Below the pieces are notes generated by a model. The model was not told where the DNA came from and did no database searches. It was given only the letters and a program-made list of their open reading frames with translations. The position numbers were made by a program, and so were the translations under genes. DNA of 64,000 bases from Heptranchias perlo (lineage: Eukaryota). Of the stretch, positions 1 through 64,000 are shown piece after piece. Position 1 is the first letter of the stretch; each line of letters begins with the position of its first letter. Where the stretch lies: NCBI RefSeq assembly GCF_035084215.1, contig NC_090335.1, positions 54,312,001-54,376,000 of the forward strand, read 5' to 3'.

Positions 1-705
1 TATACGGCAGGCACCACCATCATGGTGTCATGAAGGAAGGTTTCTTTTCCCATTTAATGGCAAGATACTTCAGTATTATCTGCAGATCTGAGGCACACAG
101 AGGCAAGCACAATAGGAGCACCTGCTGAAGTTGTCCCTTTGCTGGGGACTTGCATTCAAACTGCATTCAAGGCTGACAGAATCAGGAGAAACATCCATGA
201 GAGATTCCGATACCTGACAGAAGTGCAATAATCCGTGCTCATACAAATCAGTGACTGACTTAAGGACTCCACAGCATGTAGTAATACATCAACAGGCAAC
301 AATGACTAAGGTCGGCACTATCACGTCATGCCTCTGGTCCTAGTGACAGAGAAAGTTTGAAAGCATAAAGATCACCACAGGTTGAATACATGGCACTTTT
401 GGTACTGCCGGACAATCTAAGACACCAGTATGTAGAAAATAGGGTCAGAAGGAGATCCTCAAAAACTTTCACAGGAAACCGCATAACTGGTCCTTCCAAT
501 AATTTGATATTGAGAAGTAGGGAGTTACTGAGAAGAACTGCAGGCGCAGAATGTCACAGGAGTACAGGAAAAAGAAAGGGGCATCACACAGACATCACAG
601 AAAGCACATTCTATACACGCAGTCTTATATGAATAAAATCAATCTCCATAACTTCAAACTTTGTAGTCAAACTTTGCTTTAATGGGACCAGCAGTACTAA
701 TTAGA

Positions 706-2310
706 ATTGTAGAATCACAGAATGATACAGCACAGAAGGAGGCCATTCAGCCCATCGCGCATGCACTGACTCTTTAAAGGAGTTATCCAATTAGTCCCAT
801 TCCCCTGCTCTTTCCCCATAGCCCTGTAAATTTTTTCCCCTCAATATTTATCCAAATCCCTTTTGAAAGTTACTATTGAATCTGCTTCCACCATCCTTTC
901 AGGCAGTGCATTCCCGATCATTACAATTCGCTGTGTAAATAAATGTTTCCTCATGTCGCCCCTGGTTCTTTTGCCAATTACCTTACATCTGTGTCCTCTG
1001 GTTATTGACCCTTCTGCCACTGAGAACAGTTTCTCCTTATCCTATCAAAACCCTTCATGATCTTGAACCCCTCTATCAAATCTCCCCTTAACCTTCTCTG
1101 CTATAAGGAGAGCAACCCCAGATTCTCTTTTTTCTCCACATAACTGAAGTCTTTCATCCCTGGTACCATTCTAATAAATCTCCTCTGCACCATCTCTAAG
1201 GCATTAACATCCTTCCGAAAGTGTGGTGCCTAGAATTGGACACAATACTTCAGCTGGGCCCTAACCAATGTTTTATAAATATCTAGCATAACTTCCTTGC
1301 TTTTGTACTCTATGCCTCTATTTATAAAGCCAAGGACCATGTATGCCTTTTTAACAGTCTGCTCAACTTGTTCTGCCATCTTCAAAGACTTGTGTACACA
1401 TCCCCCCAGGTCTCTCATACAAGATTCTGAGGAGGCTTGACAGAGTAGATGCTGATAGGTTATTTCCCATGGCTGGAGAGTCTAGAACTAGGGGGCATAG
1501 TCTCAGGATAAGGGGTTGGCCATTTAAGACTGAAATGAGGAGGAATTTCTTCACACAGAGTGTTGTGAATCTTTGGAATTCTCTACCCCAGAAGGCTGTG
1601 GATGCTCAGTTGTTGAATATGTCCAAGGCTGAGATAGATAGATATTTGGACTCTAGAGGAATCAAGAGATATGGGGATCAGGCAGGTAAGTGGAATTGAG
1701 GTCGTAGATCAGCCAAGATCTTATTGAATGGCGGAGCAGGATCGAGGAGCCGTTTGGCCTACTCCTGCTCCTATTTCTTATGTTCTTATGTTCTCTGTTT
1801 CTGCACCCCCTTTAGAATTGTACCATTTAGTTTATATTGCCTCTCCTCATTCTTCCTACCAAAATGAATCACTTCACACTTCTCTGCATTAAATTTCATC
1901 CGTCATGTGTCAGCCCATTTCACTAATCTGTCTATGTCCTCCTGAAGTCTGTTACTATCCTCCTCACTGTTTATTACATTTCTGAGTTTCGTGTCATCTG
2001 CAAACTTTGAAATTATGCCCTGTATACCCAAGTCCAGGTCATTAATATACATCAAAAAGAGCAGTGGTCTCAACACTGACCCCTGGGGGACACCACTATA
2101 CACTTCCCTCCTTTCTGAAAAACAACTATTCACCACTACTCTCTGCTTTCTGTCCCTTAGCCTGTTTCGTATCCACGCTGCTACTGGCCCTTTAATCCCA
2201 TGGGCTTCAATTTTGCTAACAAGTCTATTATGTGGTACTTTATCCAATGCATTTTGAAAGTCCATATACACAACATCAACTGCACTATCCTCATCAACCC
2301 TCTCCGTTAC
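706..2310 (-). mobile_element. CR1 LINE 3' fragment (RT C-terminal part and 3'UTR), interrupted by a nested CR1
   Basis: ORFs 1903..2271 (GVPQGSVL...KFADDTKL) and 1230..1418 (YKTLVRAQLKYCVQF); CR1-type tail near 706-760. Confidence 0.9.
1416..1791 (+). mobile_element. Nested CR1 3' fragment
   Basis: ORF 1469..1699 (TRGHSLRI...RNFFTQSVVNLWNSLP), (TTCTTATG)n tail, possible TCTCT duplication at 1411-1415 / 1792-1796. Confidence 0.85.
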
Positions 2311-2520
2311 TTGGACATAGTGTACAATTTAACAAAATAAAAAGCGTGGTACACTTAAGCAATGTTTGCATTCAAAAATTTACATACATGTATGGAAGGC
2401 TCAAGAGATGAATTGACTCCATTCTGCACCAATCCTGCTCCACTGCTGAAGGCAAAACATCACCACATCCTGCTCTTGTCCTACATATGGTTGTTCCTCC
2501 TCATCAGGTTAAAAGGTACT

Positions 2521-4489
2521 GGGGGTGAAATTGGGCCATTTAGCGCCCATTTTTTAGATGCTACTTGGCCAACTAAGCCTCAAAAATGGGGTCTGAGATG
2601 CGTGCACACACTTTCAGCAGGAAGTGCGCAGGAAGCCATCTTGGTAAAGGGGTTTGCACGCGTGCTCCTAACAACCGCCAGCTGCATGGAGAGTAGGGAG
2701 TTTATGACGCGAATCAGTGTGCAACGTTGATTTAAAGGGACCGCTGCTATTTTGGAACTCCACACTCCATGAATGCACTGTCTGAACCTCGCACAGCTGA
2801 ACATGACTTAAAGGGCTTGAAGGACCCCCTACCAGTTGTATTTAAAGAGGTCATGCAGGAATCACAGGTCAGTTGCTGGATTATTTTTTCTGGCTGCTGG
2901 TGCAATTTTATTTGTTTTTGGAGGTTTCCTATACTTGGATAAAGTTTCAATACTCTATAGAGAATGGGCTGGCTGGCTGACAGGCAACAGCAAGGGCACA
3001 TGCGGAGTGGCAGGGGTGGGAGCAGGAATGCTGTCTTCCTGAGAGAGAACAGCAGGTTCGTGTTCCATGGAGCCACTGCCACTTGTTGCCTCCTGTTATG
3101 CGCCATCTTCTCCTGCAAGAAAGAGGGAAGTGTGTCAGTGAGTGACCTGCAAGTTGTTTGGGTGATGTGGTTGTCATGGTTGAATAGGTACCAGTGTGTG
3201 AACTGTGAGTTGTGGGTGTGAGGCTTGCAACAGTGCTAAGTGTGTGAGGGTGAGATAAAGCCTATGATAAAGTATCTTGATTTGCTCATGCTCAGGTATA
3301 ACAGTCTGTCACTCGGGCGCATTCAATAGGCCAAGCAGGACAGGTGTGCCAATGACTTTGTGGCGTTCTTCTGATCTCCCACTGTAACTTCGGTAGAAAT
3401 CCCAAAAGAAATCCTTAGAGAGGGTGCAGAAGAGATTTACTAGTATGGACCCAGGGATGAGGGACTTCAGTTATGTGGAGAGACTGGAGAAGCTGGGGAT
3501 GTTCTTCTTAGAACAGAGAAGATTAAGGGGAGATTTGATAGAAGCGTTCAAGATCATGAACGGTTTTGATAGAGTAAATAAGGAGAAACTGTTTCCAGTG
3601 GCAGAAAGGTCGGTAACCAGAAGACACAGATTTAAGGTGATCGGCAAAAGAGCCAGAGACGATATGAGGAAACATTTTTTTACGATTGCACTGCCTGAAA
3701 GGGTGGTGGGAGCAGATTCAATAGTAACTTTCAAAAGGGAATTAGATAAATACTTGAAGGGAAAAAATTCATAGGGCTATGGGGAAAGAGCAGGGGAATG
3801 GGACTAATTGGATAGCTCTTTCAAAGAGCCGGCACAGGCATGATGGGCCGAATGGCCTCCTCCTGCGCTGTACCTACCATGATATTATAACTGAACGGTT
3901 GAGTACTGACTGAAAGAGATTGTTGGTAGGTGGGTGATGGGGGTGTAGTGAATTGAGCAGTGGATGAGGCTAGTGGTGCAGTTGGTACAGTATGCCACTT
4001 GAAACTTGAACTCACTCACCTTGACAACTTGTTTTAAATCATTGAACTTCTTCCTGCACTGCAATCATGTTCTTGTAGCCATGCTCCTGGCATTTACCTC
4101 CTCCGCTGCTTCCTCCCACTGCCTCTTCAGCATATGTCTGGATGGCTTCCTGCCCCCCTACGGATACAGGATGCCCCTCCTTCTCTCCACCTCTTGCACC
4201 AAGTTTCAGTTTTGAAGAGACTCCCACCACTTCTTGCAGCCACCATGCACCTCCCCTTTAAGAGGTACAGGCTGCCTTTAAGAAGCCCGAGCCATTCGCG
4301 ATATCGGGGCCCCTGCTGATGCGTGCAGCCAATCAACAGTGCAGGTATCGCTGGCTGCACTCAGCACTCATTTAAAACAGCAGGCAGCACGAATGTAACA
4401 TGCTGCCTGCACTCGCTATGAACGGGCACGGGTTAATCATGAAACGCACTCCCCACGCCTGTTTTCAGAAGTTACCCAATTTAACCCCC
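2521..4489. mobile_element. Internally deleted PIF/Harbinger element (relative of 28724-32408) with a CR1 fragment at about 3420-3875
   Basis: TIR GGGGGTGAAATTGGG / CCCAATTTAACCCCC (14/15), TSD ACT on both sides, Myb/SANT-like remnants on the minus strand near 4010-4250. Confidence 0.85.
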
Positions 4490-6163
4490 ACTGTCTCTGT
4501 CCAGTAAAATACAAAGGAAAAATTGCAAATGTTGAAAATCTGAAATAAAAACAGAAAATATAGCAAGTCAGTCAGCACGTAATTCAATTCTACTGAAGGG
4601 TACTCACCTGAAATGACATAGCCTGTCTTTTCCCTTTACAGATGCTGACCGATCTGGTGTATATTTCCAGCATTTTCTGTGGGTTTTTTTTGCCTCTGTC
4701 CAATGTTGCATTATTATGCACCAGCAGCCACCAAAGGTTGCAGGCTGTCCTTAATCTGTGCTTGATTTTGAGGTGCAAAATGTCCTGGGGAATAATGGCC
4801 CAATTGATAGACGAGCCTATGGAGTCCACATAGCAAGAGGGCCAGGAAAAAATGGTGACCCTATTTTAAAACAGAGTGCTACCTGGAGGAAAAGGTACTA
4901 TTTAGTTGAAGGCCTCCCTCAAAGCGCCCGTTTGGAATGAGTGATGAGGAATTGGAGCTTTTTTCAGGTGCTCAAGCCACATTATGGCGTTTCACCCGAA
5001 TTTGAATACATTCTGGGACCTTAATGAGCCTTGCACACAGTCAGTGCTCAAACTCTATTCCCTCAAAGCACTAGTGGCCCACATTGTTCTGCACTGCTCA
5101 GGAAGGATACTAGAGGCATGGAAAAGTGAGATTCACTAGAATGATATCGGGAATGAAAGGTTATAGCTATGAAGAAAGGCTCTAATAAGAGAAGTGATTT
5201 CACTCAGCCGTGACCCCGGCCTGGAACACCAGTGTGCCTCCCGCTGCCAACGTTCAGTTTGTTTGGGGCACAGAAGGCAGGAACATCGAGATATCCAGTG
5301 GCTAATGTCATCCCATCGGCTCCACCTCCTTTTGTTATGCCAGGATCATGGAGGTGAACTAAACTACAGCCTGCCCCCTGAGGAAATTCCCTTGTAGTGA
5401 CTTTTGGGGCAGAGACCTGCTGTTACCAGGTCAGTTTCCCATCCATTCCGGTCCTCTCCCACTCCTTTTATGCTGGCACTCCATCCCAGACTACCAGAAA
5501 TTTTGCAGTCTAAGTATTTTATACCAGGAAGTGGTCAAACTGGTATAATTAACTTAATGTGCACTAAGGGGAAATTTCTTGCTCACCATTCTGGTAACAC
5601 TGGGGCAGAATAGATGTGAGGGTGTTGGAAAATCAGGTAAAGTTCCTTAACACCAGATCTTCGCAAGCCTTCAGAACTCTTGCTGAAAACAGCCAAGAGT
5701 TTCAGTATAATATGATGATCAATTTAAGTGAGGTATTTCTTACCACAGGCACATTTCCCGTGCTTCCTGCTGGGAATCTACAGAGCTTCAAATTCATCTG
5801 GAATAAACTGACACTTGGAGTTGGTCGTTCTGCTCTGATAGAATATTAGCATTCAAAGTGGAACCACTATTTCAGAATAACAATAATTGATTATGCAGTT
5901 TTGCTGTATTTTGGTGCTAGGTGTTATTTTCTATGGTCATTTTTGACAGTTGCTTTTTGGAGGCTCTTTGGCCTAGAATTTTGGCTGGGAGATTTTTAGT
6001 TGCTGCAATTAAATTTTGGAAGATGGTCATTCCAATGGAGGTTTAATTTTTTGTGTGTTATTTGAAGAATGAAGAAAAGGCTAAAAAGGTTGGATGCAAG
6101 ACAAGTCAAATTGCATATGAAGCTGGAAGATTGCCCCACCATTACCTCTGAACCTGTTTCTAA

Positions 6164-8219
6164 GGGCCCGATTTTACCAGGGGTGCGGATTCTGGGCGGG
6201 TGGGCCAGCGGGCGCATTGAAAACGCGCCCGGTGAAATTAGTGGGTTGCCCGCGCGATCGTAGCAGGCAGCACACTAATTGGATCCACTCACCTGCTCCT
6301 CCGGGTTCCCCGATGCTGATCTGCGGGTCAGGCGGGCTGCGCATGCGCAGTAAGATCTGTCAGCTGGAGGCGCTCTATTTAAAGGGGCAGTCCTCCACTG
6401 ACAGATGCTGCCACAAACAGCAAAAATTACAGCATGGAGCAGCCCAGGGGGAAGGCTGCTCCCAGTTTAATGATGCCTCACCCCAGGTATCATTAGATGG
6501 GGTGAGGAGGAGGGGGAGGACAGAGATCTTCCCCCCGGCGGGCGGGAGGAAGCAGCCTGCCTCTGCCACCAAGAAGGCCTGGCTCGAGGTGGCAGAGGGG
6601 GTCACCTGCGCCACCAACATATCGCCCACCTGCATACAGTGCAGGAGGCGCTCCAATAACCTCAGTAGGTCAGCCACAGTGAGAACACTTACTCATTCCC
6701 CTACACTCCGTCTGCCACAAAACTGCCCCCATCCCACATCTCCTTCGGCACTGCCAACACTACTCCGTCACATGACCCCTCATACCCACTCAAACCTCAT
6801 CCTCATCTTACCTGCACCTACTCACCTCGCGAGTACTCACCCCGCCACTACCACGCAACCCAATCCTCATACAATCTCATGGCTCTATCCCATACTCACC
6901 CTCTCGTGCATCTCTCTCACGACCAGCCTCACTCAACCTGCCACCACCTGTGCTGCAGCCACAGGGCATGCATCACATATGTGCAGTAGGCAGCGTAAGG
7001 AAAACGTGTCGTGAGCATGAAGGGGATGCACAAGGGTGTTTGAGGGTTTGTCATGGTTCTTACTTCTATTGAATTAAAGAACAACTCACATCACACATTA
7101 TATTGGCACCACTACTGCCATGTCTTCGCGAATCCTGTCCGGTTTGTGCAATAATGCCCGCTCCTGGGTATCCCTATGAGGACCCACCACTGATGCCACC
7201 CAGTGTGTCACTGCAGAGTGGGTGTCGGTGTATTTGCAGGGCTCTTCTGCGCAGACGACTGAGAGACATCGGGGATGTCCCCGGTTGCAGCCTGGAAGGC
7301 TGTGGAGCAGAAGTTCGGGAGGGCAGTGGTGACTTTGACAGTGACAGGTAGGAAGATGGTGCACGGGCCAGCCAGGAGCAGCTCGGCATGAAAGAGGCTG
7401 CAGATGTCCACGGCTACATGTCGAGTGACTCTGAGCTTCCGTGTGCACTGCTGCTCAGAGAGGTCCAGGAGGCTGAGCCTCGGTCTGTGGACCCTGTGGC
7501 GAGGGTAGGGCCCTCTGCGACACATCTCTCTCTGCGGTAGCCCTCCCTCCTGCTGTACAGGTGGATGTGTCACAGCACTGCGTTGTGGAGCTCCACGTGT
7601 CAGAGGTGGACGGCGTGGATGGCGAGGCTGGTGAGGCTGTTCGCCCTCCGAGGAGGTCATGACTGCAGCTACGGCGGCCCCCATCCGCAAGAAGTACATC
7701 TGAGGGGGTCCGCAAGGTAGGTACATGTCTCTGGACCCCGGGGTAAGTGTGCAGGTTGGTGACTTCGACCATCAGGAGGAGGGTGGTGGAGGCCACACTT
7801 TGTCCCAAGTGACAGAGCGGCCTCCTGCAATGGGTGAGGGTCTCCACCCCCCCCCACACCTGTCAAATGGACCTTTGCAGCTGCCACAGGCTGACGGCAG
7901 CAACACGTCCATTTCAACTGGGACTGTTTCCTCCAGTGTGTGAAACGGTCCCATATTTATCCAAAATCACACACAGTCCCTTAATCAGGTCAGTTAATGA
8001 CCTGAACAAGCAAAGTAAATACACTCAAGTGGCATCCCGCTGGCTTTAATTGCCTGCGGGATTCCCACCAGCGGGGGCTGCGCACGCACCCCCGCACGTC
8101 AGCGCGGAACCCGGAAGTGGGTGGGATCGAGGCGTGATCCGGTCACGCTCCGGGATTTCGCGATTTTCGGGGCCCCCCCGCCGAGAACGCACCCGATAGT
8201 GGGTGCTAAAATCGGGCCC
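6164..8219. mobile_element. Non-autonomous PIF/Harbinger element, copy 1
   Basis: Perfect 13-bp TIR GGGCCCGATTTTA, TSD TAA. Myb/SANT-like N-terminus on + and HARBI1-like transposase N-terminus on -, convergent. Confidence 0.93.
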
Positions 8220-8227
8220 TAACGGTC

Positions 8228-8390
8228 TATGCAAGTTCCACTTCACTGGAAAGACAGTGACCTCATTGCGCCCTTTCTTGGAAGCTGACTTCCACGACAA
8301 GGATGGCACTGCTCCCTACTGTCAAGGTCACCACAGCCCTAAAATGTTACGCCTCCGGTTCATTCCAAATTGCCACAGGGGGCATTAGCC
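8228..8390 (+). pseudogene. Older Harbinger transposase relic
   Basis: LCKFHFTGKTVTSLRPFLEADF / LLPTVKVTTALKCYASGSFQIATG resembles the LPVAVKVTxALNFxxSGxFQ segment of the transposases at 21500-21580 and 31600-31750. Confidence 0.65.
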
Positions 8391-9260
8391 TACAGATTTT
8401 CAGGCCCAGGATTCTCTATCAGTTGCTGTCCTCCAGCCAAGCACTAAGCGCATTTCTTTGCAGAAGTAGGTGCACTGGGAGTCTAAAGAGGAAAACCCCT
8501 GCTTACTGCATGCACATTGTTTAAAAGAACCTCCAAATTTCCATCAAAAAAATGGAGCTAACCTGCTTCTCGCTGCTACCGTTTCTTCTTCTGTGGTTAG
8601 CAAAAATGAATCAGCCCCTTCAAAAAGCAGCTACAGCTGGTTGTTACTATCAGTACCTCCCCGTGCCTCCAACAAGCTCCCAGTGCCAAGCTCAATCTGG
8701 ATTGGGGGCTCTCAATGAATATGTAATAAGCCACATCTCAGGAAACCCCATGTGGACAGGCCATGTGTGGGATCTGCTTGCAGGACTGTGTTCCTGGCAC
8801 ATTAGAGTTTTGGCTAGAAAATTCCCCTGATTACAAATGTAGGCATCCCTTTCAGCTTTACTTATCAATAAAAGATTAATGAAATGCAAAGTGAAGTTTA
8901 TGGGATATTCTTTAATACACAATCAGAATAGTGACAGCATTAGAAATTGTAAGCAAATGATAGATTACCTGAATGACCATGTGAGACAATAGAATAACTT
9001 TTCTGTTTGTGTGCTGCCAGCGCAGATATTGGAAAATTGCACATGAACAGCTCATAATTTTCTCTCTATTAATTTTAGCCTGCTTCTTTAAACTTAATTT
9101 TAATGGATGGAAAATCGTGGGCTGTCATTTCCCAATATACATTCCACATCAGGGGAGAACAACTGAAACAACTAGCCTAATAACTAAACAGACAGTTATT
9201 GTGTTTTCATTTTGTGTAAGCACAAATTTTGTGATGGAATCCTCTGTTAAGGAATGCTTA

Positions 9261-11274
9261 GGGCTCGATATTACCAGGGCGGTGGGTTCGCGGCGGGGGG
9301 TGAAATCAGTCTGCCCCGCGCTCAATCGCAGGCTGATTGGATCCACTTACCTGTTCTTCCGGGTTCCCCGCTGCTGATCTGCGCGGCGGGCGGACTGCGC
9401 ATGTGCAGTAAGGTCTGTCAGCTGGAGGAGCTCTATTTAAAGGGGCAGTCCTCCACTGACTGATGCTGCAAGAAATAGGAAAAAGTACAGCTTGGAGCAG
9501 CCCAGGGGGAAGGCTGCTCCCAGGTTTAATGATGCCTCACTCCAGCTCTTATTGGATGGGGTGAAGAGGAGGGGGAGGACAGAGATCTTCCCCCCGGTGG
9601 GCAGGAGGAAGCGGCCTGCCTCTGCCACCAAGAAGGCCTGGCTCCAGGTGGCAGAGGAGGTCACCTGCACCACCAACATATCGCCCACCTGCATACAGTG
9701 CAGGAGGCGATGCAATGACCTCAGTAGGTCAGCCAAAGTGAGTACACTTACTCATTCCCCTACACTCCGTCTGCCACATCACCACCCCCACCCCACATCT
9801 CCTTCTGCACTGCCAACACTACTCTGTCACATCACTCCTCATACCCACTCAAACCTCATCCTCATCTTACCTGCACTTACTCACCTCGCCAGTACTCATC
9901 CCGCCACTACCACTCAACCCAATCCTCATACAATCTCATGGCTCTATCTCATACTCACCCTCTCATGCATCTCGTTCATGGTCAGCCTCACTCAACCTGC
10001 CACTACCTGTGCTGCAGCCACAGGGCATGCATCACATATGTGCAGTAGGCAGCGTAAGGCAAACGTGTCATGAGCATAAAGGGGATGCACAAGGGTGTTT
10101 GAGGGTTTGTCATGGTTTTTACTTATATTTAATTTCTGAGCAACTCACATTACATATTATATTGGCACCACTACTGCCACGTCTTTGCGAATCTTGGCTG
10201 GTTTGTGCAATAATGCCCTTTCCTGAGGATCACAATGAAGACCCACACCTGATGCCACCCATTGTGTCACTGCAAAGTGGGTGTAGGAGTATTTGCAGGG
10301 CTCTTTTGTGTAGACAACTGAGAGAAGTCGGCGATGTCCCCGGTGGCACCCTGGAAGGATGTGGAGGAGAAGTTGTTGAGGGCAGTGGTGACTTTGACAG
10401 CGACAGGTAAGAAGATGGTGCTCGGGCCAGCTGGGAGCAGCTCGGCATGAAGGAGGCTGCAGATGTCCACGACTACATGTCGAGTGACTCTGAGCCTCCG
10501 TGTGCACTGCTGCTCAGAGAGATCCAGGAAGCTGAGCCTCGGTCTGTGGACCCTGTGGCGAGGGCGGTGCCCTCTGTGACGCATCTCTCTCTGCCTTTGC
10601 CCTCCCTCCTGCTGTACAAGTGGATGTGTCACAGCACTGTGTTTTGGAGCTCCACGTGTCAGAGGTGGACGGTGTGGCCGGCGAGGCTGGTGATGCTGTT
10701 CGCCCTCCGAGGAGGTCATGACTGCAGCTACGGCGGCCCCCATCTGGAAGATGTACATCTGAGGGGGTCCGCAAGGTAGGTACATGTGTCTGGACACCGG
10801 GGTAAGTGTGCAAGTTGGTCAATTTTATTGTTGGGAGGAGGGTGGTGGAGGTCAAACTTTGTCCAAAGTGACAGAGTGGCCTCCTGCAATGAGTGAGGGT
10901 CTCCCCCCACCACCTGTCAAATGGACCTTTACAGCTGCCACAGGCTGATGGCTGCAACACGTCCATTTGAACTGGGAGTGTTTCCCCCAGTACGGGAAAC
11001 AGCCCCAGTTGTTTGTAAAATCCCACCCCTCCTCCTTAATCAGGTCTGTTAACGTCCTGAAATACCAGAATAAATACTTTTAAGTGGCACCCCGCCGGCT
11101 TTAATTGCCTGCGGGAGTCCCACATGCGGGGGCTGTGCGCGCACGTTGGCGCGTCTGTGGGGAACACGGAAGTGGGCGGGTTGGAGCCGGGCTCCGGACC
11201 CACTCCGGGATTCCCCGATTTTCGGAGCCCCCCTGCCAGGAACGCATCCGATAGCGGGTGCTAATATCGAGCCC
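9261..11274. mobile_element. Non-autonomous PIF/Harbinger element, copy 2
   Basis: Perfect 13-bp TIR GGGCTCGATATTA, TSD TTA, colinear with 6164-8219. Confidence 0.93.
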
Positions 11275-11885
11275 TTATTGTTAGTTTTTCCCCTCAAAAG
11301 TTTTTAGAAAGTGGGGTATAATTCATTTTACGGCAGATTTTGCATGGCCTTTGTTTAAGGAATGAGTTCAATAGACCACATGGCCTTTTCACATTCCATA
11401 CATTATCTTCTCAGCTGTATCACCAATCATCTCATCATGAAGCACTATTATCACTGAAGATAGAGATGTCCGAGGTGGTGAAGGCTGTCTTTTTCTGGCT
11501 GAAGATGAACACTTGACTGGGAGAATTACATACAGTTATAATAATGGAAAATTTAAGTGCTTTTTAACTGCATTGTATTTTCAAAAGAGGTTCCATTACT
11601 TTAAATGAACTGTACTCTTTTCTATGTAGGATATTATGCTGAGCTATAAAACCAGAGTAAGAGCATGCTAATAAGTAACAATACAGTGATGAAGTTAAGC
11701 ACTCAACTTACAACAACATCATGCTACAAGCAGTGTTCTGTATAATAAATGCAAGTAAAACATTTTAAACTCTTTATTTACTAACTCTCCCAGAATTAGT
11801 AAAGTAAGAACTACAAGAAGTTACAGGTCGTAGTGTGTGCAGCATGCTGGTGTACTATCTCAAAGCTGACACTAGGACCTTCTTA

Positions 11886-12334
11886 AATAAAAACAGAAGA
11901 TGCTGGAAAAGCTCAGCAAGTAAAGCAGCATCTGTGGAGAAAGAAACAGAGTTAGCGTTTCAGGTCAAAGATCTCCCGTCAGAACTGGAAGATGGTAAAG
12001 AGTTAACAGTTTTTAAATAAGTACAGAGCCAGGGAAAGGGGGAGGGAGGGAGAAGGAAGGAAACAACAAAAGGGAAGGTCTATGATAGAGTAGAGGGCAA
12101 GAGTGACTAAATGACAAAAGGGAAGATGGTGCAAGGCAAGGAGGGTGGGACAAGTTAAGAAACAAAAGATCAGTTTAGAGTAGCTGTAAATGGCAACAGC
12201 TCTGACAAGAGGTCGTCGACCTGAAACATTAACTCTGTTTCTTTCTCCACAGACGCTGCCTCACTTGCTGAGTTTCTCCAGCATTTTCTGTTTTTATTTC
12301 AGATTTCCAGCGTCTGCAGTATTTTGCTTTTGAG
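11886..12334. mobile_element. Penelope-like pLTR insertion, family 2, inverted arrangement with degenerate hammerhead motifs
   Basis: Arms 11886-~11985 and ~12200-12300 are reverse complements. 13-bp TSD TAGGACCTTCTTA at 11873-11885 and 12335-12347. Confidence 0.75.
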
Positions 12335-12517
12335 TAGGACCTTCTTATCCAGCTATGCATGCCTCTTGACAGCTTATGTGAGGTCATGCAGAAAGTGGCC
12401 ACAGAGTTATGACACAGCCCAGTTCAAGGACAGCAGTTTACAGTTAGGAAGACAGATAACAGAACAGAAACATAAAATCACTTTGATTTTCTTTTAAATT
12501 CATGCCGTTTCAACATG

Positions 12518-12672
12518 CTAAGAAGGTTTTTCATGTATAATGAGAGGTCTTTGTCCAATTAAACAGTAATTGGAATTTGAATTTCGATTCGAATTCTGAT
12601 ACACTGAGCTAATCACTTCTCTTCTCGATCGATCAACAAAATTAGCATAGATCGGATTGGCTTCAGAATCTG
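12518..12672 (-). CDS. Gene A terminal exon: tyrosine-motif cytoplasmic tail ((A)DSEANPIYANF...SVYQNS...SNYCLIGQRPLIIHEKPS*)
   Basis: Strong pyrimidine tract ttttctttcattttagcag with tandem acceptors (exon start 12672 or 12669), phase 1 in frame with the TM exon, TAG at 12518-12520. An intervening small exon cannot be excluded. Confidence 0.75.
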
Positions 12673-12961
12673 CTAAAATGAAAGAAAAATTGTCGAAAAA
12701 TTCACTTTGTGTCATTTAATTCATTCAGTGATCTACATACACCTAAAGAACACACAATCACAGGGGAATCAGTATCAATGCTGAGCAGGAGGCAGACTAC
12801 GTACACTGGTGCAAAATGATAAAATCCACTTTCGTTGCTAGCAAGACTGTCAATCGGTTTCAGTCGCCTGAAAACTACTAAGCTAAGGCACTGAGTTTTA
12901 AATTTGCATCTAACTGCTATCTGTTTCACAGTATTGAGGGTTATAATGTCTCAAATTAATA

Positions 12962-13098
12962 TGATGCGGAGATGCCGGTGATGGACTGGGGTTGACAATT
13001 GTAAACAATTTTACAACACCAAGTTATAGTCCAGCAATTTTATTTTAAATTCACAAGCTTTCGGAGGCTACCTCCTTCCTCAGGTGAACGTTTGTTGG
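12962..13098 (-). mobile_element. Penelope-like pLTR fragment, family 1, single copy
   Basis: Same sequence as the arms at 32.8, 37.3 and 40.2 kb. 9-bp TSD AAATTAATA at 12953-12961 and 13099-13107. Confidence 0.8.
13049..13089 (-). ncRNA. Minimal type I hammerhead ribozyme motif
   Basis: Minus strand GUUCAC-CUGAGGA-A-GGAGG-UAG-CCUCC-GAAA-GCUU-GUGAAU: core boxes, 5-bp helix II, helix I UUCAC/GUGAA. Confidence 0.72.
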
Positions 13099-13425
13099 AA
13101 ATTAATACTGCAAGATGCATGATGGATTGAGTAGGGCTAGGACTACAGTTCTAGTCATCGATGGAAAGCAAAGGGTCAGAGTTGTAAGTGTGGGCTATGC
13201 GGTTGAACTAATTAACTGAAGTGTTGCTTAGTAACGTGTGGGTGCACAATGAAGTTTCACAGAGCTCTATATTCTTGTAGGTTTATGTGTGGTTAGTTGC
13301 CTCCACTGGGGAGGTGAGGTAGTCAATAACAGGGCAATTTGTATATGGTCTGTGGAGGGAATAGCTTGATGGAGGAATTGTCTTTTTTTTAACCTTTTTA
13401 TTCATTATTGCCTAACAGGCTCATA

Positions 13426-14305
13426 GGGCATGATTTTTACATGGAGGCGGAAAGGGAACGGGGAGGAAGATAATCAGACATGAAACCCAGGAGTAAAGTT
13501 GGCGGGTCGCAATCTGTGATCGCTACCTTAATGAGGGCAATGAATTTTACTTCCAGGTTTCGTGCCTGGCAGCCAGCCTGATTGACAGGCTGGCTGGCTG
13601 TTGGGCAGGGATTGGAGAGGAGGGAGGGAGGGAGGGAGAGATCGGGGCCGTGGAGGACATGGTGGGGGTGGGTGGGCCGTGGTGGACATTGCAGGGTGGG
13701 GACCGTGGAGGACATCAGGGAGGAGGGGCCATGGAGGACATCGCAGGCCGGGAGGTGATCAGGTCAGCAGATGATCGGAGGACATCGCCAGAAGATCGGA
13801 GAACATTGCCAGAAGATCGGAGGACGTCGCCAGAAGATCGGAGGACGTCGAAAGAATATCGGAGGTCGGGAGGAGTCAGAGGTATGGAAGGATCTCGGCC
13901 ATCGGCAGGGGTGGTTCACCATCAGGGGAGGTTTGTCGGCTGATCGCAGAGGTCCTATCGCACCAGGTGAGCTTGTTGGTCCTGGATGAAGCACTCCTGC
14001 TCATCCTGGCCCACAATCAGTGCAATAGAGGCACTTACCTCATGGATGGGAATCAGAACCGATGGGAAACTCAAACAGGTAAGGTTAATTTCATTTTATC
14101 TTTTACCTCATACACAAAATAATTAAGTGCCTCAACTATCGGCCGGCTGGCTTTAAGTGGGGACGGGACATTTGGGTTTCTGTTGTACGCACACATCCTA
14201 ACGTGCCTGGAAGTGGGCACATTGGAGCCAGGATGTGTCCTGTTGAAAAGTTTACTATTTTTACTGCCCTCAGCCCATCCATTCTTGGGGGTTAAAAGTC
14301 CCCTC
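13426..14305. mobile_element. Degenerate Harbinger-type MITE
   Basis: GGGCATGATTTTTA...TAAAAGTCCCC-type ends. Internal gcactcctgctc..ggcccaca motif recurs near 16000, 44190, 56120 and 58000. Boundaries approximate. Confidence 0.5.
13766..13866 (+). repeat. 21-bp minisatellite (GCCAGAAGATCGGAGGACGTC-like, about 4.5 copies)
   Basis: Directly visible; gives the EDRRTSP repeats in ORF 13650..13943. Confidence 0.85.
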
Positions 14306-15393
14306 ATTGTTTTCCTCTCAAGCTCTTGCTTCCCACTTGGTTTTATGCTCTTTCTACATCTGTATGCAACATCTTCAAGTTAAAGGTACCTGAGTGAATG
14401 TGCTTATACTGAACTCTACAACAAGTTTAATGGTGTAAACTTTCTTGCACCGTGTCTGTATCTTTACTTCACCCAGCATGACTGTGGAGAATCACAGAAG
14501 TGACCATGTGGTACCATATTGATATAGTAATTCACAGGTAGAGTGAGGAATATATCCTGCTAACAGTGTCAGCTGAAGGCCAGGATAAATTCAATATCAA
14601 TATGAATTCAATTTGTCACTCTGAATGTGTCTTTGTGTAAAGTAAATACATCTCTGGGCTAGGTTGCCAGGACACATTTGGAGACAGTCTAATGCTGGAT
14701 TTACAAGTGGATTAGTTCCGTGGAGTACATTTTTCTATTTTGCCAGCCAAAAATTAACCAAAAAAAAACATTTTTCACTTGCATAATGTGTGTGTATGTG
14801 CACATGCATCAGATATACTCAGTATCATACTCAATATCAAACAAACAGTTTAATAAAAACATTTCAATGAATTTCATGCTCATCAAAGTGAACCCAATAT
14901 CAGTCTGAAGCACTCCTATGTTATGTTATAACATGAGTTACGCAGAATAAATCACCCTCTACTCTGCTTCATCAATGTGCCCTAACCCCGACTGCACCAT
15001 TGTGGCGTTTTCCAATTCCCACAACAGCCATCCTTGTGTGTTCTCTGAATGAAATTACCAATTCAGTGCCAAAGGGCAGTTTTGTACTATGGGACCATGC
15101 CCAGTTGGAACTGGGTTGAGAATATTGGTTCCAGACATGAAAAGACAGCATACTAACTCCCCACACCCAGCTACCAATTATGGCAAGTAAAACAGTTATA
15201 CTGAAAGGCAGCAGTGTGAGTGCATCAGCTCCACTCAGCCACCACATGGACCCATCTACTAGAACCTGGATTAAGTCAGAAGGACAATGCAAACAGTGAT
15301 ACTGATTCTATTTTCATATGGTCAATTAAAAGCTATCCATAGAACACAACCTTGATGATTTGAAAGCAAATGCTGTAATAATCTGGATCTTAC

Positions 15394-15483
15394 CTTTTCT
15401 TGAACACTTGGACAGTAAATAGCCAAGCACAGTTACTAGGATTAGGCACAGAAAAGCAAGCACTGCCCATATGTACACTCTGC
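15394..15483 (-). CDS. Gene A exon 4: transmembrane (GRVYIWAVLAFLCLILVTVLGYLLSKCSRK)
   Basis: Acceptor cttcttttattatag|GC, donor AAAG|GTAAGA, 90 nt, phase 1-1. About 22 hydrophobic residues followed by basic stop-transfer residues. Confidence 0.88.
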
Positions 15484-16624
15484 CTATAATAAAAGAAGCA
15501 AGAAGCTTTGCATTAATGGTTTCATCACCAGCAGGCCATCTGATACCCAATACAGTACATTTCTCCCAAAATCAAATAGAAATTTTCAGCACATCCTGCT
15601 CTTTCTTCTGAATTTTACTGTTCTTGTTTATATCGATCCAGTTAGGAACATGGAAACATATGTGGTTGAATAGTGTAGACTGAGCATAACGTTAACAAGC
15701 TTTAAGCAAAATTGCAGAATATACTCACAAATAAAACAGCTAACGCTGTGTCAATTTACTCCTTTATAACAAAAGACTGGATGAATATTTGGTTGAGAAC
15801 AGGGCTGAAGGATTATATAGATAAGTATAATTGACAGCTGATGGAATGCTGTCCACAAGTCGGCAGCACATGGAGGAGAATGGGATGGCCTGGGCCGGGA
15901 CCAGACCCAGGGTAAATGCAAGTACATGGGGAGGGAAAAAAGTGGTCAGTGGTTTGCAAAGAGGTTGAGTCCAGGGCAGGGGAGGCCTACACTCTCCTTG
16001 TGGGGCCTGGAAAACCTCTTCGCTCTTCAGACCAGGTTCTTGGTCTGGGGGCAGCTGCTGTAGGCGTCCCATTGACTACCAGGTTAAGATGACGTTGGGG
16101 TTCTTTTAATGTAATTGGAGCTCAATTTTCATAAAAGTATGAAGCGTCCGCCTGAGTCATGGAATGGGTAGTTCACCCACTCCATTTTAACTGCCTGCTG
16201 GCCGTGGAGAGTTAAAATTTCCAATTTAGTTCCTTACTATGTTCTTTTGCTTGTGTGCAAACGTAATTCATAAAAATAAATTTGACTTGTAGTTTTAGCC
16301 AGAAAAATGCACTTGTTTTTTTCTGCCTATCAGAGGGGATAGGAGTGCATGGTGGGTGACTTGTGCAACCTCCAGTGTCAATATTTTAGTAAAAAGGTCT
16401 TTGTTATTTTCGTGATACTTCTGATCATGGCCACTAAGACAGGAAGTGTTGAAGCACGGGGACACCAGTCCACTTATGGAATCTGCAATTTGCTGTAAAC
16501 ACTAGTAAAGAGTTGAAAGAAAGATTGAATCCTAATGCCTCACAGACTATTTCACTTTCTAGCTAAAAGGAAACAGAAAGTGATATTAAAGTGAAAAAGG
16601 GGAAGAAAACTAAAACTGAAATAC

Positions 16625-16930
16625 CTTCATGCTGCCCATCAAATGTTATGGTTATTCTTCTAATGAGAGGGGTCTGCAAAGATGAGTGATTCACATGACA
16701 TGAATACACATCGTCCTTCTGCCAGTCAGAGATGTTTACGAAACTTGTTCTGGAATTGTTGTATGATGTAATCGTAATTCCGGAGTTAATCCATGCTGAG
16801 CCTTCCTTTCCTTCTTTACTCCAGCTCAGTTGAATGTTGTCTGGATAGAAGTTCTCTGCTCTACAAACCAGTTGTATGCAGCAGCTATTTTCAGGCCAAG
16901 GAAGAAATTCAACTTCCACCTCTGGAGAAC
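16625..16930 (-). CDS. Gene A exon 3: Ig C1-set domain
   Basis: Acceptor tttcttcaccaag|GT, donor GAAG|GTATTT, 306 nt, phase 1-1. Motifs LVCRAENFYPDNIQLSW and YSCHVNHSSL are typical C1 (FYP, YxCxVxH). Confidence 0.93.
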
Positions 16931-19218
16931 CTTGGTGAAGAAAATGTAACAAGCTTAATTGAAATTTGAAAAATTATATATTTTACTTTATTTTCCATTG
17001 GAGAAAAAATACCCATTGTGCATTTGGTTATGCTGTTCTCTCAACTTAATGATATGTTTTTCTTTCTCAACAGGTACTCCTGTCCCAACACATTACTAGC
17101 CAAGCTTTGTTAATGACTTCTCCACAGCCAGTAAGTCTGCCACACTGCACAGTGCCATGCTGTAACATTGTGCTGACTTTTGTCTCGTTCACTAAGCTAT
17201 CCTTAGAATCATGGAATCTTGCAGCACAGAAGGAGGCCATTTGGCCCATCATGCCTGTGCCTGCTCTTTGAAAGAGCTATCCAATTGGACCCACACCTCC
17301 ACTCTTTCCCCATAGTCCTGGTTAATTCTTCTCAGAAACCATTTTTAATATCATTGTTCCAATAAATTTCTGCCATTTTTTCCAAGTATGTCTGGGATGA
17401 GACCTCTAAAATTATTAATGATGATAAACGCCTGATTCAGGCTTCACTGGTGACCATTGTCTTTGCTATTTTATTGAACCCAGATAAATTAAATGAATAT
17501 TTCTATACATTAAAAATGTTTTATTTAAAATTAAATTCATTATCCAATATTCAGAGATCCAGCAAAATGCATTGTTCTGTTTATGGAAGGGAAGGGGAAG
17601 TTCTTGAACCCAAGTTTCTGGATGAGTTTGTAATTTTTTTTAACCTTTGATATGATTAATTTTATTTTTAGGCCTATATAGCGGAGTGGGTGAGGAATTG
17701 TCATGGTGACTGTATTCTGGAGAATTCTTTTTGCTGGAAACCAACTGAGGAGAAAATTGAAATGGGGAGATAGATTTGTGCAATGAGTAGAAAATAGTTA
17801 ACTATGGGAAAGAAATATACAAACAAAATTGAAAGCGATGAGGAAAAAGAAGAAGAATTGAAGGGAATGTTAGAAAAAAATGGCACTAACAATCGCAATG
17901 TTCTCAGGGCATCTGAGGCATTATCTGGGAAGGTGGAAGTGGAGATCTGAGTGGGTCCCAGTTACACTGAGCCTCTGCCCTATTAGAGCTGTACTAGGAC
18001 TTCCTGGGATAGGGTAGGGACAGATAGTTCTTGCATCCTCCCTCTTGGAAATGTACACCACAGATAGAGGTTGGTCTGGCTGGATGATGTTGTGACGCAG
18101 GCATACAGTACGTTATGGAAGGTGAGGATGAAGACCACCAGATATTGAAAGGCAGGAATCCTTTCACAAAGCAACTGGCTGCTGTAAGGAAACCAGCCTT
18201 ACTGGAAAGGGCCCATTTGTTGTGATTTCTTCCCTCTCCCGTTCGACATGCTGGGTCTTTCTTCAGTGGCTTACCAATGTCGCAATTTCCACCATACAAC
18301 ATCGTCTCCCCCCCTCCCCCGCCAGTGGGCACACCAGCTGCACTGATACTGGTGCAGGCGTCCACTCACTGGGGTCGATTTTGAGTTTTGGGCAACTGAC
18401 TGGCTGTGCACACCAGTCGGCCGCCCATCCAGGCGGTGAAGGGATGGCCGTGATTTAGAGGCCCCACTCATTAACGTTGGACTGGCGAGCTGCGGGGTGA
18501 AAAATGGGCCTTCCAATGCAACTCGCCAGATGAAGTCTGGGCAATATTGGCCCCCACCCCAGCCTGCAGCGAGGTAAGTGCAGGCAGATTGGGAGGGTGT
18601 GGTCCCGATTACAGAGAGGATGATCCAGGGGCGGCAGCGGCCTACATTATTTTTGTGGGCGGAGGAACGCGGTGCCCGTTCCGATCAGTTCTCTCCTAAG
18701 TCCGTGACTTGTATATTAAAAGAGGCTTACCGCTGAAAAACAGGCCCGCGCTTTGGCCGCCCAGCGACAGGCTCCTTTCAAAATGGCAGCAGGCCATGCG
18801 CCAGGGTTAATGAGGCAGGAAGGGCACCAACCCCATTTTTAGGCTCCTAGCCGATTTTACCAAGTGGAAATCAGACTCACTGAATGTAAACTGCCCGACT
18901 CTGGGAATTCCAACAGATTCAGGCACATAACAGAATGGCACTGAAGAAGTTCAGCTCCACCATTTTACAGTGGTGGAACTGATCATAGATTTTCGGTCCC
19001 AGTGTCTTTACATAGAGGGAGGTAAAATCACAAACTATTGTTGAAGTAGAGTCCGTTAATTCTTTAGAAAGAAAATTAGACAGTTGCTTAAAAAGAGGAA
19101 CATTAAAGGGTATTAAGAGGAAGCAAGAGAGTTTAGGTGGCTCATGTAGAGAAAAATACCAATGCAACTGGATAGGCCAAATGGGAGGTCTCTGTGCTGT
19201 ATCATTCTGCCATACTAT

Positions 19219-19975
19219 GGGCCGGATTTTGCTCTAATACTAATGGCGAAGCTAACAGCGCTCACTGTTACTTCAGTGTAAATGGGACAGCAACTTCTAG
19301 TGACCGCACATGTGCATTTAAACATAGAAATCTGGAAGTTACTGTATCAGATGCCCTGCTCCCGCATAAGCTTTGTGGGAAGGAAATCTCGCCAGCTGAT
19401 TCACTGTTCAGATGAACGGAACACTGTGAAGTTCCTGCACTGCCCTGATGGATATGAAGTAATCGCACCCAAAAAAAGGTACGTCAAGTTATTTAAGTCT
19501 AAGCACCCTTTTTAACGACTGCCCTCTTAATGACTGCCAAACAACCTCTCAGGCACCGAAAATTAATTTTACAAGTGTGGAATCTCATTCCTTCAGATTT
19601 TAAATGCTGTTGGACATTTAAAAAATATATATTTGTTTTATTTTTTCTTTCTGTCTCTTTTATCCCTGTCTCTAAATTCGATATTTCTTACCCTCTCTTT
19701 ATTTTGCTTTCTGTACCTGATTTGACTTTTGAATTCACTATTCTAACTTACACTTCCTGGTTCTGACTCTGTGTGGCTTGTTAACAGGCTTCAATCTGAT
19801 TGATTAAGGGGATCGATGTTTGCTTGCCCCGTTCACACCGGTCCCAGAAGTCCGGGAGAGGGGGGTCGTGATGGATTCAACGCCCCATGATAAAAACACG
19901 ATAAGTTTATGGGTAAGTGCAAGCCTGATGAGCAGCGGGCCCCATTTGTTTGCCGCTCAGAGCAAAATCCAGCCC
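19219..19975. mobile_element. Harbinger-type MITE in gene A intron 2
   Basis: TIR GGGCCGGATTTTGCTCT / AGAGCAAAATCCAGCCC (16/17), flanks TAT/CAT. Confidence 0.8.
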
Positions 19976-20188
19976 CATGATTCTATAACAAACTGGCAAA
20001 CATGTTGGTTATGATGTAGATAGTAATCATAAGAAATTTCTTTACAAAGATATTTACAATTCAAACTATCTTTTGACCGCAAAAGACAATTATTAGATGA
20101 AAAGACAACTGAATTATGTTGTCAACACAATAGCTTAGTATTATATATTGCATAAGGCTTTATAACTTTTTAATATAATAATTCATAC

Positions 20189-20560
20189 CTTCCACTATGA
20201 GACGTGTTGCATTCCCTTGTATTTCTTTGGTAGGCGGCGGTATAAAGAATGCAATCATACAGTAGTAAAGGTCTGTGTCATTCACTTGGAGATCTCGGAT
20301 GGAAAAGTGCATAACATTAGCAGTGTGCTTCCAAGTAATGCTCACTCGGCTATCACACCCAGGACTCTGCATCAGCGTCTTATTCATATAAAATACTCTA
20401 CATACAGGACTGTCACACATTCTCCTCCGCCAGGAAACGGACACCATTTCTACCTCGGAATGATTGTGCCAGTAGGAACAAGTGATGTTTGCATTCTCTC
20501 CCTTTAATGCTCTGAGGACAGCTGGAGCTTGGAGAACTTGGTAATCACTATGTGCCAAAT
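20189..20560 (-). CDS. Gene A exon 2: Ig V-set domain with J-like G strand (CD28/CD28H/NKp30-like)
   Basis: Acceptor ttcatgggaacag|AT, donor GAAG|GTATGA, 372 nt, phase 1-1. Translation QVLQAP...ANITC...VSW...DLQVNDTDLYYC...IPPPTKEIQGNATRLIVE has the canonical B-Cys, C-Trp and DxxxYxC. Confidence 0.93.
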
Positions 20561-21173
20561 CTGTTCCCATGAAAAATCAAAACAAATTAACATTGTTAAT
20601 GAAAACTGTTCAAATATCTCTCTGCGAATTAGCCTAGTTATTTAAAGACATGGGGCTCGATTTTCCTGGGAAATTGCGGAAGCGTTGGGGGCAGGAGGGG
20701 CTCCGAAAATCGGGGAAATCCCATTCGGGTTCGGAGCCCGGCTACGACCCGCAGATTTCCGGGTTCCCCATTGACGCGTCTGGGTACGCGCGTCTCCTGA
20801 ATGCGGAAGTCCCACCGGCAATTAAAGCTGGCGGGATGATAATTTACACAGTTGTTGAGGTAGTTTAAGTACTTGAAATACTTAATTTTCTCCAGGGGTG
20901 CAATTTTGAAGGATCCTCAGTGTGTTTCCCGTGCTGTGGGAAACACTCCCTGTTGCAACAGATGTGTTTCAGCCAGCAGCCAGTGGGAGATTCGAATGCT
21001 TATTTGACAGATGGGGAGAAAAGGTATTGCAGCAGGGCACTCTGTTCTTTCGGACAAAGTTTTGGCTGCAGGATCTTTGTGTTTTCACTGAATATTCTTA
21101 CTTTCCACTCAAAATTCTGCTGTTCAAACACAGTTACCTACTTTGCGGAGCCCCACAAACTTACACCGTCAGG

Positions 21174-22380
21174 ATGGGGGGGGCGCCATGGCTGCATTCA
21201 CCACTACATCCGAGGACGAGCAACATCACCAGCCTCGTCAGGCAGAGCGTCCACCTCCGCCGCGTGGAGCTCCACAACACAGTGCTGCGCCATAGGCACC
21301 TGCACAAGAACACAGAGGGCAACAACAGAGAGAGCACCATCGCAGGAGGCACTACCCTCGCAACAGGGTCTACAGACCGAGGCTCAGCTTCCTGGACCTC
21401 TCTGAGGAGCAGTGCACACGAAGGCTCAGAGTCAGTCGCCAGGTAGTCGCAGACATCTGCAGCCTCCTTCATGCTGAGCTGCTCCTTGCTGGGCCGAGCA
21501 GCATCTCCTTACCTGTCGCTGTCAAAGTCACCACTACCCTCAAATTCTTCGCCTCCGGATCATTCCAGGGTGCCACCGGGGACATCACCGGGGTCTCTCA
21601 GTCGTCTGCACACAAGTGCATAAGGCAGATCACTGACGGTTTGTTTCGCAGGACCTCGCAGTACGTCAATTTCCCCAGACGGAGAGGGCAGTGGGATTCC
21701 ACTCTGTGGCTGGCTTCCCACATGTTCAGGGTGCAATCGATTGCACCCATACAGCAATATGAGCACCTCCACACGAGCCAGGACTGTTCATCAACAGGAA
21801 GGGCTACCACTCCATCAACACTCAGCTCGTTTGTGACCACCGCAAGAAATTCCTTCAAGTGTGTGCCAGATTCCTGGCTGTTGCCACGATTCCTTCCTCC
21901 TCCGGGAATCCAACATCCCGCCCCTCTTCCACGCACCGAACACCCTTAAGGGCTGGCTCCCCGGGGACAAGGGATACCCCCTGCACACATGGCTCATGAC
22001 ACCTCTGAGGAACCCCATCACTGAGCAACAGCATTGATATAATGACAGCCACATCGCCACCAGGTCTACAATTGAGCATGCTATAGGGCTGCTCAAAATG
22101 CGACTTAGGTGCTTTGATCGTTCTGGGGGAGCGCTTCAATACGCACCAGACAGAGTGGGACGCATTATAGTTGTGTGTTGTGCCCTACAACATGGCACAA
22201 CAGAGAGGGGTGGAGCTTGAGGAGGCCCCATCCACATCTGCCATCCACATTGAGGAGGAGCAGGAGGAGGCGGAGGAGGAGCAGGAGGAGGAGGAGGAGG
22301 AGCAACCCATGAGCAGAGCAGTGGCTCACCTGGCTACTCATGAGACCAGGGAGTCACTGATATGTGAACGGTTGTCCTAA
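21174..22380 (+). pseudogene. HARBI1-like Harbinger DDE transposase, frameshifted
   Basis: Pieces encode GAIDCTH-like, [58 protein letters not shown] and an acidic tail, with frameshifts and stops. Confidence 0.88.
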
Positions 22381-22399
22381 CATCAGACAGTGTGAAGAG

Positions 22400-23244
22400 T
22401 TTTTTTTTATTCGTTCATGGGATGTGGGCGTCGCTGGCGAGGCCAGCATTTATTGCCCATCCCTAATTGTCCTTGAGAAGGTGGTGGTGAGCTGCCTTCT
22501 TGAACCGCTGCAGTCTGTGTGGTGAAGGTTCTCAAAACAGTGCTGTTAGGAAGGGAGTTCAGGATTTTGACCCAGCGACGATGAAGGAACGGCGATATAT
22601 TTCCAAGTCGGGATGGTGTGTGACTTGGAGGGGAACGTGCAGGTGGTGTTGTTCCCGTGTGCCTGCTGCTCTTGTCCTTCTAGGTGGTAGAGGTCGCGGA
22701 TTTGGGAGGTGCTGTCGAAGAAGCCTTGGCAAGTTGCTGCAGTGCATCCTGTGGATGGTACACACTGCAGCCACAATGCGCCGGTGGTGAAGGGAGTGAA
22801 TGTTTAGGGTGGTGGATGGGGTGCCAATCAAGTGGGCTGCTTTGTCCTGGATGGTGTCGAGCTTCTTGAGTGCTGTTGGAGCTGCACTCATCCAGGCAAG
22901 TGGAGAATATTCCATCACACTCCTGACTTGTGCCTTGTAGATGGTGGAAAGGCTTTGGGGAGTCAGGAGGTGAGTCACTCGCCGCAGAATACGCAGCCTC
23001 TGACCTGCTCTTGTAGCCACAGTATTTATATGGCTTGTCCAGTTAAGTTTCTGGTCAATGGTGACCCCCAGGATGTTGATGGTGGGGGGTTTGGCGATGG
23101 TAATGCCGTTGAATGTCAAGGGGAGGTGGTTAGACTCTCTCTTGTTGGAGATGGTCATTGCCTGGCACTTGTCTGGCGCGAATGTTACTTGCCACTTGTG
23201 AGCCTAAGCCTGGATGTTGTCCAGGTCTTGCTGCATGCGGGCTC
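22400..23244 (-). mobile_element. CR1/L2-group LINE 3' fragment with poly-A tail, nested in the Harbinger
   Basis: ORF 22559..23158 (IYKAQVRSVMEYSPLAW); tail cccatgaacgaataaaaaaa on -. Same family at 27.2, 35.4 and 38.6 kb. Confidence 0.9.
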
Positions 23245-23544
23245 ACAGTCCTCACACCACCTGGATAGAGCAGCACCCACAATAGCAACCACCCCACCCC
23301 TCCCTGCACAAAACAGTCCTGCAACTACACATACACCCACTGTAGAGTGACCTAATCGGTGGCATCAAGTGTCGCCGTTCATGGTGAACCTCATGAAAGG
23401 ACCCTATCACAGAAGCCAATCAAGAATGGCCAAGACGTGGCAGTAGTGATGACAATAATAATATTTAATGTGAGTTTAACATAAAGCTAATACAAATAAA
23501 AAACATGACCAACCATCAGACACAGTTGTGCATACCCTTCGTGC

Positions 23545-25434
23545 TTACAAACCTTCACCTTTCTCTTCCGACTACTTCTACGTGGTGTTTCCCCTGTGGA
23601 TGCAGCAGAGGTAGTGGCAGGTTGCTCTTGTTCATGCCCAGACCGATTAGATGCTTTGGGCTGACGCCCTCTGGGTTTTGGTTCCATGGGAGGGCCCCTC
23701 CAAAGACTGCTCCACCTGCACCTGTGCAGAGGCAGACTTGGCCACCTGGAGAGGAGGCAGCATTGCGGGTATTGTTTGAGACGGGGGCAGCAGATGAGAC
23801 GTGGGGGCGCTTTGAGTGGCATCCCCACTTTCATGTCCCCTTGGGTCATCATCCCTCCCCTGGGCCAGGCCTACATCACTCCTACCACTCTGCTGGACAA
23901 CAGTTTGGAGGACATGTGTGAAGCTTTGTAAGACCAGTGCTGGTGTATCTGCCTGCCTGTCTAAGGTGGCAGAATGTTGTTCACTGTGAGTCCAAACGGC
24001 CATTGTCAGGGCCTGAATGTACTCATGTATGAGCCGTGCTTGAAGCTCAATGTAGGCTGGCCTTCTCTCCATCACAGACATTCCTGCACTTACCCGTGAC
24101 AGTATCTCAGACAGTTGCTTACGTTCCTGTGGCACTATCTCAGATATACCCTCCCGTACCTGTGCCACCATTCCACTCATGCAGGAGTTGGACTCCTCCA
24201 TCCTCTGCGCTATTGTGGAGACTGCGCGTGGCACCTGTTCCAGCACCTCGCAAATGTTCTGCCGTCCCTCGATCGTTCTCCTTTTAAAGGATGGACCCCA
24301 GAGTTCAGCATCTGCATCCAGCTGAGCAGAGCCTGGAGAGGAGTGCTCCCACCGACGCGGACTCTCCGCATCTGCCCCTGTCACCAGCGTCTGCTCGTGT
24401 TCACATGTGTGTGGTAACTCACCAGGTGCCAACTAACTGAGGACTAGGACCCACTGAGGTGTGTGTATCTGCGCTGGTAGATGGCTCGCTCAGATCTAAT
24501 GGTGCGCCCTCAGAGGGTGGCAGGTCCTCTGAGGAATCGCCCTGTGCCGTCACAGTTATCGCTGAAGGCCCCGTAAGAGAACAGAAGGCAATATTAAGCA
24601 TGATCACAGATGTGTCATGTTGTGATGAGCATACTGAGGTGCTGAAGATGGCAAGGCATATTAAAATCAATTCATATCGTGTGTGATGAATGTTAAAGTT
24701 ATGTCACCAGACGTTTGTCAGGTGCCAGTCTCTGCGTCCCCGATGGACAGGCACTCGAGGGTACGGCTCAGCTCCAGTGCCTCCTCCTCCGCGTCTGTGA
24801 GGACGATGATTTGTTGCGGTCCCGCTCCAGTCCTCGCCCTCTCCCGTGCATTCTGGGCTCTCTTCTCCTATAAGGGGAGAAAGTACAGACGCGTGAGTGA
24901 GTGATGGTGACGTGGCCAACCGATGAATGCATTGGTTTGGGTGTGACTGACCGTGAAAGAGATGCATCAGAGGCTGAATATGAGAGAGAGCCATGACATT
25001 GTATGAGGATTGGGTTGAGTGGTAGTGGTGGGATGACTAATGGGGAGGTGAGGAAGTGCAGGTAAGTTGAGGATGAGCCTTAAGTGGGTGTGGGGAGTGA
25101 TGTGATAGAGTAGTGTTGGCAGTGCAGAATGAGTTGGGAGGTGGGGGCGGTGATGTGGAAGACGGAAAGTAAGAGAATGAGTAAGTGTACTCACTTTGGC
25201 TGACCTGGTTAGGTCATTGAAGCGCTTCCTGCGCTGGACCCAGGTGTGAGAGACGTTGCTGCTGCTGGTGACCACCTCAACCACCTCGAGCCAGGCCTTC
25301 TTGGTGGCAGAGGCAAGACACTTCCTCCTGTCCGCCGGGTAGAACACGTCCCTCCTCCTCCTCATCCCATCCAGTAGTATCTGGAGTGAGGCATTGCTAA
25401 ATCTTGGAGCAGCCTTGCCCCTGTGCTGCTCCAT
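23545..25434 (-). pseudogene. Harbinger Myb/SANT-like DNA-binding protein gene (spliced, decayed)
   Basis: Exon 1 25434-25195 MEQHRGKAAPRFSNASLQILLDG...KKAWLEV...RRKRFNDLTRSAK|GTGAGT; exon 2 24867-24708; the next acceptor appears mutated (cgg); ORF 23647..24432. Confidence 0.8.
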
Positions 25435-26592
25435 TGTGCTGCGTGGGTGTTTGCTCCAGGAGCAGCCATTGGAGGACTGCCCCTTTAAATAGAGCTCCTC
25501 CAGCTGCCAGCCTGTGATGTGGGTGCGCAGTCCGCCCGCTGCACAGCTTTCGGACGGCAAACCCGAAAGCCACGGTAAGTGGCTCCACTTGACTTGCGAT
25601 CGTGTGCAAAACAGACATTTTTTATTGGGGGCGTTACCTACGTGCCCAATCGCCCCTCCCCCCCCGCTACCATCCCACCTCCACGTTAATATCAGGGTCA
25701 TGATTTTAATATTAACGTGTTTTGTCACAAGAGGTTTACAATATAATTGTTTGGTTTAATGAGAACTTAGTGCATTTCCAATTAAATCATGTACATTGAG
25801 AATGCAGCATTGAGATTGTTGCCAGCAGAAGAACTGATTAGGTTATTTCTCATGTTCCAACATTAACCATTCACAATTCTGCATTTAAATCATGGGTTTG
25901 CTTAGTGGTTATAATATCAGTTAAATAATGACAGCTCTATCCTTTAACAATCCCAGTGTAACGATTCTGCGTGATTTTGCCCTACTTTTAATATCAATGC
26001 GTCTACATGGTGAGTGCACATCTCTTACTGCGCTCGAATAGCCCACTCACAGCTGAAACAAAATGGACAGGGCGCGTTGCATGTACTGGCGAGTTTTAGA
26101 CAAGTTTAATACCCGCAGAAGTGCCTGCTCCAAAAACACTGCTCACCTACCACCATGGAGATATGTTGGCACTACAGCAGACGTTAGAATGAAACTTTTT
26201 GAATTTTAATTGAAGTTTAATTAAAATTAGAAGAAAAAAATCGGAGGTAGCAGAAAATAAGATTGACAAAGTTGATACCATTGGATTTTCAGTCATTTCT
26301 TAACACATTTTTCTGCACACAAATGCCTCATGAAACACAGTTTTCTTTTCAAACGAGTACAAAAATAATTTAGCTTTCTTTGAATATAAGCAAAGCATCA
26401 AAAGAACACAGTCAAACATCCAGTGGTATACTGTACGACATTTAGGCCACCCGAAAGCTTGGCAAAAAATCCAGGCCAGGAACTTCAGTGATAGAAAAAT
26501 TCCAACCAGTAGCAGCGGGTTTTCCTCTTAGAACTTAAAGATGTAATACAGCTTGTTCTCTCAACATTATAAGAATAAATAAGCCTTCTTAC

Positions 26593-26647
26593 CTAGAGTA
26601 ACCACGAGAAGAATCCATTTGGTAAAACAGTTAATGAGTGAAGACAT
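26593..26647 (-). CDS. Gene A exon 1: signal peptide (MSSLINCFTKWILLVVTL-)
   Basis: ATG at 26647; 18 codons +1 nt, hydrophobic C-terminal half, donor G|GTAAGA. Phase 1 matches the V exon acceptor. Confidence 0.75.
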
Positions 26648-26794
26648 TTTGCCCAGCACCAGCTGAATTGACACGATCAGTTCTGGGACAGGGCTGTCAA
26701 TAGTTCTGCTGCAGTTGTTCAGTGGGTGAGGATGTGCAACAGTGCTGCTGCTAAAAAGATGAAATGGACTCTTGTGGGTTGTTTTCACATCGGT

Positions 26795-26820
26795 CTTCCT
26801 GTTTCACATGAGGTTGCGGT
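26795..26820 (-). promoter_or_regulatory. Candidate gene A promoter: ETS (ACAGGAAG), E-box (CATGTG) and RUNX (ACCGCA) cluster
   Basis: Plus strand reads cttcctgt 26795-26802, cacatg 26805-26810, tgcggt 26815-26820, about 150-170 bp upstream of the ATG. Confidence 0.4.
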
Positions 26821-27180
26821 TTTTGAGTAATAATGTTTATTTTTAAATATATATCAAAAATTAATTAATTTATTAAAAAGAAGAACTAGTTCAAAGCATG
26901 TCTGTGACAAGGCATTACATGTCTCTGTTAAGTCTGAACAAACCTCGTGTATTTTTCATTAGCTTTTCTGGGACCTCACTTCTACAACAAAAGAAATTTC
27001 CTGTCAGTGCTTCATAAATATTTAATTGGTCATGTGGATGTTAATTCTTTTATTCACTTTTCACAAATTTATAATGAAATAGTGTTAGGAAATTTCTATT
27101 GGAGAATTTCATGCATACTTTTCATTCTGATGAAAGATTCAGTTACTGGAGAAATACAGTTTGTGTTGATTGCATGTAAC

Positions 27181-27857
27181 TTTTTTTAAAATTCGTTCAT
27201 GGGATGTGGGCGTTGCTGGTGAGGCCAGCATTTATTGCCCATCCCTAATTGCCCTTGAGAAGGTGGTGGTGAGCCGCCTTCTTGAACCGCTGCAGTCCGT
27301 GTGGTGAAGGTTCTCCCACAGTGCTGTTAGGAAGGGAGTTCTAGGATTTTGACCCAGCAACGATGAAGGAACGGCGATATATTTCCAAGTCGGGATGGTG
27401 TGTGACTTGGAGGGGAACATGCAGGTGGTGTTGTTCCCATGTGCCTGCTGCTCTTGTCCTTCTAGGTAGTAGAGGTCACGGGTTTGGGAGGTGCTGTCGA
27501 AGAAGCCTTGGTGAGTTGCTGCAGTGCATCCTGTGGATGGTACACACTGCAGCTACTGTGCGCCGGTGGTGAAGGGAGTGAATGTTTAGGGTGGTGGATG
27601 GGGTGCCAATCAAGCGGGCTGCTTTGTCCTGGATGGTGTCGAGCTTGAGTGTTGTTGGAGTTGCACTCATCCAGGCAAGTGGAGAGTATTCCATCACACT
27701 CCTGACTTGTGCCTTGTAGATGGTGGAAAGGCTTTGGGGAGTCAGGAGGTGAGTCACTCGCCGCAGAATACCCAGCCTCTGACCTGCTCTTGTAACCACA
27801 GTATTTATATGGCTGATCCAGTTAAGTTTCTAGTCAATGGTGACCCCCAGGATGTTG
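27181..27857 (-). mobile_element. Poly-A LINE 3' fragment (same family as 22400-23244)
   Basis: ORF 27476..27799 near-identical to 22559..23158; same 3' tail. Confidence 0.9.
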
Positions 27858-28189
27858 AATCATCATCATGGTAAAATGTTTAATTGTGGTGTTAAAATAC
27901 TCACTTAACGGGATTTAATAAGAGTGAACACAAATGAGTGTAGATGGAGTGGTTCGGAGTTTCAGGTTCTTGTCAATCTAGTCGACTTCCCATATAATAT
28001 TTACATGAAGCGGGGTTAGAGTGTGGGGGATAATTGGATCCAGGTGTACACATAATATTCAGGACCCATTTTAAAGTCATACATTTTGTCCTTGTTTTAT
28101 ATTTCCGTGAGTTGATCGTTCATGGTGGTGTACATGGGGGTCAAGACCAAGTGTAGTATTCGGGTCATTCAGGGTTAGAGGATGGTGGA

Positions 28190-28440
28190 TAATTGGACCC
28201 GGGGGGAGGGGTCAAAGGGAAAAAGGAAAATACAAATGGGAGAAGGAGAGGTATTGGGCGGAGGTGGGGAGAAAATGGAAGAGGACAGAGAAGATGGAAA
28301 GAGGAGAAGGATGGAGGTGGTGGGGGAATGGGCAGAGGAAGGGGTGAAGGATGGAGTGGAAGATGACATATTAAGAGGAGGAGAGCAAGGAGAGGTGAGG
28401 TTGGGGGAAGTGTTAACCAGTGCACTAGAAGAGGAAATTA
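28190..28440 (+). repeat. GA-rich low-complexity tract
   Basis: Strong purine bias on the plus strand; no domain signal. Confidence 0.6.
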
Positions 28441-28987
28441 ACCCTTAAAGATTTGCGTTCTGATCGCCATAATTATGTTCATCTATATACACCAGACCTA
28501 GTGAGACCAATTTTTATCATACTTAGTTTGTTCTGTTTGAATTTCCAGGAAGTTTGGAAAAGGTTGTTGTTAGCACAATTGCCACATTTGAGAATAAATA
28601 TTAAATCAAAACACACAGGTCATCTAGCTTGAGATATATGGAAATTAATAGGAATACTGACTTAAACCTTATATGGGACCCACAAGGCTCCAAAGAGTGT
28701 AATAAGTGGTCCAAAAAGACAAGGAGGGAGAAATTGGATAAAGGTCCGCTCTGGGCGATGGTAGCACGACACCCGGACCGAACGGGCCCTCCGCAGGCAG
28801 CACGTGAAATGCTACTTACCCTGAAATCTCCGCGCTGCAAGCGCAGCCCTCGCTGCTGAGAGGCTGCACGGAGAATGAGGAAGTTGGAAATGGGGCGTGC
28901 ACAGCGCACGTCATCAGCAGCCTGCACTACTTAAAGGTGCAGGCATATTTCTAATGGCAGATACACAGCCAAGGAGGAGAAGGGAGA

Positions 28988-30840
28988 ATGGCATCGCGAG
29001 TAGCTGCACCAGCAAGAGAGCGGGCACCAAGATCCTTGGATGATGCTCTGGAGGCCCTGGTGGAAGGGGTGGACCAGAGGAGGGCAGCACTGTACCCGCA
29101 GGGTGGCCAGAGACCGTCTAGACTACAGCTGCGTAAGCACTGGCAGGCCGTGGCAAAGGAGGTGAATGCGAGGAGTATTGCACCACGCACGTGGGTGTAA
29201 TGCCGCAAGAAATGTAATGACTTGACACGAGTGGTCAAGGTGAGTGAATGCAAATGTCAAGTGGCACATCCTACCAACTGCACCAATACTCCATGCACGA
29301 CACCTCCCGTCACCCACCCACCCACCAACAAACACTGCCCATCCATACGCAATGCTGCATCTCACAGGCACATAATACCACACTTGCAGGCCACACAACC
29401 ACCACTCAAGTCACACAAACCGGCAGCTATTCTACCATGACAGGCACATCACCCACACACCTTGCAGGACACTCACTGACACACTGTCCTCTGTCTTGCA
29501 GGAGGGACCTGAGGCTGGACAGGCACGTCTGCACATCCTCACCCCCCTAGAGGAGACAGTGCTCAGGATCATTGGGCGGGCCGTCACAGCAGCCGTTACA
29601 ACGTGCCGCGCTGGAGGTCCTGGTCAAGGGGGTCTCTGCATATCTAATGCTCCTTCTCCTTTTCCATATTTCCCTTCTCCCATAATCTTTTCTGACTCAT
29701 GTGTTGCACATGATGCCAGCTCGCACCTCTTACTTGCTCCTCTCCCCACTCCACAACTCAACCTGTTGCCCTTTGTCATTGCAAATACCCAAGAACACGT
29801 GGTGGCACCCGAGGAGGAGGAGGAGGAGGAGGAGGAGGACACTGAAGCCACACCATCACTCGATCCGACACTCGCTTCCACCAGCTCAGAGACTGACACT
29901 GCGCGTCCTTTAGAGGTTAGGTTAGAGGAGGGATCTACACGTGGTGAGACACCGAGCACAAGTGCACAGGAGCTGGGGTCGGGGGAACGGATACCACAGG
30001 TGCCAGCTCACCGGAGGGCGAGGTCACTCACTAGTTCTGCAGCAAAGGAGTCAGATGAGGACGTCGATGGGCCAGGCTACAGAAGACGGCTGATGGGCAT
30101 ACACCAACAAATGCTTGGGGCACTGGAAAACCTGCCAGAAAACCTGCGCATAATGAGAAGGGGCATGGAGGAGTCCAGCTCCAACTGGGCGCAAGGCTTT
30201 GCGCAGAGCTTGGAGCCCATCCTTTCCAACATGGAACAGGTGGTCACCCCCATCAACGCACCTGTGGAACCCACCATGATGCAGTGTCTGATGACTGATT
30301 TCACAGCATCAATTGCAGCACAAACATCTGCCATCCAAGGTCTGACTGCTGCATTTGCAGCTCAGACTGCTGCCTGGAAAGCTCAGACTGCTGCTATCGT
30401 GGCTCTGGGGGCCACTGTGGAACGGGGCTTCCAGGGCGTCACAGCACTCCAGCAATCCGTTCTCCAGCTGATCACCAGGATTGCTGAGGCGCCGCCCCGG
30501 GAGAGTGGCAGTGGCACCATGGCAGTCGGACCTGCTGTCCTCTCTCAGGACAACAGCCTTCCTGTCCCCACCCCTGCCACTCCGCCAGTGCCCCTGTTGT
30601 AGCCTGTCGGCCAGCCAGGCCAGACTGCTGCAGCCCATGCTGAGATGGCACAGTCTGAAGCCGGCCTCCAGGCCCAGAGCTGCTCGAGGTCGTCCTCCAA
30701 GGCCATCTGGATGTTCCTCCATTGAAAGCCAGCAGCCTTCCACCACCCACGCTCCAGCCACTGGGGAAGCACCTCGTAGGAGCACTAGGATAGGTAAAGG
30801 CACACGAACAACAGGCACTAAGGGAATGAACAAGGGTGAA
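28988..30840 (+). pseudogene. Harbinger Myb/SANT-like protein, premature stop at 29198-29200
   Basis: RERAPRSLDDALEALVEGV...WQAVAKEVNA...RTWV*CRKKCNDLTRVVK|GTGAGT; downstream acidic/coiled region in ORF 29496..30602. Confidence 0.8.
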
Positions 30841-30871
30841 TAGTTCTGTTATGTTTGCATATTTTCATTTA

Positions 30872-31919
30872 TTAATCCTGTTCCTCCTCAGCCTCCTCCT
30901 CCTCCACCTCTGGATCAGGATCTTCTGCAGTTATTGGTGGCAAAGGCTGGTCCCTCATGATGGCGAGGTTGTGCAGCATGCAGCAGACCACCACAAATCT
31001 GCCCACCCGCTCAGGGCAGTACTGCAGGGCTCCTCCAGAACGGTCTAGGCAGCGGAAGAGTTGTTTGAGGAGACCTATGATGTGCTCCACGATGTTGCAT
31101 ATTGCAGCATGGCTCTCATTATAGGCCTGCAGTGCACGTGTGCATGGATTCCTGACCGGTGTCATGAGCCATGTCGTGAGGGGATAGCCCTTGTCGCCCA
31201 GTAGCCAGCCTTTGACTTGCCGAGTCAGATGAAAGATAGCTGGCACGTTGGACTGCCGCATGACGAAGGCGTCGTGACAACTCCCAGGGTAGCGGGCATC
31301 GACCTCCAAGATGCGATGCGTGTGGTTGCACACCAGCTGCACGTTGAGGGAGTGGAAGTCCTATCGGTTGACGAAGAGAGCCGAGTTGATGTGCAGGGCA
31401 CGCGGGGCAATATGTGCGCAGACCATGGCACCCTGCACCATGGGGAAGCCAGCAATGCGGGCGAACCCCTGTGCTCGCTCGTTCTGATTGTCTCTGTCGA
31501 GAGGAAAGGTGATCAATCTGTTCCTCATGTGGTACAGTGCATCTGTGACCTCCCTTATCCAGCAGTGCACTGCATTCTGTGAGATGTTGCACATGTTGCC
31601 AGCAGAGGCCTGGAATGCTCCTGAGCCGTAGAAATTCAACGCCATGGTTACCTTCACAGCTACAGGCAATGCTGTCCTCGCCCTGTTCTGAGGCTGCAGT
31701 TGTGGCCGCACCAGTTGACAGATCTCAGTCACAGCTTCCTTGGTGAATCTCAGACATCGGATGCAATCCTCCTCGGTCATGTTGAGCAAGAGAATTGATC
31801 CCTGAAGGCCCTCAGCGGGTAGGGCCTCCTGGGTAGTGCATCCTCGTCCTCCGTCTCCTCGCAGCTTGACCCGTTAGGCATGGCCTCTCTGCATGCTCCC
31901 AGTCATGCTCAATGCCCAT
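30872..31919 (-). pseudogene. HARBI1-like transposase with stop/frameshift
   Basis: ORFs 31361..31789 and 30872..31342: [58 protein letters not shown]. Confidence 0.9.
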
Positions 31920-32702
31920 GGTTGCCAGGAATGTTGTTCCACCAGGGTTGTAGTTTCCCGACCCGTAAGGCAATACCTGCCAAAGCACTCTCAAAAGTAG
32001 TGTAGTAACTCTGAATAAGAATAGGGAGCTTCAAAAAACGCTTCCTACTCCTCCAGCAGCCAGAAACAATAATCCAGCAACTAACCTGCAACCTCGGCAT
32101 GGCCCTTTAAATAGCACCAGTGGGGGGTCCTTCAGGCACTGTTAGAAATGTTTAGATGGTTGGGGATAAACTGTGCGTTGAGTTGAGCGTTAAGGTCCAA
32201 AATTGTGTGTATCACTTTAAATCAGCGTTGCACACTGATTGCAGCCATTTTCTCCCTACTTTACATGTTTCCAGCGTTCAGGGTCCAAGATGGCGTCTGG
32301 CGCACGTCATGCAGGAAACGTGCATGCGCATCCAAGACACCATCTTGGATGTCGGAGGGGCCGTGTAGCGCCGAAACAATGGCTGTTACATGGCCCAATT
32401 TAGCGCCCATGGAGCTTGAACATCTCTGTCCTAAATATTATTTTTCATTAAGGAACATTTGGCTACTCAATGGTAGATTGTTTACCGGCTGTGGCTTTGA
32501 CTGCCTTCAGTAAACATCCTTCCGCCTCGCAGTACATGAGCGCAACCTCGCTCACAACCCAGACTTGTTGTCCTTTTAAGAAACAAATATAAGTGGGCCA
32601 GCTTAAAGGTCACAGACTAGTCTGGCTTTATCTTGTGTCAATTTGTATAATGCTGGTCAACCCACAGCAACTGTCCTCAGAATTAATCAGTATTTTTAGG
32701 AT

Positions 32703-33738
32703 AATGAGAAGTGTAGAGGAAGAGAGGGACCTTGGAGTGCATGTCCACAGATCCCTGAAGGTAGCAGGACAGGGAGGTAAGGTGGTTAAGAAGACATACA
32801 GGATACTTTCCTTTATTAGCCAATTGTAAACAATTTTACAACACCAAGTTATAGTCCAGCAATTTTATTTTAAATTCACAAGCTTGTGAATTTAAAATAA
32901 AATTGCTGGACTATAACTTGGTGTTGTAAAATTGTTTACAATTGTCAACCCCAGTCCATCACCGGCATCTCCACATCTATATTAGCCAAGGCATAGAATA
33001 TAAGAGCAGGGAGGTTATGCTAGAACTAGATAAAACACTAGTTAGGCCACAGGTAGAGTACTGCGTACAGTTGTGGTCACCACATTACAGGAAAGAAAGA
33101 TGTGATTGCACCAGAGAGGGTACAGAGGAGATTTATGAGATGTTGCCAGGGCTGGACAATTTTAGCTTTGAGAAAAGGTTGGATAGACTGGGGTTGTTTT
33201 CTTTGGAATAAAGGAGGCTGAGGGGAGATTTAATTGAGTTGTATAAATTTATGAGGGGCCTAGATAGAGTGGATAGGAAGGACCTATTTCCCTTAGCAGA
33301 GGGGTCAGTGACCAGGGGGCATGGATTTAAAGTAATTGGTAGAAGGATTAGAGTGGAGCTGAGGAAAAATGTTTTCACCCAGAGGGTGGTGGGGTCTGGA
33401 ACTCACTGCCTGAAGGGGTGGTAGAGGCAGATCATGTTTTTTTTATTTGTATGATAAAATCTGTTTACTATCAGATTGTAAGATTTTTAGGTTCTGCCCT
33501 CAAACTTATTGCACAATGGAAAATGCCTCAATTTATTTACAAGGAAAACTAATCGATCGTTTAACTCATTTAAAAAGTACTTGGATGTGCACTTGAAGTG
33601 CCGTAACCTACAGGGCTACAGACCAAGTGCTGGAAAGTGGGATTAAGCTGGACAGCTCTTTTTCGGTCGGCACGTTCACAACGGGCCGAATGGCCCCCTT
33701 CTGTGCTGTAACTTTCTATGATTCTATAATTCTATGAT
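32703..33738 (+). mobile_element. CR1 3' fragment carrying two secondary insertions
   Basis: ERDLGVHVHRSLK, TLVRPQVEYCVQLWSPHY, TRGHGFK motifs; (TTCTATGA)n tail; interrupted at 32821-32979 and 33429-33559. Confidence 0.88.
32821..32979. mobile_element. Penelope-like family 1 insertion forming a 124-bp perfect palindrome plus tail
   Basis: 32821-32944 is self-complementary around AAGCTT. TSD TATTAGCCAA at 32814-32823 and 32980-32989. Confidence 0.85.
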
Positions 33739-35393
33739 TTTTATAACCATCAAATGTTTTGCACTCATTAAAAATTAGGGATGACAGTATTCAGGAATTT
33801 ATTTCCTTTATTGCACCCAGCAGTAGCACAAAGCTCCATCAGGACAGGTATACCATAGGATGTAAGCAGGTGAGAGCTCCCTTAGGGTTTCTAAAAAATA
33901 TTCCTCTAAATGTACACGGTGCCATTTCCTAGTGTCAGCAATGTTACTAGCTTCCTGCGTTCAAGGAAGTTGGAAGGTGAGCAACTATTATCTGTGACAA
34001 ATGTAGGTGTTTCGTTGTCTTATGCATCTGATTCCAGGCAGCCTAGTTTGGAGGGTCAGGGGGCATCTTCCAGCCATCCATCCCATTCTATCTCCATCTC
34101 ACATTCTGGGGACTGGGATAGGTTTTAATGGTGAAGTTTAGATGAGTTACATTTCATGTTCCTTTGTGTTCCACAAAACACTTGCCCCATGTTTTAATGA
34201 AATGATAAACACACTGATAAGAGTGTGAAGCCCAGGCACTTCATGACAGGCATAGCTTGAAAATATGTTTACATATGTAATTGTGTAAGGAGTTAATTGC
34301 TTGCTAGATCATGTTTTTTTTATTTGTATGATAAAATCTGCTTACTATCAGATTGTAAGATTTTTAGGTTCTGCCCTCAAACTTATTGCACAACGGAAAA
34401 TGCCTCAATTTATTTACAAGGAAAACTAATCGATCGAGAAATAAATAAAACTAATGTATCACAGATACACAGATTCATACTGATAAGATGCTTTCTTTCT
34501 CCCTCTCTTACTTGAGTTTGAATCGATTCAGCTGCTTAACTATGTCTGCTTTTCTTTCAGGTATTTTGATTTATCACTCTTTCTACTAAACATGTAATTT
34601 GTTGAACAGTTAGCTGTAAATAACTACAGATACAAGTCAAATTTATACCACTGGAAACACTCATTATGGTTTTGTTATTCATAGCTTTAGATGTAACCAT
34701 ACATAAATCACTTTCTAACATAATCATCCCAGCATTTGGGCTTCAGGATACACCCATGTTGGGAATATCTTGCATTATCTAATCTTCCTAGATCTAGGCT
34801 TGAAGCCTTAGGTATTTTGACATCTGCATCACAGTTGCTGGAGTCCTGTTTCCATGGTCTGGTGTTGCACTGTGAAAACTCTCATTTGTGGGACATCTGC
34901 TTTCCTGATTGAGTTTCACCTATTGCTAGCATTGACATAAGTATCTGTACAGGCATACTTTAACCCTAGCTGATCAGATTAAATGTGTGAAGAATGTCTG
35001 GTTGCTATGATACGATGCTCCATAATCAGTTCTGATGTAATATGACCTTGATGTATCCTTTTCAATAATAATGGCAGATTTCCACAACCCATTTATCTGA
35101 ACGCTTAATGTGTCACTTCCTTTGAAAAATCCTAGTAGTGATTCTGCAACATTGTTGGTTCTTTTTGTTTTACTAGTCCTGGAGATTTCTGGGGTTTTCT
35201 GACAGGCTGTGCATGACTGTACAACCTCCTGGCTTTTAGATCATGCCTGGCCAGTAGACTAAATGAGTACTTTTCCAACTTCACATTCCCTCACCTGCCA
35301 GAAGCACATATCATAAATTTGGTTTTCTGACCATTAAATGGTTCGAAGATTGTAAGCAGCATGGAGCAAAGTCAGAAAATTACTCCTAAGATA

Positions 35394-36453
35394 TTTTTTT
35401 TTTATTCGTTCATGGGATGTGGGCGTCGCTGGCGAGGCCAGCATTTATTGCCCATCCCTAATTGCCCTCGAGAAGGTGGTGGTGAGCCGCCTTCTTGAAC
35501 CGCTGCAGTCCGTGTGGTGACGGTTCTCCCACAGTGCTGTTAGCAAGGGAGTTCCAGGATTTTGACCCAGCGACTATGAAGGAACGGCGATATATTTCCA
35601 AGTCGGGATGGTGTGTGACTTGGAGGGGAACGTGCAGGTGGTGTTGTTCCCATGCACCTGCTGCTCTTGTCCTTCTAGGTGGTAGAGGTCGCGGGTTTGG
35701 GAGGTGCTGTCGAAGAAGCCTTGGCGAGTTGCTGCAGTGCATCCTGTGGATGGTGCACACTGCAGCCACAGTGCGCCGGTGGTGAAGGGAGTGAATGTTT
35801 AGGGTGGTGGATGGGGTGCCAATCAAGCGGGCTGCTTTATCTTGGATGGTGTCGAGCTTCTTGAGTGTTGTTGGAGCTGCACTCATCCAGGCAAGTGGAG
35901 AGTATTCCATCACACTCCTGACTTGTGCCTTGTAGATGGTGGAAAGGCTTTGGGGAGTCAGGAGGTGAGTCACTCGCCGCAGAATACCCAGCCTCTGACC
36001 TGCTCTCGTAGCCACAGTATTTATATGGCTGGTCCAGTTCAGTTTCTGGTCAATGGTGACCCCCAGGATGTTGATGGTGGGGGATTCGGCGATGGTAATG
36101 CCGTTGAATGTCAAGGGGAGGTGGTTAGACTCTCTCTTGTTGGAGATGGTCATTGCCTGGCACTTATCTGGCGCGAATGTTACTTGCCACTTATGAGCCC
36201 AAGCCTGGATGTTGTCCAGGTCTTGCTGCATGCGGGCTCGGACTGCTTCATTATCTGAGGGGTTGCGAATGGAACTGAACACTGTGCAATCATCAGCGAA
36301 CATCCCCATTTCTGACCTTATGATGGAGGGAAGGTCATTGATGAAGCAGCTGAAGATGGTTGGGCCTAGGACACTGCCCTGAGGAACTCCTGCAGCAATG
36401 CCCTGGGGCTGAGATGATCGGCCTCCAACAACCACTACCATCTTCCTTTGTGC
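35394..36453 (-). mobile_element. Poly-A CR1/L2-group LINE, 5'-truncated, open RT C-terminal ORF (35458..36459)
   Basis: [10 protein letters not shown]...FADD motifs, 333 uninterrupted codons, poly-A tail. Confidence 0.93.
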
Positions 36454-37325
36454 TAACATTTCATCTCTAACATTTCATCTGCATAGTGTATTGCGTCCTA
36501 AATCAAACCTCTTCAAGTCATCATCGAGGGAGTAATGTAATCTGTATACTCAGATGCAAGGGTACTTCCTGCACCTTTGGTGTAGTCTTATCCTATGTTA
36601 CATCGAGTTACATCGTAGCTACAGCACAGAAACAAGCTATTCAGCTTAACTGGTCTAAACCAGCGTTTATGCTCCACAAGAACCTCCTCTCTCCCTGCTT
36701 CATCTAACTCTATCAGGATATCCTTCTATTCCTTTTTCCCTCATGTGCTTATCTAGCTTCCCCTTAAATGCATCTATGTTATTTGCCTCAACTACTCCTT
36801 GTGGTAGCACATCCCACATTCTTACCACTCTTTGGGTAAAGACGTTTCTCCTGAATTCCCTTTTGGATTTATTAGTGACTATTTTATATTTATGACCTCT
36901 AGTTTTGGATTCCCCCACAAGTGAAAACATTTTTGCTATGTCTACCCTACCAAACCTTATTATCTTAAAGACCTCTATCGGGTCAACCCTCACCCCTCTT
37001 GTTTCTAGAGAAAGGAGCACCAGCCTTTTCTGATAAGGGTATCCTCTCAGTTCTGGTATGATCCTTGTGAATATTTTTTGCACCCTCTCCAATGCCTCTA
37101 TATCCTTTCTATAATATGGAGACCAGAACTGTTCACAGTACTCCAAGTGTGGTCTAACCAAGGTTCTATACAAGTTTAACATGACTTCTCTGCTTTTCAA
37201 TTCTATCCCTCTAGAAATGAACTCTAGTGCTTGATTTGCCCTTTTTATGGCCTTATGAACCTGCATCGCCATATCTGTACCCTTAGAACCCTTTGCTTCT
37301 CTATCCCATTTAGTCTCTTATTATC

Positions 37326-37635
37326 CAATTGTAAACAATTTTACAACACCAAGTTATAGTCCAGCAATTTTATTTTAAATTCACAAGCTTTCGGAGGCTT
37401 CCTCCTTCGTCAGGTGAACGATGTGAAAATAAGGGTACCTCTCAGTTCTGGTATGATCCTTGTGAAAGCTTGTGAATTTAAAATAAAATTGATACCCTCA
37501 TTTTCACATCGTTCACCTGACGAAGGAGGAAGCCTCCGAAAGCTTGTGAATTTAAAATAAAATTGCTGGACTATAACTTGGTGTTGTAAAATTGTTTACA
37601 ATTGTCAACCCCAGTCCATCACCGGCATCTCCACA
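37326..37635. mobile_element. Penelope-like family 1 inverted insertion with two hammerhead motifs and a captured spacer
   Basis: Arms 37326-37437 and 37493-37604. 13-bp TSD TCTTATTATCCAA at 37316-37328 and 37636-37648. Confidence 0.85.
37511..37551 (+). ncRNA. Minimal type I hammerhead ribozyme motif (mirror copy on - at 37379-37419)
   Basis: GUUCAC-CUGACGA-A-GGAGG-AAG-CCUCC-GAAA-GCUU-GUGAAU. Confidence 0.75.
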
Positions 37636-38217
37636 TCTTATTATCCAAGCAGTATGTGGCCTCCTATTCTTCCTACCAAAATGCACCACCTCACACTTAT
37701 CTATATTGAAATTCATTTGCCAATTACATGCCCATTCTACAAATTTATTAATGTCCTCTTGCATTTTGATGCATTCTTCCTTTATATTAACTATACCCCC
37801 CAATTTAGTGCCGTCCGCAAGTTTTAAAATTGTACTTCCGATTCCTGAAACCAAATCGTTGATGTAAATTGTGAACAACAGTGGTCCCAGCACCGATCCC
37901 TGTGGAACACCACTTCCCACCCTTTTCCAGACTGAGTGGCTACCCTTAGCCCTTACTCTCTGTTTTCTGTTTTGTTTTGTAGCCAACTTGCTATCCATTC
38001 TGCTACCTGTCCCTGACTCCACATGCTCTGAACTTAGTCATGAGTCTACAATGTGGTACCTTATCGATGGCCCTTTGAAAATCCAAATATATTACATCTA
38101 CTACATTACCCTTGTCTACTCTTTCTGTTCCTCTGACATTTCCTCTTTCTCTTGCTCCTGTTCTACCTCCATTCTAGACATATATGTGAATGCGCATGGT
38201 GAACCCCTTGAAAAGAT

Positions 38218-38395
38218 TATCACTAAAAACAGATTATCTGGTCATTATGTTTATGGGACCTTGTTGTATGCAAATTGGCTGCCACGCTTCCCACATTACA
38301 ACAGTGACTACACTTAAAAATACTTCATTGGTTGTAAAGCATTTTGAGACATCATGAGGTTGTGAAAGGCATGATATAAATGCAAGTCTTACTTT
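38218..38395 (+). mobile_element. DeuSINE/SacSINE1-like SINE 3' part
   Basis: aaaacagattatctggtcatt...tataaatgcaagt shared with 53670-53975 and 63680-64000. Confidence 0.7.
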
Positions 38396-38566
38396 TCCTT
38401 TTATGTTTGAGAAATATCACACCTACGTGCAAGCTCAGAGGTCAGTCTCCGAGGGTATGCGGCTACTGACAGATATTACTCGAATCCACAGCCCTCAATT
38501 GCGGCAGCATCAGGGAAGCTTTATCTTCATTGCAGGTACCGATGGATTATATGGCAGTTTCATTGG

Positions 38567-39381
38567 AATCCAGGCTTGGGCTCATAAGTGGCAAGTAACA
38601 TTCGCGCCAGACAAGTGCCAGGCAATGACCATCTCCAACAAGAGAGGGTCTAACCACCTCCCCTTGACATTCAGCGGCATTACCATCACCGAATCCCCCA
38701 CCATCAACATCTTGGGGGTCACCATTGATCAGAAACTTTACTGGACCTGCCACATAAATACTGTGGCTACAAGAGCAGGTCAGAGGCTGGGTATTCTGCG
38801 GTGAGTGACTCACCTCCTGACTCCCCAAAACCTTTCCACCATCTACAAGGCACAAGTCAGGAGTGTGATGGAATACTCTCCACTTGCCTGGATGAGTGCA
38901 GCTCCAACAACACTCAAGAAGCTCGACACCATCCAGGACAAAACAGCCCACTTGATTGGCACCCCATCCACCACCCTAAACATTCACTCCCTTCATCACC
39001 GGCGCACAGTGGCTGCAGTGTGTACCATCCACAGGATGCACTGCAGCAACTCGCCAAGGCTTCTTCGACAGCACCTCTCAAACCCACGACCTCTACCACC
39101 AGAAGGACAAGAGCAGCAGGCACATGGGAACAACACCACCTGCACGTTCCCCTCCAAGTCACACACCAGCCCGACTTGGAAATATATCACCGTTCCTTCA
39201 TCGTCGCTGGGTCAAAATCCTGGAACTCCCTTCCTAACAGCACTGTGGGAAAACCTTCACCACACGGACTGCAGCGGTTCAAGAAGGCGGCTCACCACCA
39301 CCTTCTCAAGGGCAATTAGGGATGGGCAATAAATGCCAGCATCAACAGCAACGTCCACATCCCATGAACGAATAAAAAAAA
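38567..39381 (+). mobile_element. Poly-A LINE 3' fragment
   Basis: Reverse complement of the 35.4-36.2 kb element; ends catgaacgaataaaaaaaa. Confidence 0.9.
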
Positions 39382-40240
39382 GTCCCTATCCTCAGAGGCA
39401 GCCAGCAACTAGTCAGTGCCTCCTCCTCCTCCACAGAAGCACAGGCTGCAGTCCTGGTGGTGGTGGCAAGGTACAGATTAGGCAGGCCCCTGGGGCTGGA
39501 ATACAGGCCGCAGTCTCTCAGGGCTTTAAAGATCTGATAGCTGCCATTAGACCAGCCAGGCTGCTGATCAATGAGGCCATTGATCCAGGACCCAGTGGAA
39601 TGGCAATGTCTGGAGGCGATCTGCCTGAGGTTTCTGTTTCTAAGGACAGCAGTACGTGCCAGACATCTGATTTTCAAGTGAAATTTTATTATCAGGACAA
39701 GTTTGCTTTGTTTCTTATACAAGCCTGTCTAATGTAGAGATTATACGGTTCTGAATTAAAAGTATTATGTAAACCATTGAAACTGTTGAATCATAGCTAA
39801 CCTTGCAGCACTGGCGGCTTAATTACTCTTTTGGTGTTAACAGTTAGCTGACAGACAGAGGCCCATAAAACATCCAGGATCTGGGTGTGTGCAAAACAGC
39901 ATGGCTACTTGCCAGCCTATCCATCTTCCCAGTTTGACAGGGGTATAGGTGATGTTGTGACAGCTTTATTGATAGTTAGGTGCCGTCACAGGATGCTGGA
40001 GTATCAAACTGGCTTTCTCTGCCCAGGAAGAAATGTTTGTGGATACATGTAAACATTGCCTCGTTGTTTAATTAATTGGCAAACCATATGGTTTAGCTAT
40101 TAGTTTGAAGATGTTTTATAATTCCAATTAATTCCTGAAGCACAACATCCTATTGTAGGAAGAAAATATATTGCCAAACTGTTAGTTTCAAAACAAATCG
40201 ACAAGGTCAAGTCTGCAAAAAGAATGCATTAAGAGAGTGA

Positions 40241-40445
40241 CAATTGTAAACAATTTTACAACACCAAGTTATAGTCCAGCAATTTTATTTTAAATTCACA
40301 AGCTTTCGGAGGCTTCCTCCTTCGTCAGGTGACGAAGGAGGAAGCCTCCGAAAGCTTGTGAATTTAAAATAAAATTGCTGGACTATAACTTGGTGTTGTA
40401 AAATTGTTTACAATTGTCAACCCCAGTCCATCACTGGCATCTCCA
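40241..40445. mobile_element. Penelope-like family 1 insertion: 87-bp perfect inverted repeat with 2-nt spacer plus tail
   Basis: Arms 40241-40327 and 40330-40416. 14-bp TSD CATTAAGAGAGTGA at 40227-40240 and 40446-40459. Confidence 0.87.
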
Positions 40446-43244
40446 CATTAAGAGAGTGAGTTCAGGGTATGGTCGATCCATGCCAATGTAATGATGAATA
40501 TGTGTCTATGTTCTCCAGTGACCAGCTTAAGGAGACACCTCCAGGATCTCAGGCAATGTTTGGAGCTTCTCCTCCAGTTTATGATAATAAGGTTGAATAT
40601 TGTCTTCAAAATAACTGAAATTTGGTGGCTCTGAAGTGTCCTATAGTGCGGGCATAAAACAATATCATCTGTGCTCAATGCTGACAATGGCTGTAGAGTG
40701 GAAACATTTCAATTTCCTTTCAGTGGTATAACTCAATTCACACACCAGGCATGTGGCAAACAAAAACCTATAAATGGAAACTCAGACGTGAGTAGTCTCT
40801 CACCACTGAACAGACAGGAATAAACTGTGATGCCGTGTCATAGGACCAGTCAGTTAAGTGTTGCAGAGATGAATTGCGATGGTGGTGATGCGAGAAAGTC
40901 GATATCTGCGTCTCTGCCTGCTCATTCGCTGCTGATTACTTGGTTATAGTTGCATCTTGTCTGAAAAGATGCAAACCAACTGTTCAGAGCCCAAACCTAA
41001 TGGCTATCCAGAGAGATTAGACCTCTGGCTCTTCGGTCATTGATCTTTTTCAAAATCAAAGTAAAATGAAAACTTTCTCGTAATTTTAATGCCAAAATTA
41101 AAAAGGCCGATTTGAACTCGGGGCATGAATCTGGTGGTGGGGGTGGGGGGTGGGGGGAGATGGTGAGGAGTCAAAGTGGGCGGCGAATCGTCCGGCCCCT
41201 TGGATCATGGGGCCTGGGAAATTTTAACTCCTGGGCCTCATTTGTATGTCCTGACTGTGACTCACACCTGAAACCAGCAGGAATGGCAACACCGCCAGTG
41301 GGCGGGAGTCAAAATTAGTCAGGGGGTCAGGCTGCAACCGGGGATCCACGGAAACAGTCCACGGCAAGGTAAATACAAATTGTGGGGGGAGTGGGGGGTC
41401 GGCAAGTCCACAATTATGGGGAGGCGTTGAAGCCTAGAGCAGGGAAGGCCCACGGTATCATTGTGGGGCCAGGAGGAGCAAGTTAAAACACGATGAGAAT
41501 GCCTACGTGGTGCCCCCTCTAATGAAAATGCCTACGTGGTAAGCTTTCAGTAGAATAGTGAAATACTACCATAGCAAAGTAACAGGACAGTAAGTTAAGA
41601 AAGGGTTAATTAGAAGCCTGTTTGCTCATACAATTAACAAAGGGCCTTTCTTCAGGCCACCTGTCTGTGGGATGCTAAAGCCTGCTTTGTGTTTATCAAG
41701 GAGTAAACTTTGATAAGGTATGGGAGTCCTGGGTGAGAATCTTCACATGAATAGTGACTTTATGCTGGACAAAGCTGAGAAACATACCAAGCTAAGATAA
41801 GATGCTGTATTGAAATATCGGAATACGCATGTACTTGTATCACCCGTGAGTGGTCGGTCATCCTGTCACTGAGCATGGTATGCCTAGGCTTCGCTTATGA
41901 TTGGTTTTAACCCCTTGTTAATCATGTCCCTCCCTTCTCTGAAAGGGTATAACTGTCTGAACTCTTGTATGTAATTTGGCTTTGTTCTGGGTATTGATCA
42001 AACTCTGTGAAGAGTTGAAATCGATATTGCAGAATAAGTCCGCTGCAGCTAAATAAAATTGTGTTGAACTTTAAAGGTGTATTCGACTCAGTGTTGGCTG
42101 AACCAGACTGAGGGAAAAGAATCCAGTTCATCAACGTGACAATGACACGTGTTAGCCATTAGGCCATCCTAGCTGCAGGAAGAAGCATGAGGCAGCAGGC
42201 AGTAATGGGGGACCTACCTCGCAGGAAAAGCATATATTGGAATAGAAACTGAATAAAAGAATTATATAAAGGAAGTCTACCACCCAAGTGAATTTTATTC
42301 AAAACTAAATACAGGTTTATGCCAGTGAGAAAGTTAAAAGCCCGTGTATCTTTTTTTCTTCTATTTTAACTTCATTCTTATTATTAGGTTGAAAGCCATC
42401 CCTTGCAAAACCACTCCTACGCAGTCAAGTAAAGAGATGAGCTCAGCAAGGCTGATTAAGAACACACTGGATTTGCTTGCAAGGTTTTTGTATTTGATCA
42501 GTTATGGCTATCTGCTTCTTAATCCAGGTCAAGGGTACATAAAACTACAGCACTGCTATCTTTTTGTTCATCTGCATGTCTGGAACTAAAAGTGTAATAA
42601 GTGTATTAGCTGATCTGTAGTACATGGATGAGATTTAGTGAACTGATAAATCAAAATCCAAGCTTGAATTTCAGAGAATTTTGATTTTAGGAACAGTCAA
42701 GATAATACTTATAACTCATAACAAATTGACATAGTGAGTCCACTTGATATCACCTACTGTCAAAAGACCGATTCATGAGGAAAGGTTGGAGAAACTAAGG
42801 CTTTTCAGCTTCAAAAGTAGCTGACCAAGAGGTGACCTAATAAGATATATAAGATGGTAAATGATATAGAAAACGTAAATCTAGAACACAACTTCAAGTT
42901 AAACTGCAACAGTATGACAAGGGAGAACAAGTTCAAAGGCAAATTTAGGGATCATGTCAGGAATTTCTTCACACAACGGGGTGGATTTTAACTTTTGGAA
43001 GGCCGACCAGTGGAGCCCGCTGACCGCTCGCCCGTTCTGGCGGCGAAGAAGCCCCTGCTATTTTGAGGCCTGGGCCTCATTTGAATCCGACTGGTGAGCT
43101 GGGTGTAAGCGGCTGAAGTGCAGGGAAACTGCAGTGCAGCCTTGAAAAAGTTGGTTCAGCCCACACACTTAAGCAACAGACTGGAGGAGGAACACCTACC
43201 TCACATTCCCCATGGACAAAGCGAAGCAGGACGAGAGAGCACTA

Positions 43245-43800
43245 GGCTTTGCAACGCATGACAGGCTTCCCCAGAGTCCAAGGTACCACAGACTACAATC
43301 TTGCGTGCTCCCCATCATCACCCTGGTATCTTTGTCAATAGAGAGGGATGCCACTACCTGAATATGCCGATTGTTTATGACCACAGGCACTACATCATCC
43401 AAGTCTGTGTCCGGTTTCCCAGCAGCAGTCATGATTCATTCATCCCGCACCAGTCCTCTGCAGTGCCTTTGTTCCAACCAGGCCATCAGGTCACATGGTG
43501 GCTACTTGGCAACAAGAGATATCTCCCCCACCCTGGACATGGCTTACGACCCCTGTCAGGAACTCGGGCATAGATGTAGAACACATCTACAATGAGAGGT
43601 ATACTGCCACCAGAAATCTCATTGGGCAGAACATTGGTGAGCTCAAGCAACACTTCTGCTGCCTGGACCATTTGGGAGAAGCTCTGCAGTACGCCCCTGA
43701 CCATGTTTCCAAATGTGTGGCTGTGTACTGCATGCTGCATAACTTGAGGGACTGGACCTTATCACCACCTGGGCAGCAAGAAGTGGAGGAGGAGGCATAG
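43245..43800 (+). pseudogene. Old Harbinger transposase relic
   Basis: FVNREGCHYLN...RFPSSSHDSFI...WLLGNKRY and YNERYTATRNLIGQNIGELK...ALQYAPD...CMLHNL. Confidence 0.8.
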
Positions 43801-44984
43801 CACAATGGAAGAGCACGAGTAGCATTGACTACCAGTGATAATGGAATGCAGTAGGTATTGTTTATATGGATTTTCAGAAGACATTTGATGAAGTACTGCA
43901 TAAGAGATTTGATTAAAAATTAGGAGGTGGGGTTTAAATCGGAGCCGTTTCCAGTGGGAATCTGCTCGGGTAAGTTCATTTCCTGTCTGCCAGTAGCAGC
44001 AGGAGGCCATGAAGATTTTAACCGCCATTGTTTAACTGCCCATTATGGACGGGAAGATGGGGTTGCCCTTGGCCGCCCTCCGGCTTTGAGGTAAGTGGCA
44101 GGGAGGGGTTTCCGGGAGAGTCTCATGGGAGGGAAGGGGGAGAGTTTGGGGCAGATGAAGCCGCGACTTTCCTTGTGACACCCGCTGGAGCACTCCTGCT
44201 CCTTCTGGCGCCACAAAGGAAATTTATTCACTTACCTAGAGGGCCTCTTCATCCTTCCCACCAGTTGCCAACTTGCTTTAGCCTGGCGAGGAAGTTCTTA
44301 CCTGTGTTTTTAAAAGGATACAGTCTTCATCAAAAGCATCTAGTTTTTTTTTGTTCAGAGACAGAGAAGAGCCAGAAAAATATACTTTAATTTCAGCAAA
44401 ATTATGCCATGCAGAAATTATACATTTTGATCTGATTTATATCTTCATGCTGCCCTTTGCAAGCAAAGAAAGAAAGGGTCACCAAACAATTTACCTTGAC
44501 GTTGGTGTCCCTCTAACACAGGTGAAAATACTTTGTACGCTGTATGGAAATAGTTTCCCTACACTAAGGTGCTTAAATAACAACTGCTGTCATTGGGGGG
44601 GTAAAAATGCATTGACGGAATAATAGTTGTATGAAAAGAATGAAAGACACTTGCATAGATAATGGTGTGAGTAAAAGAAAGACAAAAATGATACAAGAAA
44701 TAGGAAAGAAATACAAGATAGTATTCTTGCTGTGGTAAAATGATAATGCAGGATGGTTTGATCTGTTGCCAATGTGACCTTATTCTGACAAGCAAAGTAG
44801 GGCACAGAGCAAGATGGGGCATAAAGCTCCAGCCAGGTGCTCCCTTAATGGCTCAGTTGTTAATACACTGTCATTGGCAGATCCTCAAAGACCAGTTCCC
44901 TGCCTGCACTGGCTGTTCTGCTGCTGGTTCCTCCTGAAGTGTATGTAGCAACGTAGGGCTTCAGTTAACTCCTTAATGTCGCAG

Positions 44985-45298
44985 TGTACACAGCCTCTGT
45001 CATGCTGTTGTAGCCAATGTGTTGATAAGGCTGGTCCAGTTAAGTTTCTGGTCAATTATGACCCACAAAATGTTGATGGTGGGGGACTCGGCAACAGTGG
45101 TGCCATTGAAGGTCGTGAGGAGGTGGCTGGGTTTTCTCTTGTTCAGGGTGGTCTTTCGCTGATACTTATGCGGTGTGAACATTACCTGCCACTTGTCAGC
45201 CCAAGGCTGATGTTTTCCAAACTGGACCAGCCACATAAAAGCTACAGCTACTAGAACAGGTCAGAGGTTGGGAATTCTGTGGCGCGTGGTTTACCTCC
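44985..45298. mobile_element. Old poly-A LINE family fragments in opposite orientations
   Basis: ORF 45000..45236 (WADKWQVMF...IDQKLNWTS) on -, followed by a + strand piece starting aactggaccagccacata. Confidence 0.65.
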
Positions 45299-46723
45299 TT
45301 AAAGGAGGCCAGTCAACTGCCGACCCAAAATGGGCATAAAGCAGCAGCTAGTCAGCAATGGGAGAGATCGTTTCGGCGACTGAAGGCCGCCAGCCGACAC
45401 CAAAGGAGGGATCGGCAACAAGCAGGTAAGTTACGGGGAGAGGATTTCTCATGAGGGAAGTGGGGGGGGGGGGGTGGTGTCTGGGGTCAGGGAGGGCGCT
45501 ACTTTCCTTGTGGGGCCAGGTGGAGCAGAAGAAATGCAGTGGAGAGAATACCTGCAGCCAAAAATCAATTTTTTCACAATCCCGCTTAATGTCCACTTCA
45601 AACATCTACACACATTCTTCGACCTTTCCCTTCACTAGCACTCCTATTACGTTGGTAATATCAGCTATTAGATTGTGTGAGCTGAAAGAAATAATTAATA
45701 GGCTAAAAAAGGGCTCTTAAATAGACAAAAAGTAGGTGGAGATAATTAAAAATATATATATGGATGGACTGAAACATGAAGAATGATGGTCTATGAAACA
45801 GATTACTGACCTTTTCTTCAACTACCCTCGTTGTACCAACCAACATGCATAGCTGACAAATTGCGTTAGCAGCAACGCACCCACTATAAGGAATAGGGAC
45901 TATGCCTACATAGCATATGCATAAACGTTGAAAGGTAATTGTCCAAGACTGAATCTATTTCTACTCACAATATAACAATACAGATTAACATTTAAAAACC
46001 AGATGCATTTGATGTGTACTGACAGGAAACTATTTGCATAACAAAAGGCTTTTAGAAAAAGTGTGCAGGTGGGCAGTACTTACACGGGAGATATATATCT
46101 CGGTGAACCCAGATTCATAGAAATGAACCCATAGGTAGATCCTTTTCATGTGTGAAAGATCCAGTGAATTTTTGCATGAATGAGAAAACAATTGGAAGTA
46201 AGTATTAGAAGAGGTATGAGAAAGGCAAACTGCAAATAGTAATAGGAAAGATCTGAGGAAGATTTTTTTCAGCTAAGCAGGAAGCAGACAGAGTAGTGAA
46301 GACTATATTTAACCCTTTAAGGCACAGATTGAGTGGAAACATTATGAAGGATGAAGAACTATCAGATGTGTTGAATTAATTCTTCACAAATGAAAATGGG
46401 ATAAAGTTTGGCTCAGAAATCTAAAGCTTATAGAGGTCAGTAAAGCCTCTTATGAAGAAACTCAAGAAAGTCTACAGGGCACCTGGACTGGAGGTGAAAT
46501 CTTCAGGAAAATGAATGAGGAAACATGCAAGGCTAGGGGAATGTTTTTAGAAGATCTATAAACACAACAATTATGCATGAGGGCCGAAGGTTAGCAAATA
46601 TTATGCAATAGTCAAAAAAAAAGTTAACGATAGATGAATAGGGCTCCCTGCTCAGATTAGTGTGTCCATGTGGATTTGAACGCCGAGCCCATCTCACAAT
46701 GCCACAAATCAGTGTCAACTAAG

Positions 46724-47170
46724 AAATAAAAACAGAAAATACTGGAAAACACTCAGCAGGTCAGGCAGCATCTGTGGAGAGAGAAACAGGGTTAACGTTT
46801 CAGGTCGATGACCTTTCATCAGAGCTGGAAGGTGTTAGAGATTAACAGTTTTTAAGCAAGTACTAAGCCAGGGAAAAGGGAGGGGGTAAAGAAAGAACAA
46901 AGGGGAAGGTCTATGATAGGATGGAGGGCAGGAGTGATTAAATGTCAAAAGTGGGTGGTAATGGGACAAGTAAAGAAACAGAAAGTAATGAAGGTGAACA
47001 AGATAAAAGAGACAAACGGAAATCCCGTTGGAGAAAAGAGCAGAACTTCTTTAACGTGGAGCATTCTTGGAAGAGAAGAGGCCGTGAATTAAACACTAGA
47101 TCAAAAGCAAAATACTGCGGGTGCTGGAAATCTGAAATAAAGCCAGAAAATGCTGGAGAAGCTCAGCAAG
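46724..47170 (-). mobile_element. Penelope-like family 2 insertion with hammerhead core at 46790-46826
   Basis: Minus strand CUGAUGA-A-AGGUC-AUC-GACCU-GAAA-CGUU. TSD TCAGTGT(C/A)AACTAAG at 46709-46723 and 47171-47185. Confidence 0.72.
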
Positions 47171-49054
47171 TCAGTGTAAACTAAGCATGATTTTGTTACA
47201 CTACTACAGCTTACATTACTCCTTTCCTAATCAGTCATTAGTTTTGCAACTTTGTGGTATGTCACAAGTATTGACATTACAGATATCAGTCAATAGTCTT
47301 TCATTCAATTTAATATTAATTTTATTGTTGAAATAAGATTTAATACTGAACTTCACAATAGTCAGAAGTTATCCAGTCAAAGACAAAGATTTTTCATTAA
47401 CCACAATGTTTAGCTTTCATATCAAGTGTAATCATGTGTCTCTAAAAAAAGGAAGTGTTGACAATAGTTACTGAGAGTGCCTCCTGATTCAGCAGCATTA
47501 CATATATTCGTCCTAACTTCACGTAAGTGCTTTATTTTATTGTCCTTTATGGAGGCTTTTTTGGGTATTAAATAGCATGACATGATTCTGGGGTACTAAT
47601 GTACAAATCTGATTCTTACAATGGACACATTTCCAGGTGAATATTCTGTCTGGTAAACAGATTCAGAGGCAGAAGGAGCAGTGACTGAAGCTTCGCCCCT
47701 GATATTCTAAGTATTCCATGGAAATTTTCCTTTCCCTGCATGATTCTGTAAAGATCATGATTAACTTTTTCTTGTTTCACTATTTTTATGTTTGGGTAAT
47801 GGGTAAACATTGTAATTTTGACTGAAATTTTACATTTTATTTACTTTGACACTGCTATTTACAATATCTACAATTTTTTGTTAGTGATCTATTTTTCTCA
47901 TGGACTAAAGTTTATTGCAAGGTACTAAACAGAGGGGTTTTTAAATTCTCTGTTAACTAATTAATGGAAGCTTGAGTCGGGGAAGGGGTGGGCACTAAAC
48001 CTTATTGCCCGCTGAACTTAGTTCCTTATTATCATTTAAAAGAAATAAACTGTAAGTGCTGGAAATCTGAAATTGCTGTAAGTACACAGCAGGTCCATCA
48101 TTTCAGGTTGAGTGAACCATCAGAAATATGACCTAGACAGTTCGACAGTTCTTGGTTTGTGCTTGGGAAATACTGCATGGTTCAGGAGGTAGAGCAGAAT
48201 TTAGGAGTACATGCTGTAGCACATTTTATGTCATAATTTTGAATTGAAACTTCCTATGTTCACATTTATAATATGAAAGCCATACATCTACATTTTACAA
48301 TGAGAAAAGTCTATCTTCCATTTATATTGGAAAACAGTATGTGAACATTTATAATGGGATATGTACATATTTTGTGATCTCAGATTGTTGATAAACGTTC
48401 AAATATGTTCACTCAAAATACTGTTTGAAAAGGTGTTGACAGGCCATTTTTTTCTCAGTAACTGAAATTTCTATGTCCAAAAAGAGGTTTTAAAACAAAA
48501 TTCAAAAATTCAAAAAAATTGCATATTTTACAATTGCATGACTAAATTTAACCATTGAATTTTTTGTGTCTTTTATTGCCTTCCTTAAAGGTTTTATTTG
48601 AAGGCCTCAGCCTTTTCCCAAAAGCCTGGCTATGGACGTGATATTTTTGCTCAGAGCTGTGACTGTGAGCTGAAGGTATTCACTGCAATCTGAGAATGAG
48701 CACTGCGTTTCCCAGGAAACATTAATAGCATTTAGAGAGACAAATGGTAGAATGATTCTCTCAGACTCTAAAAAAAATCTTTTAAGTTGTTTTTTTCTCA
48801 AAATTATTTAAAGAAAAGCTAAAAGACAAATTTCAAAAGCTTTATCTGGGTAAAAATTATATAAAGTGTTTTTAAAAACATACAAAGGCTGTGTGCATAT
48901 ATATAAATTCACCCTTAGAGACACACACACATACACTCCTGAGAACCAATTCAAAAACACCAAATTTAATGTTTGCCGAGATCTCTTAGAACGTTCTAAT
49001 CCAGTGCTGGGATGCCCCCACCCACACACACTACTATAAGGCCCATGTTCCCCC

Positions 49055-49740
49055 CTCACTTTTGAGCTGAGCTTCTGACCCCATGTCCTCTCCATCACCA
49101 AGACCTCCGTAACATCGCCCGTCTTCGCCCCTGCCTCAGCTCATCTGCTGCTGAAACCCTCACCCATGCTTTTGTTACCTCTAAATTCAACTATTCCAAT
49201 GCTCTCCTGACCGGCCTCCCACCTTGCACCCTCTGTAAACTTGAGCTCATCCAAACCGTATCCTAACTCGCACCAAGTCCTGTTCACCCATCATTCCTGT
49301 GCTTGCTGAACGACATTGGCTCCCAGTCCGGCAATGCCTTGATTTTAGAATTCTCATCCTTGTTTCCAAATCCCTCCATGGCCACACCCCTCCCTATCTC
49401 TGTAACCTCCTCCAGCCCTACAACCCTCAGAGATTTCTGTTCTCCTCCAATTCTAGCCTTTTGCACATTCCTGATTTTAATCACTCCATCATTGACGGCC
49501 GTGCCTTCAACTGCCTAAGCCCTAAGTTCTGGAATGCCCCCCCTAAACCTCTCCACCTCCCTACCTCACTCTCCTTCTTTAAGACGCATTTTAAAACCCA
49601 CCTCTTTGACCAAGTTCACCTGTCCTCATACCTGCTTATGTAGTTTGGTGTCAAATTTTGTTTGATAACGCTCCTGTGAAGTGCCTTGGGTCATTTTACT
49701 ACATTAAAGGCGTTATATAAAGGCAAGTTGTTGTTGTTGA
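49055..49740 (+). mobile_element. L2 LINE 3' fragment
   Basis: HAFVTSKFNYSNALL and HWLPVRQCLDFRILILVSKSLHGHTPPYL motifs; (GTT)n tail. Confidence 0.85.
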
Positions 49741-52700
49741 TAGTAGAAATCCACCAGTGAGACAAACTCTGTATTGTACTCTCCTTTGTTCTGCCAAATA
49801 TCAGGTTCCCTCTCCACAGTGATGCCAGACCAAAGTATCCCACCCCTGTTGCCAAACCCAGCAGCCCCACTGCAGTGCTATTAAAATCTAAGAGTCCCAC
49901 ACCAATTCTACCAAAGCTCAGGGCATCCCTCAGTGCAACCAAAGCCCAGGGCTGTGCTCTGTGCAGCTAAATCCCATTATCCCTCTTCAGCACTGCTAAA
50001 TACTAGATATCAAACTATTGCATCATGTACCATCTTGCAATGTATTCTCAGTTTTAAAACAGGTAAGGGATAAAAAATGAGTATATAAGGCAAAGAAATA
50101 TGTATATATATATAGCCACTCATTTACAGAATAATGAACAGCATCATGGAATTCAATCTCCAAAGCAGCAGTATATCATTTAATAAAAATGGAATTTGAC
50201 TTATTCAGCCCACTGTAAATCAATGGCCCTGCATGGCATAAACATCCCTTTGTTATAAAACAGTGTATCTTCCGACTCCCCATGAGCACTGCCAAAGAAA
50301 TCTGCTAGTACTGTATATATAAAAACAGCATTAAAAACAGCATGGATTGTGTCTCTTGGACATGATAAACTGTTTTCCTGTTTGAACCCAGTAAATTATG
50401 AAGCTGTTCTTTTTTACACTTGATACTCAATGCATTTAGAAACTTAGTAAAACAGTGCAGTTCTGTAGTTGAAATGTACTTTATATTAATTGGTAGCCTT
50501 AAAAAAACTACTTTAATAAAAAACTCTCATAAGCTTTCACTATTCAATGAAAGTCTACAGGTCTGGCAAAACTTGGCAGACTTTAATAATTAGATCAGTT
50601 TGCATGATAAGTGAGCATGTTTTCCATCGTTACTCACACATGGTTAAGAAGGACATAATTTCGTGAGGATTTCTAGCACACACAACCTTCAAAACAGTTT
50701 ATTTTATGCTCACAACACCAGCTCTATCTCTCTGCCCCTCCCATTGATTCAAAGGCTATTACTTAACTCTCCAACTACCTGTCTGCTGTCTGACATCAAG
50801 ACCTGGATAAGGTAAAAAATTCCTCCACCAAAACCATAACAACATTGCCCACCTCCTCCTCTACCTCTCCTCAATGATACTCCTTCCCTGGATTCTTTCA
50901 CCTTTCTACCTCTCTTCATGCTTTCAAAGCCTCCTCAAAACCCCTTTCTTCAACTATGCCATCAGCTTCCCATTCTAACCCTTTTCTTTTTCTCTCTCCT
51001 GCTTGAAATATGCTGATTTTTTTCCCCTCCTTAATGTAAACTCATTTGAGTCATCTTCCTGCTCATGAGGAATGCCACAGAAATGCAAGTTGTCGTTGTA
51101 TAAACTTGTTGACTAGTAGAAATCAAAAAGTAATTGCTTTAATTGCTAAACTACTACAGTAAATGAACCTTGCTCCAAAAGTACTTCCCATTTAATTGAT
51201 ATTTTAGTGGATTTACAGACATCCAATTAGAACGAGTATTTACAATGGTCTGTCTCAGGTGTAAAATACATATTTCTCTCTCTTTGGTAAATAAAGCCTG
51301 ATGTCAGGTTACATCACTGCTGACTGTAACCTCTAATAGTGCATGGAGTAAATTAATGAACCTGATAAACTAAATTCTATTTTAAAAATTTGAGTCAGTG
51401 AATGGCAGCATATGGTGAGATTTGTGACACTGTCGTCTGCATTTGTTATTCCATTCTCTGTACCAGTGCTCCAGCCAATTGCATTTGTTTTGTTTTTAAA
51501 TTCGTTTCATTGAGCTGTATTGAAAAAATACACTTATTGACTGAAAATTACAAATGCAGTTCTCCTGATGGCGCAGGGCAATAGTGGCCAAGCGGCAGCC
51601 CATGAGCTACGTGTGGCTCCTGAGCTTCAGAAATCCAGCCCTTGAAGTCAAGGCAGTTCAATCTTATATATGTTTATATCTGTTATTCGCTGGTTTGTGG
51701 TGTTTGAATTTTGTGGCCCTGGAGATTTGGGAATGGCTGTTCTTAGTGCTGTTACATTGTTATTGGATGAATCCTAAATCAGAACACCAAGTATTACTAA
51801 CTTGAGTAATATGAATATGAATGGAGATATTGATCTAAATTTGACATGATCCCTCCCCCCATCTCCCCCCCCCCACCCCCACCCCCACCCATGCTACACA
51901 CCTATGCAGCCAACAGATAAGAAACTTAGACACTCACTCAGGGAGTAAAGGTATCGTCCAGTATACGGCACTAAATAATACAGAGCAGAAGATTGTAGAT
52001 TCAGTCTGCACTCTATGCTGAATTGTTTGATCTCAGTCACCACAGATCACTGCCTGGCGGCCCCTGCATCCTCTGAGTAAGTTGGAGCTGTAAGTTGCCT
52101 TGGTGAATACAACACAGAGAGCCACAGAGAGAGAAGCTGAGCGAGACATTTCATAGAGTTATTTACCAGTGTCAGCAGTACACACACATTAAAATCAGCC
52201 ATCTCAAATTTCCCACTCTCTGGGGAGCCACACTCACTGATGATCTGCTGGTTTTAATGCACACATTCCACCAATGATAATTGACTCCCAGAAGAGTCCC
52301 ACACTCCCAAGCTCTCAGGTTAACATTGGAGGGCCATTCTCCACAAGTCAACACCTAATAGCACAATACAAAATAAATATATCTATAGCTCTGGTTCCTG
52401 CCAATTAGAATAGCGGTCCTGAGAGGGAGGCTATGTAATTGTTTCACTCCAATTGTCTAACACGCACAGCGAACAGAAAGAACAAGGACTAGAAATATAC
52501 GCTGGCTGTGATAAAGAACAAGAAATAATAGATACTCTGTCACATCAATATTCTAACACTGAAATTTTAGTAAAACACAATGAGATTTTATATTAATCAC
52601 AAGGAATGGCACATCATGGTATTTATCAAATAATCCAGTTCTGATTCTAGTGCCAATATCATAGTATCACTTCCAAAGCAATATCGATTTCCATTTTATT

Positions 52701-53069
52701 GATTAAATGGAGTCTATTACATTGTAGCGCTTTCAACTGTCACTCATTTTCAGTGAAAATCACCCATTCTGTTTAAAAATGTCAGCTATTTTGATGTATC
52801 ACCTTCTTAGAAATAAATCCATTTAGATGGACTTGCAAATGTCTCACTCTTAACTGTTACTCCAATATTTCTTCAATTTTGATGGCCCTGATGTTGTCTG
52901 GGTAGAAAAACAACATTGAAACATGCTTCTAAAGATGAAAATTAAGTGCTAAAGTTAGATGGTTGATTTACACTAAATCAGCCAATCTCCACTACAAAAT
53001 GTGTAAGAAAATCCACAAGTCAGTTACTTATCAAAGTTCCTTTTCTATATTTTCAGAACTTGTTAAATA

Positions 53070-53133
53070 ATGTTACTGCTGGGAAATCAAGGAGTCCAGC
53101 TTCCTTTCTTACTGCATATCCTTCTCAGTGCAG
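53070..53133 (+). CDS. Gene B leader exon (MLLLGNQGVQLPFLLHILLSA-)
   Basis: 21 codons +1 nt, donor CAG|GTAAGC, phase 1. An acceptor ttttctatattttcag ending at 53056 implies an upstream 5'UTR exon. Confidence 0.78.
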
Positions 53134-53669
53134 GTAAGCTTACAATGTCGTCTTCTAATTCATATTCGAAAGTTACAAAAATATTCTCCGATTGTTTTAC
53201 AGAATACATTTCCAAATCTTTAAACCTGAAAAGATATTCATTCTCCAACTCCATGGTCTTCATTCTCCCCTGCCTTCTCTGATTGATCCTCACTTCTCCT
53301 CCTCCCTCCTCCCCACCCTCTATTGTTACATTGTAGCTGGTTTTGGTGCAGGGATTTTATCCTGTTAATTGTTGTTTTATAACTGACTACTTAAACTTTT
53401 TCTGTTGAAATGGAGTTTCCACTGTTAAACTGACTTTCTCTTTCAGACGCCGATTAACCCATTGCGTACTTCCATCATTTTCTGTTTTCATTTCAAATTT
53501 CCAGTATGCAGCATTTTCTTTTTAAAATGCAGACTACAGTATTTATGCTTTTATGGTGCTGTTAAGAGAAGTTGATACCAAAGCAGAATCTAGTGGTACT
53601 GCAGCTGTTTAAACATACTAAAAACACAAAATGAGAAAAAGCATATTTGGCCCATGAACCCACTCCACA

Positions 53670-53975
53670 GGTGCAATCTTTCGGATGAGACCTTAAACTG
53701 AAGCCCCCTCTGCCCTCTCGGGTGGATGTAAAAGATCCTATTCGAAGAAGAGCAGGGGAGTTCTCCCCGGTGTCCTTCAACCAACATCATTAAAAACAGA
53801 TTATCTGGTCATTATCTCATTGCTGTTTGTGGGACCTTGCTGTGTGCAATTGGCTGCACCGTCTCCTACATTACAACATTGACTATACTACAAAAGTACT
53901 TCATTGGCTATAAAGCTTTTTGGGATGTCCTGAGGTCGTGAAAGGCAATAAGGTATATAAATGCAAGTTCTTTCT
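53670..53975 (+). mobile_element. DeuSINE/SacSINE1-like SINE (5'-truncated)
   Basis: Central tttcggatgagac..ggtggatgtaaaagatcc..gaagaagagcaggggagttctcc domain and L2-like tail. Confidence 0.75.
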
Positions 53976-54019
53976 TTTGTTCTTTCACTATCTGGTGGCA
54001 ATCATGGAAATTTGTTCTT

Positions 54020-54985
54020 TATATTAATGATTTGGATGAGAATTTAGGAGGCATGGTTAGTAAGTTTGCAGATGACACCAAGATTGGTGGCATTGTGGAC
54101 AGTGAAGAAGGTTATCTAGGATTGCAACGGGATCTTGATAAATTGGGCCAGTGGGCCGATGAATGGCAGATGGAGTTTAATTTAGATAAATGTGAGGTGA
54201 TGCATTTTGGTAGATCAAATCGGGCCAGGACCTACTCCGTTAATGGTAGGGCGTTGGGGAGAGTTATAGAACAAAGAGATCTAGGAGTACAGGTTCATAG
54301 CTCCTTGAAAGTGGAGTCACAGGTGGATAGGGTGGTGAAGAAGGCATTCAGCATGCTTGGTTTCATTGGTCAGAACATTGAATACAGGAGTTGGGATGTC
54401 TTGTTGAAGTTGTACAAGACATTAGTTCGGCCACACTTGGAATACTGTGTACAGTTATGGTCACCCTATTATAGAAAGGATATTATTAAACTAGAAAGAG
54501 TGCAGAAAAGATTTTCTAGGATGCTACCGGGACTTGATGGTTTGACTTATAGGGAGAGGTTGGATAGGCTGAGACTTTTTTCCCTGGAGAGTAGGAGGTT
54601 TAGGGGTGATCTTATAGAAGTCTATAAAATAATGAGGGGCATAGATAAGGTAGATAGTCAAAATCTTTTCCCAAAGGTAGGGGAGTCTATAATGAGGGGG
54701 CATAGATTTAAGGTGAGAGGGGAGAGATACAAAAGGGTCCAGAGGGGCAATTTTTTCACTCAAAGGGTGGTGAGTGTCTGGAACGAGCTGCCAGAGGCAG
54801 TAGTAGAGGCGGGTACTATTTTGTCTTTTAAAAAGCATTTGGACAGTTACATGGGTAAGATGGGTATAGAGGGATATGGGCCAAGTGCAGGCAATTGGGA
54901 CTAGCTTAGTGGTATAAACTGGGCGACATGGATATGTTGGGCCGAAGGGCCTGTTTCCATGTTGTAAACTTCTATGATTCTATGA
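54020..54985 (+). mobile_element. Young 5'-truncated CR1 with open ORF2 C-terminus (54032..54904), in gene B intron
   Basis: SKFADDTKIGG...LYKTLVRPHLEYCVQ...; 290 uninterrupted codons; (TTCTATGA)n tail. Confidence 0.93.
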
Positions 54986-55777
54986 AATGTATAGAGTTAA
55001 TTTGGGAGTGTATAGTGCAATTTTAAAATGGAAATGCGTTATGTTCTGCTTCTGTAAAATTAAAGGGGCTGCTTTTCATTACTAGTGTGTGATTCGGAAC
55101 TGATGCAAATTACACCAGAATGGTTATTTTAGTAGCCCTTAAATTTTGTATAATTATTGACAGCCTCAGGTGCAGATTTGAGTATGTGCAGAGAACATAT
55201 TAGTGCTAGGAGCAGAAAATCAAGTTCCCAATATAATTCATACATTTGGATATAGAGAAAGAAAAATGTGCACTTATACAGTGGCTAACCATGTCTCGCG
55301 GAAATGTCGCAAAGCACTACATATAGAATGAATTACATTGTGCAGTTATTATTTTTATGGTTAAATGTGGCTACTACTTTGCACATAACAAATTCCCACA
55401 AACAGCAGAGATGAATGATTAATTAATTTGTTTTTTTCTGGTGGTGGTGAAGAGAAGAATGCTGACTAGGATGTTTTCATATATGAATGGATGCCACAAA
55501 AAATCAGATTAATATCATAATTGCTGAGAAAATTTTTGGTAAGCTGAGAAAAGATAAAATGCAATAACTAATTTAAAATACTCAGAGCTTTTTCAAATCA
55601 TTGAAAGTTTCATTTTCTAAATAAAAGTATTCCATGAATTCGGTGCTTTGTATTGTGACGTTTTAATGCGGCCAGCGGGACTTCATGGTACACAGTAAAA
55701 TGGCCCACTAAGTTTGTACACCTATACCATAGTGTAAAGTTATACAACAGTCCACAGGTTATACTGGTAGATTCATT

Positions 55778-56478
55778 AGGGGAAATTTTAACACTGCTGT
55801 CCGGCAGAAACAGAGAGGGTGTGCAGTTAAACTTGCCCGTGGGACTTACCCGGCTGAGATCCCACTGTCCTCCCACAGGTTCCGATTTTAACCTCTTCTG
55901 AGCAGGTGAGAGAGGCTTTTACCAGAAACCAGTGGGGACCTTCTTTAAATATGCAGAGCGGGTTCTGATGATGTCAGCGAGGCCCAACTGCTATTTTAAT
56001 CCGAGGCTTGTGCAGGGAAGCCGTTGTGGTTTTCTTGCCAGGCCATCCTAGTGGGAAGAGGAGTAAGGGCCAGAAGAGGCCCAAAAAGGTAAGACTGTTT
56101 AATTTTTTTGACATTACTTGTGGGGCCAGGGGGAGCTGGAGTTCTCCTGCAGGCCCCATAAGGAAAGTTTAGGCCTCCCCAGCCCCAGGCTCCCCCCACT
56201 CCCCCACCCCTTCACCAACCCGCGACCGTAAAGCTCTCCCAAACCTCCATCCAGTCACTTACCTAAGTGCAGGATACCCGTTCCTTTTGTCCCAGGCAGC
56301 GGCCTGCTGCCGCCAGACATTTCGCTCCTGCCCACTGGCCAGCTGCCACTTCCCACTGGTTTCAACGGGAAACTAAATTCTCCTTGGCTTCACGCTGCTG
56401 AGATATGGACAGTTTGCCGCCCATTGTATACTTCCAGCCCCTTCCTGAACAACTGCTGCCCCAAGTTAAAATCAGAGC
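55778..56478. mobile_element. Degenerate Harbinger-type MITE
   Basis: GGGGGAAATTTTAAC start, GTTAAAATC end, shared internal gtggggccagg motif. Confidence 0.5.
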
Positions 56479-56744
56479 TACTTTTTTTTTTACTGACAGT
56501 CAGATCAGATCCTGAACTTCCAAAGCCATTTTCGGCATATCAGGACCTGATTTACAGAATATTAGAGTGTGCTGCTCTCTCTTAAAATCAGCAGTGTGTA
56601 AACACTGAGAGCTTCATTTGATTACCATCAAGATGAACTGAACCTTGTTTTTAAATGGGTTGATCTGTGATGTGTAAGCAGAGTGACGGGGTTAGTAATG
56701 CTGGATATTCTACACAACTAATTATTATGTTTGTTTTGCCCAAG

Positions 56745-57110
56745 GAGAAAGCCGAAACCTGACAGTTTCACAGACACCATCTGTGATCAAAGCACTAAAA
56801 GGACAGACAGTGAAAATAAACTGTTTGTACAACAGTGAAGACGAAGAACAGTTCAGGATTAAATGGGGAAAAAATAACAGTGCACAAAAGCTATGTGATT
56901 ATACTTACAATCAAAGTAAAAGAAAATATACATCATGGCATTGTACAGAACGTGTAAACATTACACTGGACCTCTCAACAAACTCGTCATCTTTAATAAT
57001 CTACAATCTTCATTTAAATGACTCTGACATTTACTTCTGCAAGGTTTCTATTGAAATACCTCCGCCTACACAAACAGCACAAGGTAGTGGCACGCACCTA
57101 ACAGTGGAAG
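56745..57110 (+). CDS. Gene B Ig V-set exon with J-like G strand
   Basis: Acceptor ttgttttgcccaag|GA, donor GAAG|GTGAGC, 366 nt, phase 1-1. LTVSQTP...VKINC...IKW...LHLNDSDIYFCKVSIEIPPPTQTAQGSGTHLTVE. Confidence 0.93.
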
Positions 57111-57652
57111 GTGAGCTTTTTTTAATTAAAAAACTTAAGAGAATGCCCATAATACAAGTCGATACCAAAATTGCAAAGATTAAGAGCTAAAACAAGAAGT
57201 ATTTACTCCTACATTTCTTATTTTCTACATTACAACAGTGACTACACTTCAAAACGTATTTAATTGGCTGTAAAGTGCTTAGGTCACGAAAGGCGCTCTA
57301 TAAATGTACATCTTTCTTTCTTCTTTCTATCTTGGTAGATGACACCAAGCTTGTGTTTGTAAATCATGCAGCTTGTAAGAAGAAGAGACGACTGAGGAGA
57401 GGGAAGAAGTTTCACGGTGTTTTGTTCCTGGGAGTGAGAGTTAAAGATCAGAGATGCAAGAATCTTAGTTGTATCAATGAAATGGAAAAGGCAAAAAAGA
57501 GGCTGGCAGAGAAAGAGAATTTGAAGGCTAAAAGTCCGAAAAGGAGAGCTTATTTTTCTTCTTCTCAGTAAGTGTGAGAGAGATGATGGAAGAGATATGG
57601 GAGCTGGTGTTTCGGTTTAGGATAGACTTAGAGTTTATAGAGAGTTAAGCTT

Positions 57653-58350
57653 GGGGGAGATTTTAATCTTGGGCGGTAGCACAAAGCGTGCAATGACAAA
57701 TTGGCAGCCCATTTTACACATCGCCTATTTCTTTTCCATTGATTTCATGCATGCATCAGGATCCTATGGCTTACATACGACCATGTTTGCAATTTTAGGA
57801 CAGCACTGGGTGGAACTTGCACAGTGTGTCTTCTGCCCAATATCAGCTGGTGGTCCAGTTGAAGAAAAAAGAAAGACTTGCATTTAAATAGCGCCTTTCA
57901 CGGCCTCAGGATGACCCAAAACGCTTTGCAGCCAAAGAAGTAATGAATAATAATAAGCAATGTAGAGGAGATGACAGGTAAGTTGATGTTCATTTTTGTG
58001 GGGCCAGGAGGAGCAGAAGTGTTCCTCTGGGCTCCACAAAACCAGCCTGGGCCGCTGCCGTTCCCGGTCCCCTCTCCCGAGATAGCCCTTCTCCTCCACG
58101 GACCAACGGTGGGCCCAATGTCCTCCTTCTGTGCTGTAAGGTACTCTAATACTACGGTACCTTTTACTAGCCCGAAGGCTGCATAATATTGCGACAACCC
58201 GGAATTGGCGGGCTGATCAGGGGTCCTCATTTTGTACCCGCAGCCCGCCTGCTGAATGCTAATGGCAAACTGTGCCGGGATTATCGGATGACAGACTGGC
58301 ACACTCCACCAGCTGGCTACCCAAAGTCCGCTCAGGGTGAAAATCTACCC
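57653..58350. mobile_element. Degenerate Harbinger-type MITE with nested SINE tail (~57870-57935)
   Basis: GGGGAGATTTT start, AAAATCTACCC end. Confidence 0.45.
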
Positions 58351-58429
58351 GTAAGTTCCTTTGAGGCAGCCTTTGCACTGAAGCAGATCGGGGAGATCCA
58401 TTTGAGGTCAGAGGAAATAGTGACTATCA

Positions 58430-58800
58430 ATAGAGCAAGGAAGGAAATTTATGTAGTGCCTTATCATGTCCCACAGTGCTTCACATTCAATGGATTACTT
58501 TTTGAAGTGTGTTCACTGTTGTACATAGGCAAATGCGGCAGACAAGTTGCACACAGCAAGATTCCACAAACAACAAATGAAATGAGTGACCAGTTAATCA
58601 GTTTTTGATGGTATTAGTTGATGGAGAAATTTTGGCTAGGACACCAGGAGAATTTCCTGCTCTTCTTCACATAGTGCCATGGGATTTTTACATCCACCTG
58701 AAAAGGCAGGCAGGGCCTTGGCTGCACCACTGACAATGCATCTATGGTCAAGTCCCAGAGTGGGATTTGAATGCACCACTTTCTGACTCAAAAGTGAGGG
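58430..58800 (-). mobile_element. Old DeuSINE-like SINE
   Basis: Diverged match to the 60030-60247 and 63680-64000 copies. Confidence 0.6.
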
Positions 58801-59567
58801 ATAAGACTAAGGATGGAGCCATCAAGGGTAAGAAATAATGATTTGTTGGACTTCCACAATTCAAAATCTCAATGTATTTATCACACTTTTAATTTTATAC
58901 AGTTTCTACTTCATAATCAGCATTAACTCAGCATGTTTCAGTAACAGAACTTAAACAAAAATAAGGACAGGAAGCACACAATGGACAATCTATTCCAGCA
59001 TCTTGAATAAACAGCAGTATGTTTCAAAGACAATTTTTTTCTCAGATTCAGTAGATTTCTGATATGCTGATAATGGAATTTATCATTTCATATAAGAATC
59101 TAAACCCCATGTACTCAATTGAGGGGAAAGGAAACACGGTTAGCCATTTTATGCCTGTCGTGGTCACATAGTCTGCTGCTGTTTTGGTCATTATTATACT
59201 TCATGATCGCCATATTGTACAAAATGATATCGCTCCTTTCAACTGAACTAAAATTAACTGTAACTAAAATAAACCAACATGTGCTGATAACATTAACTGT
59301 ATCCTTATTAAAAGCAATGACGATGAATTAAGGTTTTGACCTGGATTCACAGTCATTCCCATTAATAACATGGTGACAGCCTTTTCCAATTTTCTTATTT
59401 CTGAAGTTGCCTTTTTGATACAGGCCTCACAGTAATGCATAACGTAACTTTAATTAAGCAGTTCCTAAATCTCACAAAGTAACAGTTGAAGATAGCAGCA
59501 GAAAAAAATGACAGGCAGCGTGAACAATGGAAATAAAAGGTCTAATAACGTTGCAATTGAATTTCAG

Positions 59568-59873
59568 CTCGTCCAACGGTCCAGTTAAGAGCAAAGACTC
59601 TACCTTTCCCTAATGAAGGTATGCAGCTAGTCTGCGCATCGCTGGGATTCTATCCCGTCGGAATTCGAATGTCCTGGTTTAAAGAAGGACAGTTAATCAC
59701 CAACGAGACTGACGACGGGACCCTCTACACTAACAGTGACGGCTCATTTTCCATCACAGGTTTTCTGAATCTTTCTGTATCTGACTGGAATGAAGGTGCA
59801 AATTATTCCTGTCAGGTGAACCACTCCACACTCCCTACACCCATCACTAAATGGATTTCTGTCAGGAACCCAG
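59568..59873 (+). CDS. Gene B Ig C1-set exon
   Basis: Acceptor tttcag|CT, donor CCAG|GTAAGA, 306 nt, phase 1-1. LVCASLGFYPVGIRMSWFKEG...NSDGSFS...DWNEGANYSCQVNHSTL. Confidence 0.93.
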
Positions 59874-60027
59874 GTAAGAAGAGCTGTGTGGTCTATTATA
59901 CAGATATTATTAAATATCAGTAAAATACATGACATTGATTGAAGACGATGTTTTAACTTCTGATTAGCATCACTGGACAGCATCCTTTATCTGTTTTTTG
60001 GCGCTGGGTGAGAGAGTAATGGTTATC

Positions 60028-60247
60028 AAGACAACTGGAGAACTCCCTGCTCTTCGTTAAATAGTGCCATGAGATCTTTAATGTCCACCTGAACAGGGGC
60101 TTTTGTTTAATGTCTCATCCATAGATTGTCACCAGCTCCCTCACTGAAGTGTTAGTCTAGATTGTGTACTCAGGTCCTGGGGTGAGGCTTGAGCCCATAG
60201 CCTTCTGACTCAGAGGCGAGAGTGCTACCAACTGAGCCAAGCTGACA
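60028..60247 (-). mobile_element. tRNA-derived DeuSINE-like SINE, 5' half
   Basis: Minus strand starts GTCAGCTTGGCTCAGTTGGTAG (A box) ... GGGCTCAAGCC (B-box-like), followed by the central domain. Confidence 0.75.
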
Positions 60248-61190
60248 TCCATAAAATCAATTCCTTTGAATCATTTCCAAAATAATCTCACAAATATTTT
60301 GAATGCTGCAGGAAGGGAGTAAAAGAGCTTTCTCAGCAGTGTTTTCAAGGAAAGCAAAATTATGCTGATTTTGTGCTAAAAACTCAAATGAACTACAAGC
60401 TAAAGACAGCCATCCACACAGATCCAAGCCTTGGCATCAAGTTTTCATAATATATAATGAGATACATTTTCAAATCCCAATTAATTTGAAACATTAAATT
60501 TCTAATCCAAACATTGCCAGTGGAAATCTAATCTCAATCCCAAAAATCCAATTCCAAGTGCATATAGCGGCAAAAAAAAACAAAGCTTTTTTTTTCTTTT
60601 TGCACCACAAATCTTTTTATTTACTTCTTTTTCTTTCATTTCCTTCTTGCTTTCATTTCAACTTTTAATTTCTTTCTCTCTGTCATTTCCATTTTGTTTC
60701 ATTTCTTTATTCACTGTTTTTCTCCTCACTTTCTGTGCCCAAGATAGGCGTGCAGGCCTGGCCTCTATAGTTTAACAGCCATCCTTCTACCAGCAGAGGG
60801 TACTGACATAATTTACAATGTGAAAGCAAGTGGCAATTTTGAGTGGTGATAAAATGGGGCAGCAACTGCTACAGATGTGGCAAGGATTGGAAACAGCAGA
60901 ATTAAATTGATATTTTTACACATCAGTTGGTGTATTTTTAGTTCCACCCATATGAAAGTTTGGAGCACTTAAACAACAGATATTGGCCAATAATGAATTA
61001 CAATTGTAAATATAACTTTATAGAGTGGAGAAAATAAAACTTAATTATACCCATATTCTCAGCAGCCAGATGATAATATTGTGGTAAAAATTCTCCATTA
61101 AAGACAATGTGCTGATATTGGAACAGTGTTATATCAAAGTCTGCTCATTGGTGGATAGTCATGTGATGCCTTATCAATAACTCTTCACAG

Positions 61191-61300
61191 ATGAAACTGA
61201 TGGCAACAGTATTACAAGGACAATTGTACTGAGAGTCACTATCCTTGGTGTGGCAACACTGATTCTGATGGTAGCATTTGCTTTATATTTCAGACTTCAT
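61191..61300 (+). CDS. Gene B transmembrane exon with intramembrane Arg (DETDGNSITRTIVLRVTILGVATLILMVAFALYFRLH)
   Basis: Absent from the ORF track. Acceptor ctcttcacag|AT (phase 1), donor CAT|GTAAGT (phase 0); hand translation gives a hydrophobic helix. Confidence 0.85.
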
Positions 61301-61853
61301 GTAAGTACTCTCATTTATTATCATTTTAAGAAATATGTGGTGTCTACTGGGTCACTAGATTTCTCCCTTGATTAGTAGGCACTGCGTGGAATTTCCATTT
61401 TAACTTATCCAATTTGCACCATTTTAATTTAATTTTTGCTTTAAAAAAGCTCAGGCTGGCCAAATCCCTCCCCAAATTTTTTTTAGTGGCATTGCCTCTT
61501 GAAGGGGAGATATTTGTTTGTATTCCATTGGGATTAGTTTCTCCTAACCTCACAAGTTCACCAGCCTGCTTAAAATAGGATGTGTGCTTTATATATCTAT
61601 ATATGTCTGGTCGCTGGCTGTGCAATGAACAACCCCAGGTATAACGGGCATCCCTGTTCTCCCATAAAAAATCATTCATCATACTGAATAATGTCTCTAA
61701 AAGCGAACTGGATCAATAGCTAGTCATAAGAAGAGATGATCAAATGTAGAATACAATTGGTCATCCTAGAATAATGTTACGTATTATAATGTTAGACAGA
61801 GTTTGGGGGTTTGCCCTTCTTTGAGATTTTGTGGGTGATTATTATTCCATCAG

Positions 61854-61865
61854 GAGATTAAATAA
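61854..61865 (+). CDS. Candidate gene B terminal coding micro-exon (EIK*)
   Basis: Acceptor-like ttattccatcag|GAG ATT AAA TAA in phase 0. Alternatives are intron read-through to TAG at 61373-61375 or an exon outside the window. Confidence 0.3.
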   Translation, partial: EIK

Positions 61866-61971
61866 ATTAGAGAAAGCCCATGATAATGTAAATTGTACCC
61901 AATGGAACATTTTTGAAAGCGGAATGGTCTTTTTGCATTTTGTGCTTTGTGGGGTGTATATTCCTCCATTC

Positions 61972-64000: not shown

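Follow-up and report, generated by a model that had tools for sequence, protein, structure and literature searches.

The window, by which we mean the whole 64 kb stretch of DNA analysed here, contains two intact genes arranged head to head, gene A on the minus strand and gene B on the plus strand, each with a leader-VJ-C1-TM-tail exon plan. All of their exon junctions are GT/AG with compatible phases, and there are no internal stops. A third gene, paralogue C, lies about 104 kb beyond the window. The features are given below in window positions, or in contig C11 coordinates where so marked.

26593..26647, minus: gene A leader exon, ATG at 26647, phase 1; similar to the leader of orthologue P0012, in-phase border, outside RNA-contig coverage
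20189..20560, minus: gene A VJ exon (single), extra Cys pair, FFIPPP loop; motif positions, Pfam V-set; a contig of run X1 links it to C1
16625..16930, minus: gene A C1-set exon, extra cysteines ahead of the B strand; Pfam C1-set E 7e-10; spliced to V and TM
15394..15483, minus: gene A transmembrane exon, hydrophobic span without a charged residue; splice joints in RNA contigs
12517..12672, minus: gene A cytoplasmic exon, two YxN motifs and one SxYxxI; splice joints in RNA contigs
53070..53133, plus: gene B leader exon, phase 1; tblastn with P0006
56745..57110, plus: gene B VJ exon (single), extra Cys pair, IEIPPP loop, GxG; motif positions, Pfam V-set, model pLDDT 89
59568..59873, plus: gene B C1-set exon; Pfam C1-set E 5e-16
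61191..61300, plus: gene B transmembrane exon, Arg near the outer end; Arg also in 5/5 B-type orthologue models covering this exon
C11:54381236, about 5 kb past the window end: gene B last exon, tyrosine-free
C11:54160064-54153420: neighbouring B7 gene, exons V, C2-set_3, V, then a TM-like exon; Pfam and similarity matches

Both V exons pass the Pfam cut-off for V-set and the exons that follow them pass that for C1-set; these C1 exons fall outside the span described in the first-pass annotation (20189..57110). Scanning of 460 kb found one C1 exon per gene. RNA contigs of one run show gene A spliced from V through C1 and TM to the tail, and a tandem acceptor at its cytoplasmic exon gives an isoform differing by one residue, as the public models P0011 and P0186 do. 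Among the contigs of the three same-sample RNA runs that were aligned, none shows B itself spliced; the only two exon-bounded contigs aligning to it, both from run X3, carry 7 and 5 mismatches and probably come from paralogue C. Three other identities were considered and rejected. Pseudogenes are rejected because the genes are intact and A is spliced, and rearranging V segments because the V region and J-like strand form one exon and no RSS was found within 2 kb of either V exon by a scan that recovered a 23-RSS at both control TCR V genes. Nor are A and B misassembled copies of CD28H, since the true CD28H genes map elsewhere in this genome, with CD28H on contig C32, HL1 and HL2 on contig C1, CD28X on contig C6 and CD28/CTLA4 on contig C7; no C1 exon was found within 20 kb downstream of CD28H, HL1 or HL2.

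Motifs of the V domain

The FG-loop motifs quoted by the first-pass annotation were located, YYCMIAFFIPPPTK at 20267-20226 (minus) and YFCKVSIEIPPPTQ at 57032-57073 (plus). The two J-like G strands it described, GNATRLIV (20216-20193, minus) and GSGTHLTV (57083-57106, plus), are also present, with a true GxG in B only, A having GNA in its place; GxG occurs in 7 of 26 family V domains and in none of the 13 bony-vertebrate members. The extra cysteine pair is real: a C'-strand Cys and a second Cys at most 26 columns away are found in 25 of the 26 V domains, a chimaera protein being without both, and PPP keeps the same aligned place in 25/26. Such conservation is far beyond chance. The first extra cysteine shares its alignment column with the one in the shark CD28/CTLA4 genes, as had been proposed, while the second is shifted 4-5 columns towards the N terminus, to a place ahead of the D strand; in the same alignment, shark CD28H, HL1, HL2 and X have neither. 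The conservation claimed for IPPPT holds for PPP and fails for the T. Genes B and C, which share an EIPPP loop, are 93-100% identical in nucleotide sequence over the 3' third of V; their identity around IPPPT reflects this homogenisation too and is no independent sign of selection.

Signalling ends and family range

The three genes differ in their signalling ends: YxN motifs in A, an Arg within the membrane span in B and an ITIM in C. A/B/C are very probably a paired-signalling family. The Arg of B recurs in its orthologues, as tabulated above. Every C-type protein (14/14) ends in YxxL/V/I, with the strict V/I/L/S at -2 in only 2/14, whereas several have T at that position and are ITSM-like. 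YxN is found in 8/8 A-type members, exact YVNV in 4/6 shark A-type models, and the tail of gene A also has the ITIM-like SxYxxI. Cytoplasmic tyrosine motifs of the family type are thus confined to A-type (YxN/YVNV) and C-type (ITIM-like) members, with none in B, and YxxxxT and YxxM are absent from A, B and C. The first-pass annotation had missed this three-gene set with activating-, inhibitory- and YxN-type ends, and that it is not specific to sharks.

Relatives are present in chondrichthyans and well beyond sharks: in chimaera, sharks, bony fish, lungfish, caecilian, turtles, alligator and tuatara. A shark-specific C1 fusion is rejected by this spread across jawed vertebrates. Only the C-type was found in tetrapods by protein searches. 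In the C1 tree, from which the C1 of the C11:48 Mb locus was left out, the A-type/C-type split predates that between sharks and bony fish (93/91 and 82/80), and bowfin has an A-/C-type pair with consecutive locus numbers. The C1 domains are closest to antigen-receptor-like C1 exons of the same shark genome, and in 5/5 A-type proteins of the tree set an additional Cys precedes strand B of C1.

A family of this plan may already have a name. A, B and C could be chicken PRARP (Fu et al. 2019) or amphibian VJC1 (Ohta et al. 2019), relics of antigen-receptor precursors whose CD28 likeness reflects an ancestry common to all VJ domains, an unlikely reading in our judgement. Several VJ-C1 genes are known in tetrapods (PMC10751288). 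The VJ-C1-TM plan is identical, and the description of PRARP/VJC1 as a non-rearranging V-C1-TM protein with ITIM/ITSM motifs in a tyrosine tail applies to C-type members. PRARP is said to comprise two proteins with ITIM/ITSM tails, and to have V-C1 orthologues in bony fish as well as in amphibians and reptiles, a range that fits that of the present family, as the ITSM-like C-type tails fit its motifs. However, PRARP and VJC1 reportedly carry a canonical J-like GxG, which the bony-vertebrate members of the present family have lost; the Arg-TM form is a further difference. In addition, the same genome holds better VJ-C1 candidates with a GxG-like G strand, at C11:48.0-48.1 Mb and C27:44.9 Mb, and no bird protein is among the 21 family matches. 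UrIg and UrIg2, in the portion of their description available, are likewise non-rearranging VJ plus C1 proteins of elasmobranchs, yet they have 3 and 9 C1 domains, respectively, and are linked to MHC or IgH/TCR, whereas the A/B/C family has one C1, a PPP loop, signalling tails and bony-vertebrate members (PMC12227049). The accessible parts of the literature searched contain no description of the A/B/C family or of six of its accessions, and the part of PMC12619710 consulted contained nothing relevant.

Kinship of the V domain

Searched with the family V profile, CD28H ranks first among 25 non-family V domains at 74.0 bits, and with the FG loop and G strand removed it is still first at 49.7 bits, by a small margin over an unrelated VJ gene on contig C28 (45.1) and CD28HL1 (44.1). 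Shark CD28/CTLA4 genes reach only 25-29 bits with the masked profile, and an NKp30-like gene of the same genome, so labelled by a motif-based guess, scores 30 bits with the family profile. CD28H is probably the nearest kin of the family. The V trees leave its deep placement unsettled, and none puts these V domains outside the CD28/CD28H/NKp30 group with strong support. AU tests reject none of six groupings, with p values of 0.26-0.31 for the family with the CD28H set, with CD28/CTLA4 or with all, 0.12 with NKp30-like and 0.14 with other VJ-C1 genes. The references in these trees were genes of the same shark genome, with no mammalian sequences, one tree was built without one CD28/CTLA4 row, and the labels NKp30-like, IgL, IgH and TCR V are motif-based guesses.

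Fold comparisons are more generic. CTLA-4 chains occupy ranks 1-6 in the Foldseek search with the V model, with E-values within about 3-fold of antibodies. On re-alignment with VIA, TCR and antibody V domains fill the best 50 rows, and in a wide VIA search CD28 comes 20th, with Z 14.7 where the best match reaches 15.9. Antibody chains dominate the search with the whole-ectodomain model. PDB sequence searches gave generic V matches; for B, CD28 came 10th-12th, and for A, PD-1 and CTLA-4 stood in the middle of the list. The PDB profile search put multi-domain pIgR on top, and CD28 scored 42 bits there, the same as CD4 and an scFv; TMIGD2, HHLA2, NKp30 and SIRP chains are not among the 60 PDB matches listed. 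The ICOS V-set_2 Pfam model matches 9/21 family members.

The antibody- and TCR-like aspect of these domains bears on another arrangement, in which contacts between C1 domains would join A to B or C as a germline heterodimer of TCR shape that has a single combining site, in place of three separate receptors. The head-to-head position of A and B, the A- and C-types standing side by side in both shark and bowfin, the kinship of the C1, the VIA proximity of the V model to TCR V and the extra A-type Cys before the C1 B strand all agree with it. Against it, no stalk cysteine is found in A, B or C, the C-type is the only one found in tetrapods, N-glycosylation is heavy (10 sequons in the V+C1 of B) and each of the three tails looks like a signalling unit complete in itself. 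We consider such a heterodimer quite unlikely.

The first-pass reading of a CD28-family branch with a C1 domain gains support as regards kinship to the CD28H branch, from the profile score, the YVNV tail of the A-type and the EIPPP loop, which is the CD28H FG loop in reptiles and chondrichthyans. CD28H/TMIGD2 and CD28HL1/2, as described in the available part of Quiniou 2024, share with the family a single-exon VJ-type V, EIPPP and, in the A-type, a YxN/YVNV tail, the shark CD28H motif in supplement 4 being YVNV, identical to that of A-type members in other sharks; A/B/C differ in having a C1, the extra Cys pair, three signalling versions and a BBX-CIP2A locus (PMC11599192). The FG motif that the same source gives for the CD28 family (PPP or EIP, often followed by GxG) is present at the frequencies stated above, and its tyrosine motifs occur in A- and C-types; its definition by a single extracellular V does not describe these genes, in which a C1 exon is spliced between V and TM, and the cluster lies in none of its nine synteny blocks. 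Neither bbx nor hhla2 appears in its supplements (PMC11599192). With CD28/CTLA-4/ICOS the family shares the PPP loop, the C'-strand cysteine, the CTLA-4 rank in Foldseek and the ICOS matches, but it differs in the shifted second Cys, the lack of the xPPPY tyrosine, the C1 and the absence of YxxxxT and YxxM.

The neighbouring B7 gene and a proposed receptor set

In the one genome examined for this linkage, the A/B/C cluster has BBX on one side and, on the other, 30 kb from C, a V-C-V B7 gene that adjoins CIP2A. The neighbour has the IgV-IgC-IgV ectodomain and the synteny with BBX and CIP2A/KIAA1524 expected of HHLA2/B7H7; in the human block, HHLA2 shares a domain with BBX and KIAA1524. Its first V matches B7-H3/B7-H4 best, in the Atlas an HHLA2 cluster comes no higher than rank 17 (0.91), and IFT57 is on a different contig. 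On architecture and synteny, the gene is likely B7H7/HHLA2.

On balance, we favour A, B and C as germline V-C1 receptors of an ancient jawed-vertebrate family that is likely related to CD28H and likely forms an on/off set for a B7 ligand, the adjacent, likely B7H7 gene being the foremost candidate. That their ligand belongs to the B7 family, as first proposed, is somewhat favoured and strengthened by the adjoining B7H7-like gene, though linkage is not equal to binding; that it is the product of this very gene is a tentative suggestion. HHLA2, the ligand of TMIGD2, has an IgV-IgC-IgV ectodomain and contacts TMIGD2 with its IgV1; the neighbouring gene is its likely counterpart. The PPP FG loop, held rigid, would dock on the front sheet of the B7 V domain, as in CD28/CTLA4, while the C1 domain would act as a spacer and might also offer a surface for dimerisation. 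C would recruit SHP-type phosphatases via its ITIM, the Arg in the membrane span of B would let it associate with an ITAM adaptor such as FcR-gamma or CD3-zeta, and A would recruit Grb2/GADS via YxN, as proposed for CD28H. On the other hand, a separate gene of the same genome encodes CD28H, which may itself already serve B7H7 as receptor.

A set of three receptors whose signalling ends oppose one another, with a candidate ligand encoded alongside, recalls KIR3DL3 and TMIGD2, opposing receptors on the one HHLA2 ligand (PMC10173190), although KIR3DL3 is an unrelated D0-D1-D2 receptor. A bolder and rather doubtful reading makes the family a tenth branch of the CD28 lineage, gnathostome-wide and so far undescribed, in which an antigen-receptor-type C1 was kept and the ligand gene lies next to the receptors. 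They would be the first receptors of B7H7/HHLA2, inhibitory, activating and co-stimulatory, which mammals lost and whose function KIR3DL3 took over. If so, together with two further VJ-C1 loci seen beside B7-like genes in the same genome, it would suggest an origin of CD28-type receptors and B7 ligands as linked receptor-ligand cassettes, assembled on the pattern of a single antigen-receptor chain. An intermediate linking co-stimulators with antigen receptors would look much like this, a CD28H-like V carried on an Ig-type C1 and retained from chimaeras to reptiles. In human, HHLA2 is targeted as a checkpoint, and an on/off receptor pair for it of ancestral age would reveal how ancient the switch is.

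The B7 neighbour could also be incidental, with A/B/C as SIRP-like or NKp30-like innate paired receptors for another ligand, such as a pathogen or CD47-like protein. NKp30 is a VJ receptor with a transmembrane Arg and a B7 ligand (B7H6), and this Arg is also the solution seen in B, but NKp30 lacks C1 and PPP. The SIRP ectodomain is V-C1-C1 and SIRP-beta has a transmembrane Lys; the present genes have one C1, spliced straight to TM in A, and an Arg. Many public models are auto-named SIRP-alpha-like, the cluster fills the interval that holds CD47 in human, and the homogenisation of B and C is typical of pathogen-driven paired receptors. The NKp30-like gene scores low, however, and the low copy number with PPP fixed over the whole range fits a conserved self ligand; we consider this reading very unlikely. 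A CD47 family search gave no match anywhere, its controls being likewise silent. Public annotation calls family proteins light chain, SIRP, tapasin or MHC, names that the assignment to the A/B/C family corrects.

Two intact V-C1 receptor genes

The V-domain motifs that the first-pass annotation had claimed for 20189..57110 were all found at those positions; they belong to two oppositely oriented genes, A and B, with leaders about 26 kb apart. Neither contains an internal stop, and every exon border is in phase and of the GT/AG type.

Exons of genes A and B (window coordinates unless indicated)
26647-26593, minus strand: gene A leader, GT/AG, in phase
20560-20189, minus strand: gene A V exon, Pfam V-set
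16930-16625, minus strand: gene A C1 exon, Pfam C1-set
15483-15394, minus strand: gene A transmembrane (TM) exon, GT/AG, in phase
12672-12517, minus strand: gene A tail exon, GT/AG, in phase
53070-53133, plus strand: gene B leader, GT/AG, in phase
56745-57110, plus strand: gene B V exon, Pfam V-set
59568-59873, plus strand: gene B C1 exon, Pfam C1-set
61191-61300, plus strand: gene B TM exon, GT/AG, in phase
L020:5236-5370 (G000:C11:54381236, G000 being the H. perlo assembly and C11 the window's contig), about 5 kb past the window: gene B last exon, in phase

The V-C1, C1-TM and TM-tail joints of gene A are present, with canonical introns, in contigs of run X1 (one sample, its RNA status an automated guess); gene B was not observed in spliced form. 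A and B are real, intact genes, and at least gene A is expressed. An RSS scan found none within 2 kb of the V exon of A or B; it did detect the 23-RSS of both control TCR V genes, plus one weak match within an intron of C. The window spans G000:C11:54.312-54.376 Mb of this 3.25 Gb genome. A 460 kb Ig scan turned up no V-C1 genes besides A, B and paralogue C (about 104 kb left of the window and matched by public model P0006), and otherwise a single gene composed of V, C and V exons.

The C1 domain of A-type proteins carries one or two extra cysteines directly before the B strand (window 16900-16880, minus strand), kept from sharks to bowfin, which might form an interchain disulfide. Gene B's final exon, common to B-type models of several sharks, is similar to the terminal part of a Tc5/Tigger-type transposase remnant and is possibly an exonised transposon tail; read-through model P0001 contains HTH_Tnp_Tc5. 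Ordinary LINE-type and DNA-transposon-type repeat fragments, with high contig depth, occupy introns and intergenic space at 21296-25755, 35461-37317 and 53942-54901.

Family range and relation to the CD28 family

Queries with B and A returned 10 and 2 longer proteins, respectively, every one from a shark or ray, and a profile search against representatives at 50% identity recovered full-length single-copy relatives. The 18 named among the 150 listed matches come from chimaera, skate, bamboo sharks, sturgeon, paddlefish, gar, bowfin, conger, loach, carp, lungfish, caecilian and sea turtle, and also comprise two amphibian proteins that belong to different VJ-C1 types. The final search extended the family to alligator, tuatara and further turtles; its 21 hits included no bird or mammal protein, which is weak evidence of absence. 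The family is ancient, and its members are publicly named light chain, SIRP, tapasin, MHC, CEACAM or uncharacterised.

Conservation of the PPP loop and of the extra cysteine pair held up, each in 25 of 26 family V domains. A predicted model (pLDDT 89) places the extra cysteines at opposite ends of the C'-C'' hairpin, and a chimaera protein that lacks both fits a disulfide. The GxG of the J-like G strand proved narrower, occurring in 7 of the 26, all chondrichthyan.

The annotation had further proposed a CD28-family branch bearing a C1 domain. Of 25 non-family V domains scored with the family V profile, CD28H comes first (74.0 bits), HL1 reaches 70.5, with CD28/CTLA4 at 46-49 and an NKp30-like domain at 30.5; without the FG loop and G strand, CD28H is still first by a small margin (49.7, next 45.1) and CD28/CTLA4 drop to 25-29. 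A main rival is a SIRP- or NKp30-like receptor with a different ligand. Foldseek gives CTLA-4 ranks 1-6 for the V model, whereas the VIA results lean towards V domains of TCRs and antibodies. A TCR-like heterodimer is another main rival.

By motif and profile, then, A, B and C appear to work like CD28-family receptors. Their descent is left unproven, as the V trees lack resolution at their deep branches and each of six groupings survives the AU tests. Moreover, a single V and known synteny both help to define the published CD28 family, and A, B and C fail on each; the survey selected through a single-V filter and notes that it did not reveal where the family came from (PMC11599192). CD28H, CD28HL1, CD28HL2 and CD28X of this genome were identified by CDR3 motifs matching that survey's table, and two CD28/CTLA4 genes lie on contig C7. 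The 20 kb downstream of each of CD28H, HL1 and HL2 contain no C1 exon, so A, B and C are genes distinct from these.

The remaining main rival equates the family with PRARP or VJC1. No description of A, B and C was found in the literature searched, whose reach ended short of Fu 2019 and Ohta 2019; four family accessions, bbx and hhla2 are all absent from the survey's supplements, and the accessible parts of PMC10751288 and PMC12227049 treat other non-rearranging genes. The family is apparently unnamed so far.

Signalling types and the B7H7-like neighbour

B and all five orthologue models containing a TM exon (three models without one are left out of this count) have an Arg near the outer TM end and a tyrosine-free tail. 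All 14 C-type proteins have a neutral TM and a single terminal YxxL/V/I, with strict ITIM spacing in two, C itself among them, and T at -2 in five. YxN is present in 8/8 A-type proteins, as exact YVNV in four of six shark models, and shark members add an SxYxxI motif; YVNV is a listed CD28H motif of skate, epaulette shark and turtle (PMC11599192, supplement 4).

The C1 tree unites the family (93/95, with two long non-family rows pulled in), joins shark A type with paddlefish and bowfin (93/91) and nests B within chondrichthyan C type (98/95); bowfin YxN and ITIM members have consecutive locus numbers. Nucleotide identity between B and C is 67-78% in the 5' part of V, 93-100% in its 3' third and 92% in C1, a pattern suggestive of gene conversion, here linking an activating gene with an inhibitory one.

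The V-C-V gene lies 30 kb beyond C. Its first V best matches B7-H3 and B7-H4, the exon in the middle encodes a C domain of butyrophilin/CD80 type, and the last V is followed by a TM-like exon. CIP2A is on its far side and BBX on the other flank, past B (DUF2028, E 5e-9; the BBX HMG box matches weakly); IFT57 is on a different contig. Human HHLA2 has an IgV-IgC-IgV ectodomain, binding TMIGD2/CD28H through IgV1 (PMC10173190), and lies in one chromatin domain together with BBX, IFT57, MYH15 and KIAA1524 (PMC8254995). Given the matching plan and BBX/CIP2A flanks, we infer that this neighbour is HHLA2/B7H7. It would be the best candidate ligand, since the nearest V relative, CD28H, binds B7H7 in human. 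Left of CIP2A, two exon-like frames, L049:3584-3853 (plus) and L048:2524-2664 (minus), have no Pfam match but resemble the end of an SH2 domain.

Our verdict is a C1-bearing, CD28H-like paired-receptor family beside a putative B7H7, whose members most likely serve in co-signalling on lymphocytes or NK-like cells. As in CD28 and CTLA-4, a B7 V domain would be contacted by the PPP loop. C would brake via SHP phosphatases, B would activate via an ITAM adaptor held by its TM Arg, as in NKp30, and A would co-stimulate via Grb2/GADS, possibly with a mixed signal.

Other VJ-C1 loci near B7-like genes

Two further VJ-C1 loci of this genome flank B7-like genes, which supports receptor-ligand linkage and is no proof of it. 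At G000:C11:48033000-48145000 (segments L122, L123, L127, L128, L073), a V-C B7 gene, for which B7-H4 is the best single-domain match in the PDB, is flanked by three near-identical VJ+C1 genes that belong to another family; the V of these three groups with caecilian multi-ITIM receptor P0148 (97/87), and they are candidates for a B7-H4 receptor, or for PRARP. At G000:C27:44852000-44896000 (L131, L134), a VJ+C1 gene with a PPP loop has a B7-like V exon about 40 kb away and groups with axolotl tandem VJ-C1 protein P0067 in V and C1 trees. Elsewhere, B7-like V exons alternate with three VJ genes, each a single exon with a PLP-type loop (G000:C38:24.27-24.80 Mb; L005, L010, L016, L077), and light-chain-like C1 exons surround a single-exon VJ gene that has GxG and an SPP loop (G000:C28:9.1-10.2 Mb; L009, L087).
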